This document shows positions 1 through 64,000 of a DNA stretch of 64,000 nucleotides, in pieces. This DNA is from an uncultured Chthoniobacter sp. (GTDB taxonomy: Bacteria; Verrucomicrobiota; Verrucomicrobiia; Chthoniobacterales; JACTMZ01), in contig CAZSUJ010000004.1 in assembly GCA_964609925.1 (NCBI GenBank), forward strand, positions 9,534-73,533, written 5' to 3'. The notes beneath the pieces are model-generated. The model did no database searches, was not told the origin of the DNA, and worked only from the letters and a program-made list of their open reading frames with translations. Numbering within the stretch: the stretch's first letter is position 1; each line of letters opens with the position of its first letter. The position numbers were made by a program, and so were the translations under genes.

Positions 1-62
1 GCCATGGGCGTTTCGAAAGGCGCCACGGCCAGCAGCGCACTGAGGAGGATTGCTTTTTTCAT
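1..62 (-). CDS. 5' end of an exported-protein gene that runs off the left edge (partial)
   Basis: The complement of 60-62 is ATG. The minus-strand translation MKKAILLSALLAVAPFETPMA... looks like a signal peptide. Only ~20 codons are visible, so the product is unknown. Confidence 0.3.
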   Translation of the reverse strand, partial: MKKAILLSALLAVAPFETPM

Positions 63-472
63 GTCTGGTAGGGATCGGCTATGGCCTCTGAGCGCGTGCG
101 ATCCGCCTCAAAAGCAAGTTCGCACAGCTTTATTCGTCTGTCGTTTGTCTGGCTTCGGCTCGGGAAAGGCCGCGCAGCAAATCCCCCAGAAAAGCTGCGC
201 GGCCACCCCAAACAAATTCATCACCGAATCGAAGAACCGCTGCCGGCGCGCATTTGCTCGACGTTGCAGGCCAACCGGAGCGGCGCAAGGGCGTGGGAGG
301 AGCAGAATGGGGGCGGTGTTCATCGGGGGGCGAGGACACTGATCTTCCTACACATTCATTCAGGTTGTGGGGTCCGTCAAGAAAATCGTTTGAATTTTGT
401 CTGATACCGATTTTGATTGGTCTCGGCGACAGGTTGACGCTCAGAAAAGTGGTCAGGCGCCCCCTCCCCTCC

Positions 473-1864
473 ATGAATAACCAGCTACCTATCTGCGCAG
501 CTCTTTGCCTCGCGGCGTGCACAGCCTCAACTGCGGTGGGCGGACCTTCGAAGCCGAACCTCATCGTCATCATGGCGGACGATCTCGGCTATGCGGATGT
601 CGGCTTCAACGGAAACTCCGAGATTCCGACGCCCAACATCGATCGAATCGCGGCAGGTGGCGTGGTGTTCACCGACGCCTATGTGACCTTCACCGTGTGC
701 GCCCCGAGTCGCGCCGGTTTCATCACCGGGCGGTATCCGCAACGCTTCGGCTTCGAGCGGAACCCGGCATACAGGCCGCACAGCCACGAGACGGGACTTC
801 CCCGCGAAGAAAAGACCCTGGCCGAAGTCCTTCGTCCCGCCGGCTATACATCGGCGCTGATCGGCAAATGGCATCTCGGGGCGCATGACGACCTCCACCC
901 GCTCGCGCGCGGCTTCGATGAGTTCTTCGGTCACGTGGGCGGGGGGAAGCGCTATTTTCCGGAGTTGCTCACGAAGAAGAACACGGCGGACGCGAGAGAC
1001 GAATGGGACAGTTACCACACATGGATCACGCGAGGCTTCGAACCGGTGCAGACGACGGAGTATCTGACCGACGAGTTCACCCGGGAGGCGGTCGGGTTCT
1101 TACGCCGCCGTGCGGATTCGCCGGCACAGCCATTCTTCCTGTTCCTCGCCTACAACGCGCCCCACGGTCCCCTCGAAGCTCCGGCGGAGGACATCGCGAA
1201 GTTCGCGCATATAGGGAACGAGAAGCGCCGCGCCTACGCCGCCATGGTTTCCGTGATGGATCGCGGCATCGGCCGGATCCTTGATTTGCTCGACGAGCGA
1301 AAAATGGCCGAGAACACCCTGATCGTCTTTCTGTCCGACAACGGGGGGGCATCCAACACCCACGGTTCCCGGAATACGCCGCTGCGGGGCGGCAAGAGCG
1401 AGCCGTGGGAGGGCGGTTGGCGCGTGCCGATGGCGGCGCGGTGGCCCGGAGTATTCCCTGCGGGGGCCAAGTATTCCCAGCCGGTTTCCTCGATGGACAT
1501 CTTCGCCACCATCGCTGCGGCCAACGGCCTGCAAGCAGACCCGGAGCGCCCGCTCGACGGAGTGAACTTGACGCCGTATGTGCGTGGCGATCATCCCGGC
1601 GCACCGCACGAGCGGATCTACCTGCGCATGTTTGACAGCGGGGCTTTTGCCATGCGCGACGGCGACTACAAGATCGTGAGGCCGAAAAACGAGACGGGCG
1701 TGAAGCTGTTCAATCTGGCCGACGACATCGCTGAGAAGCGGGACATGGCTGCGGCGAATCCGGAGCGCGTCGAGGCGCTGGTTAGCGATTACAAGCGGTG
1801 GAGCGCCGAGCTGAAGGAGCCCGCGTTCGAGGGACTGAAGCCGCGCAAGCCAGAGCAGAAATGA
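473..1864 (+). CDS. Cys-type sulfatase (family S1), lipoprotein-like signal
   Basis: Lies inside ORF 254..1864. The ATG at 473 gives MNNQLPICAALCLAAC (lipobox-like). This is followed by PNLIVIMADDLGYADVGFNG, the formylglycine motif CAPSRAGFITGR, GKWHLG and LSDNGG. Confidence 0.9.
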   Translation: MNNQLPICAALCLAACTASTAVGGPSKPNLIVIMADDLGYADVGFNGNSEIPTPNIDRIAAGGVVFTDAYVTFTVCAPSRAGFITGRYPQRFGFERNPAYRPHSHETGLPREEKTLAEVLRPAGYTSALIGKWHLGAHDDLHPLARGFDEFFGHVGGGKRYFPELLTKKNTADARDEWDSYHTWITRGFEPVQTTEYLTDEFTREAVGFLRRRADSPAQPFFLFLAYNAPHGPLEAPAEDIAKFAHIGNEKRRAYAAMVSVMDRGIGRILDLLDERKMAENTLIVFLSDNGGASNTHGSRNTPLRGGKSEPWEGGWRVPMAARWPGVFPAGAKYSQPVSSMDIFATIAAANGLQADPERPLDGVNLTPYVRGDHPGAPHERIYLRMFDSGAFAMRDGDYKIVRPKNETGVKLFNLADDIAEKRDMAAANPERVEALVSDYKRWSAELKEPAFEGLKPRKPEQK

Positions 1865-1880
1865 GCATCGCCGTCCGGAC

Positions 1881-3302
1881 ATGAGACCTCCCGCCGCGCT
1901 CCTGATCCTCGCTGCCGCCGGCCCGTGTGGCGCAGGGTTCGCCACAGCCGAACGGCCGCCGAATCTCATCGTCATCGTGAGCGACGACCAAGGTTACCGG
2001 GACGTCGGCTTCAACGGCGGCACGCAAATCCCCACGCCAAACATCGACCGCATCGCGAAAGGCGGCGTTGTCTTTACCGATGCCTACGCGACAGGCGCGG
2101 TCTGCGGCCCGAGTCGCGCCGGGTTCATCACGGGGCGCCATCCGGCGCGCTTCGGCTGCGGCGGCACCCCGGGCTACCGGCCGGACAACCCCAAGGAAGG
2201 ACTGCCGCTCGAGGAGACGACTCTGGCCGAGGCACTGCGTCCGCGCGGCTACACCTCGGCGCTCATCGGAAAATGGCATCTCGGGGCGCACGAGCGCTTC
2301 CATCCCATGAACCGCGGGTTCGACGAGTTCTTCGGCCATGTGGGCGGTGGCAAGCGCTTCTTCCCGGAGTTGCTGACGCGGAGGGACACAAAGGACGCGA
2401 AGAACGAGTGGGAGAGCTACCACACTTGGATCACGCGGGGCGTGGAACCGGTGAGGACGACCGGGTATCTGACGGACGAATTCAGCCGCGAGGCGGCCGA
2501 ATTTGTGCTGCGTCGCGCGGCGGATCCGGAGAGCCCCTTTTTTCTCTACCTCGCCTACAACGCACCACACAGCCCGTTCGAGGCGCCAGCCGGGGAGATC
2601 GCGAAGTTCGGCCACATCGAGAACGAAAAGCGCCGCACCTACGCCGCCATGATCGCGGTGATGGACCGGGGCATCGGCCGGATCCTCGATGTGCTCGACG
2701 AGAACAACCTGGCCGGTGACACGCTCATCTTCTTCTTCACCGACAACGGAGGGCCCACCAAGGATCAAGTCACGGACAACACCCCGCTGCGAGGCGGCAA
2801 GTCGTCCCCTTACGAAGGCGGATTCCGCGTTCCCATGGCCGCGCGCTGGCCCGGCGTGATTCCCGCCGGCTCAACATTCACGCAGCCTGTCTCGACCATG
2901 GACATCTTCGCCACCATCGCCGCGCTCAACCACCTCCCCGAAGATCCGGGGCGTCCACGCGACGGCGTGAACCTCATGCCCTTCCTCACCGGCGCAAAAC
3001 AGGGAGCGCCCCACGAGCGGATTTACCTGCAACTCGGCGCCGGCAGCGGCTTCTGCATGCGTGAGGGAGACTACAAAATCGTCAGCGTGCGCGACGGGGA
3101 GACACAGCTCTACAACGTTCGCGAGGATGCCGGGGAGACGCGTGATCTCGCGCCGTCCGATCCAGCCCGCGTCGAGAAGATGCTCTCCGCCTTTCATGCA
3201 TGGAACGCCACGCTACCGCCTTCGATTCTCGAGGGCATGAGGCCGGAGGAGTGGGGAGGCAAGGCAGCCAAGGAGTCTCCGGCCGGGGGCGCGAACCCCT
3301 AG
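1881..3302 (+). CDS. Cys-type sulfatase, tandem paralogue of the upstream gene
   Basis: Signal MRPPAALLILAAAGPCGA, then PNLIVIVSDDQGYRDVGFNG, CGPSRAGFITGR and GKWHLG. It is collinear with 473..1864 along its whole length, with a 16-nt gap between the two genes. Confidence 0.9.
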   Translation: MRPPAALLILAAAGPCGAGFATAERPPNLIVIVSDDQGYRDVGFNGGTQIPTPNIDRIAKGGVVFTDAYATGAVCGPSRAGFITGRHPARFGCGGTPGYRPDNPKEGLPLEETTLAEALRPRGYTSALIGKWHLGAHERFHPMNRGFDEFFGHVGGGKRFFPELLTRRDTKDAKNEWESYHTWITRGVEPVRTTGYLTDEFSREAAEFVLRRAADPESPFFLYLAYNAPHSPFEAPAGEIAKFGHIENEKRRTYAAMIAVMDRGIGRILDVLDENNLAGDTLIFFFTDNGGPTKDQVTDNTPLRGGKSSPYEGGFRVPMAARWPGVIPAGSTFTQPVSTMDIFATIAALNHLPEDPGRPRDGVNLMPFLTGAKQGAPHERIYLQLGAGSGFCMREGDYKIVSVRDGETQLYNVREDAGETRDLAPSDPARVEKMLSAFHAWNATLPPSILEGMRPEEWGGKAAKESPAGGANP

Positions 3303-4393
3303 AACGAGCCCCGCATCACCATCAGCGGCGGGATGCGCTCCAACACCCCGGTTCCTCCCTGGCCTTCAGCGATCTTTTGCACGCGTTCCACAGCGGAATG
3401 CGCGATGCGCTCCATGTCCTGCTGGATCGTTGTCATGGGCGGATCGGTCAACTCACCGCGCTGCGCACCGTCATAGCCGATGAGCGCCACCTCATCGGGA
3501 ACCGCGACATTCCGGTAGGCGAGCACCTCGAGGAAGTTCGCCGCGAGGCGACCGTCGTTCACAAAGTAAGTCCCGTGCGCGGGATTCTTTTCGAGGAAGG
3601 ACTGGACGTTGAGGGCGATCTCGAACGAGCTGTCACTCCACGGGATGCCGACCACCGGCAATGCCTCCAGCGACTTCCCCGCCTCCACCCAAGCATGCCG
3701 GAAGCCTTCGAGGCGGGCCGACACACGCGGGTTGTTCTCGGATCCGGCATGGTAAACGAACGATGTCTCACGCGGGCTCCGCCGGAGGATCGCCTCGGCT
3801 GCCAGCCGTCCCCCGTGATGGTGGTCGGTGACGATGTTGGCGTGATAGCGATCGCTGAAGTTCGCATCCAAGCCGATGACCGGGACAGGAAACTCCTTGA
3901 AAGAATCCAAGAGCCGCCCGCTCGAGTCGCTGTCCACCATCAGAACATCGCACCCCCGCCAGATCTTTTCGTCCGGCTTCACCGCGGATGGCAGCAGTTC
4001 GATTTCCAGGTTGATGTTGTGGTAGTGGCACAACCGGGTCAGCGCATCGGCCAGGCGGCGGAATCCCGAGAAGTAGATGTAGCCCTTGCCCGCAAACATC
4101 GCGCGCACGCAGATCGAGCGTAAGATCTTGGTGTAAAGGTGATTGGATGCGACGTAGCGCTTGCTTGGAAGCAGGTCCAGCCAACCCTCTTCCTGCAACT
4201 GCCGGAGCGCTCGCCAGACGGAATCGCGGGTCAGCCCGAAACTTGCCGACATCTGCCGCACAGTGGGCAGGCGCTCGCCGGGCTGGAGTCGATTGGCTCG
4301 GATGAAATGCTTGATCTGGTCCACAGCGGCGGCGCGCCGATTGGCCTCCGGGCCGATCTGCAGCGGGCGGTCAATGTTCAGGATGGCAGACAT
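3299..4393 (-). CDS. Transcriptional regulator, GntR-type HTH fused to a LacI/PBP1-type sugar-binding domain (AraR-like architecture)
   Basis: Only the last 364 codons of the 801-codon ORF 3299..5704 look real. The ATG at 4393 gives MSAILNIDRPLQ... The winged HTH is LPTVRQMSASFGLTRDSVWRALRQLQEEGWL. Periplasmic-binding-fold motifs follow: VIGLD, VTDHHHGGRLAAEAIL, ARLEGFRHAW, ALIGYDG. It is divergent from the GH42 gene. Confidence 0.8.
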   Translation of the reverse strand: MSAILNIDRPLQIGPEANRRAAAVDQIKHFIRANRLQPGERLPTVRQMSASFGLTRDSVWRALRQLQEEGWLDLLPSKRYVASNHLYTKILRSICVRAMFAGKGYIYFSGFRRLADALTRLCHYHNINLEIELLPSAVKPDEKIWRGCDVLMVDSDSSGRLLDSFKEFPVPVIGLDANFSDRYHANIVTDHHHGGRLAAEAILRRSPRETSFVYHAGSENNPRVSARLEGFRHAWVEAGKSLEALPVVGIPWSDSSFEIALNVQSFLEKNPAHGTYFVNDGRLAANFLEVLAYRNVAVPDEVALIGYDGAQRGELTDPPMTTIQQDMERIAHSAVERVQKIAEGQGGTGVLERIPPLMVMRGSF

Positions 4394-4606
4394 GCGGGCA
4401 ATTTGTCCGTAATCCTGAATCCCACCCCCATCCAAGACAAGATCAAGCCATGGCTGAGGACTGGTCGCTTGACACCAGACATTTTTCAGACAATTTTCCG
4501 CCATGGCTCGGCCCCCCAGCCCCTTCTTGCCTTCCATCGTGCGGCGAAGGTCCGCACATGCACCACCGTGCCCAGCACCTTCAGACAGCTGACGCAGCCT
4601 GCAATC

Positions 4607-6727
4607 ATGAAACGAACCACGAGACTGCCAGCCGGCGATGTCATTCTTTACGGGGCGGACTACAACCCGGACCAATGGCAGGGGCAGGAGCATGTGCTGC
4701 TCGACGACATCGCGCTCATGAAGAAGGCCCGGGTCACGTCGGCGTCGATCGGAATCTTCTCGTGGACAGCCCTCGAGCCGGAGCCCGGCGTGTTCACTTT
4801 CGATTGGCTCGACGCCACGATGGACCGTTTCGCCGAGGCCGGGTTGAAGGTCTTCCTCGCCACGCCGAGCGGAAGCAAGCCGATGTGGCTTTCGGAAAGC
4901 CACCCGGAGGTGAGGCGCGTTGACGTGCAAGGCCGGAGGGAGCCCTCGGGCGGACGGCACAACCATTGTCCCACTTCGCCGGCTTACCGGGAGGCTGTGC
5001 ACCGGATCAACAGCGAGCTCGCGCTGCGCTACGGAAGGCACCCGGTGCTTGCATTGTGGCACGTCGGAAACGAGCTCAACGGCGATTGCCACTGCGACCT
5101 CTGCCGCGCCGCGTTCCAAGGCTGGCTGCGGCAGCGCCACGGAAGCTTGGACAACCTCAATCGCGCATGGTGGACATCGTTCTGGAACCAGACCTACAAC
5201 GACTGGTCTCAGATCCCCACTTTCAACAAGAGCATCGACGGCTTGGCGGTGGACTGGATGCGCTTCGTCAACGACCAGCACTGCTCGTTCCTGGAAAACG
5301 AGATGGCCCCGTTGAGGGAGTTCGCCCCGTCCATTCCGTGCACCACGAACTTCATGGGCACGCACCCGACCACGAATTACTGGCAGTGGGCAAAGACCGT
5401 GGACTGCGTTTCCAACGACCACTATCCCCTGCCCGACGATCGCGAGGACTGCTGGCGGCGGTCGCTGGGAGCCGACTTCATCCACAGCCTCATGCGCGGC
5501 ATGGCGCACGGCGATCCATGGATCTTGATGGAGTGCTCCCCCAGCTCCGTCAACTGGGGCAAAGTCAACAAACTCAAGCGTCCCGGCGTGCACATGCAGG
5601 AAGTCCTGCAGGCCGTGGCCAACGGCGCGGATGTCGTCCACTACTTCCAGTGGCGGAAAGGACGCGGGGGCCACGAGAAATTCCACGGGGCGGTGGTTGA
5701 CCACGAGGGCAGCTCACGCACACGAGTCTTCAAGGAATGCACCGAGGTCGGAAAGACGCTTGAGATGCTCGCACCGGTGGTCGGAATCCGATCCGACCGC
5801 GCTCCGGTGGCCATGATCTACGATTGGGAAAGCCGCTGGGCGCTGGCTGCGTCCGCAGGCCCCAAGTCCGAGGCGTGGGGCGACCTCTACACGCGCACCT
5901 GCAGCGAGCATTTCCGCGCACTCCGGCTGGCCGGGATCGAAGTCGATCTGGTTCCGGTCGATGCCGATCTCTCGGGCTACCGCACCGTCATCACCCCGTC
6001 GCTCTACTTGCTCGAGCAGCAGACAGCTCGGAAGCTGACAAACTTTGTCGAGATGGGGGGCGCGTGGATCGCGACCTACTTGACCGGCTACGTGGACGAA
6101 CACAACCGCTGCTGGTGCGGCGGATTCCCGGGCCCGAATCTGCGCGAAGTGTTTGGCCTCTGGAACGAGGAGGTCGATTACCTTTTCGACGATGAGACCG
6201 TCAGGATCCTCGGCCGCATCGCCGGCTTGGGACCGGACATGAAGGCCAAGGATGTGGTCGAGCACCTGCACGCCGAGGGCGCGACGACCATGGCGTCGGT
6301 CGATTCGGATTTCTACGCAGGCGCACCTGCGGTCCTGCGCAACAAGTGGAAAGAGGGTTCGGCCTACTACGTCGGAACCCGCCTCGACGAGGAGAGCCTC
6401 ACCGCATTCTACCGCGTGGTGGCTGCCGAACTCGGCCTGCCGCGCACGGAACTTCCGCGCGGCATCGTCCGCAAAGCGCGTCTCGGATCAGCCGGGCCGG
6501 TGGACTTTCTCTTCAACTACACCAAGGCAGGCGTCGAGATCGACCTTGGCGACGAGACGTTCATGCAGGTTTCCGACGGGCGACAAGTCACCGGAAGGAC
6601 GACCCTTCAGGCGTATGAAACCCTCCTCCGAGGCGTGACCCCGCCCCGTCGGCAGGGCACCGCCGCGACTCGAAAACATCCCCTCCATCATGAACACCCA
6701 ACACCCCCGCTCCCCACTCCAGGCTAA
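4607..6727 (+). CDS. GH42 beta-galactosidase, cytoplasmic
   Basis: The ATG at 4607 gives MKRTTRLPAGDVILYGADYNPDQWQ. Also WHVGNELNG, the Cys cluster CHCDLCRAAF (GH42 Zn site) and a trimerisation-type C-terminal half. No signal peptide. The 5' part of ORF 4139..6727 is discarded. Confidence 0.85.
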   Translation: MKRTTRLPAGDVILYGADYNPDQWQGQEHVLLDDIALMKKARVTSASIGIFSWTALEPEPGVFTFDWLDATMDRFAEAGLKVFLATPSGSKPMWLSESHPEVRRVDVQGRREPSGGRHNHCPTSPAYREAVHRINSELALRYGRHPVLALWHVGNELNGDCHCDLCRAAFQGWLRQRHGSLDNLNRAWWTSFWNQTYNDWSQIPTFNKSIDGLAVDWMRFVNDQHCSFLENEMAPLREFAPSIPCTTNFMGTHPTTNYWQWAKTVDCVSNDHYPLPDDREDCWRRSLGADFIHSLMRGMAHGDPWILMECSPSSVNWGKVNKLKRPGVHMQEVLQAVANGADVVHYFQWRKGRGGHEKFHGAVVDHEGSSRTRVFKECTEVGKTLEMLAPVVGIRSDRAPVAMIYDWESRWALAASAGPKSEAWGDLYTRTCSEHFRALRLAGIEVDLVPVDADLSGYRTVITPSLYLLEQQTARKLTNFVEMGGAWIATYLTGYVDEHNRCWCGGFPGPNLREVFGLWNEEVDYLFDDETVRILGRIAGLGPDMKAKDVVEHLHAEGATTMASVDSDFYAGAPAVLRNKWKEGSAYYVGTRLDEESLTAFYRVVAAELGLPRTELPRGIVRKARLGSAGPVDFLFNYTKAGVEIDLGDETFMQVSDGRQVTGRTTLQAYETLLRGVTPPRRQGTAATRKHPLHHEHPTPPLPTPG

Positions 6728-7433
6728 GACAGGGGCATTCACCCTCGTCGAGATCCTGGTCGTCGTCGCAATCATCGGTGTCCTCGCTGCGTTGGCCTTC
6801 CCCGTGCTGCAACGCGTCCGAGGCAAGGCCGGCGAAACGAAGTCCGTCGCGGCCATGAAGTCGGTGCTGACTGCCAACTCGCTCTACTCGGCCGACAACT
6901 TCGGGCAGATTCTCACCCTGAAGTATGCTGGGGACCCTTCGCTAGCTGGAGGCGGGTGGGTCGGAGGGGCATATTGGGGACGCTTGCAGCCGTATCTCTT
7001 CGGGACACCGAGAATCTCCAATCAAACCCAGCTTCAAGCAAAGATCCTCAGTGAGCTGAGGAACCTTTTCGGCGGGGATCCCAAGACCATGAGCGGGACC
7101 GCGTTCGAAGGGCCGAAGATTTACCATGACACGTCCGCCCTCCCTGTGCCGTTTGCCTTCAACAAGTATCTGAACAAGTGGAATGGCTGGGTGACTCAGT
7201 TGCAAATAACCAAGCCCGCGTCCACCATTTATGCCACCTATGGCTTCGCCATGTTTGATGAGGCGGACGCCGCCGCTTACCGGGAATTGCCCAAGAACGG
7301 TGACAGGCCAGAGAATAACATTTTCTATCTCCCACCAAACAGGACCCTCGCTGGCTTCCTGGACGGGAGGGTGGAGATTCTGACCGCTCCCATCCCGGAA
7401 GAGATGGTCAAATTCGAAGGTGCCAGCCTGTGA
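6690..7433 (+). CDS. Prepilin-type N-terminal cleavage/methylation domain protein (PVC pseudopilin-like)
   Basis: MNTQHPRSPLQAKTGAFTLVEILVVVAIIGVLAALAFP is the class-III signal / N-methylation helix. The C-terminal ...LAGFLDGRVEIL resembles a degenerate H-X9-DG motif. The gene starts 38 nt inside the 3' end of the GH42 gene. Confidence 0.75.
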   Translation: MNTQHPRSPLQAKTGAFTLVEILVVVAIIGVLAALAFPVLQRVRGKAGETKSVAAMKSVLTANSLYSADNFGQILTLKYAGDPSLAGGGWVGGAYWGRLQPYLFGTPRISNQTQLQAKILSELRNLFGGDPKTMSGTAFEGPKIYHDTSALPVPFAFNKYLNKWNGWVTQLQITKPASTIYATYGFAMFDEADAAAYRELPKNGDRPENNIFYLPPNRTLAGFLDGRVEILTAPIPEEMVKFEGASL

Positions 7434-7552
7434 CAAGGCACCTCCCGAGTGTCATTGAACGAGGGGTCTATTCCTGAGGTCCAATCTTCTGGCATCTTCT
7501 TGGCGGTAAGTTGCCTCCCCCCATGCCGGCCCCTCCCGATACCACCCGACGC

Positions 7553-10500
7553 ATGACCGCCCGAGTCTGCTCCCGCACGTTGGCGGCCGTCTTGGCCTCC
7601 GCCGCCTTGGTGCCGGTTGTAATGGCCCAGCGGGTCAACGTGGCGAAATACCAGACCGTCACGGCCAGTTCGACGAGTTCGACTTATCGTCCCGATTTCG
7701 CGGTGGACGGCATCGCGGGCAACTTCCACTCGTTCCGCAGCTCCGGCGCGTTCTGGCTTGAGGTCTCCTACCCCGCTCCGATCGCGATCGCCAGCGCACA
7801 CGTCTATCTCGGACTCCTCGAGGGCAGCACCACGCAGGTCCTCTCGAACTTCCGCTTCCAGTATCACGACGGCGCCGGTTGGCTGGACATTCCCGGTTCA
7901 GTCGTGACAGGCAACACACTCGCCGAACGCTCGGTCATCTTCTCCCAAGCCGTCACCGCGACCCGTTTCCGGCTGCTCAGCAACGACGCCTCGGGATCAC
8001 GCACCGTCCGGGAGCTCGCTTTCTTCCCGCCCAATATCGTCGGCAACGTCGAGCAGGGCCAGCCACTCGGCACCGACGTCAACCTTAACCTGGCCTACAA
8101 ACGCCCCGCCACGGCCTCGTCCCATCAAATCGTCAACACCAATGGCGCGGGCTACCCGAAGAATGCATTCGACGGCTACATCGACAACCGTTCGCGCTGG
8201 CTGATCCAGCCGACGAACATCAGTGGCACGAATGTTTATCTCAGCGGAGAATTTCTCGAGGTGGATCTCCTCGCCACCAACTTGATCGGCTCGGCCCATG
8301 TTTACTCGGGAATCATGAGCACCAACCGCACAAGCAGCTCCCCCATCCCGGATTTCGAGCTGCAGTATCTGAGCGGGACCAACTGGCTTGTCATTCCCGG
8401 CACCAGCGTCGCCGGCAACACCAACCCCAGTTTGGTGGTCCCGTTTGCGACCAACGTGGCGACCAGCCGCGTCCGCCTCGTCACCACCAGCGCCACCCCG
8501 GCGCGGCTGCAGGAACTCCTTCTCTTCCCTCCGCGCACGGGCGGATACCCGGTCGGTCAGGAGGTCATCAATGCCGCCCCTTCGACCAACACCTGGGAGC
8601 GTCTCTCGGACTCCTTCTACCGCGTCCGCAATGCCGGCCCGGATCTCCGGATCGGGCTCGTCAGCGGGGCCGTGGTGAACGTTCCGGCGGACGCCAACAA
8701 CCCGCAGCGCACGGAATGGCAATTGCTGCTGAACTACCGCGACGGCACCTACCGCGTGCGGAACGCCGAGTCCGGCTTGTGCCTTGCCCTCGCCCGCGAC
8801 CTCAACGGTCAGATCAGCACCTCGAACAACACCCCGGTCGTCGCGGAGCAATACACCGGCCTCCCGCACCAGGACTGGCGCATGCTCTACGCCAACGCCA
8901 CCAACTTCAGCCTGGCCAACGCCTACTCGGGTTTGGTCATCCAACCCTCCGGAAGCAGTTGGAGTTCAGGGACCCCTCTCGTCGTCAGCACCGTCAACAC
9001 GAGCAACGTGACGCAGCTTTGGAACACCAGCTTCCGCCGCCACTATCCCAAGAAGGGTATCGCTGGAACGCTCAACCCGAATCCGTTCAACACCAACATC
9101 ACTTACCATCGGGACTTTTTCGACCGCTTGGGGGGCGGCAGCTGGAGTTACGTGTGGGGGAGGCCGTTCAACAGCAACTTCCCCTACCTCGATCACAACC
9201 ACGTCTACAACCCGATGCAGTGGGGGAACTTCAGTTGGACCCATGGATCCGCTCAAGGTCCGATGGAAAACCTCCATCGCGAACTGCAGTCAAACCCCAA
9301 GCCTGTTTACTTCATGGGCTTCAACGAGCCGGACAAGACGGAGCAAGGCTTCATCACGGTGGAAGAGGCCGTCATGCGCTGGCCGCGTTTCGAGGCGCGT
9401 GATGTCCCGCTTGTTTCGCCAGTGCCTGCCGACACTTTCAGCGAGTGGAGCACCAACTTCTTCAGCCAAGCCGAGGACAACGGCTACCGCGTCGACCACA
9501 CTGCCGTCCATTGGTATGCTGCGCCGAGCGCCTCCTCGTTGATCACCAACGTCCTTTGGAAGGCCTACACGAACTACGGCAACCGCCCGATCTGGCTGAC
9601 CGAGTTTTCCGTCGTTCCGTGGGGAGTGACAAACACCAACACTGCTTGGACGGAGAAGGACAATTTCGACTTCCTCGCCGAGTTCATGTGGCGCGCGGAG
9701 GGCATATCCTGGATCAAGCGCTATTCCCTCTTCTGTTTCACCACCGGCGGCTCCACCAACAATCCGAACTACACCTACGCCCCGCGCAGCGACACGTTCA
9801 ACGCCGACGGCAGCCTCACTCCGTTCGGCCAACTCTACGCCGGCTGGGACGGTGTCACGAACGTGGTCACGAACCGCGCCTACCACCTGCATGCATTCGG
9901 GAGCTACCAACGCGGACGCAACCCGGGTGGCACCTCCGCCCCCACCGCCGTCTCACCCTCGAACAACATCGCCGGAACCCAGTGGACGCTGTTTCCAGCC
10001 ACCACCACGACCAATACGAATACGTTCCGCATCATCTCCACACTCGACGGCCGTCCGTTGCGGACGACAAACGGAACGAACGTCAGCCTCGGCACCAACG
10101 GCGAGACCGGCGCCGCCGTGGAGTGGCGTCTCGCAGCCGACCAAAACGGGCTCCAGTTCATCCAGCATCCGGCCTCGGGCAACCGGCGGCTCCACCTCGC
10201 CAGCAACAGCAGCACGCTCACGATGGTCGCCTCAAACAACACGACCGACTTCTCGGAATGGCGCTTCGTCCGGCCGGCCGTTTCCGAGACGGCCGCGCCG
10301 CCGACTTCGCCGACCGGCGTCACCGCCAACGGAGGCGTCGCGTCTGTCGTCGTTTCATGGGCACCCGTGGACGCTGCGGACAGCTATGCCATCGAACGCC
10401 TCGATCCAGTCCAGCTGACTTGGTCGAACGTGGTGACCGGATTGACCCAGACGGCTTGGACCAACAACGCACTGCCCGGCAACACCACCAATTCCTACCG

Positions 10501-10966
10501 TGTCACGGCCGCAAACATCCTCGGCACCTCGCCGGCGTCCGCGGTTGTCGTGGCGACCACGATGCATCCGATGTCCTCGCTTGCAGCGTGGAACTCCGAG
10601 TATCTCGCCAGCCTGCCGCCGCAGGATCAGGCCAACACGGCGGACCCGGACCGTGACCGGATCCTGAACATTCTCGAATACGCCCACGCCAGCAGCCCGA
10701 CCCAGCCCGGCGCGAACCCCTTCCAGATCGGACCGCCGGTCGCGCAGAGCGTGACCATCCAGTTCCCTTGGAACTGGCGGGCAACGGACATCACCTGGCG
10801 CGTGCGCGGCGGGACCAATCTGGCCAGCATGTCGGCCTGGTCGGTTGTCACTCCCACGAGCGTGCAAACCAACCGCAGCGGGGATGTGGATGTCATCCGC
10901 ATGACGTTCCCGTGCGGCGTCATCCCGTGCCGGTTCTTCGTGCTCGAGGTTTTGCCTGCGCCCTGA
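7553..10966 (+). CDS. Secreted multidomain glycoside hydrolase: 2x F5/8-type-C (CBM32-like), ricin-B, GH128-like (Glyco_hydro_cc) catalytic core, ricin-B, Fn3, C-terminal TSP3-like module
   Basis: The ATG at 7553 gives the signal MTARVCSRTLAAVLASAALVPVVMA. Two discoidin-like domains (...VDGIAGNFHSFRS..., ...AFDGYIDNRSRWL...). Ricin-like QxW repeats (EWQLL, QDWRML, TQLWNT). Clan GH-A core motifs YNPMQWG, FMGFNEPD, DHTAVHWY, PIWLTEFS. Fn3 with SWAPVDAADSYAIER. The tail is ...DPDRDRILNILEYA...CRFFVLEVLPAP. Confidence 0.75.
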   Translation: MTARVCSRTLAAVLASAALVPVVMAQRVNVAKYQTVTASSTSSTYRPDFAVDGIAGNFHSFRSSGAFWLEVSYPAPIAIASAHVYLGLLEGSTTQVLSNFRFQYHDGAGWLDIPGSVVTGNTLAERSVIFSQAVTATRFRLLSNDASGSRTVRELAFFPPNIVGNVEQGQPLGTDVNLNLAYKRPATASSHQIVNTNGAGYPKNAFDGYIDNRSRWLIQPTNISGTNVYLSGEFLEVDLLATNLIGSAHVYSGIMSTNRTSSSPIPDFELQYLSGTNWLVIPGTSVAGNTNPSLVVPFATNVATSRVRLVTTSATPARLQELLLFPPRTGGYPVGQEVINAAPSTNTWERLSDSFYRVRNAGPDLRIGLVSGAVVNVPADANNPQRTEWQLLLNYRDGTYRVRNAESGLCLALARDLNGQISTSNNTPVVAEQYTGLPHQDWRMLYANATNFSLANAYSGLVIQPSGSSWSSGTPLVVSTVNTSNVTQLWNTSFRRHYPKKGIAGTLNPNPFNTNITYHRDFFDRLGGGSWSYVWGRPFNSNFPYLDHNHVYNPMQWGNFSWTHGSAQGPMENLHRELQSNPKPVYFMGFNEPDKTEQGFITVEEAVMRWPRFEARDVPLVSPVPADTFSEWSTNFFSQAEDNGYRVDHTAVHWYAAPSASSLITNVLWKAYTNYGNRPIWLTEFSVVPWGVTNTNTAWTEKDNFDFLAEFMWRAEGISWIKRYSLFCFTTGGSTNNPNYTYAPRSDTFNADGSLTPFGQLYAGWDGVTNVVTNRAYHLHAFGSYQRGRNPGGTSAPTAVSPSNNIAGTQWTLFPATTTTNTNTFRIISTLDGRPLRTTNGTNVSLGTNGETGAAVEWRLAADQNGLQFIQHPASGNRRLHLASNSSTLTMVASNNTTDFSEWRFVRPAVSETAAPPTSPTGVTANGGVASVVVSWAPVDAADSYAIERLDPVQLTWSNVVTGLTQTAWTNNALPGNTTNSYRVTAANILGTSPASAVVVATTMHPMSSLAAWNSEYLASLPPQDQANTADPDRDRILNILEYAHASSPTQPGANPFQIGPPVAQSVTIQFPWNWRATDITWRVRGGTNLASMSAWSVVTPTSVQTNRSGDVDVIRMTFPCGVIPCRFFVLEVLPAP
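10571..10963 (+). other. Copy A of the recurrent TSP3-like + beta-rich module (C-terminal)
   Basis: SSLAAWNSEY...ADPDRDRILNILEYAHASSP...MSAWSVV...CRFFVLEVLPAP-stop. Confidence 0.6.
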
Positions 10967-10996
10967 GGCGGAAGCGCTATCGACCGCGCAAGGCGC

Positions 10997-12280
10997 TCAG
11001 AAATTCACGCCGGTGAAGAATCCCGCGATGAAGCCGTCACTCACCTCCGGTCCGCCCGCGGGCTGGATGATGCATTGGACGAAGGGCTGCAGGAATGCCC
11101 AGCCATTGATCTGCACTCGGTAGCCTCCCTCGACCACCATCGTCCCCGTGCGATTGGAACTCCGGCTGTCGCGGCCACCGGCGACAGCCACCTGCGCGAA
11201 GTCGGCGCTCCGCCCAGGCGCAGGGCCTTGGTAAACCAGCCCGCCCTGAGCGTAGAGCGGCCACCGGTTGTTGTAGGGTGGCGCGAAGCTGACCATGCTG
11301 AAGAGACGCAAGCCTTCCTCAGCCGAGCCGGGTTCTCGGAAGAGCATCTGGTCGGCTTGCCAGTAGAACCCGTAGCGGCTCCCGCCGTCATCGTTGCCCT
11401 GCCCGTAGAAATAGCCGCCGAAGGCGTATTTCCCCGGTAGCTTCCCCTCGCCCACCAAGGGCGTGAAGCCGGTCTCGCCCATGAAGAACTCCCCGTTGTT
11501 CGCGGGATCGTGAGCGTCGCCTTGCATCATCAGCCCGTGGTTTTCCGCGAGCGTCCCCTCGGGATAGCTCATGAACAAGCCGACCTTCGTGTATTGCCAG
11601 TCGAGCGGCTTGACCTCCACCGTGCCGCCCCAAGTTGAAAAACCCGACGAGAACGGGATGTTCCCACCGAGGCCTTTCGCGCTCTGGATGGCGGCGTTGA
11701 GGAAGTTGAGGGAGAGCGGTTGGTTCAGAAACTCGCGCACCGGACGCAGCCAGCCTCCCGACAACGCGAGCAAGCCCTTGCGTCCGCCGAGCCCCGACGT
11801 GCTATAGCGCAGTCCGCAGGCTGCGAGACGCCAATCCACGCCGGTCTCGTAAGGTGAAGGGTTGAACATCCCAGCGGCCCGCACGGCCTCGTTGGGATTG
11901 TCCGCAGACGCGGGATCACGCCAGCGGCCCTCGATGAAGCCGTCCAACCCGTCGAGGAGCCGGGTGCCCAGAACTTCGTCGAAATCCACCACCGCTCCGA
12001 AGGCGAGCTCTTGGTCGAAGAAACCGGCCGCTCCCTCCTCGCTCGCGACAACTCCATAGAATCCCCCGCGCCAGCGCCCCTCGAACTCGATCCCGCCACT
12101 CGACAAAGCTTCGCGCGCGCCGAACCAGTCCCCTGTCATCTGCCGCCCGTTCCACCACCGGGGAAGCGCCGCGGGAGCCGCCGGGCTCCCGGCCCGGCTC
12201 GCGCTTGCGCACACGATCCAGACGATCAAGACCGCCGCCCGCCGCCAGATGTCCGTTCGATACCTCGACTTTGTGCCCAT
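10997..12280 (-). CDS. OprB-family carbohydrate-selective porin
   Basis: The ATG at 12280 gives MGTKSRYRTDIWRRAAVLIVWIVCASA. The OprB-type N-terminus is MTGDWFGAREALSSGGIEFEG. The sequence has an alternating beta-strand character and ends in FFTGVNF (C-terminal Phe of an outer-membrane barrel). Confidence 0.75.
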   Translation of the reverse strand: MGTKSRYRTDIWRRAAVLIVWIVCASASRAGSPAAPAALPRWWNGRQMTGDWFGAREALSSGGIEFEGRWRGGFYGVVASEEGAAGFFDQELAFGAVVDFDEVLGTRLLDGLDGFIEGRWRDPASADNPNEAVRAAGMFNPSPYETGVDWRLAACGLRYSTSGLGGRKGLLALSGGWLRPVREFLNQPLSLNFLNAAIQSAKGLGGNIPFSSGFSTWGGTVEVKPLDWQYTKVGLFMSYPEGTLAENHGLMMQGDAHDPANNGEFFMGETGFTPLVGEGKLPGKYAFGGYFYGQGNDDGGSRYGFYWQADQMLFREPGSAEEGLRLFSMVSFAPPYNNRWPLYAQGGLVYQGPAPGRSADFAQVAVAGGRDSRSSNRTGTMVVEGGYRVQINGWAFLQPFVQCIIQPAGGPEVSDGFIAGFFTGVNF

Positions 12281-12418
12281 CAATACCGCCCCGGGGGGAG
12301 CAGCGCTGGCCTCCCGTGCGAAGAACGTCACTGGAGCGTGCCAACGGGGCGCAATCTATTAGCTCACCTAATACATGGCAAGCGCAAGAATCCCCGGCAG
12401 GACGAAGTCCAGGGCTTA

Positions 12419-15400
12419 TCAGGGCACGTTGAAGACGACCTTGTGCGTCAGCATCCGCTTCGGCGCGATGGCGAGCGGGGTCGGCCCGGTCACGGGCGAA
12501 GCACCGCGGCTGCCGTCGGGATTCAGCCGATAGAAGGAAGTGTAGCGCGTTTCCCAACCGGGATTGAAGGCCACGAACGTCGTCTCGACGCTCGTCGGGC
12601 TGAGCCGTTTGGTGAACGTGGCGGTGAGGACGATGGACGAGTTCGCATCGGCGCCGCCGGCGTCCTTGGCCCGCGCAACGTAGGTCCAGTCGAGGTCGCC
12701 GTAGTCTTTGAAGCTCGAAAGAAACGTCAGCACGCTCGTCGAAAGGATGGAAGGATTGCGCGCCGCGAACTCACCGGGGGCGGCAGTCGTGGTTACCCAA
12801 CTCGACCACAGGCGATCGATGTAGGGCTGGACGGCGGGCGTGTTCGGCGTGGTCCCGGTCATGGGGAATGGCTGGTCACCGGGGTTGTAAGGCACGCCGG
12901 CCATGGCCGCGGTCATGCTCATGGAGAGCCATTCGGCAGGCTGGAAAAGCGCGGAATTCCGGGCGTCCGTCCACTCCTGCCGCATGGTCGTTCCGGCCCA
13001 GCGGCGCATGTAGGTCGTATCACGGGCCATACCGAGGGTCCACGCGGTGGGCGGGTAGGCTTGGATGAAGCGGGAACCGGTCGGGAAGGCATAGAAGAAG
13101 TTGTTCAGCGTGACTTCGGCCTTCTTCGTCAGTGACTGCCCCGCGCTGGCCTTTCCGCCGAAAGCCTCGGGCGACTCGTAGAACGCCAGCGGACTGGCCT
13201 CGACGTAGCCCGTGTTGACCGGCCATCCGGCGTTGTTGCCGTTGTTGATCACCTGACCCGAGTCGATCGTCGTGACCGGGACCCACGAGTGCAGGTTGAG
13301 CGGCGAGTTCGCCAAGTTGTAGTTCTTGTCGAGGAAGTAGGCCTCCCCAGCCGCGAGGTTCGAGGTGAACAGGTAGATACCGAGGTCGAGCACGGCTTTG
13401 CGGTCGGTGGCCGCGCCCCAAAGGATGGCCGCGGACCACGCTTGGATTCCCTCGAACACGGAATTCTCGTTCTCGCCATTGTATTTGTCGCTCAGGGTGC
13501 CGTAAGCGCCCCAGTAGCCGAGCGGATTGGTCGTGTCCAAAACCGCCGTGGTGCTCCCCGGCATCGCCCCGCTGGCCCACGGGTGTCCGGTGAACTGGTC
13601 GAAGAACGCGAACTTCTGGTAGCTCATCCGCGCGTCCTTGTAGAGGCTGGCATCCAACGCGGCGTTGTCGGGATCGTAAGCCAGCGTCATGAGCAACTGG
13701 TCAATCGCCGTGCCCATCTGGCTTTGGGAAACCCAGAGGTCAGCCGGTTTGGTGTTGATGTTGGGCTCCCACGCGCGGTCGAAGATGCCGGCGAGGGCGG
13801 CCGAGCTGAGGTAATAGCCGTAGAAGTAGTGCTGGTCGTTCCACTGGTCGGACACGCCGAAGCCGCTCCACAGCATGCCCTTTTCCCACTTCGAAAGGCC
13901 GGTCTTTGTCGCGTTCTGCACGGGCGAGACCGTAGCCGGGTTTTGCACCGAGCTGACGACACCCCAAGCGGGCTGCGTGGCCGTCGGGTTGATCACGATG
14001 CGGCCGGTGCCCTCGTCGTATTGCGAGTAGTAGGCCATGTTCCACAGATTGGCCAAGGACTGCGGCGAGGGATTGTTCTCGGAGGGCGGGTCCAAGAAGA
14101 GGAGGCTGATGGCGCGCTGCATGCCCTGCACGGAACTCTTGAGCGCGTCGTTCATCCCGCCGAAGGGATTGTTCTGGGCGAAAACCGGGAACTCGTAGGA
14201 GTTGGCCGGGGTCTTGGCCGCGTTCAAGGCGTAGGAAGTGATGTCGACATTCGGGTAATTCGCGGCGTTGGTCGCGACTGACTGCTGGAGGTTGAAGACA
14301 TCGCCGAGGAAGTTGGCGGCGGCCCCGAACTGGTTGCCCAAACCGTAGCCGTCCGGCGCGGAAGAACCGAGGAACGCGCCGTTGAAAGGCGCGAGGCCCT
14401 GACTGGTGAGCTTCGTATATTGGGCGATGATCGAATTATAGACGACCTCATCCACACCGGTGGTCTGGGGTGCGACCTGGCCACGGTAGAAGAAGGCCGG
14501 CTGGACAATGCGGGGGAAAGGCGTAAGCGTAACGCACCAAGTCAAGGCGGGCGGACTGTCCTTTGTGGCCACGCCCTCGGTCCCGGGGATGTATCTGGCT
14601 GGCGCCGCACCCGAGGGAGGCGGATTCTTGTTGAAGCTGGCAACCGAGCCGTTGGACAGGACGGCAACGAATCTCGCGGGGAATCCTTTCGGGTTGTGCA
14701 CGGAGACGGGGTCGGGATTGCCCGAGCCCGACCAGTTGGTGGCCACCGGCACCACGCTGAGGCTCGAGTTGTAGCCGCTGCCGGGTGCGGTGACGTTGAT
14801 CGCCGTGATTCGTCCGTCCGTCACCACGACATCAGCTTGGGCGGGCGATGTGGGAAGAGGGTCTCCTTGGTTGAACCACAACTTCAAGCTGGGCAGGTAG
14901 TTGCTCCCAGAGCGCAGGATGCGCACCGCCTTGACCCCGCCGTTGGTATCGAGCACGGGCTGCAAGGCGGCGTCGAAGCCGAGGCCGCCGAAGATCGCGT
15001 ATTCCAAGGGATCGTAGGTCAGGCCCGCACCCGCATTCGAGATGATCAGGTTGGTCGCCTCGATGATACCATTGGTCGGGATGGTGAAACCAATGACGGG
15101 AGCGACCACGTTCGTGACCGCGGGATCTGAAGGGTCCTTGGCCAGAAAGCTGACCTGCGTCTCGGAATCGTAACCCGGGACCAGCGGCGAGGTAATGTCG
15201 GCCCCATTGACGGAATAGGTGGCGTAAACCCGCGCCACGGCGTTGGTGGTCGGGGAACCGCCGACGAAGACGACATCCTTCGGTGAGTTGATGATGAAAT
15301 CCGAAGGAACACCGTCGCCCAGAACCACATTGGCGACCCTGCTGCCATTGAAGAACGTCTTCAGGCCCACCGTCTTGGGCGGCACCGAGTCGTCCGTGAA

Positions 15401-18400
15401 GGAGGCGGTGAGCGTGTTGGTGGCAGCATAGTTGCCTTGGTTGATGATCGCCGCCTGGAAGGTGCCCGGAATCTTCGTCATCCTCGCGGTGGCCGTCTGG
15501 GCGTTCGTGCTGTTTGTCCCCGGTGGGATGGACACGGTCACAACCGGCGGGTTGCCATCCACCGAAGGGTAGGAGCCCGCGCTGCCGGTTCCGCCGTAGG
15601 GCGGGTCGATCTGGAAGATGTTGCCGGGCTTCACGACTTCGAACTGGGCGCCTGTGCCGGTGCCGAAGAGGCTCACGTTGATGCTGTTGGTGTTCGTGGG
15701 GGAGAAATCGAAGCCCGCCCCGCCCTCAACCACGTTGACCAGACCCGGCAGCATCGCGCCGGTGTTTCCGTCAAAATTCGGCACGATGATCGGAGGATCG
15801 ATGTTTTGGCCGCCCTGGGTGGCCGTCATGACCGACGAATAGCCACTCCCCTTGTCGAGCATGAAGATCGCGAGCACCTTGCCGCCGCCGACCTGCGCGT
15901 AGGCCTTGGCCTGCCGGCCGCCGGCCGCGGTCGGAGGATCGATGGTGACGCTGACGGTCGCCGGGGGAATGCCGTCGGGATAAGACTGACCCTTGCTGAC
16001 CACATCGACCTGCTGGACCTCCCCCCGGTAGGCATCGACGAGAGCGACGGCGGTGGCGCCGTTGCCCTTGTTCGAACTATCCACGATGGCGACCTGCGGC
16101 GCCGCCGTGATCTTGGTGTAGTTGGTGCCGACATCGGTGATGATGATGCCCGGGATGCCGGTCTGGGTAACACGGCGGGAGTAGTCCGGAGGGGGAAGGC
16201 TCGGGAGGAAATTCTGGAACGGATAGGCCACGGTGAAGGAGTCCGTGATGACGGGCTTGAGGTTCCCGCGCAGGCTCCAGTAGTTCCAACGCGAGGCGGT
16301 GGTTGGCGTGGTGCGATTGGCGTTGGGGGGTGCGCTTGCGGGGATGGGGAAATCGCGACCGTAGGAACGCAGCGGGCTCCACACGACCTCGGGGCGCGCG
16401 GCCTTGGTCAAATCGGGGCCGAGCGTGATCGGTTGGTATTGATGCGGGTTGAGAGCGATCACGGTCTGCCGTGAATCCGCGGTCATGCCGGCTGCCGCCG
16501 GACGCCCGGCCGCAGCGTAAGGATTGCGCACATCGACACGGAAAGTCGTCTGAGACTCGGTCATGTTGTCCACCGTGTAGTCGATGCTCGTCGACGTGGG
16601 GAAATTGAAGGCGTATTGGCCGAGCGACGACGCCCAGTCGCGCGCCGCCTGGTCCATGATGCGGCGGCTGTCGGCGGGGACGCCAGTGTGGTAGTAGCGC
16701 ATTGGCGGGACGTTCGCGACGACGAACCAGTTCTTCGCGCGCGGTTGGACGAACTCGAGGAAGAAGAAGGGGTTGCCCTGTGCGTCGGTGCCGTTGTTGA
16801 AGCCCGGGGCGTTGGCGGGCGGCCCGAGTTTGACCGGACGAACGGTGTCCGTGCGGTAGAAGACGGCGGTGTAGGTGTGATTGTTCTGCCCGGGCGCGTT
16901 GATCGTGTTGCCGGCCTTGTTTTTGTAGGGTCCGGGCGGGGGATTGAAGCCGCCGGGCTGCTTCGACGGGGTGTCGAAATACCATGGCGGAACCTCCTGA
17001 TACCATTGGTTGGGATTCACGTGGTTGCCGTAGAGCAGCACGAACTGCACGCCGCTGACCCCGGGAACACTCCACGGTCCGCCGGCCACCATGCCCGCGC
17101 CGGTGCCGGTATTATTGCTGATCGCGCCGTTCGTGTTGGCGCGGATGAGATTGTAGAAGGTCGTGTAGCGGGCGTTGTTGACCTCGCACCACGCGTAGGG
17201 CAGCCCCTGCCCCACCGTCATCTTGAGGTAGTTCCCCTTGCCCGGCTGGTTGAAGGGCGTGCGCTGGTAGCGGTTGGCCGCGTAGTAGTTCGTGGCCCGC
17301 AGGCTCGCCGCCTCATAGATTATGTCCGCATCGAAATCCCCGACGCGATCGACCTTTAGCGAGAAGGGAGTCTGGTCCTCGGCTGAAGCGCCACGATCCC
17401 ACACCGGGTAAGGAAACGGATCATTCGTCCCGCCGGGCCGCAGGTTCCATGCGCCGGGTTGCAGGACTTCGTCCGGACGCAGATTGCCCGGCACCACCAC
17501 CGTGGTCTCCAGGGGTCGCATGGCGAGGTAAAGCCACGCCTGATGCCACGAGACCGGCACGCTGGAGGCAGTCAGCTTGTCACCGTATTGGTAGAAGAAG
17601 GGGTTGACGGAGGAGAGGTTGACCCCGCGCACGATGGTCTTGTCCTGCCAATAGTCGGTGTTGAGCGGAAAATTCTTCATCGGCTTCGATTGGTAGCCGA
17701 AGGGACCCGGAGCCCAGTTGTAATTGACGATGAAGGGATTCAGGAAAAGCGGCTGCTGGTCCACGCGAACAGGGTTCCATGTGCCGGCGGAGCGGCCGCC
17801 GTCGGGGGCGTTGGTATTCTGCGGCCACTGGTAATTGAAATAATCCCAATCCGAGCCGGTGTAGTTGCCGTAGTCGCCCGGCGCGTGGATACCGGGCTTG
17901 ATGCCGGGCGGCGGCGTGCCATCCGCCCAGAGGAACCAGCCGAGCCAGGAACGCAGCGGCGGACGCACGCCATTGGTCGAGTAGTCCTGCAGGAGATCGG
18001 CGGTGAAGCTGCCGCGGGCGGCACCAACGGCACTCGGATACTTCGATGTGTCGGGGGTCGGATCAGTGGAACTGACGGGTGCCGCTTCCGTGCGCACGCT
18101 GACATTGGGCAACGGCGGCAAGCCAGCCCAAGCGCTGCCGACGTTCGTGCCGATATGGAACACGGTGTCCCCCGGTCCGCCGGCGGAGGAAAACCGCGGC
18201 AGCGCCCCGGCCGATGCGTCCGCCGGGAGGCGCACCTCGAGGGTGAAGAAGCGCATCGGGTTGAGGTCCACAGGATGGCCGTAAACGGTGTAGCCATCAC
18301 CTTCCTCGAGAACAACGGGCGTGCCATTGGCCGGTTCCCACTGGCCCAGAACAGCCGAACTCATCACGCGCACCTGCGCGCTGCCGACACTCTGGTCGCT

Positions 18401-20923
18401 CTGCCGGTAAACGAAGTAGGCCTGGCCCGGGGAGCGCGTCTCATCCAGAGCCGGTGCCAATGCGACAGGCGGATCGGCCTCCAACGGGCTGGTGCCGAGG
18501 ACGTATTCTAGGGCATTGGCAAAACCGTCTGCGTCGGGGTCATCGGTCGGCTGCTGCCGGTCCGACGGCACTCCTTTGGCGGCGAGCCAATCGGCAAAGG
18601 TCACGGGCCCGGAAGCACCGGCAACCCCGACCATCCAGCAGGTGCCGACAGCCGCAAGCAGGAGTGTTTTGACGGCTCCGGACTGGGCCCGGCGGCGGCG
18701 GCGAACAACGAAATAGACCGCGGCTGCTCCCATCAAGAGGAGCGCTGCAGTGCTTGGCTCGGGGACGGCCGTGGCGCCGAACACCGCCTGACCGAGATTG
18801 CCCAAGGGCACGCCCGTGCCGGCGATGTAGTTCGTGATGTTGGCCGCCGACACGCTCGAAAGCAGGCTGAACTGGGCTGGCCCGATGTAGGCTCCCAAGT
18901 CGAATCCACCCACCTCCGGCAGCCACACGAAAGCGCGCGAGCCCATGTCCGTGTTGCCGCTGTAGAGCGTGTAGAAGCCGGCCGCGAGACCGGTTTCGGT
19001 CATGAGTTGGATCTGGGTGAAAGCCTGCCCGGAGAGCGCAGTGGAGAAGACGAGTTCGTGCGTTTGGTCGAGGATCGGCTGGTAGATCCACCCGGACACG
19101 CCGAGTTGCAGCGCCCCACCGTTGTAACGCTCGGCCGATCCGGCCACGTAACCGCTTTCCGTCACCTGCAAGATGGTTGACTGCGCGTATCCGTCGTTGC
19201 GGGTGTAGGTCGGGCCGGTGAGGCCGATCTCCGCGGTCACGCCATTGGTCTTGGTCAGCCACGTCGCGTTGCCGAGAAGCACGTTCCCGCCATTGTAGCG
19301 CTCCGAGTATCCGAGGACCAAACCGGCGCCGGTCACGTAATCGGCCGAGCTGTATTGGAAGCCCGTCGCACTGGTGAAGTTCGTGCCGGTCAGCCCGACG
19401 CGGGTGGTCGCTCCAGCTGGCGTGGCGACCCAAGCAGACTGCCCTGCAGGCGAGCCGCCGGTGTAGCGCAGCGAGTAGCCGATGGCGCGTCCCGATGCAT
19501 TCATCCGATCCGCGACGCTTTGCTGGTAGCCGCTCGAAGAAGTGTGCTCCGCGTCGGTCAGGCCGATCCGGGCGCTGGAGTAAGTGCCGCCAGGGGCCTG
19601 CGCGATCCAAGCTGCATTGCCTTGGTCGGTCTCTCCGGTGAAGCGCTGGGAACCTCCGATGGCGACTCCCGACTCCGCCAGGGCGCGCACGAAGCTAAAC
19701 TCGCGACCGGATGCCGATTGAAACTCGCCGCCTGTCAGACCGACCCGCACGGTCGAGGCATTACTGATCGTCGCCACCCAGGCCGCTTGGCCCGGAGCCA
19801 CGCCGACGTAACGCTCCGAGTGCCCGGCGACCAGACCGGAGTCGGTGATCGCAACCACATCGCTCACCCGCGCACCGTTCGTCGCGGTGTAGTCCGCGCC
19901 GATGAACCCGACCCGCTGCGTCGTGGCGCCCCCCGGCGAGGCAACCCACGCCGACTTTCCTGTCGCCGCTCCGGCATTGAACCGCTCGGAGTAGCCGGCG
20001 GACTGTCCTGCGAAGTTGATGAATTGCGCCTCGCTTGCCTGATAGCCATTCGTGCCGGTGTGCTCGGCATCGTAGAATCCCACGGCGACCGTCGCGCCCG
20101 GGTTGGTGCTCCATCGCGAAACCCACGCATGCTGGCCGAGAAAATCCCCGGTTCCGGCGGCGTATCTCCAAGAAAAGCCCGCGACCTCACCCGACTCGGC
20201 GGTCTGGCCGATCGAACTGAACTGGTATCCATTGGTCCCAGTGAACCCGGCGTTGGTGAACCCGACCCGCTGGGTCACCGGCACGCCGGCCACCGGCTTC
20301 GCCACCCACGCGCTCTGGCCGAGGTCATTCGACGCTGTCGCTCCGTAACGCCGCGAGAAGCCGACGCTCACCCCGTCGGACGTGATGGATGTCGCCTCGG
20401 AAAACTGGAAGGTGCCGCCTGTGTGTTCAGTGTCGAAAAGCCCGACGCGCGTCGTGACGGCGTTGGAGGCGTTCGCCACCCAAGCCGCGCTGCCGAAATT
20501 CGTCGCAGTCCCGAGAAACCGCGCGGCACTCCCGCGAAGCCAGCCACCTTCGGTCAGTTCAACCGCGACGTTGGCTTGGGTGCCGTCGTTGCGCGTGTAG
20601 TCCGTTCCGGAAAGGCCGATCTGTCGCGTCCCGTCGCCCGACGCAAAAATCCAAGGAACCGTCCCGAGCGAGTTGGATCCCTGGAAGCGCTCGGAGGCCC
20701 CGAACACCTGCCCCGCCTCGTTCATTCCGCCCAAGATGCTGTTCTGGAAGGTGTCGCTGCGCGTGTAATTGCTGTCGAAAAAACCCAACCGCTGAAGGTT
20801 CGTCAGCCCCTGCCCTTGCGCCTGCCCGAGCATGAGAAGCGACAGAGACACGAAAGTTGCGGAACGAAAGAGAACGGTCAGGGAAACCGTCGACGTGATG
20901 GTGGAGAGCCGGCAGCAAGTCAC
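12419..20923 (-). CDS. Giant (2,834 codons) surface protein: signal + 11 HAF-like repeats + internal PEP-CTERM + second hydrophobic segment + TSP3-like module + GH81-like endo-beta-1,3-glucanase split by an inserted repeat array
   Basis: Uninterrupted minus-strand frame. GH81-type C-domain motifs are WNDQHYFYGYY (13811-13843), FDQFTGHPWASG (13568-13588 for GHPWASG) and ENENSVFEGIQAWSAAILWG (from 13474 downwards). The GH81 N-domain-like part is TVGQGLPYAWCEV (~17181-17220). The PEP-CTERM is VPEPSTAALLLMGAAAVYFVVRRRRR at 18689-18766. Confidence 0.7.
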   Translation of the reverse strand: MTCCRLSTITSTVSLTVLFRSATFVSLSLLMLGQAQGQGLTNLQRLGFFDSNYTRSDTFQNSILGGMNEAGQVFGASERFQGSNSLGTVPWIFASGDGTRQIGLSGTDYTRNDGTQANVAVELTEGGWLRGSAARFLGTATNFGSAAWVANASNAVTTRVGLFDTEHTGGTFQFSEATSITSDGVSVGFSRRYGATASNDLGQSAWVAKPVAGVPVTQRVGFTNAGFTGTNGYQFSSIGQTAESGEVAGFSWRYAAGTGDFLGQHAWVSRWSTNPGATVAVGFYDAEHTGTNGYQASEAQFINFAGQSAGYSERFNAGAATGKSAWVASPGGATTQRVGFIGADYTATNGARVSDVVAITDSGLVAGHSERYVGVAPGQAAWVATISNASTVRVGLTGGEFQSASGREFSFVRALAESGVAIGGSQRFTGETDQGNAAWIAQAPGGTYSSARIGLTDAEHTSSSGYQQSVADRMNASGRAIGYSLRYTGGSPAGQSAWVATPAGATTRVGLTGTNFTSATGFQYSSADYVTGAGLVLGYSERYNGGNVLLGNATWLTKTNGVTAEIGLTGPTYTRNDGYAQSTILQVTESGYVAGSAERYNGGALQLGVSGWIYQPILDQTHELVFSTALSGQAFTQIQLMTETGLAAGFYTLYSGNTDMGSRAFVWLPEVGGFDLGAYIGPAQFSLLSSVSAANITNYIAGTGVPLGNLGQAVFGATAVPEPSTAALLLMGAAAVYFVVRRRRRAQSGAVKTLLLAAVGTCWMVGVAGASGPVTFADWLAAKGVPSDRQQPTDDPDADGFANALEYVLGTSPLEADPPVALAPALDETRSPGQAYFVYRQSDQSVGSAQVRVMSSAVLGQWEPANGTPVVLEEGDGYTVYGHPVDLNPMRFFTLEVRLPADASAGALPRFSSAGGPGDTVFHIGTNVGSAWAGLPPLPNVSVRTEAAPVSSTDPTPDTSKYPSAVGAARGSFTADLLQDYSTNGVRPPLRSWLGWFLWADGTPPPGIKPGIHAPGDYGNYTGSDWDYFNYQWPQNTNAPDGGRSAGTWNPVRVDQQPLFLNPFIVNYNWAPGPFGYQSKPMKNFPLNTDYWQDKTIVRGVNLSSVNPFFYQYGDKLTASSVPVSWHQAWLYLAMRPLETTVVVPGNLRPDEVLQPGAWNLRPGGTNDPFPYPVWDRGASAEDQTPFSLKVDRVGDFDADIIYEAASLRATNYYAANRYQRTPFNQPGKGNYLKMTVGQGLPYAWCEVNNARYTTFYNLIRANTNGAISNNTGTGAGMVAGGPWSVPGVSGVQFVLLYGNHVNPNQWYQEVPPWYFDTPSKQPGGFNPPPGPYKNKAGNTINAPGQNNHTYTAVFYRTDTVRPVKLGPPANAPGFNNGTDAQGNPFFFLEFVQPRAKNWFVVANVPPMRYYHTGVPADSRRIMDQAARDWASSLGQYAFNFPTSTSIDYTVDNMTESQTTFRVDVRNPYAAAGRPAAAGMTADSRQTVIALNPHQYQPITLGPDLTKAARPEVVWSPLRSYGRDFPIPASAPPNANRTTPTTASRWNYWSLRGNLKPVITDSFTVAYPFQNFLPSLPPPDYSRRVTQTGIPGIIITDVGTNYTKITAAPQVAIVDSSNKGNGATAVALVDAYRGEVQQVDVVSKGQSYPDGIPPATVSVTIDPPTAAGGRQAKAYAQVGGGKVLAIFMLDKGSGYSSVMTATQGGQNIDPPIIVPNFDGNTGAMLPGLVNVVEGGAGFDFSPTNTNSINVSLFGTGTGAQFEVVKPGNIFQIDPPYGGTGSAGSYPSVDGNPPVVTVSIPPGTNSTNAQTATARMTKIPGTFQAAIINQGNYAATNTLTASFTDDSVPPKTVGLKTFFNGSRVANVVLGDGVPSDFIINSPKDVVFVGGSPTTNAVARVYATYSVNGADITSPLVPGYDSETQVSFLAKDPSDPAVTNVVAPVIGFTIPTNGIIEATNLIISNAGAGLTYDPLEYAIFGGLGFDAALQPVLDTNGGVKAVRILRSGSNYLPSLKLWFNQGDPLPTSPAQADVVVTDGRITAINVTAPGSGYNSSLSVVPVATNWSGSGNPDPVSVHNPKGFPARFVAVLSNGSVASFNKNPPPSGAAPARYIPGTEGVATKDSPPALTWCVTLTPFPRIVQPAFFYRGQVAPQTTGVDEVVYNSIIAQYTKLTSQGLAPFNGAFLGSSAPDGYGLGNQFGAAANFLGDVFNLQQSVATNAANYPNVDITSYALNAAKTPANSYEFPVFAQNNPFGGMNDALKSSVQGMQRAISLLFLDPPSENNPSPQSLANLWNMAYYSQYDEGTGRIVINPTATQPAWGVVSSVQNPATVSPVQNATKTGLSKWEKGMLWSGFGVSDQWNDQHYFYGYYLSSAALAGIFDRAWEPNINTKPADLWVSQSQMGTAIDQLLMTLAYDPDNAALDASLYKDARMSYQKFAFFDQFTGHPWASGAMPGSTTAVLDTTNPLGYWGAYGTLSDKYNGENENSVFEGIQAWSAAILWGAATDRKAVLDLGIYLFTSNLAAGEAYFLDKNYNLANSPLNLHSWVPVTTIDSGQVINNGNNAGWPVNTGYVEASPLAFYESPEAFGGKASAGQSLTKKAEVTLNNFFYAFPTGSRFIQAYPPTAWTLGMARDTTYMRRWAGTTMRQEWTDARNSALFQPAEWLSMSMTAAMAGVPYNPGDQPFPMTGTTPNTPAVQPYIDRLWSSWVTTTAAPGEFAARNPSILSTSVLTFLSSFKDYGDLDWTYVARAKDAGGADANSSIVLTATFTKRLSPTSVETTFVAFNPGWETRYTSFYRLNPDGSRGASPVTGPTPLAIAPKRMLTHKVVFNVP
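18221..18603 (-). other. Copy B of the recurrent TSP3-like + beta-rich module (internal, N-terminal to the GH81-like part)
   Basis: VTFADWLAAKG...DDPDADGFANALEYVLGTSP...LGQWEPA...MRFFTLEVRLPA. Confidence 0.6.
18689..18766 (-). other. Internal PEP-CTERM-type sorting motif (PEP + TM helix + Arg cluster)
   Basis: VPEPSTAALLLMGAAAVYFVVRRRRR. The PEP codons lie at 18755-18763 and five Arg codons at 18689-18703. No stop codon follows. Confidence 0.75.
18913..20797 (-). repeat. Eleven divergent ~57-aa protein repeats (HAF-like extracellular repeat)
   Basis: Each unit reads approximately (R)VGLTxxxxTxxxGxQxSxxxxxxxSGxVAGxSxRYxGGxxxGQSAWVAxxxGxTT. The last unit carries GSRAFVWLPEVGGFDLG, close to the HAF-repeat signature as I recall it. 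Confidence 0.6.
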
Positions 20924-21319
20924 AGCTTGGCAGGGAAAACATCGCGACCAGAGTTGTCAACACCCCTTGTGAATAACTTTGAACCGAACTCACGAGGCTC
21001 CCGGAGCCGTGATGCTGCGGAAGGCACACGATTTAGTGCCCGAGGCACGGTTGTAGCTGGTTGAATCCGACGGTGGCGACACATGTTGACATAAACAGCT
21101 CGATAGCCGGCGAATTTCTCGATTTTTTTGACCCACACACATCAGCACAAGTTGCGCGTTCATGCTTCTGAGGTATTCTTGAACAGAGCCCGACCAAAAC
21201 GGGTCTGAATCTTGTCATGTGTTGGCTCCCCCTTGGTATTTCAGCCACCAGCAGAAGTTTGCCGGGTGCAGCCCTGCATCTGTTGAGCAGGTCGCTGTTG
21301 GCATGATCGCGCTACGACT
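20924..21319. promoter_or_regulatory. Divergent intergenic/promoter region between the two giant genes
   Basis: 396 bp with no convincing ORF. It is locally less GC-rich and holds several TTGAC-type hexamers (e.g. acatgTTGACAtaaac). No promoter can be pinned down by eye. Confidence 0.3.
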
Positions 21320-24300
21320 ATGAAGCGGCGAGTTGCTCATTACGGCATTCTCGCGGCCCCGCTTCTGCTGCTGCTCATTCTCGTGGCCGCGGTGGTGTTG
21401 ATGCCTGAGGCGCGCGATCCTCGGACCGCTCGAGGTGTGGATCCAGCCAAGGAGGAGGCGGCGGGGGCGGCATCTCCCCGGATAACCGAGGGTGCGGCGC
21501 TGCAAGCCTTCGACGCATGGGTGGCGGACGGGAATTACACCGAGGAATTGGCGCAAGGGATCGAATTGGCCCGGCAGCGGCGGGCAACTCTGAAGAAGCT
21601 AATCCAAGCCAATCCCGAGGCAGCTTTGGCGCAGGCGGTGCCCTACGCCCTGCGGAAACGGTTGCCCGAACCCGTCGCGGCTTTGCTGGAAACCCCCGTG
21701 AGCACGGTGGCGAACCTTGACGTCGAGCAGGCCTGCGATGGGCCGGGGGGCCAGTCGAGAAGGCAGAGTTGGGTGATGCTGGACGACCAGCGGGTGCAAG
21801 CCTTCGCGTATGGAGACAGGGCCGAGGTGATGACCAAGGAGAAACTCTCGGTCCACGGCATCGCCATCGACGAGGTGATGGCGATGCTGGATGACCCGCT
21901 GCGGGAGCTTTCCCCAGAGGAGGTCGCCGACTCAGGTCACACAGGACGGGTGGTGCAATTCGGGAAACGGCTGTTCGCGGTGGAATCGGACACCGCGCTG
22001 GAAGCCGCCCGGCAGCAATTGCGCGGGACGGAGGAGATTTTGGGGCCGTCCGCACTACCAGCCTACCGCCAGTTGGCGGCCGGGCAGATGGACGGCCTTT
22101 ATCCGCTCGCCATGCTGGGGGGCGCGGGTGGATCGGACGGCGACTTGCCGCCCGTTGCCTTCTCTCCGTGGACTGAGGGCGGGAAGACCATGCTCTACAT
22201 CCGTGCCCGCTTCGCCGACGAAGCCCCCACCTACGAACCGGTCAGTTTCACCGACGCCCAGACCAACCAAGCCATGGCCGAGACGTTCTGGAAAGAGAAC
22301 TCCTACGGCAAGTCCACTCTCACCACGACGATCACCACGGTGGTCGTGACTTTGCCGAAGAACGGGGGCGAATACGTCAACAATTTCGGCACCCTGCTCG
22401 CCGATGCCCGGCAAGCCGCCTTGGCCGCGAACCCCGCCTGGAATCACAACAACTTCGATTTTTACACGGTTGTCACGAACTTCGCCACCAACGGCCAAGG
22501 TCAAGGCTTCAACTACTCGGGTGTCGCCCAAGTCGGCGGCCCGGGCTCCCACCTCCTGCGCACGTTCATCTCCGTGCGCACGGCCTCCCACGAATACGGA
22601 CACAACCTCGGTCTCAACCACTCAGAATACTGGCTCACCGACTCTCCCTCACCCATCGGCCGCGATTCCATACCCGGCGGATACGCCGACGACACCGCCA
22701 ACGACGAGCGTATTGAATACGGCCATAAATTCGCCGTGATGGGCGGCCAATTTGGCGGCGCCTTCGAGGAGGGACGCGCGCACTACTCCGCCGGCGACAA
22801 AAATCGTCTCGACTGGCTCGTCCAGACCAATGGCGACGTGATCAGCACAACCAACAGCGGCACCTACCGCCTCTTCCGCCACGACGTGCCCGAATCGCTG
22901 TTGGGCAGCATGAGCAACAATGTCGCCCGCGCCATCAAGATCGACCTGCCCGCCACCACGCCGCCGGGCATAAGTCCGCCTTACAAATACTGGCTCAACT
23001 ACCGCTGGCTAACCCAGGATGGCATTGCTACGACCTATCTTCGCAACGGCGTCCAAGTCGACTGGCGACGCGATGACGCCCAGGCCCGCTCGGTCATGCT
23101 CGATATGACCCCCTACTCGCGCGACAGCGGCCCCTACGGCGCGAACCCGGGTTATTCGGCTGACAATGACGACAAGGAAGACGGCGTGCTTCTCATCGGA
23201 CGCACGTTCAGCGACACCGCCGCCGGAATTCACTTCACCCCCATCGCCCGCGGCACCAACGCACCCAACGAATGGCTCGATATTGTCATCAACATCGGCA
23301 CCCAGAGCAACAACATCGCCCCGGTCATCTCCAACTTCACCGTCAGCAACACGAACCCCGCCACCAACCAGAACGTGACTTTCGCCGTCACCGCGACCGA
23401 CACCAACGGCGACACCCTCGCTTATTACTGGGACATGGGCGACAACTCGATTCAGGCGTCGTCGCTCAACCAGACCAACCGCACCAAGAGTTGGACCAAT
23501 GCCGGCTACTACACTGTGCGCGTTGAGGTCTCCGACATGAAGGGAGGCAAGACAACCACCTCCCGGCTCATCCGCGTCGGCACCCCGACCGACAACGGCA
23601 CGATCCAGGGACGCGTCACCCAGGCAGGCCGCCCCGTGGAGGGAGCCCTGGTGCGCTCGGGTGCGATCAGTGCGTGGACCCAAAGCGACGGCTCCTACGT
23701 CCTGGCCGGACTGCCCATCGGTGCGGCGACGGTCACAGCAGTCAAGGACGGCCTCACCTTCACCCCGCGATTCACCAACCCGGTGCCGGTCACCGAGTTC
23801 AACGCGTTTGGCGTTGATTTCACCGCGAACGAGCCGTGGACCGGGGGCGGCGGAACTGCGGCCAGCATCCGGCCCTATCAGCTCACGCTGCCCGTGGGCT
23901 TTGCGGCTCCGTTCGCCGCGCAGGCATTCGACGGGTCCGGGAATCCGGCGTCCTTCAACCCGACGTGGAGCGTTTCCGGCGGCGGCGTGATCAACAGCAA
24001 CGGCGTGTTTCAGGCCCAGAGCGTCGGAGGGCCTTTTGTGGTGACCGCGCAGGACGGTGCGGTCACAGCGACAGCCGCCGTCACGGTGGTTTCGGCGGCC
24101 GCCGGGCCGTCCACGAACGGCACTTGGATCAACCCTGCCGGGGGCTCGTGGTCCACCAACACCAATTGGGCGGGAGGCCCGCCGGGGATCATCGCCGGCG
24201 GTGCCAATTTGACCGCGGACTTCAACACGCTGAACATCACGTCGGATACCACCGTGAACCTGGATGGCGGCCGCATGATCGGGAACCTGGTGTTTGGAGA

Positions 24301-26173
24301 CACCACGCCAGCCTCCGCGGGCAGTTGGATCGTGGCCAATGGCACGGGCGGCTACCTGACGCTCGCCGGCACCAATCCCACCATCACGGTGAACGCGCTG
24401 GGCAGCGGCAAGTTCGCCACCATCACGGCCCAGCTCCACGGGCTCAACGGCTTCACCAAGACCGGTGCCGGCAACCTCCTTCTCAACAACAGCAGCAATG
24501 CCATCAGCGGCGCAATCGTGCTTTCCGGCGGCAACATCCAGCTCAACAGCGCCTCCCTGCGCAATGCTGCGTCGGTGGCGATCAACTCAGGCAGTTTGGT
24601 GGTGGCCACGGCGGCATCCAATGCCGTCGGCGGCACGATCTCCTTCGGCGGCGGCACGATGCAATTCAATGCCAGTCCCGCCACGGACTATTCCGCCAAT
24701 TTCAGCACCGCGACCAATCAGCCCTATCGCATCAACCTTACGTCCACCAATCAGGCCACCTTCAGCAACCGCCTCGTCAGCCAGGGCGGATCGCTCACGA
24801 AGCTGGGCTCGGGCCGGTTGATCCTCGCGGCGTCCAACACCTACACCGCCGGCACAGCTCTTTCCGGCGGCACCCTGACCTTGGCCAGCACGTCGGCCGT
24901 GGGCAGCGGTCCGGTGTCTTTCACAACCAACGCCACCCTGCAGGCAGGCCTGGCAGCGACGCTCTCCAACGCGGTCAGCGTCACCAACGGCGTCACCGGA
25001 ACCCTCGACTCCGACAGCAACAACGTCACGCTCAGCGGCGTGCTCACCGGTGCCGGCGGCCTCACGAAGACCGGCGTCGGCACCCTCAACATTTCCGGAG
25101 GCGGTGCGTCGAACACGCTCTCGGGCCCCATCACCATCAGTGCCGGCACCCTGGCCAACGATAACGTGAATCCGAACCCCGGCATCCAATCGCTGGCCAA
25201 CATGAACGGATCGATCACCGTGGCCGCCGGAGCCACCTTCAATTTCAGCCAGAGCTTCACCGCCGAGCCGCTGGACAACGCCATCACGCTCAGCGGCTCC
25301 GGCAACGGCGGATTCGGCGCCCTCAACCTCTGGCGCAACGCCACGAACACCGGCCAGATCACCCTCGCCGCGGATTCCACCATCTCCCACACCTTCAACA
25401 ACGCCACCATCGCCGGCTCCATCACCGGCACCAACCGCAACCTTACATTCACCACCACCGTCACAAACCAGCCCGGCCTGACGGTCTCCGGGCCGATCAA
25501 CCTCGGCACCGGCGGCATCACCGTCCAAGGCGTGGCCAACAGCGGCAACTTCAGCGTCCGCCTGACCGGGAGCAACAACTACACCGGCGAGACCCACGTC
25601 ATGGCCGGAACCCTCATGCTTAGCGGCAGTTCGCGCATCGACGATTCGGGCACCGTCCGGATCGCCAGCAGCGCCGTCCTTCACCTTGATTTCGCGGGCA
25701 CTGACAACATCACCACGCTCTTCCTCGACGGCGTCACCATGCCCGCCGGAACTTACGGATCCCTGTCCTCCACCGCCGCCAACAAGAGCGCCTATTTCCA
25801 AGGTGCAGGCATTTTGCAGGTCGGTGCAGCCGACAATTACGCATCCTGGGCCACACTCAACGGCGTCACCGGCGGGTCAAACGGCGATAATGACAAGGAT
25901 GGCGTGGCCAACCTCCTGGAATACGCGCTCATCGACGGAGGCGAACGGGGCGTGCTCAACGGCAACGTCATTACCTTCACCAAGCGCGGCGCTCCCTACG
26001 GCGAGGATTTGACCTACATCATTGAGGTGTCCGAGACCCTCCTGCCCGGCTCATGGGCTCCGGCGGTCACCCACGGCCCCGCTCAACTGGGCGCGCCGAT
26101 CAGCTACGACTTGGCCCCGGGTCCCGGCAATCCCAAGAAGTTCGCCCGCCTCAAGGTCGTGATGGCGCCGTAA
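21320..26173 (+). CDS. Membrane-anchored/secreted metzincin-like zinc metalloprotease fused to PKD, carboxypeptidase-regulatory-like and Big_2-like domains, a long PATR region and the C-terminal TSP3-like module
   Basis: N-terminal anchor MKRRVAHYGILAAPLLLLLILVAAVVL. HEYGHNLGLNH (HExxHxxGxxH) at 22589-22621. PKD segment NVTFAVTATDTNGDTLAYYWDMGDNS...YYTVRVEVSD. GTIQGRVTQAGRPVEGALV. PATR head GTWINPAGGSWSTNTNWAGG...IGNLVFGD, then many G-T/N-rich beta-strand repeats. The tail is ...NDKDGVANLLEYA...KKFARLKVVMAP. Confidence 0.75.
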   Translation: MKRRVAHYGILAAPLLLLLILVAAVVLMPEARDPRTARGVDPAKEEAAGAASPRITEGAALQAFDAWVADGNYTEELAQGIELARQRRATLKKLIQANPEAALAQAVPYALRKRLPEPVAALLETPVSTVANLDVEQACDGPGGQSRRQSWVMLDDQRVQAFAYGDRAEVMTKEKLSVHGIAIDEVMAMLDDPLRELSPEEVADSGHTGRVVQFGKRLFAVESDTALEAARQQLRGTEEILGPSALPAYRQLAAGQMDGLYPLAMLGGAGGSDGDLPPVAFSPWTEGGKTMLYIRARFADEAPTYEPVSFTDAQTNQAMAETFWKENSYGKSTLTTTITTVVVTLPKNGGEYVNNFGTLLADARQAALAANPAWNHNNFDFYTVVTNFATNGQGQGFNYSGVAQVGGPGSHLLRTFISVRTASHEYGHNLGLNHSEYWLTDSPSPIGRDSIPGGYADDTANDERIEYGHKFAVMGGQFGGAFEEGRAHYSAGDKNRLDWLVQTNGDVISTTNSGTYRLFRHDVPESLLGSMSNNVARAIKIDLPATTPPGISPPYKYWLNYRWLTQDGIATTYLRNGVQVDWRRDDAQARSVMLDMTPYSRDSGPYGANPGYSADNDDKEDGVLLIGRTFSDTAAGIHFTPIARGTNAPNEWLDIVINIGTQSNNIAPVISNFTVSNTNPATNQNVTFAVTATDTNGDTLAYYWDMGDNSIQASSLNQTNRTKSWTNAGYYTVRVEVSDMKGGKTTTSRLIRVGTPTDNGTIQGRVTQAGRPVEGALVRSGAISAWTQSDGSYVLAGLPIGAATVTAVKDGLTFTPRFTNPVPVTEFNAFGVDFTANEPWTGGGGTAASIRPYQLTLPVGFAAPFAAQAFDGSGNPASFNPTWSVSGGGVINSNGVFQAQSVGGPFVVTAQDGAVTATAAVTVVSAAAGPSTNGTWINPAGGSWSTNTNWAGGPPGIIAGGANLTADFNTLNITSDTTVNLDGGRMIGNLVFGDTTPASAGSWIVANGTGGYLTLAGTNPTITVNALGSGKFATITAQLHGLNGFTKTGAGNLLLNNSSNAISGAIVLSGGNIQLNSASLRNAASVAINSGSLVVATAASNAVGGTISFGGGTMQFNASPATDYSANFSTATNQPYRINLTSTNQATFSNRLVSQGGSLTKLGSGRLILAASNTYTAGTALSGGTLTLASTSAVGSGPVSFTTNATLQAGLAATLSNAVSVTNGVTGTLDSDSNNVTLSGVLTGAGGLTKTGVGTLNISGGGASNTLSGPITISAGTLANDNVNPNPGIQSLANMNGSITVAAGATFNFSQSFTAEPLDNAITLSGSGNGGFGALNLWRNATNTGQITLAADSTISHTFNNATIAGSITGTNRNLTFTTTVTNQPGLTVSGPINLGTGGITVQGVANSGNFSVRLTGSNNYTGETHVMAGTLMLSGSSRIDDSGTVRIASSAVLHLDFAGTDNITTLFLDGVTMPAGTYGSLSSTAANKSAYFQGAGILQVGAADNYASWATLNGVTGGSNGDNDKDGVANLLEYALIDGGERGVLNGNVITFTKRGAPYGEDLTYIIEVSETLLPGSWAPAVTHGPAQLGAPISYDLAPGPGNPKKFARLKVVMAP
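25827..26170 (+). other. Copy C of the recurrent TSP3-like + beta-rich module (C-terminal)
   Basis: ADNYASWATLNG...GDNDKDGVANLLEYALIDG...LLPGSWAPA...KKFARLKVVMAP-stop. Confidence 0.6.
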
Positions 26174-26196
26174 CGACGCAAGCGCCCGACCAAGAG

Positions 26197-27684
26197 ATGA
26201 AACGAAGAGACTTTCTCAAAACAGCCGGGGCCACAGCCCTTGGAGTGGTGGCTGGCGGTCACCTGTTCGGCCAGATGAATCCCGTGACCACGCGCCGGAA
26301 AAACGTCATTTTCGTGATGACCGACCAATGGCGATACCACGCGCAAGGCCTCGCCAAGTCGGATCCGGTCCAAACACCGGAGATCGACCGATTCGCGGCG
26401 AAGAGCTTTACCTTTCACAACGCGATCGCGAGCACGCCGGTCTGCTGTCCAAACCGCGCCTGCTGGCTGACCGGCCGATACCACCAGAACCATGGTGTGA
26501 TGAAGAATGAGGATACGGCCGTCCGCCCGGAGCAGATCCTCGTCAGCAATTTCAAGCGCGACGGTTATGCAACGGCCTATATCGGCAAATGGCATCTGAG
26601 CGGAAGGTTTCCCAAGGCCCAGCCCACGCCCGAGGAGGAAAGGAAGGACTTTGATTTCTGGTATCGGGTGAAGACCCACTCCCACTTCCTGCTCGAATAC
26701 GACGATCACGGCAAAATGGTCAACTTGGGCCCGGGCTGGCAGCCGTCGCACGAGGTAGACAAGGCCATCGAATTCATGAAGCAGCCGCGGCAAACTCCGT
26801 TCTTCATGGTCTTGTCCTTCGGCCCGCCCCACAACGGGATCTATCCCGGGACAGGTGAGAAGCGGCACACTCCCGGAGATTACTCGCACCGGGCCAACGC
26901 CTATGGTTACTACGCTCCGGCCGAATTCGAGGCGCCCTACGCGAAACTCAAGGAGCAAGACATCCGGGGTAACATCCGCGCCGTTCCGGTGAACGACGGT
27001 CTGGTCCCCGGAGAGACGGAATCCGCCCTCGGCGCTGCGCCCGGCTATTTCGGAGCCTGTTCCGCCTTGGATGCGGATTTCGGCCGCTTGCTTGCCTATC
27101 TCAAATCCTCCGGCCTCGAGGACGACACGATCGTCGTCTTCACCTCCGACCACGGCGAGATGCTGGGATCGCACGGCTTGATGACCAAGGGCGTATGCTT
27201 CGAGGAATCCATCCGCGTGCCACTCTCGATTCATGTTCCCGGCATGGCGGGCGGCGACGAGCGGCGGTTGTTCAACAGCCCCGATGTGCTGCCCACCTTG
27301 ATGGGTTTGACCGGCGTGGAGTGTCGCCAAGCGGGCGTGGATGGCAGCGACCACTCCGCATACCTGATGGGAGATCGTTCCGCCAAGGAGCCCCAGTTGG
27401 CATACATCGGCTACGCCAATTTCCGCGGCTTTCGGACCAAACGCCACACCTACGTGGCCGCGTTGGCAGGGGGCCACATGGGCGGTCGCGAGGCGGCCTA
27501 CGCGCGGCGCACGCTCAATCGGCAGACCGATCACCTCCTGTTTGATTTGGAGAACGACCCACTGCAGTTGCGACCGATCCAGCGCCGGGACGCGCCGCAC
27601 ACCGATGCGCTGATCACCGATTTCCACGACGAACTGCGCAAGCAACTGGCGGCGCGCGGCGAGGTGCTGCCGCCGATTTCTTAA
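26197..27684 (+). CDS. Cys-type sulfatase with twin-arginine (TAT) signal
   Basis: The ATG at 26197 gives MKRRDFLKTAGATALGVVAGG (RRDFLK). Also NVIFVMTDQWRYHAQG, the CCPNRACWLTGRY motif, GKWHLSG and FTSDHGEMLG. It lies 23 nt after the upstream stop. Confidence 0.9.
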   Translation: MKRRDFLKTAGATALGVVAGGHLFGQMNPVTTRRKNVIFVMTDQWRYHAQGLAKSDPVQTPEIDRFAAKSFTFHNAIASTPVCCPNRACWLTGRYHQNHGVMKNEDTAVRPEQILVSNFKRDGYATAYIGKWHLSGRFPKAQPTPEEERKDFDFWYRVKTHSHFLLEYDDHGKMVNLGPGWQPSHEVDKAIEFMKQPRQTPFFMVLSFGPPHNGIYPGTGEKRHTPGDYSHRANAYGYYAPAEFEAPYAKLKEQDIRGNIRAVPVNDGLVPGETESALGAAPGYFGACSALDADFGRLLAYLKSSGLEDDTIVVFTSDHGEMLGSHGLMTKGVCFEESIRVPLSIHVPGMAGGDERRLFNSPDVLPTLMGLTGVECRQAGVDGSDHSAYLMGDRSAKEPQLAYIGYANFRGFRTKRHTYVAALAGGHMGGREAAYARRTLNRQTDHLLFDLENDPLQLRPIQRRDAPHTDALITDFHDELRKQLAARGEVLPPIS

Positions 27685-27690
27685 CGGCTC

Positions 27691-29751
27691 CTATCCTCCG
27701 GTTATGGCGATCTCGGAGGCACCTGTGGCGACGAGGCACTCGAGGAGCCACAAGCCGCGGCCCAGCGACCGCGCTTCGGGCTGGCCAATCGAGCGCGGTT
27801 GCTCGTGATTCGTCCAGAAAAGGAGGGGCCCCTGCTCGATCATGCGGACAACGAGCCGCTCCGGAGTCGCTTCGACCGTTGCGACGGCTGCCGGGCCGAG
27901 GAATTTGTCGGAACGTCCGAATACGGCCCAACCATTCCTGACCCGGGCCAACCAGAACATCTCGTCGCCGAAGGTTGGGATTTCGAAGGACCACGTGTCG
28001 CCCGCTGCCAGCGGTCTCCCCTCGCGGGTGTTCCAGCGGAAGGCGACGACCTGATTGCTCTCCTGGTCAGCCCCCGGCAGAAGCTTCATGGCATCGGCGA
28101 AGTCGCCATGCGTGAGTTCGCCGCGAACCGCGATCTCGGGTGACGTCAGGTTGTAAGCAACGACCACGGCGGCGTCTCGATGGATGGGGGCCAAGGCGCG
28201 AAAGGCGCGGTCGCTGCGATACGAGTCGATAAAGATGCTTTCGGGCGCCGGGAGCGCCGGTTCCGCAGCACGGAGGATGTGGCCGTCGGAAAGGCACAAG
28301 CGTTCCACGAGGTTACGGTCGATGTTGGCGGGCGCATCGGAGAGGTAGATCGGTCCGCCGGAAACGGCCTTGCTGCGCGCCATGATTTCGCCGGCCACGG
28401 GATCGTTCGAGTGGAACATGTCGTGGTCACCCCAGACGGTGCCGCGCATCCAGAGCATGTTGGCGAACGAGTTGTTGAGATGGTGCTTGGCGCGCCACAG
28501 GTCGCCCAGCTTGTAATCCTCGCTGCAGCGCGTCACGGCGCTGCGGCGCGTGTGGAAGTGGCAGAGGTTGTTGTGTGCCATGCAATTGATCATGGCTTCC
28601 ATGCGCGAGGCTGCGGCTTCCTCCAGCGCCTGATGGTTCGACGACGCGGCCGGCACGGCATGCGGGACGCGCCCTTGGTAGAACGTGAGATTCTTCGCCT
28701 GGTTGTCCACCTTGATGAAATCGAATCCCGCGGCCTGCTGGGCGGCGACGAGGGCGTCATAAAACTTGCGCGCGTGCTCGATCCCCGGGCGCGGTTGCAG
28801 GGTGCCGGGAGAAACCTCCACGAGCGCATCGTTGAGGTCGCCGAGTTCGTTCTCAGCCGCGATGCCGCCCCAATAGCCATTGAAGTTGAGCCACACGCCG
28901 AGCCAACGGAACCCGCATTCGCGCGCAGCCTGCACGACCGGTTCCCAGCCGTGCGGGAAATGCGGACGGTAAACGCCGAGGCTGTTCAACCGCCTCTGAT
29001 TCTCTCCCGCGGGGATTTCGGCCTCGTCGCTGGCGGGCGGCTGCGTTCCGGGAGGATAGCCGCCGATTTCATCGAGGTGCCCATCGTCCACCATGACCCA
29101 GCGCACCGGCACACCGGAGGCGGCAATGTCCTGGAAGGCGTGGACGAGAAGATCCTCATTGATCTGCCAGTGGAATTCCTCCCACGAGCACCAGCCGAGG
29201 TATTCGAAGACCTCGGGATAGGTCTTCTCGCGACGCAAGCCAAGACGGGCGGTGACCTCGGGAACGGATGCCGCTTCGTTCCACACCCGGTCCACCGCAT
29301 CGTAAGGATGCTCGGCCACAGCCCATGCGAGCACGGGTGCCGCTGCCGCCTGCAAGCCGTCGGTCCCCCAGTGGTCCACCTCCACCAGCAGTCCCTGCTC
29401 ATCGCCACGCATCCACGCCATGAAGTCACGGGTCACCAGCGGCAGGAGCGCGAGGAAACGCCCGTCGGCCAGACGCGCCATGGCGAACATCCCTCCCCTC
29501 TTCAAGTTTGTGAAACTCTGCACCACCAAAGGGTGGCCTTGGTTGTAGCCCTCCGGCCAGAGGTCCAACGCAGGGTTGATCGCGTTCTTCTGGAACGGGG
29601 CGAAATAGCAGGCCTCCGATATCGGGGGCAGCTCCATGCGGAAAACCGCGAGGGGACCGTCGCCGCGTTGGGCGTCGATGTCCGCACGGATGTGGCCGGC
29701 GTCCTCGGAGCCGACCGGATCAATTCGCATGCGCGGAGGCCCGTGCGTCAC
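27691..29751 (-). CDS. GH36-clan raffinose-synthase/Sip1-like glycosidase or transglycosidase, cytoplasmic
   Basis: Motif series [76 protein letters not shown] matches the Raffinose_syn family pattern. The GTG start at 29751 overlaps the upstream stop (GTGA). An alternative ATG at 29730 gives MRIDPVG. No signal peptide. Confidence 0.75.
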
Positions 29752-31253
29752 TCGAGTGGTTCCGGTTCAAAATCAGTCGGGTTCACCCAGCCGGAATCGG
29801 GCGTCTCCCCGCTCATGAACCGTTCGTAAAAATTCCTCGAATCCCCGGCATACGGCTCGGCTTCGAAAACGTCGCCCTGCCCGAACATCCGCGGATCACC
29901 CTGGCGTTTGAGTTCCTCGACAAGTTGGCGATGCATCTCGTCTTTGCGGACTTGGTGCTCGGGAGACGCCGCAAGGTTGTTCAAGCAGTCCGGGTCCTCC
30001 TCGAGATGGAAAAGCTCCTCGGCGGGATGTTTGCCGAAGCAAAGCGCCCAGTGGCGATCTCCCGGATCTTTGCGCCGCGCCTCTAGGATCACAGACTTCG
30101 TCGGGCTGCCATCGGTGTTCATGTAGCCGGTCTCAGGATTGCAGGACGGCCAACGCGCCGGCTCGAAGTTGCAGGAATAAAGCCAGCCGTGCTTGATGAG
30201 GCTCCGGATCGGATAACCTTCGTCACGCGGCCGGCCGACATCGTGCCGCTCCTGGCCAAGCAGGATGCGGCTTCGCGAGGCATGGGGCTTCTCCGCCGAG
30301 AATAAATCCGAGAGACTCACGCCGGCCGCGGGAGCCATTCCGGTCTCCTGCCAGCGGAGGCCGGCGACCTCGATGAACGTCGGTGCAAGATCGACCAGGC
30401 TGACATAATCGTCCACCACGCGCCCCGGAGCCTTGATCCCGCGTTTCCACATGGCAGCCAGCGGGACGTGGTTGGCGCCTTCGTAGAGGTTGCCCTTGCG
30501 GCGGGGAAAAGGCATCCCGTTGTCCGAGGTCACAACCACCAGTGTGTTCTCCAACTGGCCCCGCTTTTCCAACTCCTCCAACATCCGCCCGAGATGGCGG
30601 TCGAGGTGTTCAACCTCCAGGCTGTAGTCGAGCATGTCGTTGCGCACGGTTTCCACATCGGGCCAATAGGCCGGCACGCGGTCGATTTCGTCCGGGCTTT
30701 TCCCCCCCACCCTCACGCCGCTCCCGTATTCGTAATCGCGGTGCGGCTCGCGGCAGCCGAACCAGAAGCACCAAGGCTGCGCCTCCGGCGCCGCATCCAG
30801 AAAATCGCCGAAGTTCGCCGCATAGTCGTTGCTGTCGATGCCGGTGGTCGGTGGCGGCGACGTGTGCTTGTTGAACGGCCTGCCGGTCAGCCTGCGCTCT
30901 CCGCCGTCCGCGTCCAGCGCCACGCCCGGCGCCCATCCTTTGGCGGTGAAACCGATGAAATAGCCATGGGCGGCCAACGCCTCGGGATAGGTGATGAACT
31001 CCAAGGGAAAATACGCGTTGTGATTGCACGCCGCCTTGAGTTGCCACGGGTTACGGCCGGTAAGCATGCTGGCCCGGGACGGGGCGCACTTGGCGTTCGG
31101 AGTGTAGGCGTTGGCGAAGAGGATCCCTTCACGCGCAACCCTGTCGAAAGCTGGCGTGCGAACCCACGCACAGCCGTGGCACGAGGCGTGCGGGTGGCTC
31201 CAGTCGTCGGCCACAACCAGAAGGATGTTGGGTCTGTCGGTCTTCCGGTTCAC
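29748..31253 (-). CDS. Cys-type sulfatase without signal peptide (predicted cytoplasmic)
   Basis: [24 protein letters not shown] starts directly with the catalytic core. Also [13 protein letters not shown] and [10 protein letters not shown]. Confidence 0.85.
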
Positions 31254-31291
31254 TTCCTGTTACCCAGTGAAATGTTCCCCATTCCTGGCCC

Positions 31292-32323
31292 TCATGGAAT
31301 GATGAACTCCTCTCCGATCAGCCCGGCGATGTTGTCGTGGTGGGTGCGCATCTCTGCAACCAAGTCCTCGCCGGGCCATTCGTAGTGTCCGGTGAGGAAG
31401 ACCGAGGTGCGCTTGGGCCCCGGATGGGCATTGGCCACGGCGAATTGACCGGGCGGAGTCACCGCCGGGTCGAACAAAGCGCATGCGAAGACCACGGGAA
31501 TCCGGAGACGGCGGGCGGCCGTGGCTGCATCGAAGAACGCCAGCGTGCGGAGGATGGAATGGTCTTTGAGGTAGCGCTGACGCACCGCATTCGAACTCCC
31601 GACAGAGGGCTGTTGCAGGCGGATGGGATGGTGACCGAACGTCGGTTGCCCCAACTCGGCACTCTGGACCCTTTGCATCCACGGCAACGCGAGCGCCCCG
31701 ATGCCGCCACCGAAACTCCAACCAAAGTAATGCCAGCGATCCAACCGGCGCCTCAGCATCTCCTCAGCCGCTTCGGGCGCGCGCCAAATGGCGGCGGCAC
31801 AGAGCCCGAGCACGTAGGTTTCCGGCGATTCAATCCCGTGAACGACATGGCGGCCTGCATCATTCAAGGGCAGGCGAGGGTCGGCGGAAATATGAAACCC
31901 AGGAGCCACAGGCAGAATCACCGCGAATCCCGGACGGAAAAAGCGCGCTTCGACACCTGTCCGTCCATCGTAGCCGTGGGAGGCGACGATCCCCGCGCGG
32001 ATGGTGCGCTCGTCCTCCGGAGTCGCCAGCCACGCCGACGCACGGAAATCGCAGCCAATGTTGTAGCCCACCCGCCGGAGACGGAAGCCGGGGATCGCGG
32101 GAAAGTCCCCGCCCACGTCGAGATGCAGCGGTTCGGCGGCCGTGCAATCATGCAGTGTGCCCCAGAAATCCTCGAATCCCGGCGACTCCGTATCGGGTGC
32201 GGCCATTCGCCGGAGCGCTGCGGCATCGTAGCCGTGCGTGGGATCAAAGGGGAAGGAGTGGGCGATCCGCCCTGCATCTTGCGCGTCCTCGGCGCCAGCG
32301 GGGCGGACGGCGCATGCTTGCAT
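31292..32323 (-). CDS. CE7/acetyl-xylan-esterase-like alpha/beta hydrolase, cytoplasmic
   Basis: The ATG at 32323 gives MQACAVRP... The AXE1-type N-terminus is FDPTHGYDAAALRRMAAPDTESPGFEDFWGTLHDCTAAEP. The nucleophile elbow is GWSFGGG. The upstream part of ORF 31292..32608 overlaps the sulfatase gene and is discarded. There is a 2-nt gap to the upstream stop. Confidence 0.6.
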   Translation of the reverse strand: MQACAVRPAGAEDAQDAGRIAHSFPFDPTHGYDAAALRRMAAPDTESPGFEDFWGTLHDCTAAEPLHLDVGGDFPAIPGFRLRRVGYNIGCDFRASAWLATPEDERTIRAGIVASHGYDGRTGVEARFFRPGFAVILPVAPGFHISADPRLPLNDAGRHVVHGIESPETYVLGLCAAAIWRAPEAAEEMLRRRLDRWHYFGWSFGGGIGALALPWMQRVQSAELGQPTFGHHPIRLQQPSVGSSNAVRQRYLKDHSILRTLAFFDAATAARRLRIPVVFACALFDPAVTPPGQFAVANAHPGPKRTSVFLTGHYEWPGEDLVAEMRTHHDNIAGLIGEEFIIP

Positions 32324-32325
32324 GA

Positions 32326-33846
32326 TCAAGCGTTGGCGATGCGCGGCATGCGCATGGGCTCCTCGCGCAAGATGGTCTGCAGGAAGCGGTGCATCATTTC
32401 GGACTTCAGAGCGGCGGCGCCCGGTTCGTGCCAGAGATTGCGTGTTTCGCCGGGGTCGTTTGCAAGGTCGAACAACTCGCCGTCCGCACCATCCCGATAG
32501 ACGGTGATTTTGTGCGTTGGCGTGACGAGGGTCCGCATGTGGAAGGTCTCCGTGCCGTGGTGGTTTTCCACGATCGTCTCCGCGCGGACAGGTCCACCCC
32601 CAGCCCACGAATCGAGTTGGCTGTGTCCCGTCATGGATCCGGGGATTTCAAGTCCCGCCGCGGCGAGGAATGTCGGTGCGAGGTCCACAAGGTTCTGCAG
32701 ATCGGTGCTGGCCGCCCCGGCCGGAACCCGCCCCGGCCAGCGCACGAGGAAAGGCACACGCAGGATGTCCTCATACATGTGGATGGCTTTGGCCGTGAGC
32801 CCATGCTGCCCGAGGAAATGCCCGTGATCACTGGTGAAGACGACGATTGTGTTCTCCGCTTGGCCAGACTCTTCGAGGGCGTCGAGGATGCGACCAATCT
32901 CGCGGTCCATGAGGCTAGTCATACCGTAATAGCATGCCATGTCGGCGCGCAGCGTCGCGGCGTCGCGCGCCTGGAATCCGCCGCCGTGGATGGCCTCGCC
33001 GCGGGCGGCCTGACGCCAGAAGTCCGGGTCGCGCTCGACAGCAGCCTTGCGGAAATGCACGGGGTTCTTGTCATGCTCGCCGGGAACCATCGTGCCCGGC
33101 TCCATGGAGTCCGGGGCATACATTGAGGCCCACGGTTCCGGCACAAGGTAAGGCGGATGCGGGTCGTGGAAGCTCGACCAGATGAAGAACGGGCGCTCGC
33201 CCGCGGACTCCATCGCGGCGATGGTGCGGTCGGCCGTCCACACGGAGTAATGGAACTCTTCCGGCAAATCCCACGTCCGCGAGCGGTAGATGCGGTCCTT
33301 CTTGGCCGCGTCGGGCGGCCAGTCCTCGAAGTAGTCGCGCCAGTTCTTCAACCCTTTCTCCTCCATCCACAAGGCGTAGTGCCCCCCTGCGTGGGCCTCG
33401 GCCGTGTGCATCCGCGCGGTTTCGACGTGCTCGAAGCCATACCACGGGCCGTGAAAGCTGCGCCAGAAGTCAAGGTCGCGCAGGAGTGGCTGGCACTCGA
33501 TGGATTCCATGCCCGGGCGCGAGGCCAGGGGTTGGAAATGGGCCTTGCCCACCAGCGTGGTCGCATACCCTGCTCCGCCGAGCATGGGACCGATGGTCGG
33601 GACATCCTCGAAAAGCCTCGTTCCGAGGGTCCAAGCCCCGTGCTCGGAGGGCATCATGCCGGTCAGGATGCTGGCGCGACTGGGCGTGCAGGTCGGATTC
33701 GGACAGTAAGCCCGGTCAAACCTCGTGCCTCCGGCCCCCAACGAATCGAGGGCCGGTGTGGAGATGCTCGAATTCACTGCTCCGAGAGCGGACCAATGCT
33801 GCTGGTCCGAAGTTATAAGCAGGATGTTGGGGCGTGTGTTTGTCAT
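32326..33846 (-). CDS. Cys-type sulfatase without signal peptide (predicted cytoplasmic)
   Basis: The ATG at 33846 gives MTNTRPNILLITSDQQHWSALG. Also CTPSRASILTGM and VFTSDHGHFLGQHGL. Confidence 0.85.
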   Translation of the reverse strand: MTNTRPNILLITSDQQHWSALGAVNSSISTPALDSLGAGGTRFDRAYCPNPTCTPSRASILTGMMPSEHGAWTLGTRLFEDVPTIGPMLGGAGYATTLVGKAHFQPLASRPGMESIECQPLLRDLDFWRSFHGPWYGFEHVETARMHTAEAHAGGHYALWMEEKGLKNWRDYFEDWPPDAAKKDRIYRSRTWDLPEEFHYSVWTADRTIAAMESAGERPFFIWSSFHDPHPPYLVPEPWASMYAPDSMEPGTMVPGEHDKNPVHFRKAAVERDPDFWRQAARGEAIHGGGFQARDAATLRADMACYYGMTSLMDREIGRILDALEESGQAENTIVVFTSDHGHFLGQHGLTAKAIHMYEDILRVPFLVRWPGRVPAGAASTDLQNLVDLAPTFLAAAGLEIPGSMTGHSQLDSWAGGGPVRAETIVENHHGTETFHMRTLVTPTHKITVYRDGADGELFDLANDPGETRNLWHEPGAAALKSEMMHRFLQTILREEPMRMPRIANA

Positions 33847-33948
33847 GAAGCTCCGCGGCCGCAGGATTGGGCGGTGCGGTCCAGCCCCCTCAACGATCCC
33901 TCCGAGGGAGCGAGGCAGGACCGGGCCACTTACCCCCAAAGGCTCTAT

Positions 33949-36900
33949 TCATGGCACAACCGCGTCCACATCGAAGAAGCTGCGGTTGGTGGCCGGCACG
34001 GCGAACGCCTTGCGGGTGTAGTCGTTGGTCTGCGAAATCCCGCTCTGGTCGGCCGAGTTGGCCACAGTCACCGCCGCGTTGGTCCAAGGACCGGCGGAAA
34101 GGTTGGTCGTTGCATTCACGGAGTAGGCCACGCCAGTGTTCCTCTCGACCCAGCTGACCTCGGCGTTAGCTCCACTCTTCGTGGCACTCAGCAGGGCGGG
34201 CGAGCCCACAGCCGGGTTGCCGTCGAAGGAGAACTCCTCACCGTTGTCGAACCCGTCGCCATCCGGATCAGCCGCGGGCGCGGTATTCGTGAAGCCGGGA
34301 TAGGTGCCCTGCCAGAACGAAACCCACGAGTCGTAGGCGTTGGTCCCGCCAGACTGCACGGTGAGGACGCCCGTGGATTGGGCGAACACGTAGGTGGCCC
34401 CGTTGGTCGTGTTCGTCCAATTGCCGCCGGCGCCGCTGAAGCCATTGACGAGGAAATTCGTCCCGTAGTTCGCGACGACGTTGGTCCCCACGATGGTCCA
34501 ACTGTCGCCGCTGTTGGTCGAGGCGGCGGACAGGTCGAACTGGAAGTCGCCGTTCGCATTGAGCGTTCCGGTGCCGCTCACCCGGTTGTTCGTGCCGTTG
34601 CCGCCGACCGTGAAGGTGAGCAAGGCGTCTTCCGCCAGTGTGACCGCCCCGTCGGTGATGGTGGTGTTGCCGGCATGTGTGTTGGTGCCACGCAGCTCGA
34701 GCGTGCCGCCGGAGGTCTTGTTGAGGCCGCCGCCGCCGGTAAGGCCTTGGTTGATTTGCAGCGTGCCCGTGCCGTTGGTCTCGACGCGCACCGTGGCGGT
34801 GCCACCGGAGATCATGATCGACCCGCCGAGCACGTTGCGGCTGGTCGCCGTGGTCGTGGCCAAGGTCGCCCCGCCTGCGAGAGTGATGTTCTCGTTGTTG
34901 GTGAGGGCGTTGGTGGTGTTGTTGAAGAACGTCAGCGTGGCGTTCGAGGCGACCAAGGTGCCGAAGGCGCTGTCGCCCAGCGATCCAGCATTGTTCACGG
35001 AGGTCAGTGTGCCTTGGTCGACGTTGATCTGCCCCACGATCACGGTGCCCGGATTGATCGCCACGACGTTGGTGCCGGTCTTGGTCAGTGTGTTGGTTCC
35101 ACCGTTGACCAAGGTGCCGCTGCCTATGATGTCAATGCGGGCCGTTCCGCCTACGGAAGCATCGGAGGCCAGAGCGAGGCGCAGTCGTGTAGCGGTGGAC
35201 GTGCTGTTGTTCACCACTGCCCCCGCCCCGCCCGGGCCGTTGCCCGCGATGGTGACAACGCGCTCGGTGTTGTTCTGGCCGTTGAGGTCGAGCGTCGCGC
35301 CGCTGGCGACGGTGACGGCGTTTGATGTGCTGCCGAGAGAGTTGGAATTCGCAAGGCGCAGTGCACCGGAAGAGACGGTGGTGTTGCCTGTGTAGCCGTT
35401 TACCGCCGAAAGCGTGAGCGTGCCCACGCCGTCCTTCACGAGGGCGCCCGTGCCGGTGATCACCCCGGTGAAGTCGGCGTTGGTCGCCTGGTCGAGGTAG
35501 AAAACGCCATTGTTGGTGACGTCCCCGCCGAAGCTTTCGAGGGTGGTGCGGAGCGTGCCGCCGGAAATCGTCGTTGGCGAGGTCAGCGAATTCGAGCCGG
35601 CGAGGACCAGCGTCCCGGCGCCAGCTTTGGTCAATGCGCCGTTGGTCAGGCCGCCGTTGACGATCGCGGTGGCGGCGTTGACGGCGATCGTGCGGTTGCT
35701 GCCACCGAGATCCAGGCTGTTGGCGAACGTGAGCGTGCTGTTCGCCGTGGCGGCGTTGAGCACGAGAGTTGATGAGCCTTGGAGGAAGTTCGTTTGTCCC
35801 CATGTAAGCGCTGTCGGGCTGGAGGTGCCGCCAAGGGCCACGGTGATCGGGGCGCCGAAGGCGCTGAATCCAATGTTGGCGCTGGTCGAGTTGGTGTAGC
35901 CCACGCTGATAAGGCCAGCCCCGTCTCCAATCGAGCGGGTGATGCTCGCGCCACTTTCGAAGATGCCGCCGATAACACCACCGTTACCGAGCCGCAAAGT
36001 CGAATTGGTGGCGATGTTGACTCCATCGTTGGCCCGCAGCGTGCCCTGAGCAGTTATGATACCGTTGCTGTTGGTGTGGCTGACAGTTCCGTTGAGCACC
36101 GTGAGGGCGCCACCGGTGCCGACGAACAATGTCTGGCTCGAGACATTGAAAACGATCTTGCCATTGACAATGACCGTGCCGGCGCCATCGCCTGTCAAAC
36201 TGCCAATGCGGCCAAAGTTGCGGATCCAAAGATCGCCGTTGACGGTGGCGGAGGAGTTTGTGTTCCCGTTGTAAAGATACACGTTGCCGCCAAGACCGAT
36301 GTTGTTGGTCACGGTATTGCCGTTGAGGTCAAGGAACGCAGTATTCGTTCCGGGGTTGTTTGTTCCGACTGCGATGTTGCCCGCTCCTGCCGCCGTGCCG
36401 GAACCAAGGACCAAGCGACCGCTTTCGACCACCGTGGCGAACAACGGGATGCCGAAATTGGACTGCGTCAGATAATTGCTGATTGAACCCGTGTAACCGT
36501 TGGAGGAGTTGCTGAGAATCAGACGTCCGGGGCCGGCCTTGACCAAGCCGGCAGTGCCAAAGACCTGCGCGTCGAGGGTCACGCTTTTGTTCGTGCCCAA
36601 GGTGTTGACCGTGACGATCGGACTCGAGCCGGCCAAAGTCAGGGTGTTGTTGGTGTTGCCCCCGTTTCCGAGCGTCCAACCGGCGGCGGTGTTTGTCGCG
36701 GTGTCGCCAAAGACGAGGTTCCCGATCGTGACCGGGGCATTCAAGGTGACGGTGGAATCGTTCGTGATGTCGAGCGTGCTGAAGTTGGCCGTGTTGTTGC
36801 TGCCGCCGCCAATGACGCTGGCTTGCCAGTTCGCCGCCGTTTGCCAACTCCCGCTGGCACTACCGGCGGTGATGTTGGTCCAAGTCGCGGTGGTTTGCGC

Positions 36901-36954
36901 GAATGCGGTGGCTGCGAGGGAGAGGATCGTTGCTGCGGGGAGGAGGAGTTTCAT
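33949..36954 (-). CDS. PATR (autotransporter-associated beta-strand repeat) surface protein without barrel, ending in the TSP3-like module
   Basis: Signal MKLLLPAATILSLAATAFA. PATR head TWTNITAGSASGSWQTAANWQ...IGNLVFGD. About 800 aa of G/T/N-rich repeats containing LTKAGAGTLVL-type units. The tail is ADPDGDGFDNGEEF...RSFFDVDAVVP. Confidence 0.8.
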   Translation of the reverse strand: MKLLLPAATILSLAATAFAQTTATWTNITAGSASGSWQTAANWQASVIGGGSNNTANFSTLDITNDSTVTLNAPVTIGNLVFGDTATNTAAGWTLGNGGNTNNTLTLAGSSPIVTVNTLGTNKSVTLDAQVFGTAGLVKAGPGRLILSNSSNGYTGSISNYLTQSNFGIPLFATVVESGRLVLGSGTAAGAGNIAVGTNNPGTNTAFLDLNGNTVTNNIGLGGNVYLYNGNTNSSATVNGDLWIRNFGRIGSLTGDGAGTVIVNGKIVFNVSSQTLFVGTGGALTVLNGTVSHTNSNGIITAQGTLRANDGVNIATNSTLRLGNGGVIGGIFESGASITRSIGDGAGLISVGYTNSTSANIGFSAFGAPITVALGGTSSPTALTWGQTNFLQGSSTLVLNAATANSTLTFANSLDLGGSNRTIAVNAATAIVNGGLTNGALTKAGAGTLVLAGSNSLTSPTTISGGTLRTTLESFGGDVTNNGVFYLDQATNADFTGVITGTGALVKDGVGTLTLSAVNGYTGNTTVSSGALRLANSNSLGSTSNAVTVASGATLDLNGQNNTERVVTIAGNGPGGAGAVVNNSTSTATRLRLALASDASVGGTARIDIIGSGTLVNGGTNTLTKTGTNVVAINPGTVIVGQINVDQGTLTSVNNAGSLGDSAFGTLVASNATLTFFNNTTNALTNNENITLAGGATLATTTATSRNVLGGSIMISGGTATVRVETNGTGTLQINQGLTGGGGLNKTSGGTLELRGTNTHAGNTTITDGAVTLAEDALLTFTVGGNGTNNRVSGTGTLNANGDFQFDLSAASTNSGDSWTIVGTNVVANYGTNFLVNGFSGAGGNWTNTTNGATYVFAQSTGVLTVQSGGTNAYDSWVSFWQGTYPGFTNTAPAADPDGDGFDNGEEFSFDGNPAVGSPALLSATKSGANAEVSWVERNTGVAYSVNATTNLSAGPWTNAAVTVANSADQSGISQTNDYTRKAFAVPATNRSFFDVDAVVP
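33952..34344 (-). other. Copy D of the recurrent TSP3-like + beta-rich module (C-terminal)
   Basis: TNAYDSWVSFWQG...ADPDGDGFDNGEEFSFDGNP...LSAGPWTNA...RSFFDVDAVVP-stop. Confidence 0.6.
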
Positions 36955-36977
36955 GGAGATGGAGGGTTCAGGATTTC

Positions 36978-37010
36978 ATATCGACATGTTCTATCTGAAT
37001 TTATCAATAC
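36978..37010. promoter_or_regulatory. Operator/promoter-like inverted repeat upstream of the PATR gene
   Basis: ATATCGAC (36978-36985) - 17 nt - ATCAATAC (37003-37010) inside an AT-rich 85-nt gap. It resembles the perfect repeat at 49593-49624, matching 6/8 and 7/8 per half-site. Confidence 0.35.
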
Positions 37011-37039
37011 TATTTTGCGATGTGGCGTTTTTCAACTGT

Positions 37040-38170
37040 TCATTTGGGTTCGGGAAGGACGCGCTGCCCGCTGGCCGGGTCGAAGAGGTGAACGCGGTTG
37101 GACTGGATGCAGAAGCGCTGTTTGGAGCCGTCCCCGCGGTGATCGGCCTCGGCGTGGCTGCGGCTGATGAGTGTGTGCTGTCCGGTGTTGAGGTAAAAGT
37201 AGGTTTCGGCCCCCATTGGCTCTATGAGCTCCACGAGCGCCTCAAACGATCCGGCGCGGGGCTCGGTGCCTCCGCGCGCCGGTTCGCAGTGCTCGGGGCG
37301 GACGCCGAGCGTGACTTCCTTTCCGGCGAGGGCGGCGTAGCCGGGCGGGTTGCCAAGTTCCACCCGGACCGGGCCGCCGCGGGCTTCGCGGAACACGAGT
37401 CCGGCGGCTGCGGCCTCGACCTGCCCTTCAATGAAATTCATCGGCGGGCTGCCGAGAAATCCAGCCACGAACAGATTTACCGGCTCGTGGTAAATGCGCA
37501 GAGGTTCGTTCGCCTGCTGGATGACACCGTCTTTCATCACCACGATGCGGGTGCCCATGGTCATGGCCTCCACCTGATCGTGGGTCACGTAGATCATCGT
37601 CGCCTGCAGTTTCTGGTGCAGCTTGGTGATTTCCGTCCGCATCTGGACGCGCATTTTGGCGTCAAGGTTCGAGAGCGGTTCGTCAAAAAGGAAGACCTTG
37701 GGCTGCCGGACGATGGCACGCCCGACCGCGACCCGCTGCCGCTGACCGCCGCTGAGCGCCTTGGGCTTGCGGTCGAGCAGCGCCTCGATACCGAGAACTG
37801 CGGCCGCATCCATCACCCGCTGCCGGATCTCCGCGCGGGGGAAACGTCGCAACTTCAGTCCGAATGCCATGTTGTCGAAGACCGACATGTGCGGATAGAG
37901 CGCGTAATTCTGGAACACCATGGCGATGTCACGGTCCTTGGGCGGCACGTCGTTGACCACCCGGCCGTCGATGGAAACTTCGCCCCGCGAAATTTCCTCC
38001 AGGCCGGCGATCATGCGCAGGGTCGTCGACTTGCCGCAGCCGGACGGCCCGACGAAGACAACGAACTCGCGGTCGGTGATATCGAGGTTGAAATCGCGGA
38101 CGGCGGTGACGCCCTCACCTTTCTCGCCCTCATAGATCTTGCAGACGTTACGCAGGCTGACTTGGGACAT
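37040..38170 (-). CDS. Carbohydrate ABC transporter ATP-binding protein (MalK/UgpC/MsmX type)
   Basis: Walker [10 protein letters not shown], signature LSGGQRQR, Walker [10 protein letters not shown], and a C-terminal TOBE-like regulatory domain. It overlaps the upstream gene by 23 nt. Confidence 0.9.
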
Positions 38171-39836
38171 GGGCGGGGCTTTCGATGGTGTTGTTCTCGA
38201 CGACAGCGGCCGGGCAGCCTTCTACGTCGAAGGGCGGCGCGCCGGCGTGCTGCGCCGGGTAGTTGGCGGAAGGAAGGATGCGGTTGCCGCGGATGACGAG
38301 ACCGCTGACACCGCGGGCGCGGATGATGCGTGGATCGAAGGCGCGGAAGAGGTTGTCCTCGATGCGCACGTTGCGGTGGTAGTCGCTACCGGGCTGGTGC
38401 TCCTCCTTGACGCCCGGGCTGATCTGGATCTGCGCCTTGGCCCAGATGCCATATTTGCAGTCCTCGAATGTGTTGCGCCGGATGAGGATGTCGCGCACGG
38501 CACCGCTTTCGAACCAGTGGTTCGCGTCGCCTTCGATGAGGATGGCGGCTCCGGCGGTGTGGAATGTGTTCTCCTCGACAACGACACGTCCGGGCACGGA
38601 GAGAAGGAATCCGCGGGCGCGGTTGCCGCGGCAGCGGCAGTGGCGGATCGTGACATCGGCCGACCAGGTCAGGTTGCCCATGGCGTCCCCCACCCGCGGC
38701 GGAACAGGAGGAGCCTCCTCGAGGCCAATGCGCAGAAACTCGCTGTTGAGGCGTTGCACGGAAGCAGCGCGTGCCGTGTGCTTCGTGGCCAAAGTGTCGC
38801 GATCGACCAGTTCAAGCAGTTCTCCGGATTCGGCGAAACCGACACCCCGCTGCTGGCGGTGGGACAGGCGGACCTCGAACTCAGCGGGACCGAGGACCCG
38901 CGTGATCTGGGTGTAGAGGCCGTGGACATTCGTGGCGTCGTCCAGTTGGTTCTCGAACACGCAATCTTCCAAGACAACGGACCCCCGGCAGTTCACGAAA
39001 TGGGTCGCGTCGGCCGTGGTCGAAACCATGCGCGAGCCGTCTTCCGGTGGCGCAACCCGCAACCTTTCGACGCGGATGCCTTCGCACCGCTGGGCGATCA
39101 GACCCATCGCGCCCGCGTGGTGGATCGTGACGTCTTGGATCTCCAGCCGGCGGCTGTTCTGCGCGGCGACGGCGGGGAAATCGCGGCGCTCGCTGACCAA
39201 AGCGAGCACGTTGCCGGGTTGCGGACGCGGCTCGCGGAAGTCCGCGTGCAAACGGACCCGCCGCGGACCGGTCTCCTCGGCACGGCAGCGGCGGCCGATG
39301 TTGAAATTGTCAAAGACTTGGAAAGCCGTCTCGCGGCGGACCGAGTCGAATTCGAGGATATTGCGGATCACGAAGGTCTCCGGCGACGGGCCGAAAAGGA
39401 GGCGTCCGTCGCGCACCTCGAACGGGAACCCCTCCGGAACCTCGATCTCCACGCCGCTTTCGTCGCTCTCGCGCACGATCCCCTCACCGTGGAAGGGAAC
39501 GGCCCAGTCCACTCGAAAACCCGAGAGCCGCACCCCGTCGCAACGGTCGAGGTGGAACGGAATCAGGCCGCCGTGGAAAACGAACTCCGCACCGTCCGCC
39601 TCCACGGCGAAGTCGCGGCGATCCTCGAGGAGGAAGACTATGCGCTTGAGCCCCTCATCGTTGTTCGAGATGAAGAGATACTTCTCTTCCGCGCGGTCGG
39701 GGTGAAAGTCGTAGCGCCCGGGCGCGAAGCGGAGCCCGGCACAATCCTTGCTTTCGAGTGCCTCGCGCACGAGAGGCGTGAAGTCGGAGGCGCCGGGATG
39801 GAATTCGTGGAGTTTATTCATAATGTGAATTTTCAA
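38148..39836 (-). CDS. Cytoplasmic right-handed beta-helix glycosidase-like protein (GH110-like, tentative)
   Basis: No signal peptide. [74 protein letters not shown], and later PbH1-type turns ([27 protein letters not shown]). The GH110 label rests on my recollection of that family's N-terminal beta-barrel plus beta-helix layout. Confidence 0.55.
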
Positions 39837-39861
39837 TTGTGCGTGTCATCCGTGACGCTTT

Positions 39862-41220
39862 TCATGATCCAAAGCCCTGCTTGGAGCGCAGCGCTTCGGC
39901 TCTGACCCGCAGCTGCGGTTCCCGCTCGATGTTGCGCTGGATCGCGCGGTTGACCTCGGCGGCGAGTTGCCGCGCAGCCTCCTCGGGCGTGACCACCCGG
40001 TTTTCCACGCGTCCGAGCATCTCGATGATCCAGCGCTGGACTTGCGCCGCATCGACAAAAGGGCTCGTGTCGGGCGGTTGCGCATCGCGGATCGCATCGA
40101 GAAAAACCTGATGGAACGTCTCATCCGGCACCGCCTTGTTGACGAGGGCCGCGCCGTCGGGCGCCATCTCCGGATTGGGGGGCAGGGAATCGCCATCCTC
40201 GATGATCTTGCGGCCGTATTCGGGGGTGGCAAGGTAGGAGAGGAAGGCCACCGCCAGTTCGGGGTGCCGGCTGCGGGCATTGACCGCAACTCCGCGCGTC
40301 CGCGTGTAGCCCCGCGAAGGCTGACCGGGCAGCCGCGGCAGCCGAACGGCGGCCAGATTCCCCTGCAGTTCTGGGAAATTTGCCGCCTGCACGGTGAACC
40401 AACGACCGATCATGATCATGGCCGCTTCACCCGAAGAGAACCAGTTGATGCCTCCCGATCCCCAGCCTCCCTGGCTCGACATGGCCACCGACTGCTCCGG
40501 CGTGGGCAACACGCGGTGCTTGAACATGAGGTCGTGGTAATGCTGGAACGCGGCCACAGCCTCGGGCGAGTCGAGCAGGCAGGTCATTCCGTCCTCGCTG
40601 AAATACCGCGCTCCGTGCGTGACCAGCAGGTCGGCAAAAAGATCCGGCGGAGACCAATTGGCGACCGGAATATGCGTTTTTCCACTCTTCGAAGGTGTCT
40701 CCGCAATGGCGCGCCCCGCAGCAACAAAATCGTCCCACGTCCAGTCGGCCTGCGGATAAGGCACCCCGTGGTCATCGAAGATCGCCTTGTTGTAGAGCAC
40801 CGCCTGCACGTTGACGTTGGCCGGGAAGCGATATTGCCGGCCGTCCACGAAAAGGGCGTGACGGATGGCGGGAAAAGTCTTCGACGCATCGAACCCCTGC
40901 TTCGCGGCCACGTCGGTGAGATCCAGAAGCAACCCGGCCTGCGCCATGCTCTGCATGAGGGTCTCCGGAATGTCCATGAGGTCCGGGCCGACGCCGGTGG
41001 CGCATTGCACGAGCAGTTTGGTGGCGTCACCCGTTTCTGTGGCCAAACGCACTCCTGGATGGGCCGCCGTGAAACCGGCCGTCTGACGGTCGCGCGCGGG
41101 ATTCGGGTCGGTGGCCCAACGGAGCACCACCTCGTTTCCGTCGCTGGAGCGTAAGGTGCCCATGGCGATGGCATAGAGGCCGAGGAAGACGGCGAACGCA
41201 GCGAGGAAGACGTATTTCAC
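39862..41220 (-). CDS. ABC transporter extracellular solute-binding protein (family 1, sugar)
   Basis: The GTG at 41220 overlaps the upstream stop (GTGA). It gives (M)KYVFLAAFAVFLGLYAIA as anchor/signal, followed by a typical SBP_bac_1-like body (LRWATDPNP..., GPDLMDI..., YNKAIFDDHGVPYP..., GRWF). The rest of ORF 39862..41745 is discarded. Confidence 0.8.
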   Translation of the reverse strand: MKYVFLAAFAVFLGLYAIAMGTLRSSDGNEVVLRWATDPNPARDRQTAGFTAAHPGVRLATETGDATKLLVQCATGVGPDLMDIPETLMQSMAQAGLLLDLTDVAAKQGFDASKTFPAIRHALFVDGRQYRFPANVNVQAVLYNKAIFDDHGVPYPQADWTWDDFVAAGRAIAETPSKSGKTHIPVANWSPPDLFADLLVTHGARYFSEDGMTCLLDSPEAVAAFQHYHDLMFKHRVLPTPEQSVAMSSQGGWGSGGINWFSSGEAAMIMIGRWFTVQAANFPELQGNLAAVRLPRLPGQPSRGYTRTRGVAVNARSRHPELAVAFLSYLATPEYGRKIIEDGDSLPPNPEMAPDGAALVNKAVPDETFHQVFLDAIRDAQPPDTSPFVDAAQVQRWIIEMLGRVENRVVTPEEAARQLAAEVNRAIQRNIEREPQLRVRAEALRSKQGFGS

Positions 41221-42074
41221 CCCTTGACCCCCCCGAGTTGCAGGCCTTTCACGAGGAACTTCTGGAACATCACGAAAATGATGATCAGCGGCACGATGTT
41301 CATCACCGTGGCCGCCATGATCAGCTCGGTCTGGCGCCCGTAGGAGCTGTCGAGTCGCAGCATGCCCACAGGCATGGTGAAAAGCTGCTCGTCCTGCAGC
41401 ATGACCAACGGCCAGAAAAACGACTGGTAAGCCCCGAGGAAGGTGAGGATGCAGAGTGCAATCAAGCCTGGCCGCGACAGCGGCACGATCACGTCCCAGA
41501 AGATCCGCCAGTGCCCGGCCCCGTCGATCGTGGCCGCCTCGTCGAGCGAGGGCGGGATCGAAAGCATGAACTGCCGCAGCAGGAACGTTCCGAAGGCGCT
41601 GAAGGCTGCGGGAATGATCAAGCCGTGGTAGGTGTTGACAAAACCGAACGTCACCATGAGCTGGAAATTCGGGATCATGGTGACCACGCCGGGGATCATC
41701 ATGGTGCCGAGGTAGAGGAGGAACACCTTGTCGCGACCGGGCCACTGGATGCGCGAGAACGCGTAGGCGGCCATGGCGCTGGTAAGCACCTGGAAGAGCG
41801 TGATGCCCATGGCCACGAAGATGCTGTTGAAATACCAGCGGCCGAATTTGACACCGAGAAAGACGCCGGTCACCGGGTCGGGCTTGAGATCGAGGACGAC
41901 GGGGTAGTTCAGCGCTGTCGGTTCGCGCGGCACGATGTGCGCCTGCTCGACTTCGGCGCGGGTCTTGAACGACGCACAGACCATCCAGACGAAGGGCGCC
42001 GAGAGCGCGAAGCCGATGGCGCAGAGCAGAAAGAAGCGGGGGATGGAGCGTGCGGGGAGCATGGTCTCAGACAT
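41217..42074 (-). CDS. Carbohydrate ABC transporter permease (MalG/UgpE-like)
   Basis: Six hydrophobic segments and an EAA-type loop LDEAATIDGAGHWRIFWDVIVPLSRPG. There is an 8-nt overlap with the upstream permease. Confidence 0.85.
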   Translation of the reverse strand: MSETMLPARSIPRFFLLCAIGFALSAPFVWMVCASFKTRAEVEQAHIVPREPTALNYPVVLDLKPDPVTGVFLGVKFGRWYFNSIFVAMGITLFQVLTSAMAAYAFSRIQWPGRDKVFLLYLGTMMIPGVVTMIPNFQLMVTFGFVNTYHGLIIPAAFSAFGTFLLRQFMLSIPPSLDEAATIDGAGHWRIFWDVIVPLSRPGLIALCILTFLGAYQSFFWPLVMLQDEQLFTMPVGMLRLDSSYGRQTELIMAATVMNIVPLIIIFVMFQKFLVKGLQLGGVKG

Positions 42075-43503
42075 CCAGGCTGCGGCCGAAGCGCCAGTTG
42101 AAGGCGGTAATGGAGAAAAGCATGGCGAACAGGACCCAGGATACGGCGGCGGCGTAGCCGAAGTTCAGGTCCTGGAAGCCGACTGTGTAAATATAGTAGC
42201 TCAGCGTGGTGGTCGCCCCCGCCGGGCCGCCGCCGGTCATGACTCGCGCCTGCTCAAACCCGCCCTGCAATCCGCCGATGATCGACACGATCGAGATGAA
42301 GAAGGTCGTGGGCGCGAGCTGCGGCCAAGTGACATTGACAAAGCGCTGCCAGCGGTTGGCCCCGTCGATCTCCGCGGCCTCGGTGAGTTCGACCGGAACA
42401 TTCGACAACGCCGCGAGGTAAAGCAGCATGTTGGTGCCGCCGATGGCGGTCCAGAACCCCATGATCATGAGCGAGGGCTTGGCCAACTCGATGCTGGCCA
42501 GCCACTGCGGCAACTCCGATGCCTCGAGCCCCGTTAGGGCAGAGAGCATGGCATTGATCGGCCCGGTCTGCGGGTTGTAGAGCGCTTTCCACAGGATCAT
42601 GAGCGCCACTCCCGAGGTGAAGGCGGGCAGGTAGAAGATCGTCCGGAACGACACCACGTTGAACGCGAGGCCGAGCCCGGCGATGACCCACAAAACAGCA
42701 GCCAGCAACGCGGCATCGCGGAACCCCGCCGCCCAGAGCAGAGCCGCCAGTCCGAGTCCGCTGACCACGCAGAGCCCCGCAGCCGGCCAGGCCCGCCCCT
42801 TTTTCACCGGCAGAGAGTCATTCAACAGGATCGCCAAAACCAAGGAACCCGCCACGGAAAAAGGCAACGCGAGCATCATGTAAACGGTGTTGTAGAGATA
42901 ATGCCAAAACCGGGGGTCGTTCGCCTCGTAGGCGCTCCACATCGCGCTGTGCAAGAAGACGAGTCCGGCCGAACCCGCCACCACCGCCACGCCCGGCAGC
43001 AGGCCCGCCCGCGGCGCCGTTTCATGCTCGCCGGGCTTGTTGTCCCAGAGCATCCAGCCCAGCACCGAAAAAACCACGGCCACAATCAACAGGCTGTGGT
43101 GCGCGCCGGCCCCGACCGCTCCGGCGCCGATCGCCAGCGAAGCGACGAAGAACGATGCGGCGCCACCGCGACCGCAGCGCACGCCGCTCAGCCCCATCCA
43201 TACCGCCCCGATCACCCCGGCCAGCACAAGCAGCACGCTGCCGCAATAGGCGGCGATGACCAGCGGCGCGCCCGCGCCGATCGCCGAAAAGCCGAGCGCA
43301 TCCTCGAAGTTCCGCAGCCCGACAAACTCACGGGGCACGGACGGCTTCAAAGTCCAGTTGGTGAAGGCCATTCCCAGCGAGAGGACCACGGGGAACAAGG
43401 TGAACAGGAAGAAGCCCCCGAAATTCGGCAGCAGAAAACCGAAGACCGCAGCCGGCGGGCCCTTGGGGCGCCGCGGGCGAACTGGTCTGCCGCTGGTGCT
43501 CAT
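42067..43503 (-). CDS. Carbohydrate ABC transporter permease (MalF/UgpA-like) with two extra hydrophobic insertions
   Basis: The ATG at 43503 overlaps the upstream stop (ATGA). EAA loop LTEAAEIDGANRWQRFVNVTWPQLAP. The canonical FVGLRNFEDALGF and NDPRFWHYLYNT blocks are separated by ~120 hydrophobic residues. Confidence 0.8.
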   Translation of the reverse strand: MSTSGRPVRPRRPKGPPAAVFGFLLPNFGGFFLFTLFPVVLSLGMAFTNWTLKPSVPREFVGLRNFEDALGFSAIGAGAPLVIAAYCGSVLLVLAGVIGAVWMGLSGVRCGRGGAASFFVASLAIGAGAVGAGAHHSLLIVAVVFSVLGWMLWDNKPGEHETAPRAGLLPGVAVVAGSAGLVFLHSAMWSAYEANDPRFWHYLYNTVYMMLALPFSVAGSLVLAILLNDSLPVKKGRAWPAAGLCVVSGLGLAALLWAAGFRDAALLAAVLWVIAGLGLAFNVVSFRTIFYLPAFTSGVALMILWKALYNPQTGPINAMLSALTGLEASELPQWLASIELAKPSLMIMGFWTAIGGTNMLLYLAALSNVPVELTEAAEIDGANRWQRFVNVTWPQLAPTTFFISIVSIIGGLQGGFEQARVMTGGGPAGATTTLSYYIYTVGFQDLNFGYAAAVSWVLFAMLFSITAFNWRFGRSLDV

Positions 43504-46500
43504 GGCGCAACCTCCGGCTCGATTTTGATCTTCATCACCGCTTGCACCCCGTTGGCTCCCCAAGATCCGATCTCCCAAGGGTAGAGCGACTTGGCCGGGT
43601 CGGGGGACACCACGTTGTTGTCCTCGATGAGTCCGCGGATCGAAGTCAGGAGCAGGCCCGGGGACGCCCCGCCGTCGATACGGTTATTGCGCAAGGTGAT
43701 GTTGCTGAAAGCTCCGGCCGGCGAGATCGTCCCGTCCCCGCCGGCGGCGAGAACAGCGACGCCCATGCCGCCACCCTCGGTGATCAAGTTGTCAGCAATC
43801 ACAAGGTTGTCGGCCAGACCCGCTTCGAGCCACCAGTATTCCGGCGCGATGTAGACGGCGGTCATGCGCGCGCCCTCGATGTGGTTGCCCGTGATCTCGC
43901 CTTGGCCGGCCTTGACGAGAATGCCGCGCGAGCGGTTTTGTCCGACGTGGCAGTTGCGGATGATGAAGCCGCTGCCGATGGCGCCTGCATCGCAGATGAG
44001 GGTTCCGGGGACGATATCCCCCACGGCAGCGTCCAAGGTGACCAGAAAACCGTCCTCCATCGCCGTTCGGCCGAGGTCGCCATTGAACTTCTGCTCAAGG
44101 AGCATGGCGCGTTCCTCGGGAGTGGCCGGTCCGTCGTCGACGACGGAAACGACCCGGCGATTATCCGGCCTCAGCCCGCTCCTGGTGAAAAGTTGGACGT
44201 CGTCGCCGGGTTGCAGGGTCATGCCGGATTTCGCCAGCACGCGCAGGGCGGCCCCCTCCACGCGGGTGATGTAGTGAAAGTCGCCGTTGATCGCGATGGC
44301 GTCGTCGCCCATGTGGAAGGCCGAGCAACCGTCATAGACCGGCCCCCTCCGCGCGTTCTTCGAGTGGAACGCATCCGCGTTGAGCGAACGAAGCCGCCGG
44401 TGCTCCCGCGAGCGCAAATCGTCGGTCGGCTCCCGCCGCTCGACCCGGCATTTGATGTAGCGGGATCCCTCGCAGCCGTTCTCGAGAAAACCGAAGCTGT
44501 TGCTCGCGTGCAGAGTGACCCTCTCCATGACCAGCCCCTTGCTTCCGGTTGCGTAGATGGTGTGGGGCATGCTGCCGCCCGGCGCGTAACTCGTCTTGAT
44601 CACGGCAATGTCGCCGATCTGCTCGTTTGCGTAAGCCAGGTTGGACGATGACTTGGTCAATACGGCCCGCATGGGTCCACTTGGCTCGCACAGCGTGCTG
44701 TAATACGTCATGCGTCCGCGCAGGCTGCCGGTGGCGGGATCGAAAACTTCCACGGACCCGGTTGACGTTCCCGGCTCCGGGTAGCCCTCGAGAATTTCCA
44801 CCTCGAGGCGTGATGCGTCAGCCGAGATGGAGGTGATGCGCCCCTGCGTGAATGGCAAGGGGTCGTAGTCGATGGTCAGGCCGCGGATCGTGACATTCTC
44901 GCAGCCCTCGATGGTGATCGCCCGGGTAGTTTCCGTGCAGACCATCTCCACCTGATCGGCGATGATCTCGGTGTCCTTCACACCCCGCAGGAGGAGGTGC
45001 TGCCGGCTCGAGGGCCGGACCCGATAGCGGCCCGGCGGTATTACAATCCGTTTTTCGCCGGCCGCCACCCGCGTAGCGATGAACGTGGGCAACCACGCCG
45101 TGTCCTCCACCGGGGTCGGACCCGGCGTGGCAATGACCGTGCCGACCCGGTAGAATGCGGTGTCGGTCGCGGGGACAACGAATTCCTTGCGGTGGTAATC
45201 CGCCGGCATGGGGATGCCTTCCTGGTTGCGTGAATTGGAAATCGTCACGCCGGCGGTGACCCACGGGCCGGTGTTCAAGTTGGTCGTCGTTTGCACCAGA
45301 TAACTCACGCCGCCGGGCGGGTTGTTGCGCGCGATGAAGCTGAAGACCAGATTCTCACCGTTGCCCGTCGCGATTAGCACGGCTCCGTCCGCCGACGTTG
45401 GGTTGCCGCCGAAGGCGAACTCGGCTTCGTTGTTGAGAAGGTCTCCATCGGCGTTGTCCACGGCCGCGGTGCTTCTGAACCCCGCAGCCTCGCTCTGCCA
45501 AAGCCCGACCCAATAAGCGTAGTTGTTCGTCACGGGAGCCTGCACAACCCTCAAAACGCTGTTGGACTGGGCGAACACGTAGCTGATGCCGTTGGCTGCG
45601 TTCGTCCATTTGCCGTCGCCGCCATTGAAGCCGCGGACGAGAAAATTCGCGCCGTAGGTGTTGGTCAGATTTCCGGTCAGGATGGTCCAACTGTCGCCCA
45701 CGCGGGTCGAGGCACCGGTGAGGTCGAAATCGAACTCCCCATCGATGCTGGTTGCGCCTGTGCCGCCCAAGGTGTTGTTCGTGCCGTTGCCGCCGATGAG
45801 GAAGCGCAGCGAGCCTCCGGAAACGAGGTTGATGGCACCTTCCTCCACCAGGGTGTTGCCGGTGTGGCTGCTGTTTCCTCGCAACTCCAGTGTGCCGGAG
45901 CCGGTTTTGTTGAGATGACCGGCACCGGTGACGGCCCCGCCGAGAATCAAGGTGCCCGTGCCCCGGGGATCGACGCGCACCGAGGCAGTGCCCGGGCTCA
46001 AGGTGATGCTACCGTCGAGGATGTTGGGGCTGGTGGCAAGTGTGCCGGCCAGTTCAGCGCCGTCCGCGAGGGTGATGTCCTCGCGGTTGCTGATGGCCGA
46101 GCCGCTGCTGTTGAAGAACTGCAGACTGGCGTTGGAGGCAACAAGTGTGCCGAAGTTTGTGTCGCCGAGGGCGGTTCCGCTGTTGACCACGACCACAGCC
46201 CCCCGGTTGAGGAGGAGGCTGCCCATCGAGGTCACACCAGTATTGATGATGAACGAATTGGTTCCGACTTTGGTCAGGGTGTTGGTGCCGGCATCGATCA
46301 CCGTGCCGCCAAACGAGGTGTCGATCCGCGCCGTGCCGCCGAGCGACGCATTCGTGGCGAGGACGAGGCGAAGGCCCGTGGCGGAATTGGTGCCACGGTT
46401 GACCAGCGCGGCACTGCCGCCTACACCCCTGCCGCTGATTGTGACGGTCTCCCCGCCGATGTTGAAGCCGTTCAGATCCAAGGTTGCTCCGGCCTCAACC

Positions 46501-46847
46501 GTGGTGCCATCGGCGATCGCACCCAGGGCGTTGGTCTGGCCCACACGGAGCACGCCCTGCGAGACGGTTGTGACGCCGTTGTAGGTGTTCGGTGCGGCCA
46601 GGACCAAAGTTCCCGCTCCGGTCTTGGTCAGGCCGCCCGTTCCTGTGCTGTTGGAAACCACTCCGGTCATGGTTGCTGTCTGGGTTGGAACGCTGACCGT
46701 GAGGATCGAGCCGTTGAGGTCGATCGCATTGGTGTAAACCAAGTTCGTGCTGTTCGTCGGCGGGCTGAGCACGAGATTCGTCGACGCCTGCACGATGCAA
46801 GCGGAGCCGAGCAGGGCAGCCAAAAGAAGGAGGGTGCGGGGAAGCAT
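43500..46847 (-). CDS. Secreted chimeric protein: PATR region + TSP3-like module + right-handed beta-helix enzyme domain
   Basis: The ATG at 46847 gives the signal MLPRTLLLLAALLGSACIVQA. The N-terminal ~590 aa is collinear with the C-terminal part of 33949..36954. The C-terminal ~520 aa is collinear with 46936..48741 (IVIPPGRYRVRPS..., LTIDYDPLPFTQGRITSIS..., SLNADAFHSKNARRGP..., MGDDAIAINGDFH...). Confidence 0.75.
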   Translation of the reverse strand: MLPRTLLLLAALLGSACIVQASTNLVLSPPTNSTNLVYTNAIDLNGSILTVSVPTQTATMTGVVSNSTGTGGLTKTGAGTLVLAAPNTYNGVTTVSQGVLRVGQTNALGAIADGTTVEAGATLDLNGFNIGGETVTISGRGVGGSAALVNRGTNSATGLRLVLATNASLGGTARIDTSFGGTVIDAGTNTLTKVGTNSFIINTGVTSMGSLLLNRGAVVVVNSGTALGDTNFGTLVASNASLQFFNSSGSAISNREDITLADGAELAGTLATSPNILDGSITLSPGTASVRVDPRGTGTLILGGAVTGAGHLNKTGSGTLELRGNSSHTGNTLVEEGAINLVSGGSLRFLIGGNGTNNTLGGTGATSIDGEFDFDLTGASTRVGDSWTILTGNLTNTYGANFLVRGFNGGDGKWTNAANGISYVFAQSNSVLRVVQAPVTNNYAYWVGLWQSEAAGFRSTAAVDNADGDLLNNEAEFAFGGNPTSADGAVLIATGNGENLVFSFIARNNPPGGVSYLVQTTTNLNTGPWVTAGVTISNSRNQEGIPMPADYHRKEFVVPATDTAFYRVGTVIATPGPTPVEDTAWLPTFIATRVAAGEKRIVIPPGRYRVRPSSRQHLLLRGVKDTEIIADQVEMVCTETTRAITIEGCENVTIRGLTIDYDPLPFTQGRITSISADASRLEVEILEGYPEPGTSTGSVEVFDPATGSLRGRMTYYSTLCEPSGPMRAVLTKSSSNLAYANEQIGDIAVIKTSYAPGGSMPHTIYATGSKGLVMERVTLHASNSFGFLENGCEGSRYIKCRVERREPTDDLRSREHRRLRSLNADAFHSKNARRGPVYDGCSAFHMGDDAIAINGDFHYITRVEGAALRVLAKSGMTLQPGDDVQLFTRSGLRPDNRRVVSVVDDGPATPEERAMLLEQKFNGDLGRTAMEDGFLVTLDAAVGDIVPGTLICDAGAIGSGFIIRNCHVGQNRSRGILVKAGQGEITGNHIEGARMTAVYIAPEYWWLEAGLADNLVIADNLITEGGGMGVAVLAAGGDGTISPAGAFSNITLRNNRIDGGASPGLLLTSIRGLIEDNNVVSPDPAKSLYPWEIGSWGANGVQAVMKIKIEPEVAP
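45126..45530 (-). other. Copy E of the recurrent TSP3-like + beta-rich module (internal, at the fusion junction)
   Basis: TNNYAYWVGLWQS...DNADGDLLNNEAEFAFGGNP...LNTGPWVTA...TAFYRVGTVIAT, followed by the linker PGPTPVEDT. Confidence 0.6.
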
Positions 46848-46935
46848 CTGCAGCAATCGAAGCGGACGATTTGCATGATGGCGCGCACAGGCGGAATTCT
46901 TCGTTGGCCTCCATGCGGGATTCACCGGGCGTCCC

Positions 46936-48741
46936 TCACGGCGCGGCGACCACCGGTTCGACGTTGACCTGCATGACCGGTTGAACTCCATTCCGGCCCC
47001 AAGGCCCGACTTGCCGCGGATGGAGGGCCATGTCCGGGTCGGGTTCGATGACGTTGTCTGCTTCGACCAGGCTGCGCACCGAGGTGACCAGAAGCCCGGG
47101 GCTCGGCCCGCCTTTGACGGAGTTGCCGGTGATGCTGATGTTATTGAAGGTTCCGGCCGGGGAGATGATGCCGGCTTCCCTGCCGACGGAAATCACGGCG
47201 ATGCCCATGCCCCGGCCCTCGGAGATGCGGTTGCGGGCGATCACGAGATTGTCCGACATGCCGGCCTCGAGCCACCAGTATTCCGGTGTGACAAGGATGG
47301 AGGTCATGAGTGAGCCGGTGATTTCGTTGTCCGTGATCTCGCCGCGCCCCGCTTTGACAAGGATGCCTCGCGAGCGGTTGTGTCCGAGGCGGCAATGGCG
47401 GATGGCGAATCCGTTGCCAATGCCGTCGGAATCGCAAACCATGGTGCCGAGCCCCACGCCCTCCACCGGTTCCTCAAGCACGATGCGGTAGGCGTCGTTG
47501 AGACCGTCGCGGCGGATGTCGGGATAGAGGTTGCGGGACATGACGTCCTTGCGCTCGTCCTCGGTGATCTTGCCGTCGGGCGTGACCGAGACAACGCGCC
47601 GGTCGGGCAGGCGCGTGCCGTCGGGGTTGAGGAATTGAACGGCGTCGCCCGCGCGGATTTGCATCACGCGTTTAGCCAGCACGCGGAGTTCCGCGCCCTT
47701 GGCTTCGGTGACGAAGTGAAAGTCCCCATTGATGGCGATGGCGTCATCGCCCATGAAGAATGCGCTGCAGTGCTCGTAGGTCGGGCCGCGCCGCGCGTTC
47801 TTCGAGTGGTAGGCGTCGGCGTTCATCGAGCGAAGGCGTGGCATCTCGCGCACCACGGGGTCGTGCTCGGGCGCGCGGCGGTCCACCCGGCAGCGGATGT
47901 AGCGCGAGTTGTTGCAACTGTTCTCGAAGAATCCGAAGGTCGGTCCGGCATAGAGCGTGACATCCTCAAAGACCAACCCCTCGCTGTCCGTCGCCATGAT
48001 CGCGTGGGGCTGCCTGCCGCCCGGGGCATAGGTCACCGAGATCACGGCAATGTCCCCGACCTTCTCGATGGCGAACTCCTCGGTGGCGCTCCGCTTTGTG
48101 ATGACGGCCCGCATGGAGTCCTCCATCGAGGTGGTTGCACCGAAGTGCGTGGTGCGCTCGCGCAAACGGCCGGTGGCCGGGTCGAAAATCTCCACCGAGC
48201 CGATAATCTCGCTGTTGCCCGGTTCAGCGTAGCCGTCGAGGATTTCAACGGTCAGGCGCGAGGTGTCCTCCGAAATCTCCACAATGCGCCCCTGCGTGAA
48301 CGGGAGGGGATCGTAGTCGATGGTGAGGCCCCTGATCGTGAGATTCTGGCAGTTCTCGATGGTGACGGCACGCGTGGTTTCGGTGCAGACCATCTCGACC
48401 CCTTCCATGACAAGCGTCACGTCCTGAAGCCCCGCGAGCCGCAGATGCTCGCCGTTTTCCGGTTCGACGCGGTAGCGTCCGGGGGGCACGACAATCGTCT
48501 TTTCGCCGGCTGCCAAGGCGTCTGCGATGATCCCCCGCAAATCGGCCAGAACCTCCTCAGGGGCCGGTCTCCCGGGGGAAGGAGTGACTGAGGACGCAGA
48601 GGGGGCTTCGGCTGTTGCTGCCGCCGCGGCGGGAGGGTTGGCCTCGGCCTGACGCGCGGGTTGCGGCGTCGGCCGGCAGGAGGCAGAGGTCATGGCAAGC
48701 AGACCTGCGATAAGAAGATAATGGCGGGTGGTCGTGTTCAT
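46936..48741 (-). CDS. Right-handed beta-helix enzyme (GH110-like, tentative), probable lipoprotein
   Basis: The ATG at 48741 gives MNTTTRHYLLIAGLLAMTSASC, then an Ala/Pro-rich linker. Also IVVPPGRYRVEPENGEHLRL, LTIDYDPLPFTQGRIVEIS, SMNADAYHSKNARRGP, MGDDAIAINGDFH and PbH1-like turns (RHCRLGHNRSRGILVKAGRGEITDNEI). Confidence 0.7.
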   Translation of the reverse strand: MNTTTRHYLLIAGLLAMTSASCRPTPQPARQAEANPPAAAAATAEAPSASSVTPSPGRPAPEEVLADLRGIIADALAAGEKTIVVPPGRYRVEPENGEHLRLAGLQDVTLVMEGVEMVCTETTRAVTIENCQNLTIRGLTIDYDPLPFTQGRIVEISEDTSRLTVEILDGYAEPGNSEIIGSVEIFDPATGRLRERTTHFGATTSMEDSMRAVITKRSATEEFAIEKVGDIAVISVTYAPGGRQPHAIMATDSEGLVFEDVTLYAGPTFGFFENSCNNSRYIRCRVDRRAPEHDPVVREMPRLRSMNADAYHSKNARRGPTYEHCSAFFMGDDAIAINGDFHFVTEAKGAELRVLAKRVMQIRAGDAVQFLNPDGTRLPDRRVVSVTPDGKITEDERKDVMSRNLYPDIRRDGLNDAYRIVLEEPVEGVGLGTMVCDSDGIGNGFAIRHCRLGHNRSRGILVKAGRGEITDNEITGSLMTSILVTPEYWWLEAGMSDNLVIARNRISEGRGMGIAVISVGREAGIISPAGTFNNISITGNSVKGGPSPGLLVTSVRSLVEADNVIEPDPDMALHPRQVGPWGRNGVQPVMQVNVEPVVAAP

Positions 48742-48749
48742 GAGCTGGC

Positions 48750-49571
48750 TCAAAATTGTCCGTTGCAGAATTTCGTGCGCTTCTGCTGCTGGCTGCCGGT
48801 TGGCACAAGTTCCTCGGGCATTTTGGCCCACTCCTCGGCCGTGTGGGCCGAGATGCTGCCGTCAGCCCAGAGCACGTTGCCCCTTCCGTTATGGCGCGTG
48901 GCGAACGCCCTGCCCTCATTTGACTCCGAGGCGCTCGGCGTGAACGTCTCGGCGGATCCCCCGTAGAAGTTGTTTTGAAAAACCATGTCGATCAGCACGG
49001 GCAACTTGCTCGGACGCGACACCGCCACGATGCGATCCACGCTGTTTCCATTGTTACGGATCGAATCCCGGTTGCTGTTGAGCTGTGCGTTGTATCCGTA
49101 GTGCATCGGATAGCGGGGGTCGGCGGCAGTGGATTCGGGCATCCGAGCCCAAGACGTTTGGCCGGTTGGAGAGGTAGCCGGGGCGCCGGGGCATACGAAA
49201 ACTTCGCGACTCTTTCCCACATACGGCCAGATGTCCACCAGCCAGCCCATGGACGCCCCTGACCCAGCCGGGAGCGGCGGAGTCCAAGTGCCGCCGCCGT
49301 CACCCCAGCCGCCACGGGGAAACGTGCCGTTGTTGTCAGCCGCGAACGATGCGACGGCGGCACCGATAGACTTCATGTTGGCCATGCACTTCGCGGAAGC
49401 GCCGCGGCCGAGCATGCTCTGCGCTGTAGGAATCGCCAACGCAGCGAGGACTGCGATGATCGCAACCACCGCGAGCAGTTCCATGAGGCTGAAACCGCGG
49501 TTGTCGGGACCGCAGGTTCCAACGGTGAGGCCGAATCGCAAACCATGCCGATGAGGGAGGGGGGAGGACAT
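48750..49571 (-). CDS. Prepilin-type N-terminal cleavage/methylation protein with an H-X9-DG C-terminal motif
   Basis: ...DNRGFSLMELLAVVAIIAVLAALAIP is the class-III signal. The C-terminal TRHNGRGNVLWADGSISAHT fits H-X9-DG exactly. It is the first gene of the minus-strand block, with an 8-nt gap to the next gene. Confidence 0.8.
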   Translation of the reverse strand: MSSPLPHRHGLRFGLTVGTCGPDNRGFSLMELLAVVAIIAVLAALAIPTAQSMLGRGASAKCMANMKSIGAAVASFAADNNGTFPRGGWGDGGGTWTPPLPAGSGASMGWLVDIWPYVGKSREVFVCPGAPATSPTGQTSWARMPESTAADPRYPMHYGYNAQLNSNRDSIRNNGNSVDRIVAVSRPSKLPVLIDMVFQNNFYGGSAETFTPSASESNEGRAFATRHNGRGNVLWADGSISAHTAEEWAKMPEELVPTGSQQQKRTKFCNGQF

Positions 49572-49592
49572 GCTGATGTGATGTTTTTTAAT

Positions 49593-49624
49593 GTATTGAC
49601 ATGATTTGATGGCTGCGTCAATAC
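49593..49624. promoter_or_regulatory. Perfect 8-bp inverted repeat in the divergent promoter region (operator and/or face-to-face promoters)
   Basis: GTATTGAC (49593-49600) - 16 nt - GTCAATAC (49617-49624). Each arm contains a TTGAC(A/G) -35-like hexamer for one direction and an AATAC(T/A) -10-like element for the other. A second small palindrome, TTGTATCACAA, lies at 49630-49640 just before the regulator ATG. Confidence 0.5.
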
Positions 49625-49647
49625 TGCTTTTGTATCACAATGAAGTC

Positions 49648-50799
49648 ATGACTGATACCAGCTCTAATTGGAGTTTTCCTGGCTCCGGCCCCAAGCACAT
49701 CCAACTCAGCGAGGTGCTGGAAACCGAGTTCCGGCAGTTGGACCATGGCTCGCCAGTTCCGCCCGTCACAGCCCTGATGGACCGATTCGAAGTGTCCCAG
49801 GGCACCGTGGTGCATGCCCTGCGCAACCTGCGCAACCGCGGATTGGTCACCCGCCCGCCGGGACGCAAACGTCTGGTGGTGGTGGGACGCGCGATACGCC
49901 GCGATGCGGTGCTCAACATTCTGCTGGTCCGCTCCCCGTGGACTTCGCCCGACTACGACGCGATGATCTACGCGCTGCTGGAGGAGGCCAACCGGGAACG
50001 CCTGCACATCGAAACCTTGCATGCGGTCGATACCGACCGCGAGGAATTCGCCCAGGCCCTCTATGCCCATGACGCCATCCTGATCATGCCGTCCTCGACT
50101 CACCCCTCGAACTTGGTGCCTCTCGTGCGTCAGTCCGGACGGCCTGCAGTCATGCTTTGGGACAATCCGAACGACCCGACGATTTTCCGCGTGGCGGACG
50201 AGAACCAGCGTGTCGGCCAAATGGCTGCGGAGTTCCTCTTAGGGCTCGGGCACGAGCGCGTCCTGGCTTTCCTCAGCGAGCCCGCGAGTTCGTCGGTCAC
50301 CCAGAGCCGCTTGGCCGGCTGGTCCTCCGCCCTGCGTGGCGTCGGCGATGAGCAACCTGAGCGTTTGATCATCGACTGCTCGGTCGAACCGGGGGTGCAG
50401 TCCATCGTCGGCTCCTACGAGCGTCTACGCCGCTGGTTGTTCCAAAACGGCAACCGTCTGCCGGCCACGTCCGTCTTTTGCCTGCACTGGACCGGCGCCC
50501 TAAGCATGCTGCGCGCCCTGCGCGAGGTCGGCATCGATGTGCCGGGCGATGTGAGTATCCTCACGCACGGTGGCGGCAACCGTCTCTGTGAGTTCACCAA
50601 TCCGCCACTTTCGGTCATCCAGAGCGAGGTGCAGGACTTCGCCCGCGAAGCCCTTGCACTGTTGAAAGCAGCCTGCCTTGGAAACACCCCCGGGGAGCGC
50701 ATTGTGCGCATTCCGTCGTTCATCACCGAACGCGAATCCACCGCCCCGCCAACGGTGCGGAAGGTTTCCCGAAAAACTCCCCCTCTTGGAAAGCCATGA
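49648..50799 (+). CDS. Transcriptional regulator, GntR-type HTH + LacI/PBP1-type sugar-binding domain (AraR-like architecture)
   Basis: The ATG at 49648 gives MTDTSSNW... HTH VTALMDRFEVSQGTVVHALRNLRNRGLV. Binding fold VADENQRVGQMAAEFLLGLGHERVLAF, SRLAGWSSAL. It is divergent from the 22-kb block. Confidence 0.8.
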   Translation: MTDTSSNWSFPGSGPKHIQLSEVLETEFRQLDHGSPVPPVTALMDRFEVSQGTVVHALRNLRNRGLVTRPPGRKRLVVVGRAIRRDAVLNILLVRSPWTSPDYDAMIYALLEEANRERLHIETLHAVDTDREEFAQALYAHDAILIMPSSTHPSNLVPLVRQSGRPAVMLWDNPNDPTIFRVADENQRVGQMAAEFLLGLGHERVLAFLSEPASSSVTQSRLAGWSSALRGVGDEQPERLIIDCSVEPGVQSIVGSYERLRRWLFQNGNRLPATSVFCLHWTGALSMLRALREVGIDVPGDVSILTHGGGNRLCEFTNPPLSVIQSEVQDFAREALALLKAACLGNTPGERIVRIPSFITERESTAPPTVRKVSRKTPPLGKP

Positions 50800-51416
50800 A
50801 ACTCACCGTGACCTCCGCCGCCGTTGGCACCATCCTTGCCTTGGCCTTCCCCGCGAAAGCCGTCGACGGTCTCCTGCCCAACCCCTCCTTTGAGGAGATG
50901 ACTGCGGGGCGACCACTCGGTTTCAGGGTGTTCCCGAGCCCAGACGATGCCCAAGGCGACTTTTACGTTCTCGAAGGGACCGAGGGTGACACCACCCATA
51001 CTGGCCGTCGCGCCTTGCAGTTTCACTTTCCAGAGGGTGCCGACATCGCGCAGGTGGCATGGACAGCCGACCCAGCAACAGGGGGGTGCGTGGTGCAGAC
51101 TGGGGGCTACAAATGCAGTTTTTGGATCAAGGCGGAGGGGATGCGGCCCGGCTTCCACGTCTGGGTAGCCGCAAATGGCTACGGCGAAGGCAAGAAACCC
51201 CTGGAGAAAATCGCCCGCAGTGAATACCTCAACGCCGCAGAGCTAGCCAACGGAGACTGGAAGCGGGTCGAGTTCACATTTGATGTTCTCACGGAGGGCG
51301 GCATCCAGCGGGTCGCGCCGTCGGTCGTCTTCAAGACCAGCCCCGACGCCCTGATCGAGCACGTCCCATCCGACACGCGGATCCTCGTGGATGACCTTCA
51401 GATCGAGGCACAGTAA
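50796..51416 (+). CDS. Small secreted CBM4/9-like (jelly-roll) protein
   Basis: ATGA overlap with the regulator stop. Signal MKLTVTSAAVGTILALAFPAKA, then LLPNPSFEEM...YKCSFWIKAEG...DDLQIEAQ, the pattern of carbohydrate-binding CBM_4_9-type modules. Confidence 0.5.
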   Translation: MKLTVTSAAVGTILALAFPAKAVDGLLPNPSFEEMTAGRPLGFRVFPSPDDAQGDFYVLEGTEGDTTHTGRRALQFHFPEGADIAQVAWTADPATGGCVVQTGGYKCSFWIKAEGMRPGFHVWVAANGYGEGKKPLEKIARSEYLNAAELANGDWKRVEFTFDVLTEGGIQRVAPSVVFKTSPDALIEHVPSDTRILVDDLQIEAQ

Positions 51417-53853
51417 GCCCGTGAGCGCGCGCCGCCTGATACCCTTGGTCGCCGCCCTGCTGTGGTTGCAGCCTTCCTCCGCGGTCACCGCATCGCCCGA
51501 CGAATGGTCCCGAACAAGGCGCTGGCTCGGCCCCGATTGGTATGCCGGACCGATGCAGGATTGGCAGGTCGTTGACGGACGTCTCCAGGCCAGCCCTCGC
51601 GGGGGTGGACGTCGTTTCGCACATTTGGTCACACGGGTGATTGCCCGCCCGGCGGCCGGCTTCCGGTTGGGCACCACCGTATCCACAGCCGGAAGGTTCG
51701 GCCCGGAGAATGGTCCGGCGGCCGGTCTGGCCCTCGGAACAAAGGGAAAACCCGAGCACCCGCTGCACGCCGCCGTCTATCCGGATGTATTTTACCCTGC
51801 GGCCATCACGCACGGCGGTCACCTCAGACTGGGCGACCAAACGCTTGCGCTCGGCCTAAAGCCAGACGCGCCCGTGACCTTGGCCCTCACGGGAGAGGCC
51901 GCCGAGGAGGGCAAAGTGCGGCTGACCCTTGTAGCCACGAGTCCGGATGGCGCGGAACTCGGCCGCATGGAATCGGTCGAGCCGGCAAACCGCCTGCGGG
52001 GAGTCGTTGGCGTCTTCGCGTCGAAACAAATCAAGGACGCCCCGGAGAACCCCGAACCGCCGGTCTTCGCCACCTTCGAGCGATTCAGTCTGGATGGGCC
52101 TGCGATCGACCAACATCCCGAGAACGCCTTCGGGCCGATTCTCTGGACGCAATACACCTGCGCCAGCGGTCTCCTCCGGCTGCAAGCGCAATTTCCCCCA
52201 CTGGAGCCCAGTGATGCGCAGAAAGCGGTATTGGAGATGCAGGAAGCCGATGGCACGTGGTCGAAAAAAGCAGAAGCACTGATCGAGCCGGCGTCCTCGA
52301 CCGCATTGTTTGAAATCGGAGATTGGGACGCCCAACGGGCCATCGCCTACCGCGTGGTCTATGAGTGGAACGGGGCGGCGCACCACTGGGAGGGGAAGGT
52401 CCGCGCCGAACCGAACCCCGACAAGCCTTGGAAGCTGGGCCTTTTCTCCTGCGACCATGGTGGACTTTTTCCGCTCGCCGAATTGGTGCGCGAGCTGCAA
52501 GAGCGCGACCCCGACATGCTGTTCTTTGCCGGGGACCAGTTCTATGAACACTTTGGCGGATTCGGCTTCACTCGATCGCCGCTCCAGTTGGCCCGCCTCG
52601 ACTACCTGCGCAAATGGTTCCTCTTCGGCTGGACCAACCGCCACCTGCTCAAGGATCGACCGTCGATCATAATCCCGGACGACCACGACGTTTTCCAAGG
52701 CAACCTCTGGGGCCAAGGGGGACGCGCCATTCCCGGGATGCCTGAGCCACCCCCGAAACAGGTCGATGCCGCCAAGGGCGGCTACGCAATGGAGCCCGAC
52801 TGGGTGCGGCTCGCGGAGCGGAGCCAGACAGGTCACCTGCCGCCGCCCGTCGATCCACGGCCGGTGGATCGGGGCATCGGTGTCTATTTCACCGCCTTCC
52901 CCTACGGCGGCGTCAGCTTTGCGGTGCTCGAAGACCGTAAATTCAAACTTGGCCCTGCCTCCGAGGAGGCCCAAAAGGGCGACACGACTTTGCTGGGAGA
53001 TCGCCAAGTCGAATTTCTCGACCGGTGGGCATTGGATTGGCGGGGCGGGGCCACGATGAAGGCCATCCTTTCCCAGACCATCTTCGCCCAGCCGGTGACC
53101 CATGGGGGCGAGAAATTGGCGCGCAACAACAAGCAGACGGACAACAACGCGTGGCCTGTGGCAGGGCGCGATCGTGCCCTCACCGCGATCCGCCGCAGCG
53201 GGGCCTTCAGCTTGCACGGCGACCAGCACTTCGCCCTCCAAATGCGCCATGGCATTGACGATTGGGAGGACGCCGGCGTGGCTTTCATGGGGCCGGCCAC
53301 CGTGGCAGGATATCCCCGCGGTTGGTGGCCCGACGGCGATCCCGCTGCGCCGCCCCCGCCGGAAAAGATGTTCGGACGGCACGCTGACGCTTTTGGCAAT
53401 AAAATGACCATCGACGCGGTGGCCAATCCAACCGACCCCGCCGGATGGACAAAAGACCCCACCGAACTCGCCATGGCCAAGGGCTCGGGCTACGCCGTCG
53501 TCGAGTTCGACCCCGCAGCGCGAACCATGACCACCCATTGCTACCCCCTCCCCTACCCGATTGATCCAGCCCGCCTCGAAAACGGACAATACAAGGGCTG
53601 GCCGCTGACCTTCTCTGCCTCGCAGAATGATGGCCGCAAGCCGATCGGGAACTTGCCCGATCTCACCTTCGACATCGACGCTCCCGTGGTCGGGGTCTTC
53701 GACCAAGCATCGGGCGAAGTGATCTACGCGCGCCGTATCAAGGGCCGCACCTTCGCGCCGCCCGTCTTCGCACCAGGTGCCTACGAGGTGAGGTTCGGTG
53801 CCGACACCCCGGACCGCGGCGCCGGGATTTTCGCCTTCCCCGCGCAGCCCTAG
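51391..53853 (+). CDS. Secreted PhoD-like metallophosphoesterase-fold protein with an N-terminal beta-sandwich region
   Basis: LGLFSCDHGG, MLFFAGDQFYEH, IIIPDDHDVFQGNLWG, FPYGGVSFAVLEDRKF, LLGDRQVEFL and FSLHGDQHF follow the PhoD/calcineurin-like motif order. Signal ...RRLIPLVAALLWLQPSSAVTA. The start is either the ATG at 51391 (26-nt overlap) or the GTG at 51421. Confidence 0.55.
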   Translation: MTFRSRHSKPVSARRLIPLVAALLWLQPSSAVTASPDEWSRTRRWLGPDWYAGPMQDWQVVDGRLQASPRGGGRRFAHLVTRVIARPAAGFRLGTTVSTAGRFGPENGPAAGLALGTKGKPEHPLHAAVYPDVFYPAAITHGGHLRLGDQTLALGLKPDAPVTLALTGEAAEEGKVRLTLVATSPDGAELGRMESVEPANRLRGVVGVFASKQIKDAPENPEPPVFATFERFSLDGPAIDQHPENAFGPILWTQYTCASGLLRLQAQFPPLEPSDAQKAVLEMQEADGTWSKKAEALIEPASSTALFEIGDWDAQRAIAYRVVYEWNGAAHHWEGKVRAEPNPDKPWKLGLFSCDHGGLFPLAELVRELQERDPDMLFFAGDQFYEHFGGFGFTRSPLQLARLDYLRKWFLFGWTNRHLLKDRPSIIIPDDHDVFQGNLWGQGGRAIPGMPEPPPKQVDAAKGGYAMEPDWVRLAERSQTGHLPPPVDPRPVDRGIGVYFTAFPYGGVSFAVLEDRKFKLGPASEEAQKGDTTLLGDRQVEFLDRWALDWRGGATMKAILSQTIFAQPVTHGGEKLARNNKQTDNNAWPVAGRDRALTAIRRSGAFSLHGDQHFALQMRHGIDDWEDAGVAFMGPATVAGYPRGWWPDGDPAAPPPPEKMFGRHADAFGNKMTIDAVANPTDPAGWTKDPTELAMAKGSGYAVVEFDPAARTMTTHCYPLPYPIDPARLENGQYKGWPLTFSASQNDGRKPIGNLPDLTFDIDAPVVGVFDQASGEVIYARRIKGRTFAPPVFAPGAYEVRFGADTPDRGAGIFAFPAQP

Positions 53854-53990
53854 GCAACGCTGCGCCTCGTAGAAGATTTTTGTAATTTTTTTCCTTGTCA
53901 CATCTGGCGATCGGCATTTTGTTATAGGGATATTCAACATTTCGTGTTGACATATATTTGGCTACGTTCAACCAAACCTCCCCAACACCC
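53854..53990 (+). promoter_or_regulatory. AT-rich leader/promoter region of the PATR/PEP-CTERM gene
   Basis: The most AT-rich stretch I saw by eye (…agatttttgtaatttttttcc…gtgTTGACAtatattt…). TTGACA at 53947-53952 directly abuts TATATT, so the promoter geometry is unclear. Confidence 0.3.
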
Positions 53991-56423
53991 ATGAAAACGA
54001 AAACTCCCGCCGTGTTCCGCATCGTTTGCCTGACGATCGGACTCCTTGCCACCTTGACTGGCGCTCACGCACAGCGCTACACGGACACCAATCCGATTGC
54101 CACGGGCGCTTGGAATACGTTGCGCTGGAGTTCCGCAACTAACGGGCCCTTCACCAGCGCGTGGGCTGCTGGGCAGAATGTATTCTTCCTCGCGAATAAC
54201 TCCTACGTGTTCGACGGCGGCATGGGCGCACCTACTAATGTGGGCAACATCACGGTTTCAAACGGGGCGACCGTGACTTTCACCAATATTTCCTCCACCT
54301 TGCAGACTGGTGGGAATGTCCGCACCTTCGAGGTCCAGAGCGGCGCGCTTTTGGACCTTAATCTTCAGGCATTCTCCACCGCCGCCGGGACCGGGTTTAT
54401 CAAGACGGGCGATGGCGTGTATGCCACCGGTAGCGGGACCAACCAAGGCGGTTTTACGCTTAACGGGGGAACGGTCATCATCCGAGGAACAACCGGGCTG
54501 GGGGGCGGGGCAACGAATGTTCTCACCCTCAGCAATGGTGTCGTGGCCGCCAACTCGTCACAAACCCTTGCCGATACCAGATTCGGAGGCGGCATCCGCA
54601 TCCGCGGCGACATCCAGTTCGGTGCCGTGTCGAACAGTTACGCGGCCAACGCCGCGCCCCTGATCGCTAGTAACGCCAACATCTCGTTTGCCAATGCCGT
54701 GAGTCTGGGTGCCACCACGCGCACGCTCACCATCGGTGGCAACGGAAACTACACGCTCTCGGGGCCCATCTCTGGAGACAGCGCCGACGTCGGTCTCATC
54801 ATCACGAACACTTCCACCGGCAAATTCGTCCTCTCCGGCACGAACACTTACACCGGAACGACAACCATCGCGGGCGGACGGGTAGACATCAGCGCACCCG
54901 CCGGCGCGAACACGTTCGCCAGCACGAACATTGTCATCAGCGGAGGAACGCTCAGCCTCACTTTCGGCGGCGCCCAGAACATCATCACCAACATTGCGAA
55001 GCTGACCATCTCCTCCGGCGGGTTCAACGGTGCCGACAGGAACCAGACCTTCGCCTCGCTCGACATGTCGGGCGGATTCATGACCAAGTCCGGATTCGGG
55101 GTGCTGGCCTTCAGCGGAGCCTCATCGGTCACCAGTGGTTCCATCACCAACACCGGCATAAACAGCGACGTGCGATTCCTCGGCGGTCTGACGCTCGGCG
55201 GAGCCTCCATTGTTTACAACAACGCCACCAACGCGGGTAATGGCATCGTCCGGGTGAGCAACAACATCACTTACTCCTCGAACGCTCTGGGTGCCGCGTT
55301 TAACAACAATGCAGCGGGCATCGGTCGGTTGGAGCTTCTTGGCACGGGTGGAACAAACACCTTCGACATCGGCGATGGTGGGGTCGCAACGGACATGGCT
55401 GTCAACTGGAACGTCACCGGCAGCGTCACTCTACGGAAGACAGGCGATGGCGCCCTTGCCATGTCCCAGTCCAACTCCTTCACGAACTTGGTCCTTGAAG
55501 GTGGCCGCATCAACGCCGACCACAACAACGCTTTGGGCAGCGGTCTTGTGACCCTCAATTCCGCGACCACGAACTCTGAACTCCGGGTCGGCGGCGGTTT
55601 GAGCATCACCAACGCTCTACAAGTATCGGACGTCGCCTCGGGGCGCACCAACACCCTCAGGAGTTTCAGCACCAACGATGTCGGGACCTGGGCTGGATCT
55701 ATTGACATCCAGGAGACCGATGCCAACAGCTTCCGCCTGCAGGCCTCAACGAACGCCTCGTTGGTTGTCTCGGGTGCCATCTCCGGCGTCGGCGGGTTCC
55801 GGAAGATAGACCAAGGCATCGTCACCCTCTCTGGTTCGACGACCAACACCTACGCCGGGAACACCGTGATCAATCTAGGCACGCTCCGACTCAACAAGAC
55901 CGCCAACACCACGGCGATCTCGGGTGATGTGAGCATCGCCACCGGTGCCACACTGCTCATCTCCGCGTCCGAGCAGGTGGCCGACACCTCGGCTGTTACG
56001 CTCTCCGGCGGCACGATCCTTCGTGACAGCGGAGTGAGCGAAGCGTTTGGCAATCTGACGGTCAGTTCAGCCTCCACACTGGATTTCGGCTCCGGAACCG
56101 AAGGGACTCTGAGCTTCGGAGCCTACTCGCCAACGGTGAAATTGACGCTGAACAACTTTTTCGGTGGCAACGTCCTGACCTTCGGCAGCGATTTAACCTC
56201 CTCGATCGCGGTCGGGACCTACAACACTACCAGCTACACGAGCGGCGACGGTCTGTTTGAAATCAACAGCATCTCCGGCGGATTCACCACCAGTTACGAC
56301 GGTGGCACCTTCACCATCACCGCCATCCCCGAGCCTTCGACGGTGCTCGCGGCACTCGGCCTCGGCGGGCTGATGCTCTGGCCGACGGTCCGCCGTCTGC
56401 GCGGCAAACGGCACCAAGGTTGA
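53991..56423 (+). CDS. PATR surface protein with C-terminal PEP-CTERM anchor
   Basis: The ATG at 53991 gives the signal MKTKTPAVFRIVCLTIGLLATLTGAHA. PATR repeats (FIKTGDGVY, LRKTGDGALAM, FRKIDQGIVTLSG...). The terminal sequence is ITAIPEPSTVLAALGLGGLMLWPTVRRLRGKRHQG-stop. Confidence 0.8.
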   Translation: MKTKTPAVFRIVCLTIGLLATLTGAHAQRYTDTNPIATGAWNTLRWSSATNGPFTSAWAAGQNVFFLANNSYVFDGGMGAPTNVGNITVSNGATVTFTNISSTLQTGGNVRTFEVQSGALLDLNLQAFSTAAGTGFIKTGDGVYATGSGTNQGGFTLNGGTVIIRGTTGLGGGATNVLTLSNGVVAANSSQTLADTRFGGGIRIRGDIQFGAVSNSYAANAAPLIASNANISFANAVSLGATTRTLTIGGNGNYTLSGPISGDSADVGLIITNTSTGKFVLSGTNTYTGTTTIAGGRVDISAPAGANTFASTNIVISGGTLSLTFGGAQNIITNIAKLTISSGGFNGADRNQTFASLDMSGGFMTKSGFGVLAFSGASSVTSGSITNTGINSDVRFLGGLTLGGASIVYNNATNAGNGIVRVSNNITYSSNALGAAFNNNAAGIGRLELLGTGGTNTFDIGDGGVATDMAVNWNVTGSVTLRKTGDGALAMSQSNSFTNLVLEGGRINADHNNALGSGLVTLNSATTNSELRVGGGLSITNALQVSDVASGRTNTLRSFSTNDVGTWAGSIDIQETDANSFRLQASTNASLVVSGAISGVGGFRKIDQGIVTLSGSTTNTYAGNTVINLGTLRLNKTANTTAISGDVSIATGATLLISASEQVADTSAVTLSGGTILRDSGVSEAFGNLTVSSASTLDFGSGTEGTLSFGAYSPTVKLTLNNFFGGNVLTFGSDLTSSIAVGTYNTTSYTSGDGLFEINSISGGFTTSYDGGTFTITAIPEPSTVLAALGLGGLMLWPTVRRLRGKRHQG

Positions 56424-56471
56424 TTTTCATGAGGGCCAGTCTGGGGAGATTGGTTCCTTTGGGGGTAAATA

Positions 56472-56514
56472 GCTCCGTCGCAGCAGGGGTGCTGCGGCGG
56501 AGCACCTTTTTTCT
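56472..56514 (+). terminator. Rho-independent terminator
   Basis: GCTCCGTCGCAGCA-GGGG-TGCTGCGGCGGAGC forms a 14-bp stem with one G-U pair and a 4-nt loop. It is followed by ACCTTTTTTCTT and lies 49 nt after the stop of 53991..56423. Confidence 0.65.
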
Positions 56515-56553
56515 TGAGCGCCGCATCGCCCCGCTCTGTCTTTGGCACACTTG

Positions 56554-57637
56554 TCAGGAAGCGTTGTTGGCTCCCGACCTAGCCACGCTTTCTCCGGGGT
56601 AATCCACAGTGCGTTGGGTGGAAGCGTTGTGCCGGGCGGCCGCAATGATTTCGGTTGGCGGTTCGCCGATCGCTTCCATGCGGCGGAGAAGGCGGCTGCG
56701 CAGGTCCTCGCGCACCGGAGCGTGCGCGGCGGAATCCACGAGATTGGTCAACTCGTAGGGGTCCGCATGCAAGTCGTAGAGACGCATCTCACGATAGACT
56801 GCGGCGTGCGCTTGTGTTCGTCATTGCGTGTCTTGAAGTGACATCCATGGTCGGAAGCGAAGACCACCGTCGTGCGGTCGACCTGCCCGGTTGACTCGAG
56901 CGCATCGATGAGGCGGCCGAGCCCGTCATCGAGGCGTTTGACCATGGCGCAGTAGCCCGCCCAGTCTCTCGCGGACGAGCCCCCCAAAGCCTGCAGGTCC
57001 GGCGGCAGCCACCGCCGGTGTAGTCGTGCTCCATACCGTAGGGAGACAGATACGGGTCGTCGGTGTTTTGGTGATGCGGCTCGAGTTGCGAGATGAAGAG
57101 CAGGTAAGGCTCCTCCGGAGTGACGGCACCCGCGGCGATCTAGCGGATGGCGGCGTCGATCACCGCATCCGAGCGGTAGCCGGGAAGATCCACCCGCTGA
57201 CCGTCCGTGTCCCATAGGCAGGCGGAATACAAGTCGGACGTCAGTTCCACGCAGTTCGCCGCCAGCCAGTCTTGGTAGCCCGCCCGATTCTCCCGCGGCA
57301 CCGGCCCGTCGCCTGTTCCCTCGGAAAGGTGCCAATTGCCGATGTAGGAGGTTCGGTAACCATGCGCAGCGAAGATTTCAGCAAGCTTGGGCGTGCCCGG
57401 AGCGGGCATCGGGCCGTTGTGGTGAACGCCGTTGGTCGTGGCGTATTGGCCGGTCTGCAGGCACGCCCGGGCGGGACCGCAGACCGGTTGCGGGGTGAGG
57501 CCGAGCGGGCAGTCGTTCAGCCCTACTGCGTCCTAACGCTGCTGGTCGCTGAGAAACACCACGATATCACGCACGGCCTGATCGTGTCCCTTTGACGCAG
57601 GCAGGGCAACGGCACCCACACGGCGTGGCAGCCTCAT
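56554..57637 (-). pseudogene. Decayed Cys-type sulfatase (nonsense codons + frameshifts)
   Basis: From the ATG at 57637 the sequence reads MRLPRRVGAVALPASKGHDQAVRDIVVFLSDQQR-TAG(57533-57535)-DAVGLNDCPLGLTPQPVCGPARACLQTGQY...YIGNWHLSEG...DAAIR-TAG(57140-57142)-IAAGAVTPEEPYLLFISQLEPHH. The homology then continues in two other frames (...YCAMVKRLDDGLGRLIDALESTGQVDRTTVVFASDHGCHF..., then MRLYDLHADPYELTNLV... ending at 56554). Confidence 0.8.
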
Positions 57638-57653
57638 CCGGCCCCCGCCGATT

Positions 57654-59081
57654 CTATTCTGCGGCGTTCTTGGCGGCGTTACGTTCCCTTCTAGCCTTGT
57701 CGGCCGCCTCGGCCTCGGGGGTTTTGAACACCTTCCACAGCGGCGGGATCAGCTCGGCGTGCCACTCGTCGAAGGCCTTTTGCAGCTTGGCCCGCACTTC
57801 GGGAAGTTCGCCCACGAGGTCGCGGGTTTCGCCGATGTCTTTGGAGAGGTTGTAGAGTCCGGTAGCCTCGCCCTGCTTGACGAGTTTGTGGTCGCCGCCG
57901 CGCACGGCCCAAATGTTGCGTTCCGCGAGCCGCCAGAAAAGCATGTCGTGCGGGTCGCCGGCATTCTCCCCGCGGAGGTAGGGCAGCAAGTCCACGCCAT
58001 CGAGCGGCTGGTCGGCGATGCTGTCCACCCCGGCCGAGGCGAGAGCGGTGGGCAGGATATCGAGGCTGCTTACCGGGCGATCATAGACTTTCCCGGCGGG
58101 CAGAACGCCTTTCCATTGGACGAGGAACGGCACCCGGATTCCGCCTTCCCACATCGTTCCCTTGCGGCCGCGCAGCGGGGCGTTGGAACTCGTGTTGTTT
58201 TCGGTGGTTCCGCCGTTGTCGCTGAGGAAGAAGATGAGGGTGCGCTCTTCGAGGCCGTCGTCGCGGAGTTGCTTCAGGATCCTGCCCACGGCGTCGTCCA
58301 GGCCGACGATCATGGCGGCGTAGGTGCGGCGTTTTTCATCCGGGATGTCCTTGACGCGCTCCAGCAGCTCCGGAGTGGCCTGCAGGGGTGTGTGCGGGGC
58401 GTTGAAGGCGGTGTAGAGGAGCCAGGGTTTTTCCTTGTTGCGGTGGATGAAGGCGGCGGATTCCTCGCCGAGAACGGTGGTGAGGTAGCCGGGGGCGGCG
58501 GGCTGCGGCTCACCGTTGCGCTCGAGCAGGGTGTTGTAGTGGTTCAGCGGTGGCGAATCGCGGTAGCTGCCGGTGGGGTAGTTGTGGCCACCTCCGATGA
58601 AGCCGAAGAACTCGTCGAAGCCGCGTCGGTTTGGGTGGAAGGGCGGGGCCTCTCCAAGGTGCCATTTGCCGATGACGCCGGTGTGATAGCCGGCAGCCTT
58701 GAGTTGATCGCCGAGGGTGGTTTCCGTGAGCGGCAGGCCGCGCGTGTCGTTTGGATCGACAGGCCACTCGGGTTCCCAGTTGATGTCGTGGCCGAAGCGC
58801 GACTGCGAGCGCCCGGTGATGAGACCAGCACGACTGGGCGAACACATCGCGGAGGAGACATAACCGGCGGTGCAGCGGACGCCATTCTTCGCGAGGCTGT
58901 CGATGTGCGGCGTCGGGATATCCCTCGACCCCTGCACGCCAAGATCGGCGTAGCCGAGATCGTCGGCAAAAAGGATAAGAACATTCGGCCGCGGAGCTTC
59001 CGAGGCTGAGTGTGCCGGCAGGGCAACAATGGTCAAAAAGGAGGCCCACGTTAAGGCGTGGCCGATGGACGGTTTTCTCAT
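57654..59081 (-). CDS. Cys-type sulfatase, secreted
   Basis: Signal MRKPSIGHALTWASFLTIVALPAHSA. Also PNVLILFADDLGYADLGVQG, CSPSRAGLITGR, GKWHLG and FLSDNGG. Same subfamily look as 473..3302. Confidence 0.9.
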   Translation of the reverse strand: MRKPSIGHALTWASFLTIVALPAHSASEAPRPNVLILFADDLGYADLGVQGSRDIPTPHIDSLAKNGVRCTAGYVSSAMCSPSRAGLITGRSQSRFGHDINWEPEWPVDPNDTRGLPLTETTLGDQLKAAGYHTGVIGKWHLGEAPPFHPNRRGFDEFFGFIGGGHNYPTGSYRDSPPLNHYNTLLERNGEPQPAAPGYLTTVLGEESAAFIHRNKEKPWLLYTAFNAPHTPLQATPELLERVKDIPDEKRRTYAAMIVGLDDAVGRILKQLRDDGLEERTLIFFLSDNGGTTENNTSSNAPLRGRKGTMWEGGIRVPFLVQWKGVLPAGKVYDRPVSSLDILPTALASAGVDSIADQPLDGVDLLPYLRGENAGDPHDMLFWRLAERNIWAVRGGDHKLVKQGEATGLYNLSKDIGETRDLVGELPEVRAKLQKAFDEWHAELIPPLWKVFKTPEAEAADKARRERNAAKNAAE

Positions 59082-59235
59082 GGGGTTTTTGGGTGTTCGA
59101 GCAGGGCGCGGCGCAAAGGGCAGCGAGCCGGCTGGAATACAGGCAAGCTTTTCATTGTAACACCGTCAGCGTGATTATGTCACAGCATCTCTTCTGGACA
59201 GAGGGGCGGGCGCGATCCGGAGCGAATCCTCTCCT

Positions 59236-62200
59236 CTATCGCAGGCTCACCACCAGCGACTCTCCCGCAAGCATGGTCAGCGGTTCGCCGAAGGCGATCC
59301 GTGCCTTTCCACATTCCATTTCCAAAGTTGCAGACACAGGTTGGCCGCCAAGCATCGCTTCGGCTTTCACGGGCGCGGAACCGCCGGGCGGGACGAGATC
59401 GAGTGTCTTGAGGTTGAGTCGGCCGAATTTCACCTCGAGCGAGGCGGTCATGGTCCTCCCGCACTGCTTCTGGTGAAACGAGCCCCAGCCTTCCGCAGCG
59501 GTGAAAGCTGTCTTGAAGTCGCCGGCATTCCAACGCGGGGCGAAACCGATCGATCCGGCGGGTCCGTCGTATTCGAAGCCACCGCAAGCGAGGAACGTCG
59601 CATAACTGGCCATGGAACGGGCGTAGTGCTCGCCGGCTTCGGGTTCGTTGAACGGATTGCCTTTCTTCGGGCTGTCCGGTTGGTGCCGGTCGTGCAGCGC
59701 GCGGGCCACGGTCAACCCCTCGGCTACCATGCCCTCGTAAATGAGGTGCGAGGCGAAGGCGTGCTCGAAGCCCGTCATTGTCTCGTTGTAGAACCCTTGA
59801 TGGAAATGGTTTCCGGCATTCCACGGGTGTGCGGGCCTACTGCCGTTGGGCCGATACGATCCTTCGGGCCACGTGGCTACGACCGTTCCGGCCATGCCCG
59901 CCTGCGCAAACGGCCGGCTCGGCTTGTTTTCCGGCCGCTCGTAGTGAGGCCCGACGTCCGTCATGAAGTTGTGTCGGAAAATCGAGGCGAGCGCGGCGCG
60001 TGTTTCCTTCTCCGGCACGATGCGGCCGAGGTCTGTGCGCCACGCCCATTGCTGACCCAGCACCTGGTCGATGTGGCAGCCGTCGTAGGAACCCGGACGC
60101 CACTTTTCCGACTCCGGGGAGAGATGGACAAAGCGGTCGCTGCTCCAGAGCTTGGCGACGAAGTTATCCCTGCCCAAGGCGACGCGGTCGCGGCAGAGGG
60201 CGGCGAAGTCATCGTCACCTGCGATGCGGGCCATCCGCTCGACGGCGGTGATCGCGGCGAGGCTCAAGCTGGAGATCCACGGACTGGGCCCGGCGATGTC
60301 CTCGTCCAGCGTGTGATGGGTCACGCGGTCAGGCAGGCCGTCACCGTCGCTGTCCTGCGAAAGCAACCATTCGGTCGCACGGCGGATCCGCGGCCAGTAT
60401 TCCTTCACGAAACTGTCGTCTGTGCCAAGCAGGTGCGTGCGGTAGGTGCGCAGAAGGATTCCGCTTTGGCCGTCGATGGAAGCCCAATGTCCGTAGCCCT
60501 CGCCAAACAGAATGGGCTGTTCCGGCAACGGATCGGGAGAGCCGGGTCGTCCGTCGATGCGCATGGCGATGCTGCCGTCGGACTTGATGCCCACGGCGGG
60601 CACGAAGTCGGCCTGCGTGCGCAGCGATTTTTCCAACTCGGGAAACAGCCGGCCTACGCCTTCCTCGTAGTGCCAGACGTGATTGCAAGTGCCAGGGAAC
60701 GAATACGCGCCCTCGAAGCCGTAGAACCGTCCATCCGCAAAACGGAAACAAGTGGCGGTCGCGAGAGCGGAGACATTGGCGATCGAGCGGTCGAGCAACC
60801 AACGGGGCAAGGTCGAGTCGTAATAAGTCTCACGCCACAGGTCGATCAAGGCGACAAGATCGGGGCCATGAGCGGCCAGTTCGTCCACCACGGCGGATAC
60901 AGAGTCGTATTCCGTGGCATACCAGCGGCCGGTGCCTTGCAGGCGCCCCCAGCAGTGCAGCTCGAAGTTCGGGAAGTGCCAGGCGACGGCGAAGGTGAAA
61001 CTCCGAGACGCGCCCGGCGCAAGACGGAAGGGCGCGGCGAGCGCGCCCAGTTGTGTTTCATCGAAAGGGCGCGTGGCTTCCACAACGACCGGAGCCTCGC
61101 CGGCGGCGAGATCGCCCGCCACCGAAGGCATCGCCTGGGCGTCGGCCGGGGGATCGAGCAGGACGAAAGCCATGGTCCCAAAGTCGGGGCGCTCATGGAC
61201 CGGCGCGAGTTTCTCATCTAGAAGCTCCACCCGGTCGAAAACGAGGCCGCCGGTGGTGGAGTCGTCGGTCACGCGGAGACGCACTTTCTTTCCCGCATGA
61301 GGGCGCAGATCCCAAACGACCGGCATTAGCGTGTCGCTTCGGGTCGGCGAGGCCGAACAAAGCACCTCGTTGCCGCAGAGTAATTCGACGCGCAAGTTCT
61401 CGTCGTCCTTTTGTCCCGAAAGTAGAAAGCGCAGACCGTTGCGCTCGACGATAAACTCGGGGGATTCGAGGGCGCCGGTCGCGGCCGGACCAGAGGAAAG
61501 CGAACTGGCACAGCCCTCCCCCGCGCGGCCACTGGGACCTCCCTCGGGCAGCGATGCGTAATCCGCCGGCCGGATTCCGAAAGCCTCGCCGCTCGCCCTC
61601 CAGCCCATGTAGTCCGTGCTTTCAAAATCGGCCAAAAGGATCGGCGGACGCGGCTTTTCGCCGCCCGCCAAACCCGTTGCCGAAGGAACTGCGGCAAACT
61701 CAACTGCCAGCGCGGCGGACGGCGCGCGGACGGCAGCGGTGCGCGAACCCTCCTCCGCGCTCAGACCCGAAAGATGGGCCACCCCGTTCTGCAACCAACC
61801 GAGCACGTCGCCCTCGAACGTTCGGGAACCAGTGTTTTTCACCGTCACGCGGAGGAACGCCGCCGGAATCCCCGAGGCTCCCGCGTCGAGCGGGACAAAG
61901 GGCGCAATGCCTTCCAAGGTGACATCCATCGACAGATCTTTCCCGCCCTCGTAGCGGACGAGACCCGCCGGATACTCGGCGGTGAACGTCGTTGCGGGAA
62001 ACGTGTCGAGCGTCAGCGGAAAACTCACGAGCCGACCCTTCTCATCGCGCACGCGCACGGCGAATCCCTGCCGGACTGCAGCCGCCGGCCGCACGAGTGG
62101 CGAAGATCCGAAGGCGCGGCCGTTCATGATGTCCCAACGAGCGAGGCTCCCGTCCCCCTTGAGGTAAAGCTGACCAGCCAGAATGCCGCCGACCGGCATG

Positions 62201-62364
62201 GCGATGCTGGCAAGTTCCTCGCCGGCGTAATGGCGCGGTGAGCCCGGCGCTAGGAGTTCGCCCAGGTGCTCGGAGCATCGATGGAGCTGGGTCGCGTTCA
62301 TATACTTCCATTCCAGCGAGCGAAGCGGTCCATCTCGCGGCACCACTCCCTCATTCTTTACCAA
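59236..62364 (-). CDS. GH116-like (GBA2-type beta-glucosidase family) enzyme with an inserted beta-sandwich domain, cytoplasmic
   Basis: The GBA2-type N-domain includes ELASIAMPVGGILAGQLYLKGDG. The C-terminal (alpha/alpha)6 DUF608-like part has TCNHVWHYEEG, SIDGQSG, DQVLGQ and GFEHAFASHLIYEGM. No signal peptide. An alternative ATG lies at 62301. Confidence 0.7.
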   Translation of the reverse strand: MVKNEGVVPRDGPLRSLEWKYMNATQLHRCSEHLGELLAPGSPRHYAGEELASIAMPVGGILAGQLYLKGDGSLARWDIMNGRAFGSSPLVRPAAAVRQGFAVRVRDEKGRLVSFPLTLDTFPATTFTAEYPAGLVRYEGGKDLSMDVTLEGIAPFVPLDAGASGIPAAFLRVTVKNTGSRTFEGDVLGWLQNGVAHLSGLSAEEGSRTAAVRAPSAALAVEFAAVPSATGLAGGEKPRPPILLADFESTDYMGWRASGEAFGIRPADYASLPEGGPSGRAGEGCASSLSSGPAATGALESPEFIVERNGLRFLLSGQKDDENLRVELLCGNEVLCSASPTRSDTLMPVVWDLRPHAGKKVRLRVTDDSTTGGLVFDRVELLDEKLAPVHERPDFGTMAFVLLDPPADAQAMPSVAGDLAAGEAPVVVEATRPFDETQLGALAAPFRLAPGASRSFTFAVAWHFPNFELHCWGRLQGTGRWYATEYDSVSAVVDELAAHGPDLVALIDLWRETYYDSTLPRWLLDRSIANVSALATATCFRFADGRFYGFEGAYSFPGTCNHVWHYEEGVGRLFPELEKSLRTQADFVPAVGIKSDGSIAMRIDGRPGSPDPLPEQPILFGEGYGHWASIDGQSGILLRTYRTHLLGTDDSFVKEYWPRIRRATEWLLSQDSDGDGLPDRVTHHTLDEDIAGPSPWISSLSLAAITAVERMARIAGDDDFAALCRDRVALGRDNFVAKLWSSDRFVHLSPESEKWRPGSYDGCHIDQVLGQQWAWRTDLGRIVPEKETRAALASIFRHNFMTDVGPHYERPENKPSRPFAQAGMAGTVVATWPEGSYRPNGSRPAHPWNAGNHFHQGFYNETMTGFEHAFASHLIYEGMVAEGLTVARALHDRHQPDSPKKGNPFNEPEAGEHYARSMASYATFLACGGFEYDGPAGSIGFAPRWNAGDFKTAFTAAEGWGSFHQKQCGRTMTASLEVKFGRLNLKTLDLVPPGGSAPVKAEAMLGGQPVSATLEMECGKARIAFGEPLTMLAGESLVVSLR

Positions 62365-62531
62365 TGGTCATCGGCGTCGGCAATTAGGTCGAGGAAGGTT
62401 TCGAGAGGCGTCACTTCAACGGTTACCAGTCTTGAGGCCGACTGTTGAACGAGAACGTGCAGGCCGGAGGATCGATGCTTGGGGCTTCTCAGCCCGCAGT
62501 TGTGATCGCGGAGGAGATCTCCGAGGGTGTG

Positions 62532-63179
62532 ATGAACACATCCAGAAAGACAAAGAAGGCCGCAGCCAAGGCTGCGGGGAAAACGAATGAAAACTTGGCC
62601 CACGCGTGGCTGGCGTGGAGCAATGGAACGGAAACCGATGGGGCGTTCCGCCGCCAAGTCGCGAAGGCCTTGCGACCAGTGGTGATGGCGCGCGCCCTTC
62701 GGCAACGGAGCAAACTCCCACCCGAGATGGTGGAGGACATCGCGCAGGACGCGGCTGTCCTGCTGGTCGGTCGCTACCTCGCCGGCAACGAGGGCTTGGC
62801 CGAAGCGACGGCCAATCGCGATTTCGGCGCGAACGGGCAGGAACCCGAACACTCTCTGCTGGGTGCACTCGAGGTGGCGGTCAAACGCGCCATGCGAAAA
62901 GCGGGGCGGGAGGCCGATCGCCACGCTCTGCTGGCTGAAGCCGCAGAGAAGGGGAACCTGCCCGACGCCGCTGAGGCAAACTACCGGCTGCCGTTCGAGC
63001 AGCAACTGCGTCTGGCGCTTTCAGCCTTGGACCAAGCGATGGGGCAGAGGCTTTTGCCCCAAGCCCAAGGAGCTCTCCTGCGCGAGATTCTTGATGGAAA
63101 GCCGCCCGCGAACGGGGCGTGTCGCCGTCGGCGATCAGCCACCAGGTCAAGAAGACGGCCGAGCGCCTCGGCCGCATGA
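62532..63179 (+). CDS. Hypothetical protein; possible disrupted sigma/HTH-like regulator
   Basis: MNTSRKTKKAAAKAAGK...VEDIAQDAAVLLVGRYLAGNEG...LLREILDGKPPANG. The C-terminal 20 codons are Arg/Ser junk, while an HTH-like peptide (ERGVSPSAISHQVKKTAERLGRMIERGEV, 63110-63208) sits in another frame. Confidence 0.3.
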   Translation: MNTSRKTKKAAAKAAGKTNENLAHAWLAWSNGTETDGAFRRQVAKALRPVVMARALRQRSKLPPEMVEDIAQDAAVLLVGRYLAGNEGLAEATANRDFGANGQEPEHSLLGALEVAVKRAMRKAGREADRHALLAEAAEKGNLPDAAEANYRLPFEQQLRLALSALDQAMGQRLLPQAQGALLREILDGKPPANGACRRRRSATRSRRRPSASAA

Positions 63180-63426
63180 TCGAGCGCGGGGAGGTCACGA
63201 TACGAAAGACTGTCCCCCACCCGAGGGCTCAGGCGCCACGTCGCGCTGCTACCAGTTCGACCTGCCCGTCGGCGCCGGCAAGTTCGGACCGACCGTAGCC
63301 GGCCCGCTGGCCAAGGGCTCGCTGCTGCGCGAGGTTGTCGCGACCGCCGCCTGCCCCGTCATCCGGCCGTTCCAGGTCGCCAAAGTCGGCTAAATCCCGG
63401 AGGTCAGGGCTTACTGGCGCGAGTCG

Positions 63427-63699
63427 ATGCACCACCACTCGTGGCTGCTCTTCTTTTCCTCGACCGCCTACCCGCCGGCCGCCCAAGCCATCGCGGCCTG
63501 CCTGGCCGACCGGATCATCATCCCCAAGACCGCCGGCAGCGACACCGTGCGGGTTTGCATCCCGGCCGCCGACATGCACCGCATCCTCCGGCACGAGCTC
63601 CGATGCTTCGTCAGCCTCAGCGCCCAGATCGGCTGCTCCGCCTCGGAGGCCATGCAGTCGCTGTGGGATTCCTTCGACCTGCTTTTTGGAGCAGACTGA
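63427..63699 (+). CDS. Hypothetical small protein (90 aa)
   Basis: This frame has a very strong GC3 bias. By eye nearly all third positions are G/C, much stronger than the overlapping minus-strand frame. No family recognised. Confidence 0.4.
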   Translation: MHHHSWLLFFSSTAYPPAAQAIAACLADRIIIPKTAGSDTVRVCIPAADMHRILRHELRCFVSLSAQIGCSASEAMQSLWDSFDLLFGAD

Positions 63700-64000
63700 C
63701 TTCGACCCGAGCGAGGGAGCCAGAGCCTTCAGCATGGCACTGCGGCACCGCAGGACCCATGCTCCAGCCGGGGCAAGGAGACCCAACCTGTCGAGAACCC
63801 CGATGCGCTCGGCGCGGCTGAGCTTCTTCCAACTCCTCTCAGTGGCCTCGCCCAGTTCGTCAGTGAAATCGCACCACAACTCGAAGTCGGAGATCACGCC
63901 CTCGGCGCTGTAGCCCTCCGGATTGTTGACGCCCTCGGCGAACCGCCTCCGGCTCTGTTCACGGGCGCGCTTTTCAAAGTGGGCCAGAAGCGAGGTCCGA
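63700..64000 (-). CDS. Partial hypothetical gene entering from the right edge (3' end uncertain)
   Basis: The minus frame ...SLLAHFEKRAREQSRRRFAEGVNNPEGYSAEGVISDFELWCDFTDELGEATERSWKKLSRAERIGVLDRLGLL... is GC3-rich and protein-like. It has no stop until 63229, so it runs antisense through 63427..63699. Confidence 0.3.

Follow-up and report, generated by a model that had tools for sequence, protein, structure and literature searches.

A single protein module of 117-139 aa recurs five times in the window (the whole stretch of DNA analysed, 64 kb), at the exact C-terminus of three proteins and internally in two others. It is a self-contained extracytoplasmic terminal domain and belongs to a very large family that is so far named only from Verrucomicrobiota. 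The first-pass annotation had described one recurring, non-catalytic module, with a TSP3-like Ca loop and a β-rich part, on unrelated cargo, and the analysis supports this description. The five copies, their strands and the motifs quoted for them are all present in the translations. The boundaries originally given for copies A, D and E are in frame, but the start of B should have been 18604 rather than 18603 and that of C 25826 or 25829 rather than 25827; being out of frame, both translate to nonsense.

Copy A (10562-10963, + strand) comprises aa 1018-1151 of ORF 7511-10966 (+; 1151 aa) and forms its exact C-terminus (stop codon 10964-10966). Its Ca loop is DPDRDRILNILE (10643-10678, +) and its last strand RFFVLEVLPAP (10931-10963, +). 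Ahead of the module, the host carries a signal peptide and, according to Pfam, a ricin-type lectin domain and a Glyco_hydro_cc (PF11790) catalytic core. Copy C (25820-26170, +; aa 1501-1617 of ORF 21320-26173, +) contains the loop DNDKDGVANLLE (25886-25921, +) and the last strand KFARLKVVMAP (26138-26170, +), and ends a 1617-aa protein with a reprolysin-like metallopeptidase, PKD, CarboxypepD_reg and PATR repeats. Copy D (33952-34353, -; aa 868-1001 of ORF 33949-36954, -) is the C-terminus of a 1001-aa host consisting of a signal peptide, a PATR β-helix and the module, with the loop DPDGDGFDNGEE (34234-34269, -) and the last strand SFFDVDAVVP (33952-33981, -). The translations of A, C and D bear out the earlier reading that the stop codon directly follows the module.

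Copy B (18221-18613, -) is internal in this window, at aa 771-901 of ORF 12419-20923 (-); its loop is DPDADGFANALE (18506-18541, -) and its last strand RFFTLEVRLPA (18221-18253, -). The 2834-aa host is composed of about ten ~58-aa repeats, a PEP-CTERM, a former signal peptide, the module and a ~1900-aa GH81-like region, and Pfam recognizes the GH81 C-terminal domain. The internal PEP-CTERM (18689-18769, -), reported by the first-pass annotation, is detected just upstream of the module by both Pfam and NCBIfam (PF07589, TIGR02595) and runs from AVPEPST... through a hydrophobic helix to RRRRR. The following hydrophobic segment, VKTLLLAAVGTCWMVGVAGASG (18608-18673, -), is the counterpart of the signal peptide in stand-alone GH81-like orthologues and is now devoid of a start codon (V751 = GTC). 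Copy B was considered as the beginning of a separate gene, which was rejected: no start codon fits, and three relatives (73-84% identity) keep the fusion. Copy E (45123-45539, -; aa 485-623 of ORF 43500-46991, -) is likewise internal and lies at a fusion junction. Its loop, NADGDLLNNEAE (45420-45455, -), shows a one-residue shift and lacks the Gly at loop position 6, which is also absent from copy A; its last strand is AFYRVGTVIATP (45123-45158, -). Pfam assigns PATR with Beta_helix to this host, and the gene fusion that had been suspected is evident from the downstream β-helix half (43500-45122, -), which shares 58% identity with aa 86-629 of the adjacent gene 46936-48831. P0186, from another organism, shows the E-type fusion at the same junction, and an assembly artefact was rejected on this ground.

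Pfam thus confirms unrelated cargo types on the window hosts, and an N-terminal signal peptide is visible in all five. Among 70 hosts analysed with Pfam, PATR occurs in 48, and propeller, cadherin-like, LRR, fn3 and SASA esterase domains are also found. The main cargo consists of PATR β-helix proteins without an autotransporter barrel. The few genomic contexts read showed no conserved neighbour, and a metagenome scan with the passenger region of D for orthologues with swapped tails returned two distant loci only.

The five copies are homologous well beyond the DxDxDG loop, the β part included. An HMM of the five copies, built as the first-pass annotation had suggested, recovers all of them from the six-frame translation of the window and reveals no sixth copy, the next best match having E = 0.34. 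With the full profile, in which the window copies are themselves included, E-values range from 1e-35 to 1e-57. Pairwise identity is 46% over 133 aa between D and E, and 30% over 128 aa between A and B. The homology of the β part is settled by a family profile from which the Ca loop, all window sequences and each copy's own subfamily were left out: A scores 33.3 bits, B 20.3, C 33.6, D 43.0 and E 45.7, against 5-12 bits for the best of 500 shuffled controls (6.8 at most for B). This range of 20-46 bits against at most 12 sustains the claim of one module extending past the short motif. It is not settled by hhalign of the β parts alone, which is suggestive (P about 5e-5 to 7e-5) and uninformative for B, nor by iterative searches from the β part of A or B alone, which did not expand. 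All five copies match the new family both with the full-length profile and with the loop-free β part. Within 64 kb they represent four subfamilies, each with nearer relatives in other genomes; for copy C, the closest relative is an 80% identical copy in a Chthoniobacterales MAG.

An exhaustive profile search retrieves 13,365 cluster representatives at E ≤ 1e-10. The named sources, available for a small fraction of the hits, are all Verrucomicrobiota of the classes Opitutia and Verrucomicrobiia; genome-level taxonomy was scanned for the C-type subfamily. The possibility that the module already had a name is answered by Pfam-A and NCBIfam, in which no model covers it even at E ≤ 10, and the literature searches yielded no description of this domain. 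One annotated model with partial similarity is NF042425, the Amuc_1099 family pilus-like system protein of the MUL2 locus of Akkermansia, which is uncharacterised (PMC13174399). Positions ~93-155 of this profile align with the Trp helix and Ca loop of the module, but the sandwich is not covered. Membership, which requires the whole protein to score 50 bits or more against the profile of 321 positions, was rejected for the window copies: B and D reach 17.8 and 17.0 bits over 23-35 residues, with the Ca-loop region alone aligning, and the whole window proteins give no match. NF042425 is matched by 9 of 70 relatives, and the multi-copy ones exceed the 50-bit cut-off; they do so via the Ca loop alone and would probably be misnamed as Amuc_1099 family proteins.

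AlphaFold models of copies D and B, calculated from independent alignments, are confident (pLDDT 92.5 and 93.8, respectively) and show the same order of elements: a Trp helix, a 12-residue Ca loop, a further helix and a tentatively Ig/FN3-like sandwich. The N-terminal helix is amphipathic with a near-invariant Trp, the DxDxDG...N..E-type loop is similar to one bacterial TSP3 repeat or to an EF-hand, and the exit helix reads N.LEYA.G..P. The sandwich (~80 residues) contains a conserved L..G.W and the final strand F.RL.V. All 29 sequences compared have D31 and N37, and conservation reaches at least 90% at D29, D33, E40, W90 and F126; the Ca loop and both faces of the last strand are strongly conserved across distant subfamilies. 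Judging from its loop motif, the module probably binds Ca2+; the missing Gly of copies A and E counts against this. The 12-residue D-x-D-x-D-G-x-x-N-x-x-E, short helix and G..P are shared with TSP3_bac (PF18884) and EF-hands. However, TSP3_bac usually forms arrays of DxDxDG repeats, whereas the module has a single loop that follows a conserved Trp helix and is fused to a ~80-aa sandwich outside the TSP3_bac model. Of 70 relatives, 3 reach this model; none of the five modules does so at E ≤ 10, nor any of their complete host proteins at E ≤ 0.01. In the PDB, calmodulin EF-hand loops head the sequence matches, without significance.

The mostly exact C-terminal placement that had been noticed in the window extends to the family: in 119 of 125 well-matched proteins (95%) a copy stops no more than 5 residues short of the C-terminus. 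Tandem copies (2-5) occur in 33 of the 125 hosts (26%), and beyond some of these arrays the protein continues for another 300 aa. In 205 of 279 proteins, the C-terminus lies 9-10 residues past the conserved Phe. Pro occupies the final position in 61% (background 4.9%; counted from raw sequences, since local alignments end early); non-terminal copies mostly have no terminal Pro. Placement at the other end is exemplified by ~30 GH81-like orthologues of protein B, in which the module begins 2-4 residues after the signal peptide and constitutes the N-terminus of the mature protein.

The favoured reading, which we hold tentatively and put somewhat short of an even chance, is that the module is a Ca2+-stabilised terminal tether or docking domain holding exported proteins at the cell envelope. 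After Sec export, it would bind one common envelope ligand, protein or glycan, and retain very different cargo: PATR β-helix proteins, glycoside hydrolases, proteases, propellers and cadherin-like proteins. On PATR proteins it may take the place of the PEP-CTERM or autotransporter barrel of others. The targeting or surface-attachment role envisaged by the first-pass annotation fits the data, since all window hosts have signal peptides and a PATR paralogue (53958-56423, +) ends in a PEP-CTERM (IPEPSTVLAALGLGGLMLWPTVRRLRGKRHQG) at the position where other PATR proteins carry the module; the five-copy HMM finds no module in this gene. The C-terminal sorting-signal analogy that accompanied the proposal, such as the T9SS CTD, is weak. 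Both the PEP-CTERM (PF07589 / TIGR02595) and the module are alternative tails of β-helix surface proteins, the former being a ~25-aa motif of a transmembrane helix and a basic tail, whereas the latter folds as a soluble domain of 117-139 aa and lacks a hydrophobic anchor. Tandem copies, as often seen in binding domains, may also back a tether.

The logic of such a tether would be comparable to that of dockerin or SLH domains. Type I dockerins (PF00404) are terminal, non-catalytic domains of many cellulosomal enzymes, mostly C- and sometimes N-terminal, in which a Ca2+ loop is followed by a helix. However, a dockerin is a duplicated F-hand of ~70 aa without a sandwich and usually stands behind a flexible linker; the module has one Ca loop and no Pfam dockerin match. 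In the window sequences, unlike in typical dockerins, the preceding domain abuts the module with no flexible linker, which counts against a tether. As modelled, the sandwich fold is generic, and a glycan-binding or purely structural role would fit it equally well.

The glycan-binding role would make the module a CBM-like lectin, whose Ca2+-stabilised sandwich binds polysaccharide and directs the enzymes and PATR proteins of polysaccharide-utilisation loci to substrate, not to the cell. This is unlikely, but several observations speak for it. Sulfatases and glycoside hydrolases abound in the window and in a related locus, together with a porin and sugar ABC transporters; two of the hosts, A and B, are themselves glycoside hydrolases; and CBMs, too, typically occur in tandem and at either end of a protein. 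The best fold matches of both independent models include CBM21 starch-binding domains; however, TM-scores are only 0.36-0.43 with E ≥ 3e-3, and cytokine-receptor FN3 and Ig structures match equally well. In sequence, no Pfam family, CBM families included, matches the module. Moreover, the family is most often attached to PATR proteins and also to metallopeptidase, LRR, cadherin-like and propeller cargo, a mixture that points to a common ligand rather than a substrate-specific one.

The purely structural role, which we likewise regard as improbable, would be that of an end-cap or spacer without specific ligand: a Ca2+-rigidified Ig-like domain would end and protect exported multidomain proteins, for example by capping a β-helix or by a final Pro that blocks C-terminal exoproteases. 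The direct abutment of module and preceding domain is consistent with this, as are the enrichment of Pro only in copies at the protein end, the generic fold, the common use of Ig-like domains as spacers and, before D/E-type copies, a conserved ~90-aa region of the PATR host. A β-helix cap would, however, leave the non-helix cargo and the N-terminal placement in GH81-like proteins unexplained, and the conservation of the Ca loop and of both last-strand faces across distant subfamilies suggests more than a spacer.

Least probable of all is a C-terminal sorting or secretion signal that a dedicated outer-membrane translocon or a sortase-like enzyme peculiar to Verrucomicrobiota would recognise and might cleave off or attach covalently. 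The prevalence of the exact C-terminal position (95% of hosts), the tightly fixed stop after the conserved Phe, the enriched terminal Pro, the barrel-less, passenger-type β-helix cargo and the PEP-CTERM at the same position in the PATR paralogue would agree with it, and the T9SS CTD of Bacteroidota (Por_Secre_tail, PF18962 / TIGR04183), which the module appears to resemble as a small sandwich of Ig-like type, also closes many unrelated exported cargo proteins in one phylum. Yet a strictly C-terminal, T9SS-CTD-like signal is disfavoured by the conserved, functional-looking N-terminal copies of the ~30 GH81-like orthologues, the tandem arrays of up to five copies, some with 300 aa beyond them, and the internal copy in the conserved fusion of E and P0186, whereas a T9SS CTD would be expected exclusively at the C-terminus, with one copy per protein, and has no Ca-loop/helix part. 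No T9SS CTD, PEP-CTERM or other sorting-signal model of Pfam or NCBIfam matches the module, which has no hydrophobic anchor, and no T9SS CTD is among the 50 best fold matches listed. T9SS is not known in Verrucomicrobiota, and none of its machinery (PorV, Sov, PorU and others) was seen among the genes scanned in the 64-kb window.

In soil, water and gut, Verrucomicrobiota contribute greatly to polysaccharide degradation. It is not understood how their enzymes and very abundant barrel-less PATR proteins are placed on or outside the cell. One unnamed domain, located at the very terminus in about 10^4 protein clusters, gives a concrete and testable handle on protein placement: with the module HMM, copies are countable per genome, and profiling against candidate partner genes and reporter fusions become possible. 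For annotation, tails that are blank at present would be filled. A bolder and rather doubtful extension of the tether makes the module the recognition or attachment handle of a Verrucomicrobiota-specific surface-display pathway, in which a single putative partner in the envelope would catch thousands of distinct proteins exported via Sec in a Ca2+-dependent manner, the barrel-less PATR 'autotransporter-like' proteins among them. Such a pathway would be the functional counterpart of T9SS-CTD or dockerin-cohesin systems and, if true, would explain how Verrucomicrobiota decorate their surface.

Five long open reading frames of the window (G+C 63.5%) encode products that each hold one copy of a 117-139-aa module. 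Copy A lies at 10562-10963(+) in host A (7511-10966, +), copy B at 18221-18613(-) in host B (12419-20923, -), copy C at 25820-26170(+) in host C (21320-26173, +), copy D at 33952-34353(-) in host D (33949-36954, -) and copy E at 45123-45539(-) in host E (43500-46991, -). All five hosts begin with a signal peptide. The recurrence was reported in the first-pass annotation and is confirmed by the translations and by an HMM of the five copies, which recovers exactly these five from a six-frame translation of the window (next best E=0.34). The motifs quoted there are all found in the translations, and the stop codon does directly follow the last Pro in A, C and D; its coordinates were in frame for A, D and E, whereas the starts of B and C were each one base off and gave nonsense translations, the segments themselves being present. 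The copies represent four subfamilies, each with nearer relatives in other genomes than within the window, and are therefore not recent local duplicates: module C shares 80% identity with a Chthoniobacterales copy, module D 61-64% with the database relatives P0001 and P0003.

In a 29-sequence alignment, the module starts with a helix bearing a conserved Trp. The 12-residue loop D-x-D-x-D-G-x-x-N-x-x-E has D31 and N37 invariant and D29, D33 and E40 at least 90% conserved in the same alignment; a module with this motif probably binds Ca2+. The exit helix carries the motif N.LEYA.G..P, the beta part an invariant Leu and a near-invariant Trp in L..G.W, and the last strand reads F.RL.V. AlphaFold2 models of copy D with the 29-sequence alignment (pLDDT 92.5, pTM 0.84) and of copy B with a fully independent alignment restricted to N-terminal-type copies (pLDDT 93.8, pTM 0.85) share the order helix, loop, helix, six to seven strands. 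Compared with the PDB by Foldseek, both models give weak generic sandwich matches to cytokine-receptor FN3, CBM21 and Ig C1 domains (best E-values 3e-3 to 1.3e-2; TM-scores 0.36-0.43 over ~80-90 columns). The T9SS CTD is absent from the best 50 Foldseek matches listed for either model, and a profile search of PDB sequences yields EF-hand loops only, all non-significant.

Similarity among the copies extends beyond the Ca loop. All-against-all BLASTP aligns D with E at 46% identity over 133 aa, A with B at 30% over 128 aa, A with D at 25% over 113 aa, and C with E at 26% over 74 aa, all of it behind the loop. The similarity also survives removal of the DxDxDG motif, the refuting check set in the first-pass annotation: a beta-only profile, from which the sequence through the exit helix had been cut off, was built from database relatives with zero window sequences, and each scored copy's own subfamily was removed beforehand. 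Scores are 33.3 (A), 20.3 (B), 33.6 (C), 43.0 (D) and 45.7 bits (E), compared with 5-12 bits for the best of 500 shuffles per copy; the five segments are therefore homologous over their entire length.

Neither Pfam-A (2025) nor NCBIfam (June 2026) holds a model covering the module, as searched with isolated modules at E<=10, whole window proteins and 70 full-length relatives, and a full-text literature search found no description of it. The sole partial library match is NF042425, "Amuc_1099 family pilus-like system protein," confined to profile positions ~93-155, the stretch equivalent to the Trp helix and Ca loop, with 17-18 bits on the window copies vs. a cut-off of 50. Amuc_1099 is described as uncharacterised (PMC13174399). 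Three multi-copy relatives (P0169, P0175, P0197) pass the 50-bit cut-off solely through repeated Ca-loop matches; automatic annotation would probably name such proteins "Amuc_1099 family" though they are not equivalogs. The module thus represents a large domain family lacking a Pfam-A or NCBIfam model, in which a Ca loop of known type is joined to a generic sandwich.

A profile search that read all 1.84 billion cluster representatives gives 13,365 matches at E<=1e-10 and 84 at E<=1e-30; the 46,877 at E<=1e-3 include proteins matching via TSP3-like loop arrays alone. Named sources, which exist for a small minority of matches, are Verrucomicrobiota in every case, as are the named metagenomic proteins among the relatives. 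The C-type subfamily occurs at 12 genome loci in Chthoniobacterales, Akkermansiaceae, Luteolibacter and Verrucomicrobiales MAGs, and GH81-like orthologues of host B come from Puniceicoccus, Ruficoccus and Cerasicoccus; the family therefore extends over two classes at least, Opitutia and Verrucomicrobiia.

Position was counted in the 150 best representatives, 125 of which have a full-length module. A copy ends within five residues of the C-terminus in 119 of the 125 (95%), and 33 (26%) contain two to five full tandem copies; of 298 proteins with the module in a larger set, only ~5 are without a terminal copy. The end point itself is tightly fixed: among 279 proteins that have a terminal copy, 205 stop 9-10 residues past the conserved Phe, and 169 (61%; background Pro 4.9%) end in Pro, a residue mostly missing from non-terminal copies. 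No flexible linker separates the module from the preceding domain. The cargo is unrelated, in agreement with the first-pass annotation: according to Pfam, 48 of 70 hosts carry PATR repeats and others beta-propellers, cadherin-like, Ig-like, LRR, fn3 or SASA esterase domains; among the window hosts there are also a Glyco_hydro_cc enzyme, a GH81-like giant protein and a reprolysin-like peptidase.

D/E-type modules are preceded by a conserved ~90-aa host segment (window ~34354-34620(-) and ~45540-45800(-)) with the consensus ...IGG.GTN..L.G.G....G.F.F.L..ASTN....WT.V......YG..F.V.GF...GG.WT..TNGV.Y.F.QS...L.V, so that what is conserved at the C-terminus of this subfamily is more than the module alone. 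The relatives P0079, P0223 and P0132 have three to five tandem modules and then a conserved ~300-aa tail ending ...SYQP, and are candidate scaffold-like proteins. A distant 1851-aa metagenome PATR protein (locus L014, 150-5702(+)) ends in ...TYYVLASTNVALPLSQW...PRRFFIIQLP and a stop codon; its end is in register with the beta part (11 bits, weak), the Trp helix and Ca loop are missing, and the tail may be a sandwich-only variant.

Two window copies are internal. Copy E had been placed at a gene-fusion junction, and this is borne out: behind the module, host E shares 58% identity with residues 86-629 of the next gene (46936-48831, -). E thus joins a PATR-plus-module protein to a beta-helix paralogue whose first 85 residues are lacking. 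The identical PATR, module and beta-helix junction recurs in P0186, which is a cluster of its own and comes from another assembly; this shows the fusion to be real and conserved. Host B, a conserved fusion of two exported proteins, carries upstream about ten ~58-aa repeats ending in a PEP-CTERM with RRRRR. The module does follow this PEP-CTERM as originally read, behind the five Arg and a hydrophobic stretch, with the junction at 18608-18769(-) within 12419-20923. The 2,089 downstream residues, used as a query, retrieve the window protein itself (P0326); three relatives (73-84% identity) share the fused layout. In ~30 stand-alone orthologues of roughly 2,040-2,220 aa, the module follows the signal peptide by 2-4 residues, thus the ancestral GH81-like protein has an N-terminal module in its mature chain. 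In the host B lineage an upstream PEP-CTERM protein was joined to this GH81-like protein, the old signal peptide persisting as a second hydrophobic segment. The frame runs on through codon 747, a CAG that differs from TAG in a single base, into the former signal peptide, the module and the GH81-like body, and there is no fitting start codon. This arrangement implies that both halves lie outside, with a helical hairpin in the membrane between them.

The surroundings (254-6727, 27691-33939, 37040-43578, 59236-62364) resemble a polysaccharide-utilisation region, with five sulfatases, GH42, raffinose-synthase-like (GH36-type), acetyl-xylan-esterase-like and GH116-like genes and an ABC sugar transporter. 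Hosts A and B are separated by an OprB-type porin (10997-12331). Two small proteins, 6690-7433(+) and 48750-49571(-), have a prepilin-type N-terminal methylation motif, one of them with DUF1559, and adjoin module-bearing or beta-helix genes.

The data show a compact, probably Ca2+-binding, extracytoplasmic module, nearly always at one extreme terminus or the other, repeatable, and borne by unrelated exported cargo in one phylum. A sixth PATR protein of the window, 53958-56423(+), lacks the module; its tail is a PEP-CTERM, at the position that the module takes in C, D and E. PATR proteins here therefore have alternative C-terminal tails. The NCBIfam "T5SS/PEP-CTERM-associated repeat" family matches one of 70 hosts. 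In many bacteria, beta-helix proteins of the PATR type terminate in an autotransporter barrel. The module therefore occupies the place of surface-anchoring elements. Our tentative preference, held at somewhat below an even chance, is a putative Ca2+-stabilised tether or docking handle that would bind a common envelope ligand; no candidate partner gene emerged from the few gene contexts read. The CBM21-like fold matches and the polysaccharide-utilisation context would suit a CBM-like substrate binder, which we consider unlikely, and a structural cap or spacer seems similarly doubtful. A dedicated sorting signal would explain the fixed stop relative to the conserved Phe and the terminal Pro, but is quite improbable, since the module has no need of a free C-terminus, as shown by its N-terminal copies, its tandem arrays and the conserved internal fusion, which weakens the likeness to a T9SS CTD drawn in the first-pass annotation and favours binding or tethering. 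The non-catalytic targeting or attachment role also proposed there stays plausible. The module offers a concrete way into the unsolved problem of surface display in Verrucomicrobiota.

Follow-up and report, generated by a model that had tools for sequence, protein, structure and literature searches.

The window, by which we mean the whole stretch of 64,000 nucleotides that was analysed, encodes a member of a strongly divergent branch of the GH81 family, in which both conserved domains are present in the usual order. The enzyme is an unusual form of this known family and not a new type of system. On the reading that we favour as the probable one, it is an exported GH81-type enzyme cutting beta-1,3-glucan-type polysaccharide, in which a large array of small beta modules serves as a substrate lobe, and which is made as a precursor with a PEP-CTERM half.

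The gene (12419..20923, minus strand) is a single ORF of 2834 aa, which runs for 8.5 kb without stop codons until the one at 12419-12421, and which is a PEP-CTERM repeat protein joined in frame to a GH81-like enzyme. A database protein identical to it (P0001) was called from M31. The peptides on which an earlier note had based its GH81 proposal were all found in one minus-strand frame at the positions given there: TVGQGLPYAWCEV at aa 1236-1248 (window 17180-17218), VIALNPHQYQ at aa 1488-1497, WNDQHYFYGYY at aa 2361-2371, FDQFTGHPWASG at aa 2441-2452, ENSVFEGIQAWSAAILWG at aa 2486-2503, and eight G-x-G-Y peptides within aa 1595-2054. The range of 12419-17700 assigned there does contain these peptides, but it falls short of the gene, since the ORF is longer by ~1070 codons. 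A set of 58 full-length relatives with 38-100% identity, each spanning the whole architecture, was found in Verrucomicrobiota and a few Cyanobacteria. The insert is kept in all of them, and the array-bearing enzyme is a giant, probably secreted protein of soil and water Verrucomicrobia.

Domains of the GH81-like enzyme

The C-terminal catalytic domain (aa 2354-2834; 12422..13864, minus strand) was delimited using hhalign, Pfam, and the PDB entries 6FOP and 5T49. It aligned with canonical GH81 in hhalign over 308 columns (99.8%, E 2e-29, 23% identity), and the Pfam C-domain model PF17652 matched above its gathering score with 30.8-35.9 bits (cut-off 25.6), in an alignment of only 74 of the 349 profile positions. 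Hence, the GH81 identity is borne out by a profile match. The family profile also matched GH81 6FOP in the PDB (E 3.6e-12) in four colinear stretches, and a further match was B. halodurans GH81 BH0236. The preceding region (aa 2157-2353; 13865..14455, minus strand) remained unaligned in hhalign to canonical GH81; it is conserved in the family and aligns to the relative P0073 from residue 532, and by its position it would correspond to GH81 domain B together with the first helices of the barrel.

The N-terminal beta-sandwich domain (aa 1121-1586; 16166..17563, minus strand) was not matched by the Pfam GH81 N-domain model. However, hhalign aligned it to positions 67-356 of canonical GH81 (98.8%, E 4.5e-17), in a comparison protein whose Pfam N-domain is 65-334. 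When an AF2 model of the N-region was used in Foldseek, the GH81 structures 5xbz, 4k3a, and 4k35 ranked first (E 3e-8 to 5e-7), the best match being R. miehei GH81 (E 3e-8), and colinear stretches matched 6FOP 219-311. The domain is enlarged by lineage-specific loops. It maps directly upstream of the array, where the earlier note had placed it, and adjoins it. Still further toward the N terminus, an extension (aa 776-1120; 17564..18598, minus strand) was defined by AF2, invariant columns, and BLASTP to P0070, a relative without the array, in which the alignment spans aa 958-1588. The extension includes a small beta-sandwich in the AF2 model, carries a DPDADGFANALEYVLGTSP motif at 18485-18544, and contains an RSWLGWFLW... 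block that is conserved also in array-less relatives.

The comparison with canonical GH81 enzymes, namely BH0236 of Bacillus halodurans (5T49/5V1W), 6FOP, and RmLam81A of Rhizomucor miehei (4K35/5XBZ), showed the same order of an N-terminal beta-sandwich followed by a C-terminal catalytic domain, and the same motifs N-D-x-H, G-Y, F-D-x-x-x-G-H-x-W-A-x-G, the second Glu, L-W-G, and D-L-G-x-Y-L. On the other hand, identity over the aligned parts is 21-23%, and the window protein differs in the ~570-aa array between the domains, in a much expanded N-domain with a ~350-aa N-terminal extension, and in a first catalytic Glu that is displaced by one residue (E-x4-E).

The array of small beta modules

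The array (aa 1587-2156; 14456..16165, minus strand) was bounded by BLASTP to the array-less P0073, P0070, and P0074. These alignments show it to be a true insertion exactly at the junction of the GH81 N- and C-domains, because array-less relatives join the segments corresponding to aa 1099-1582 and 2157-2814 within 14-17 residues, where the window protein has ~575. These divergent GH81-like proteins from metagenome assemblies (P0073, P0069, P0070, P0074, and P0075; ~1150-1270 aa) match both halves of the window protein in BLASTP (E 1e-30 to 1e-53), and have in common with it an extended N-domain, the motif N-E-N-S-x-x-E, and the sequences that flank the array, ...F-x-N-F-L-P-x-x-P-P-P and V-x-x-x-L-[FY]-x-S-I. 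With only 14-17 residues at the array site, they come closest to representing the state before insertion.

The array had been described in the earlier note as eight G-x-G-Y modules in ~540 aa between the two domains. While its nature and placement were confirmed, its size was found to be ~570 aa and the number of tandem modules about 10-11, each consisting of a hairpin, a Gly-x-Gly-Tyr/Phe turn, and a third strand. Profile self-comparison using hhalign detected the internal repetition as off-diagonal matches (E 7e-9 to 2e-5). The array had no Pfam or PDB match. The AF2 model is all-beta with 34 strands (pLDDT 94.4, pTM 0.84), and the arrangement is predicted to be rigid and not like beads on a string.

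The array modules are homologous to modules in baseplate and virion proteins of cyanomyoviruses. A search of PHROGs returned PHROG 701 (E 3.5e-14) together with baseplate wedge PHROGs, the phage protein groups with this type of module being PHROGs 701, 708, 719, 438, and 460. A search of BFVD gave 21 matches at E < 1e-3, and tblastn gave matches in 12 cyanophage genomes with 26-34% identity over ~160-190 residues, among them a 7022-aa protein of Synechococcus phage S-MbCM6 annotated as "gp8 baseplate wedge". The ~45-residue module with its G-x-G-Y turn is common to both in sequence and predicted fold. However, in the T4-like cyanophages the modules form long strings within structural proteins, whereas in the window protein a fixed set is embedded in an enzyme with predicted rigid packing.

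According to the favoured reading, the array most likely packs as a rigid lobe next to the catalytic cleft, and this lobe may be an extended surface for binding or positioning a polymeric or insoluble substrate, by analogy with the appended carbohydrate-binding modules of other GH81 enzymes. An accessory, probably substrate-contacting domain that is inserted instead of appended also occurs in some GH3 beta-glucosidases, in which a PA14 domain lies within the catalytic region, while the insert of the window protein is much bigger, consists of many modules, and belongs to another fold family. In bacterial GH81 enzymes described to date, CBMs are appended (CBM6/CBM56; PMC9609564).

It is also possible, though we think it the less likely explanation, that the array is a structural spacer, or an oligomerisation or cell-envelope attachment module, tolerated at a permissive junction. 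The turn Gly and Tyr are invariant, and conservation in the array falls mainly on Gly, Pro, Ala, and Tyr residues, whose role could be structural alone. The dN/dS values of the array (0.2-0.27) compared with those of the catalytic parts (0.09-0.15) indicate about twofold faster evolution, and in one relative (P0072) 2-3 modules of this type occur at another site, which suggests that they are mobile and independent of context. Nevertheless, all relatives, from two phyla, share the same module length and order, the predicted arrangement is rigid, and the array, with dN/dS well below 1, is under purifying selection.

The active-site motif and the likely substrate

The E-x4-E spacing that the earlier note had pointed out proved to be real. 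In the PDB and hhalign alignments of this pair (ENSVFE, aa 2486-2491; 13451..13468, minus strand), canonical NNQESSSE aligns gap-free to GENENSVFE, so that E2491 corresponds to the second canonical Glu. Opposite the first canonical Glu stands N2487, with E2486 one residue ahead of it; in 5UPI and related entries, PDB depositors had changed that canonical Glu to Gln. D2442 of FDQFTGHPWASG (13598..13600, minus strand) matches the invariant Asp of canonical F-D-x-x-x-G-H-S-W-A. These three residues and the His of the GH motif are invariant across the 58 relatives. The motif [E/D]-N-[S/T]-x-x-E is shared across the wider divergent clade, including members without the array, and the E-x4-E spacing is a property of the whole clade and not of the window protein alone. 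The enzyme most likely hydrolyses its beta-1,3-glucan-type substrate by the GH81 inverting mechanism, with catalysis by D2442 and E2491, and with E2486 replacing the first canonical Glu from its position one residue earlier.

The one-residue shift may, however, mean a change of chemistry or specificity. A rather unlikely alternative is an active enzyme unlike canonical GH81 endo-beta-1,3-glucanases, which would act on another beta-glycan or a decorated or sulfated glucan, or carry out a transglycosylating reaction, as a result of having [E/D]-N-[S/T]-x-x-E for E-S-S-S-E and, in the His-rich motif, NDQHYFYGY for NDHHFHYGY. These differences are invariant across the clade, and the aligned C-domain identity is only 23%. 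The window also contains six sulfatases, an acetyl esterase, and GH42 and GH116 genes, and its richness in sulfatases hints at other substrates. Yet the protein retains most of the remaining canonical GH81 invariants (N-D, H, G-Y, F-D, G-H-x-W-A-x-G, L-W-G, and D-L-G-x-Y-L), and its gene is adjoined by syntenic genes for a sugar porin and for an enzyme of the Glyco_hydro_cc family. The former, located downstream, is an OprB-family carbohydrate-selective porin (10997..12331, minus strand; PF04966, E 8e-26), and the latter is a convergent neighbour of 1151 aa that combines a Glyco_hydro_cc catalytic core with ricin-type lectin domains (7511..10966, plus strand). The Pfam family Glyco_hydro_cc includes GH128 beta-1,3-glucanases. 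This synteny is kept on the contig of P0002, but conservation of the neighbourhood ends with close relatives, and therefore the context says little about the substrate.

It is quite improbable that the protein is non-catalytic, that is, a glycan-binding or surface protein on a GH81 scaffold with the array as an adhesin-like extension. A precedent is the soybean GH81 member GmGbp, which is a glucan-binding protein, and the Asn at the first canonical Glu position, the presence of the array modules in phage host-contact structures, and the fusion to a cell-surface PEP-CTERM protein would be in agreement with such a role. This is opposed by the invariance of N-E-N-S-x-x-E-G, F-D-Q, and G-H-x-W-A in 58 sequences down to 38% identity, and by the C-domain dN/dS of 0.09-0.14. 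These observations are in keeping with an active site that has been maintained, although conservation of a binding site could also look like this.

The PEP-CTERM half and the fusion junction

The first half of the protein begins with a region (aa 1-718; 18770..20923, minus strand) in which a signal-like N terminus precedes 11 tandem repeats, each of ~57 aa with the anchor G-x-x-A-W-V. It matched no Pfam or NCBIfam family, and its dN/dS compared with L005 and L006 was 0.16-0.29. A PEP-CTERM sorting motif follows, VPEPSTAALLLMGAAAVYFVVRRRRR (aa 719-745; 18689..18769, minus strand), which scored above the curated cut-offs of both PF07589 (22.3-26.4 bits; cut-off 20.7) and TIGR02595 (23.7 bits; cut-off 16). 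The VPEP, the hydrophobic helix, and the Arg cluster are as in PEP-CTERM/exosortase surface proteins, but here the motif lies inside the chain (aa 719-745 of 2834), and after it come another signal-like helix and the 2060-aa enzyme. The window was found to carry no exosortase gene. The second hydrophobic, signal-peptide-like segment, AVKTLLLAAVGTCWMVGVAGASG (aa 746-772; 18608..18688, minus strand), was recognized by reading the DNA, and its counterpart in unfused homologues is the signal peptide with which they begin.

The DNA reading revealed neither a stop codon nor a plausible start codon between the PEP-CTERM half and the enzyme half. A mis-assembly or frameshift joining separate genes, or an array that is its own gene between GH81 fragments, is hardly credible, as all that speaks for it is an unusual length and a PEP-CTERM motif inside the ORF, while dozens of independent assemblies carry the identical continuous ORF layout, every segment is under purifying selection, and the reading frame is free of stop codons; this continuity and selection rule out the array as an assembly artefact. 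The in-frame fusion is kept in five relatives (P0002, P0003, P0004, L005, and L006), with the junction conserved in P0002, L005, and L006, and with dN/dS below 0.3. In this organism and the relatives nearest to it, the enzyme would form the latter half of a precursor, the former half of which closes with a PEP-CTERM anchor, and the membrane helix, the Arg cluster, and the second signal-like helix could form a hairpin that leads to the export of both halves.

GH81 scaffold and a putatively displaced catalytic glutamate

The whole region lies within a single minus-strand open reading frame (ORF), 12419-20923, which encodes 2834 aa. Its product belongs to a divergent branch of GH81, in which a large insertion is conserved and a catalytic residue putatively shifted, and it is not a new type of system. 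Every peptide quoted in the earlier note was found in this one frame at the places given, and the range of 12419-17700 proposed there was too short, as the ORF extends further. The database protein P0001, called from M31, is identical to the ORF product, and 57 more relatives were found. The complete architecture is kept in all relatives of at least 1850 aa (58/58), at 38-100% identity. A scan of species-representative genomes gave 24 loci, most of them in the Verrucomicrobiota orders Chthoniobacterales, Opitutales, Puniceicoccales, Limisphaerales and Verrucomicrobiales, and a few in Cyanobacteria (Leptolyngbya JSC-1, Elainella, Snowella); the nearest are in Chthoniobacterales MAGs, at 86% and 79%, and the window itself probably stems from this lineage. 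In Verrucomicrobiota the clade is widespread, and some Cyanobacteria have it as well. Some of its members are labeled in databases merely as "hypothetical" or "GH81 C-terminal domain", and literature searches returned no description of this GH81 clade, the inserted module or a domain insertion in GH81. Five longer members, P0049 and P0051-P0054, have 2313-3257 aa, with as much as ~1300 aa added at the C-terminus, and one long member was verified as cyanobacterial at the Elainella saxicola locus L022 (open frame 6323-15958 of that locus). The PDB matches of the P0053 extension to dynactin, SMC and chemoreceptors were rejected as spurious, arising from long coiled-coil-like stretches.

The C-terminal domain was identified by several comparisons. 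PF17652, the Pfam model of the GH81 C-domain, matched aa 2355-2454 with 30.8 bits for the whole ORF and 35.9 bits for its C-terminal part (cut-off 25.6), so the GH81 HMM run proposed earlier gave a match above the gathering score; this match spans just positions 104-177 of the 349 in the profile. A single-sequence search of the PDB found 6FOP (E 1.9e-8) and also Bacillus halodurans BH0236, and the E-value for 6FOP improved to 3.6e-12 when a profile of 58 relatives was used. The comparison by hhalign against 19 canonical GH81 proteins extended from aa 2354 to the C-terminus (99.8%, E 2e-29, 308 columns). Taken together, the Pfam, PDB and profile-profile matches make the homology of the C-domain to GH81 firm, and the catalytic domain is by homology probably an (alpha/alpha)6 barrel.

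The Pfam model of the GH81 N-domain, PF03639, gave no match on the ORF. The N-terminal beta-sandwich ahead of the catalytic domain was recovered by hhalign and Foldseek despite the silence of this model. In hhalign, aa 1121-1586 corresponded to canonical positions 67-356 (98.8%, E 4.5e-17), on a protein where the Pfam N-domain covers 65-334, and thus the N-domain ends exactly at the start of the array. The family profile aligned two further stretches of 6FOP, YAFNF…PHQY and YWSLRGNLK…FQNFLP, colinearly with the C-domain matches. When aa 750-1600 were modeled with AF2 (pLDDT 82.9), the six best PDB matches in Foldseek were R. miehei GH81 structures (E 3e-8 to 5e-7, probability 1.0). These data bear out the earlier placement of a GH81 N-domain upstream of the array, and the protein has the two-domain scaffold of GH81.

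Two of the three acidic residues of the GH81 active site are conserved in place, and the third appears to be displaced. The canonical G-N-N-Q-E-S-S-S-E-A aligned with G-E-N-E-N-S-V-F-E-G of the ORF without gaps in all three alignment methods. The second Glu is conserved as E2491, the first canonical Glu faces N2487, with E2486 one residue earlier, and D2442 is the conserved Asp of F-D-x-x-x-G-H. The family shows no variation in N-E-N-S-x-x-E-G or in the Asp of F-D-Q. The PDB chains of BH0236 differ from one another precisely at the first Glu, which is E in 5V1W and 5T49 and Q in 5UPI and related entries; this difference agrees with the first Glu being treated as catalytic. Relatives that lack the array also have the motif [E/D]-N-[S/T]-x-x-E, as do Methanolinea archaea and a Pseudomonadota MAG. 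The E-x4-E spacing noticed earlier is therefore real, with the gap-free alignments placing the shift of the Glu, and it appears to predate the insertion of the array and to mark the whole divergent clade. In P0088 and the members of its cluster, from Methanolinea/Methanoregulaceae MAGs, the displaced acidic residue occurs in the form D-D-N-S-L-G-E. The methanogen members of the divergent clade are fused to C-terminal repeats, named DUF11/TIGR01451 by some sources.

GH81 is a small family, and endo-beta-1,3-glucanase is the sole activity listed for it in the literature consulted (PMC13526803). Judged from the sequence, the protein would be exported via its signal-like segment and would hydrolyze a beta-1,3-glucan-like polymer by the inverting mechanism of GH81 (PMC8949617). 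Two rival explanations are less probable: a GH81-like enzyme with altered specificity, or a non-catalytic binder on the GH81 scaffold. If the enzyme is active, it would widen the sequence space for annotating beta-glucan degraders in soils and waters, and it would be a natural case in which to study how a cleft enzyme's activity is influenced by accessory modules inserted into it.

Array inserted at the domain junction

To delimit the array, a C-domain profile was used to scan 1.84 billion representative proteins, which yielded 328 relatives. Among them was a group of ~1150-1270 aa (P0073, P0069, P0070, P0074 and P0075), which has the same flanks as the ORF and 14-17 residues where the ORF has about 575. 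In BLASTP, aa 1099-1582 and 2157-2814 of the ORF matched residues 133-518 and 532-1188 of P0073, and the result for P0070 was alike. The short linker of these array-less relatives therefore defines the insert as aa ~1587-2156, or ~14456-16165 of the window, and the earlier estimate of its extent lies near these bounds. The bounds come from pairwise BLASTP; a multiple alignment spread the domain-B residues of the array-less relatives over the array.

The array is made of small repeated beta modules. Its profile self-comparison revealed internal repeats with off-diagonal E-values of 7e-9 to 2e-5, and the conserved positions are nearly all Gly and Tyr of Gly-x-Gly-Tyr turns, together with a small number of Pro and Ala residues. 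A conserved Tyr is found in eight turns, whereas one has Phe (GGAGF) and one is without an aromatic residue (NAGAG); the first turn of the array, VGTNY, is less conserved. The AF2 model of aa 1575-2140 was confident (pLDDT 94.4, pTM 0.84) and all-beta, with 34 strands. The conserved turns and predicted strands, on which the count rests, suggest about 10-11 modules, each consisting of a hairpin, a turn and a third strand, with a predicted defined packing rather than that of loose beads. An HMM built from four poorly aligned modules (106 positions) detected no more than the eight most distinct ones, of which two gave weak matches.

Searches with the array pointed to phage proteins. Pfam and NCBIfam gave no family for the array or for canonical two-module segments, Foldseek of the array against the PDB gave nothing below E 0.06, and the top fold match there, the SI3 domain of cyanobacterial RNA polymerase, was discarded as not significant. 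A large protein database searched with array segments gave no candidates apart from one weak match, P0198. The PHROGs profiles matched with phrog_701, "virion structural protein" (E 3.5e-14), phrog_708 (2.5e-9) and phrog_719 (6e-8), and several PHROGs labeled "baseplate wedge subunit" also matched the array. In BFVD, 21 predicted viral structures were found at E < 1e-3, nearly all of them from T4-like cyanophages; one of the 21, a two-module match, had a TM of 0.42, an rmsd of 3.1 Å and 28% identity. The array also matched 12 cyanophage genomes in tblastn (E 2e-5), with one of the matches located in a 7022-aa phage protein annotated "gp8 baseplate wedge", which adjoins gp25 and gp6. Hence, by profile match and by similar predicted fold the modules are of the G-x-G-Y beta type of phage virion and baseplate proteins, and the insert that they form between the two GH81 domains is conserved and predicted to fold with high confidence. 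The GH81 scaffold thus accommodates a very large insertion of many modules at this site, along with the apparent displacement of a catalytic Glu. Although the module type has neither a Pfam model nor a solved structure, cyanophage baseplate proteins contain it in abundance, and any function found for it here would transfer to them. For a small CAZy family, the enzyme is a clear structural oddity that lends itself to testing, and it is linked to a phage module that is uncharacterised.

P0072, an array-less GH81-like relative of 1365 aa from a Pseudomonadota MAG, also has two or three textbook G-S-G-Y modules (…VVKINITNKGSGYKQPKVTI…ILTPGSGYTSAPQITI…), at residues ~730-830. They are located at a different site between the N-domain and the barrel, and modules of the G-x-G-Y type therefore seem able to insert independently, which suggests independent insertions of this module type.

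The dN/dS values against two Chthoniobacterales orthologues were 0.21-0.27 for the array and 0.09-0.15 for the catalytic parts, and they are rough because dS is close to 1. The array is constrained, yet about twice as free to change as the catalytic parts. The insert probably forms a rigid lobe, which may bind or position the polymeric substrate. Such a role can be likened to that of the CBMs that are appended to other bacterial GH81 enzymes (PMC9609564), with the difference that the array is inserted. As a rival to this substrate-binding role, the insert may be purely structural.

Fusion to a PEP-CTERM repeat protein

The N-terminal part of the ORF, aa 1-718, contains 11 tandem repeats of ~57 aa (window ~18900-20800, aa ~45-670), anchored by G-x-x-A-W-V with S-E-R-Y-x-G ahead of each, for which Pfam and NCBIfam have no family. 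The repeat part closes with a PEP-CTERM motif (aa 719-745), where motif, hydrophobic helix and basic cluster scored above the curated cut-offs (TIGR02595 23.7 versus 16; PF07589 22.3-26.4 versus 20.7), at an internal position of the 2834-aa product instead of the extreme C-terminus. The motif and its Arg cluster (together with the next segment 18608-18769, minus strand, aa 719-772) are followed immediately by a second signal-like helix, which is the counterpart of the signal peptide in unfused homologues. Between the motif and this second segment the frame has neither a stop codon nor a usable start codon, and the repeat protein and the GH81-like enzyme therefore form one ORF.

The junction pattern of PEP, helix, Arg cluster, second helix and A-x-A is kept in P0002 and at L005 and L006, the loci of two Chthoniobacterales species representatives with an in-frame junction; P0003 and P0004 are fused-length proteins of 2825 and 2818 aa. 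The dN/dS of the repeat part against orthologues was 0.16-0.29. A frameshift or assembly error at the junction was ruled out, as five other sequences retain both the frame and the hairpin pattern and the upstream dN/dS is below 0.3; the shared junction and the purifying selection upstream of it show that the fusion is real. All other relatives are unfused, and no PEP-CTERM gene was found upstream in those inspected. No exosortase gene was seen within the window. Such an arrangement of segments could plausibly form a membrane hairpin that would allow the export of both halves and their later separation by cleavage. For protein-sorting biology, this conserved internal fusion is a minor curiosity of its own.

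A more far-reaching explanation, which we consider improbable, combines the insert and the fusion. The array would be an unrecognised polysaccharide-recognition platform made of a cyanophage baseplate or tail module, which beside the GH81 cleft would keep long or triple-helical glucan in place or unwind it and so alter the substrates that can be attacked. In Chthoniobacterales there would additionally be a two-in-one precursor, in which the internal PEP-CTERM anchor and the second signal peptide form a membrane hairpin, cut by exosortase and signal peptidase into two surface proteins of fixed stoichiometry.

Genomic neighborhood

Directly downstream of the ORF is an OprB-family sugar porin (10997-12331, minus strand), followed by a convergent gene (7511-10966, plus strand) whose 1151-aa product combines a Glyco_hydro_cc catalytic core with ricin-type lectin domains. 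Both neighbors agree with glycan breakdown and uptake. The contig of P0002, the relative with 84% identity, shares the order of enzyme, OprB, Glyco_hydro_cc, N-methyl protein, GH42 and GntR regulator. The neighborhood is not conserved at the P0006 and Puniceicoccus loci, and the neighbors of distant relatives are unrelated. As the neighborhood is kept only on the P0002 contig, no operon-based function was drawn from it.

A short D-P-D-x-D-x-x-x-N-x-L-E-Y motif occurs twice in the window, at 18485-18544 near the mature N-terminus of the GH81-like enzyme (DDPDADGFANALEYVLGTSP) and at 10643-10699 near the C-terminus of the Glyco_hydro_cc neighbor (DPDRDRILNILEYAHASSP), and most relatives likewise keep it at their N-terminus. 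The window has a high density of genes for polysaccharide use, with seven sulfatases and GH42, GH116-like, raffinose-synthase-like and acetyl-xylan-esterase-like proteins. It also contains a sugar ABC transporter, two GntR/periplasmic-binding regulators and four large PATR-repeat proteins.

Follow-up and report, generated by a model that had tools for sequence, protein, structure and literature searches.

A conserved fusion of two coupled genes in Chthoniobacterales probably encodes a secreted polyprotein with an internal PEP-CTERM signal

On the minus strand of the window (the whole 64-kb stretch of DNA that was analysed), a single open reading frame (ORF) of 2,834 codons, starting at GTG (12419..20923; stop-to-stop span 12419-20956), joins two modules, A and B, through an internal PEP-CTERM sorting signal and a homologue of a signal peptide. 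This fusion is real and maintained, a statement that we make with near certainty. Overall, a conserved fusion of two coupled genes with a secreted polyprotein as its product is the explanation that we find probable. An earlier note on this DNA had already located the ORF, the PEP motif, the arginine codons and the second helix, and all of its coordinates were correct on recheck. The features are listed in Table 1.

Table 1. Features of the fused ORF and a second PEP-CTERM protein in the window.
Feature	Residues	Position	Strand	Basis or remark
Whole fused A-B ORF	1-2834	12419..20923	-	Stop at 12419-12421; full-length homologues of 2,754-2,825 aa, 71-86% identity
Probable N-terminal Sec signal peptide (...LFRSATFVSLSLLMLGQAQG, followed by QGL)	1-37	20813..20923	-	Counted from GTG 20923
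Module A, repeat-rich extracellular domain of HAF/DUF3466 type	38-719	18767..20812	-	Stand-alone homologues
Internal PEP-CTERM sorting signal: VPEP, hydrophobic helix STAALLLMGAAAVYFVV, RRRRR	720-745	18689..18766	-	TIGR02595, PF07589
Linker AQSGA		18674..18688	-	Sequence and length vary among lineages, frame always kept
Second hydrophobic helix VKTLLLAAVGTCWMVGVAGA, internal signal-peptide homologue	751-770	18614..18673	-	Position matches B signal peptides
Module B, predicted mature form: giant secreted protein, GH81-like C-terminal region	771-2834	12422..18613	-	Stand-alone homologues
Conserved N-terminal module of mature B (VTFADWLAAKG...DDPDADGFANALEYVLGTSP)		18485..18604	-	Resemblance to TSP3-type calcium-binding motif
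GH81 C-terminal domain match	2355-2454	13562..13861	-	PF17652, 30.8 bits (cut-off 25.6)
Separate canonical PEP-CTERM protein		53928..56423	+	PATR repeats; PEP at 56328-56336; stop 31 codons after PEP start

Within the sorting signal, V-P-E-P occupies 18766-18755 (PEP itself 18763-18755), and the five arginine codons (four CGC and one CGG) lie at 18703-18689, all on the minus strand. The earlier note had tied its identification of this signal to PEP-CTERM HMM scores, and both models scored above their curated cut-offs: within the full-length ORF, residues 719/720-745 reached 23.7 bits with TIGR02595 (cut-off 16) and 22.3 bits with PF07589 (cut-off 20.7), and the isolated segment reached 31.1 and 31.5 bits, respectively. 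The signal is kept in all six fused lineages described below, the other five junctions scoring 23.1-29.5 bits, which is above the HMM cut-off. Five residues past its end begins the second helix, the first codon of which is GTC. When hydrophobicity was scanned along the full 2,834 residues (15-residue stretches, mean Kyte-Doolittle value ≥ 1.7), just two segments came out, 724-741 and 753-769, which lie on either side of the arginine cluster and bracket five to six positive charges. AQSGA, the arginine cluster and K752 form the predicted cytoplasmic loop and, at the same time, the predicted n-region of the next signal; with 12 residues this loop is short, yet compatible with a helical hairpin. 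A signal peptidase I site is predicted at AGA/SGP (nucleotides 18614/18613), with 2,064 residues downstream, a call that rests on the -3/-1 rule and positional homology. Every one of the six fused versions has small residues at -3/-1 (AGA, ARA, ARA, AQA, AQA, and VRA), i.e., A or V at -3 and A at -1, and a G or P between -4 and -6, despite the diverged helix sequence.

Both modules have stand-alone relatives. For module A, 89 such homologues of ~600-900 aa were identified, some of them with PF11949 (DUF3466) or named as HAF-repeat or PEP-CTERM proteins. As a separate protein, A has ~700 aa and carries its PEP-CTERM at the terminus; an internal one was found in none of the 89 homologues, and the tag, where detected, is terminal. 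The 46 stand-alone B homologues comprise 1,710-3,257 aa (mostly ~2,050-2,120 aa). Nearly all of them open with a classical signal peptide, immediately followed by the xY/F-x-x-W...DPDGD...NALEY module that also succeeds the second helix of the fused ORF, the exceptions being cyanobacterial forms without a signal peptide and truncated or mis-started calls. Alignment A1 shows no variation at B residues W34, D52, D54, and E61. The GH81 domain match is supported by hits to the GH81 structures PDB 6fop (E = 1e-9) and 5upi/BH0236 (E = 2e-7). The second helix of the fused ORF stands at the same position as the signal peptide of stand-alone and split B proteins, which bears out the suggestion of the earlier note that it is the signal peptide of a once independent protein. 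Regarding the N-terminus of the precursor, orthologues P0003 and P0004 carry clear signal peptides that end directly upstream of the conserved QGLxNLxRLGFF; the start used by NCBI is ATG 20833, with which the N-terminal signal peptide would be lost.

Six distinct single-ORF versions were found in independent assemblies, namely the window (= P0001), P0002, P0003 (L002), P0004 (L003), L007, and L008, and the junction sequence is different in each of them. Amino acid identity to the window ORF is 71-86% over the whole ORF for P0002-P0004, and 73% (L007) and 82% (L008) over the best segment, in the B half. Wherever named, the fused lineages belong to the Chthoniobacterales; the nearest named genomes are MAGs of this order and not, as had been guessed earlier, Opitutaceae. 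In three relatives, A and B are adjoining separate genes: L004 and L005 (ATGA stop/start overlap), and L006 (4-nt gap). The split relatives with the ATGA overlap have no SD for B, and A is located immediately upstream of B in split and fused loci only. In the comparison of orthologous loci proposed in the earlier note, six lineages have one gene and three relatives two coupled genes. In a codon alignment of the fused ORFs, the junction indels comprise one to three codons, all in frame, and neither a stop codon nor a frameshift occurs. The dS among fused lineages is ~1.0-1.1, and omega values of 0.14-0.22 for module A and 0.12-0.18 for module B reveal strong purifying selection on each half. 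Omega at the junction (0.31-0.53) is near that of the N-terminal signal peptide (0.28-0.76); such a relaxation relative to the domains is expected of signal and membrane segments and is no proof of function.

A search with a junction profile returned 832 representative proteins at E ≤ 1e-3. Among the best 149 of these 832 matches, 132 carry a second helix behind an internal PEP-CTERM, and 131 have internal plus terminal PEP-CTERM signals; the maximum number of modules in one ORF was ten. Hundreds of other families of bacterial proteins show the same arrangement, with up to ten units. Such a wide spread was unforeseen in the earlier note. Of 84 testable proteins, at least 13 have an internal helix whose homology to their own N-terminal signal peptide extends through the cleavage site. 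Two similar ORFs, P0142 (L043) and P0005 (L001), are free of internal stops in their DNA sequence, and the contig that carries one of them is 5.05 Mb long. Identical proteins were found on three and six independent contigs.

In our best explanation, gene A encoded a Sec-exported repeat protein with a PEP-CTERM exosortase signal at its end, and gene B, directly downstream, a GH81-like secreted protein of ~2,060 aa that had an N-terminal signal peptide of its own. The stop codon of A and the Met of B were then lost in a small deletion that joined the frames. The sequence comparisons establish the fusion, how old it is, the purifying selection on A and B and the positional homology of every junction element, whereas we infer the topology and both cleavages as follows. 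In the fused precursor, the N-terminal signal peptide would initiate Sec export of module A, which would halt at the PEP-CTERM helix as a stop-transfer segment (N-out, C-in). RRRRR would be kept in the cytoplasm and would serve as the basic tail of the PEP-CTERM and the n-region of the next signal at once. The second helix would re-insert (N-in, C-out) and restart translocation with module B. Signal peptidase I may then cut after AGA (residue 770) and free B in the periplasm, and an exosortase may cut A at the PEP motif; a two-helix hairpin of ~50 residues would be left in the membrane as waste. That both cleavages happen as proposed seems moderately likely. No exosortase gene was found within the window, and the canonical PEP-CTERM protein on the plus strand suggests that the genome uses a PEP-CTERM sorting system. 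No exosortase is known to accept a PEP-CTERM preceding a second membrane pass.

An artefact of assembly, base calling or gene calling, be it through an overlooked stop, a chimeric contig or a wrong genetic code, would be suggested by the prior rarity of internal PEP-CTERM signals and by nothing more. The fusion is present in independent NCBI, JGI, and Logan assemblies with a different junction sequence in each, translation with table 11 meets no stop codon, and multi-module proteins were confirmed at the DNA level, including the one on the 5.05-Mb contig. That stop and spacer were lost very recently, an option considered in the earlier note, is ruled out by the dS between lineages together with the purifying selection on A and B. 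Because the same evidence applies to assembly or base-calling errors, which the note had also considered, these are rejected as well, and we give an artefact practically no credence. Stop loss as the first pseudogenisation step of a decaying locus would be in line with a junction that evolves faster than the domains, but not with a dS of ~1 combined with omega values of 0.12-0.22 in each half, nor with zero stops or frameshifts over ~8.5 kb in six lineages; we regard decay as highly improbable. Artefact and decay are both refuted, and among the options of the earlier note we select the genuine in-frame fusion, with its six distinct versions in independent assemblies.

Alternatively, the fusion could be translated and its junction partly or never processed, giving two large periplasmic domains on a two-helix hairpin anchor in the inner membrane; in variants of this reading, the exosortase alone cuts and B stays tethered by an uncleaved signal-anchor, or signal peptidase alone cuts and PEP-CTERM sorting is lost. 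The cleavages of A and B are deduced from sequence, the second hydrophobic stretch of the window ORF (~15-18 residues) is close to the upper length limit of cleavable signal peptides, and Haft et al. (2006) suggested of the rare PEP-CTERM signals in internal positions that they "may represent non-functional examples". However, the residues at -3/-1 and -4 to -6 are preserved in six of six lineages though the helix has diverged, the same position is an ordinary cleavable signal peptide in most stand-alone B proteins, PEP motif, helix and basic cluster score above the HMM cut-off throughout the six lineages, and the archaeal ArtA, in the published passages cited below, processes a central signal. 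We therefore consider incomplete processing unlikely. Still less probable, in our view, is that B stems mostly from independent internal initiation near the junction, with the read-through product as a minor by-product, so that A and B would still function separately although the stop is gone. In-frame ATG, GTG, and TTG codons are scattered in this region, including TTG within RRRLRR (L002 and L008), TTG ahead of AVRKFRR (L003), and ATG at M734 and M767 (window), and initiation at some of them would produce a plausible signal peptide. Yet neither a conserved in-frame start nor an SD-like sequence was found between PEP and AxA in the fused lineages. Between the arginine cluster and the h-region the window ORF lacks a start codon, and initiation at the nearest ones would give an odd n-region or a truncated helix. 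B already depends on coupling in the split relatives with ATGA overlap and no SD. As A lacks a stop codon, every ribosome on A also translates B, and B is very probably produced by translation through the junction.

In the structural polyproteins of flaviviruses and alphaviruses, one ORF carries alternating stop-transfer and internal signals, and luminal cuts by the signal peptidase of the host free separate ectodomains; unlike the window ORF, these are viral proteins of the eukaryotic ER, with no evolutionary relationship to it and no exosortase step. Bradyrhizobium japonicum FbcH (cytochrome b/c1), said to have been described by Thony-Meyer et al. in 1991, is reportedly a single-ORF precursor of two proteins, which are separated at an internal segment resembling a signal peptide, behind a membrane-spanning region, but differs in its upstream partner, a polytopic membrane protein, and has no sorting tag, second protease or multi-module chains. 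[quoted passage not shown] The distance from PEP-CTERM to C-terminus has a median of 3 residues and is under 10 in 87% (Haft et al. 2006), whereas here it amounts to 2,089 residues, with a second membrane pass and an exported protein following. As precedents, two sister systems offer one fused protein each, HVO_0405 and MXAN_5598, and NCBI an unpublished family model. The passages on HVO_0405 of Haloferax volcanii (Abdul Halim et al. 2017, as summarised in PMC7157517) describe a fusion protein with a centrally placed tripartite signal, experimentally shown to be cut by the exosortase homologue ArtA. As presented there, it is an archaeal Tat substrate with a PGF-CTERM, strain-specific and unstable when uncleaved, in contrast to the PEP-CTERM of the window ORF and a fusion conserved across deep divergence. 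According to passages of PMC11980579, C-terminal sorting tags work when placed mid-protein, and the Myxococcus xanthus protein MXAN_5598, which has its MYXO-CTERM internally, is proposed as a two-gene fusion equivalent to the overlapping-ORF pair TraA/TraB. Both MXAN_5598 and the window ORF have a tagged upstream part (an adhesin in MXAN_5598) and a downstream part that must also leave the cytoplasm. MXAN_5598 differs in its MYXO-CTERM and myxosortase (a CAAX-type protease) and is, in these passages, a single case discussed without conservation analysis, and they describe neither an internal signal peptide nor a polyprotein model. The name of NCBIfam NF033207, "midcut-by-XrtH protein", implies an exosortase substrate cut mid-protein; this is one small family tied to XrtH, and our literature search found no paper on it. 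In three fused junctions, the model aligns weakly over the two helices (profile positions 32-89; 16.8-20.3 bits, cut-off 45) and gave no match to the window ORF at E ≤ 1, and due to these results the window ORF is not a member.

Within the literature searched, the polyprotein arrangement of PEP-CTERM and export signals appears to be undescribed. If the polyprotein model is true, the fused gene would deliver the same final proteins as the two-gene operon, at a fixed 1:1 yield.

The minus-strand ORF joins an upstream HAF/DUF3466-type exported repeat protein (module A) to a downstream GH81-like secreted protein (module B) through an internal junction. On re-checking against the window sequence, the junction coordinates of the earlier note proved exact (see the table below), and its observation of an internal PEP-CTERM followed by a second helix was confirmed. 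The tripartite PEP-CTERM design, i.e., a PEP motif, a hydrophobic helix of about 13–18 residues, and a cluster of basic residues, is present as VPEP, STAALLLMGAAAVYFVV, and RRRRR. The earlier note would have abandoned this assignment had a PEP-CTERM HMM failed; in the scan of the whole ORF, residues 719/720–745 passed the curated cut-offs of TIGR02595 (23.7 bits, cut-off 16) and PF07589 (22.3 bits, cut-off 20.7), and the isolated segment scored 31.1 and 31.5 bits, respectively. The junctions of the five remaining fused lineages described below scored 23.1–29.5 bits, above the HMM cut-off in every lineage. PEP-CTERM signals usually lie within about 10 residues of the C-terminus, which applies to the A-type homologues and not to the window ORF, where the Arg cluster precedes another 2,089 residues. 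When the full ORF was scanned for hydrophobicity, only two strongly hydrophobic segments emerged (residues 724–741 and 753–769), one on either side of the Arg cluster. By inspection, the second one has the layout of a Sec type I signal peptide (positive n-region, hydrophobic h-region of about 10–15 residues, c-region with small residues at −3/−1), formed by RRRRR..K, TLLLAAVGTCWMVGV, and AGA|S. The −3/−1 rule is obeyed in all six fused lineages (A or V at −3 and A at −1: AGA, ARA, ARA, AQA, AQA, and VRA), and positions −4 to −6 of the predicted cleavage site include a G or P in each. The frame then continues with SGPVTFADW..., with 2,064 residues still to come. A Tat reading of RRRRR plus helix was set aside; the n-regions of stand-alone B proteins are of the ordinary Sec type, with single K/R residues.

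Coordinates of the window ORF, its junction elements, neighboring genes, and the loci used for comparison
Feature	Sequence	Coordinates	Strand	Remark
Window ORF	window	12419..20923	minus	2,834 codons counted from first GTG
GTG start	window	20923	minus	
ATG start of NCBI protein P0001	window	20833	minus	
VPEP motif	window	18766-18755	minus	junction
Five Arg codons	window	18703-18689	minus	linker AQSGA comes next
Second helix, VKTLLLAAVGTCWMVGVAGA	window	18673-18614	minus	first codon GTC
Val codon past predicted cleavage site	window	18602-18604		P-V-x-F/Y
OprB-family porin	window	10997-12355	minus	gene after B
PKD/PATR protein	window	21287-26173		divergent
Canonical PEP-CTERM ORF	window	53928-56423	plus	PATR repeats; PEP 56328-56336; stop 31 codons after PEP start
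Polysaccharide-utilisation genes	window	92-3302, 26026-33948, 57140-59165		six full sulfatase genes; 130-aa sulfatase fragment at 57140-57532
Split A	L004	800-3037		
Split B	L004	3034-9705		
Third ORF	L004	9710-10618		
Split A	L005	3731-6004		
Split B	L005	6001-12564		
Third ORF	L005	12561-13466		overlaps B's stop by 4 bp
Split A	L006	201-2429		
Split B	L006	2434-8835		
Third ORF	L006	8976-9731		
P0005	L001	4709-12307		four modules
P0142	L043	3001-6117		four modules
P0144	L043	6808 onward		four modules
P0146	L044/L045	10001-13048		three modules

Translation from the GTG start gives an N-terminus that, by inspection, resembles a signal peptide ending in ...LLMLGQAQG|QGL and matches the clear N-terminal signal peptides of the orthologues P0003 and P0004. 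The protein deposited for the window's own genome (P0001, MLGQAQGQGL...) lacks the hydrophobic N-terminus, and its start was probably placed too far downstream.

Searched alone, the two modules behave as separate proteins. Module A retrieved 89 proteins of about 400–1,100 aa (most 600–900), including PEP-CTERM proteins of Lacunisphaera and Terrimicrobium and HAF/DUF3466 repeat proteins. None of the 89 has an internal PEP-CTERM, and the tag was terminal wherever the scan detected it. Module B retrieved 46 stand-alone proteins, most of about 2,050–2,120 aa and none with a PEP-CTERM, from Puniceicoccus, Ruficoccus, Cerasicoccus, and many Verrucomicrobiota MAGs; distant forms occur in cyanobacteria. 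Nearly all of them start with a textbook signal peptide that leads directly into an xY/F-x-x-W-A...NPDGD..NALEY.FGTDP module, the exceptions being the cyanobacterial forms and a small number of calls that are truncated or mis-started. As the same module (xY/F-x-x-W...DPDGD...NALEY) directly follows both the second helix of the window ORF and the signal peptides of stand-alone and split B proteins, the helix is positionally equivalent to B's own signal peptide. The earlier proposal that it is the signal peptide of an independent protein is thus borne out, most stand-alone and split B proteins having their N-terminal signal peptide exactly there. The cyanobacterial homologues (Leptolyngbya sp. 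JSC-1, Elainella saxicola, and others; loci L024 and L027, proteins P0131–P0138) have neither the signal peptide nor the DPDGD...NALEY module, and several carry 800–1,100 additional residues; weaker relatives (26–31% identity) occur in MAGs of Chlamydiota, Dependentiae, and Acidobacteriota. The C-terminal part of B scored 30.8 bits against 25.6 for the GH81 C-terminal domain (PF17652), covering only profile positions 104–177 of 349, and matched GH81 structures (PDB 6fop, E = 1e-9 over about 65 residues; also BH0236). On this similarity, we call the region GH81-like, short of GH81 membership; apart from the partial GH81 domain, the B family has no curated annotation.

Three explanations for the continuous frame had been left open, i.e., a genuine in-frame fusion, a recent loss of the stop codon, and an assembly or base-calling error. 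With the whole ORF as query, a protein search gave full-length matches to four proteins of 2,754–2,825 aa, namely P0001 (100% identity, NCBI), P0002 (86%, JGI), and P0003 and P0004 (79% and 71%, Logan), and all four have the internal arrangement of the window ORF. Two more fused versions (L007 and L008; assemblies JACSRX01 and JBGSSV01), each with its own junction sequence, were found in Chthoniobacterales MAGs by a scan of species-representative genomes; a metagenome scan with a 600-aa junction-spanning segment produced 117 pattern matches, none of which was confirmed. The presence of the fused ORF in NCBI, JGI, and Logan sequences and in MAGs, with distinct junction sequences, argues against an assembly error. 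In the codon alignment of the window with the P0003 and P0004 loci (L002 and L003), the junction is strongly diverged and contains several in-frame indels of one to three codons but zero stops. Nei–Gojobori estimates gave an omega of 0.14–0.22 for module A, 0.12–0.18 for module B (excluding its first 100 residues), 0.31–0.53 for the junction, and 0.28–0.76 for the N-terminal signal peptide, with a dS of ~1.0–1.1 between fused lineages. By these estimates, the junction evolves as signal and membrane segments do. Since dS is this high, omega is low in both modules, and the indels preserve the frame, the fusion is old and both halves have been kept by selection. Recent stop loss and assembly error are therefore both rejected, and the genuine in-frame fusion is supported and extended, with six fused lineages in all and purifying selection on both halves.

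In three relatives of about 40–49% identity (L004, L005, and L006), A and B are adjacent separate genes. The TGA of A overlaps the ATG of B as ATGA in L004 and L005, and a 4-nt gap separates the genes in L006; together with the lack of an evident Shine–Dalgarno sequence for B at these boundaries, this indicates translational coupling of the split genes. A third ORF of about 250–300 aa without a Pfam hit follows B in the split loci, and its overlap with B at L005 suggests a three-gene coupled operon there; in the window and on the P0002 contig, an OprB-family porin gene takes its place. Among all fetched loci, tblastn placed A directly upstream of B only in the three split loci and the fused loci, and about 20 other B genomes had no A within 10 kb of B. 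In one of the loci (L026), an unrelated PEP-CTERM gene ends about 260 nt upstream of B. As A directly precedes B only in split and fused loci and many genomes have B without A, the most parsimonious order of events would be B alone, then a coupled A–B operon, then in-frame fusion in one Chthoniobacterales clade. The fusion itself would have arisen by a small deletion that took out A's stop and B's Met.

Across the fused lineages, no conserved start codon or Shine–Dalgarno-like sequence lies between the PEP motif and the AxA site. As B is under strong purifying selection, these alignments imply that it must be produced by translation through the junction. The sole conserved in-frame potential start nearby is the Val codon past the predicted cleavage site, which is GTG in all four DNAs compared (window, L002, L003, and L008) and probably just the preferred Val codon of a GC-rich genome; B started from there would have no signal peptide. 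We propose that the junction folds as a helical hairpin, in which the PEP-CTERM helix would act as stop-transfer, five Arg and one Lys would form a cytoplasmic loop in line with the positive-inside rule, and the second helix, with a c-region that fits the −3/−1 rule, would restart export as a signal. Signal peptidase I would then release B and exosortase would process A, yielding the end products of the ancestral operon in an obligatory 1:1 ratio. We infer both cleavages; analogous support comes from ArtA, an exosortase homologue that cuts a tripartite signal in the middle of the gene-fusion protein HVO_0405 (PMC7157517), and from the statement that sorting tags work mid-protein (PMC11980579).

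The same architecture was found in other proteins. A distant match of 2,532 aa (P0005, verified at the DNA level) combines a terminal PEP-CTERM with three internal PEP-CTERM junctions built in the same way. Its modules (DUF7453, HAF-like repeats, HAF-like repeats, and DUF7453) are separated by PEP-CTERM, RRRR, and signal-like segments, and two junctions are near-duplicates; therefore, whole modules were tandemly duplicated together with their junctions. A 53-position profile built from seven junctions was searched against 1.84 billion representative proteins and matched 832 at E ≤ 1e-3, of which 18 reached E ≤ 1e-10. Among the top 149 matches, an internal PEP-CTERM was present in 143, was followed by a second hydrophobic helix in 132, and was combined with a terminal PEP-CTERM in 131, with one to eight full junctions per ORF. 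In the junctions inspected, the basic cluster directly adjoins the h-region that comes next (median gap, 7 residues). As a small −3/−1 pair after the h-region was present in 238/238 junctions and hence non-discriminating as a cleavage-site test, homology was assessed instead by local alignment of each internal helix with the protein's own N-terminal signal peptide, using shuffled controls. At least 13 of 84 testable proteins have an internal helix homologous to their own signal peptide, and the two stay in register across the cleavage site (e.g., SSAFA|QVEY and NASA|VxIETVVVGN).

The multi-module ORFs are real. P0142 comprises four modules without internal stops on a 5.05-Mb contig and adjoins a second multi-module gene (P0144), amid planctomycete-type neighbors (DUF1559/SBP_bac_10). 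Three contigs from different samples carry identical copies of P0146, with its three units of FGE-sulfatase domain plus PEP-CTERM, and P0148 was found on six contigs drawn from four sources. The P0146 locus lies beside a resolvase and a DDE transposase; as several single-module DUF3466/PEP-CTERM genes sit just downstream, fused and unfused modules coexist in one locus. The largest number of modules, ten, was found in a 2,500-aa ORF (P0141, NCBI MCA9247495.1, labelled only [quoted passage not shown]), and TIGR02595 counted two to four separate stretches in 7 of 10 ORFs scanned. A wrong genetic code or read-through was ruled out, as the DNA of the P0142 and P0005 ORFs contains no stop codon of any kind. 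Neither Met, a stop, nor a recoded residue recurs at a fixed position in the junctions inspected, and no recurring Met, Trp, or Gly was found at such a position in the sequences inspected, which argues against recoding. We lean slightly towards a widespread class of [signal peptide – domain – PEP-CTERM] chains with shared Arg clusters in one ORF, whose hairpins would be cut by signal peptidase I and exosortase into two to ten proteins, with the window ORF as a conserved member. In such chains, each Arg cluster would double as the tail of one PEP-CTERM and the n-region of the signal peptide after it, and the products would be separate surface or secreted proteins. Such a class would span Verrucomicrobiota, Planctomycetota, and other phyla, with 832 or more clusters at 50% identity.

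Of the PEP-CTERM signals surveyed by Haft et al. (2006), 87% end within 10 residues of the C-terminus; for the "very few" exceptions, the authors suggested that these "may represent non-functional examples". Fusions with a single internal tag are known in sister systems, namely HVO_0405 (PGF-CTERM/ArtA), whose tag was cleaved experimentally (PMC7157517), and MXAN_5598 (MYXO-CTERM), which its authors liken to the overlapping traA/traB pair (PMC11980579). The NCBIfam model NF033207 ("midcut-by-XrtH protein") aligns weakly over both helices of three fused junctions (16.8–20.3 bits, cut-off 45), and P0142 reaches 19.8 bits, likewise below 45. The window ORF gave no match at E ≤ 1 and is therefore not a member; a literature search found no publication on this model. 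The nearest mechanistic analogues we take to be the FbcH cytochrome b/c1 polyprotein of B. japonicum and viral structural polyproteins. A literature search of incomplete coverage returned no account of a conserved PEP-CTERM/signal-peptide junction, a shared basic cluster, or multi-module chains. The components are thus all known, and their arrangement, conservation, and breadth appear to be new.

Regarding the genome setting, no Pfam match to an exosortase was found among 28 ORFs searched in the 64-kb window. A six-frame scan revealed no further PEP-CTERM-like motifs besides the junction and one canonical PEP-CTERM ORF, which suggests that this genome uses a PEP-CTERM sorting system. Directly upstream of the fused gene on the P0002 contig lie an ABC-2 transporter pair, a polysaccharide export protein of the Wza type (Poly_export/SLBB), and an AAA_31 chain-length/tyrosine-kinase-like protein. 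These genes form an exopolysaccharide export cluster, a setting traditionally associated with PEP-CTERM systems. In the window, a divergent PKD/PATR protein is encoded there instead. The window is a region of polysaccharide utilisation: in addition to its sulfatases, it carries GH42, GH116-like, Glyco_hydro_cc/ricin, and raffinose-synthase-like genes, an ABC sugar transporter, and several PATR/beta-helix giant proteins.

Since 2006, the working assumption has been that PEP-CTERM signals inside a protein are uncommon and probably inactive; it is overturned by one conserved at a dS of ~1 and by chains of up to ten per ORF across hundreds of protein clusters. Annotation rules that expect a C-terminal tag or one product per ORF mislabel such genes, which NCBI lists just as "PEP-CTERM sorting domain-containing protein", and internal modules would escape exoproteome predictions. 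The junction, at about 50 residues, is a compact natural "stop-transfer/restart" cassette with a possible use in multi-cargo secretion. Natural fusions are also ready-made reporters for exosortase cleavage: HVO_0405 became the standard ArtA assay through its large size shift upon cutting, and exosortase biochemistry is, to our knowledge, still largely uncharacterised. If the hairpin model is true, these bacteria would possess a polyprotein route that delivers several exported proteins per translation event, with fixed stoichiometry and co-localised export, by means of only the housekeeping signal peptidase and an exosortase. We know of such polyprotein logic so far only from viruses and a few respiratory-chain oddities; if the reading as chains is true, the chains would amount to a bacterial equivalent of the polyprotein processing of viruses.
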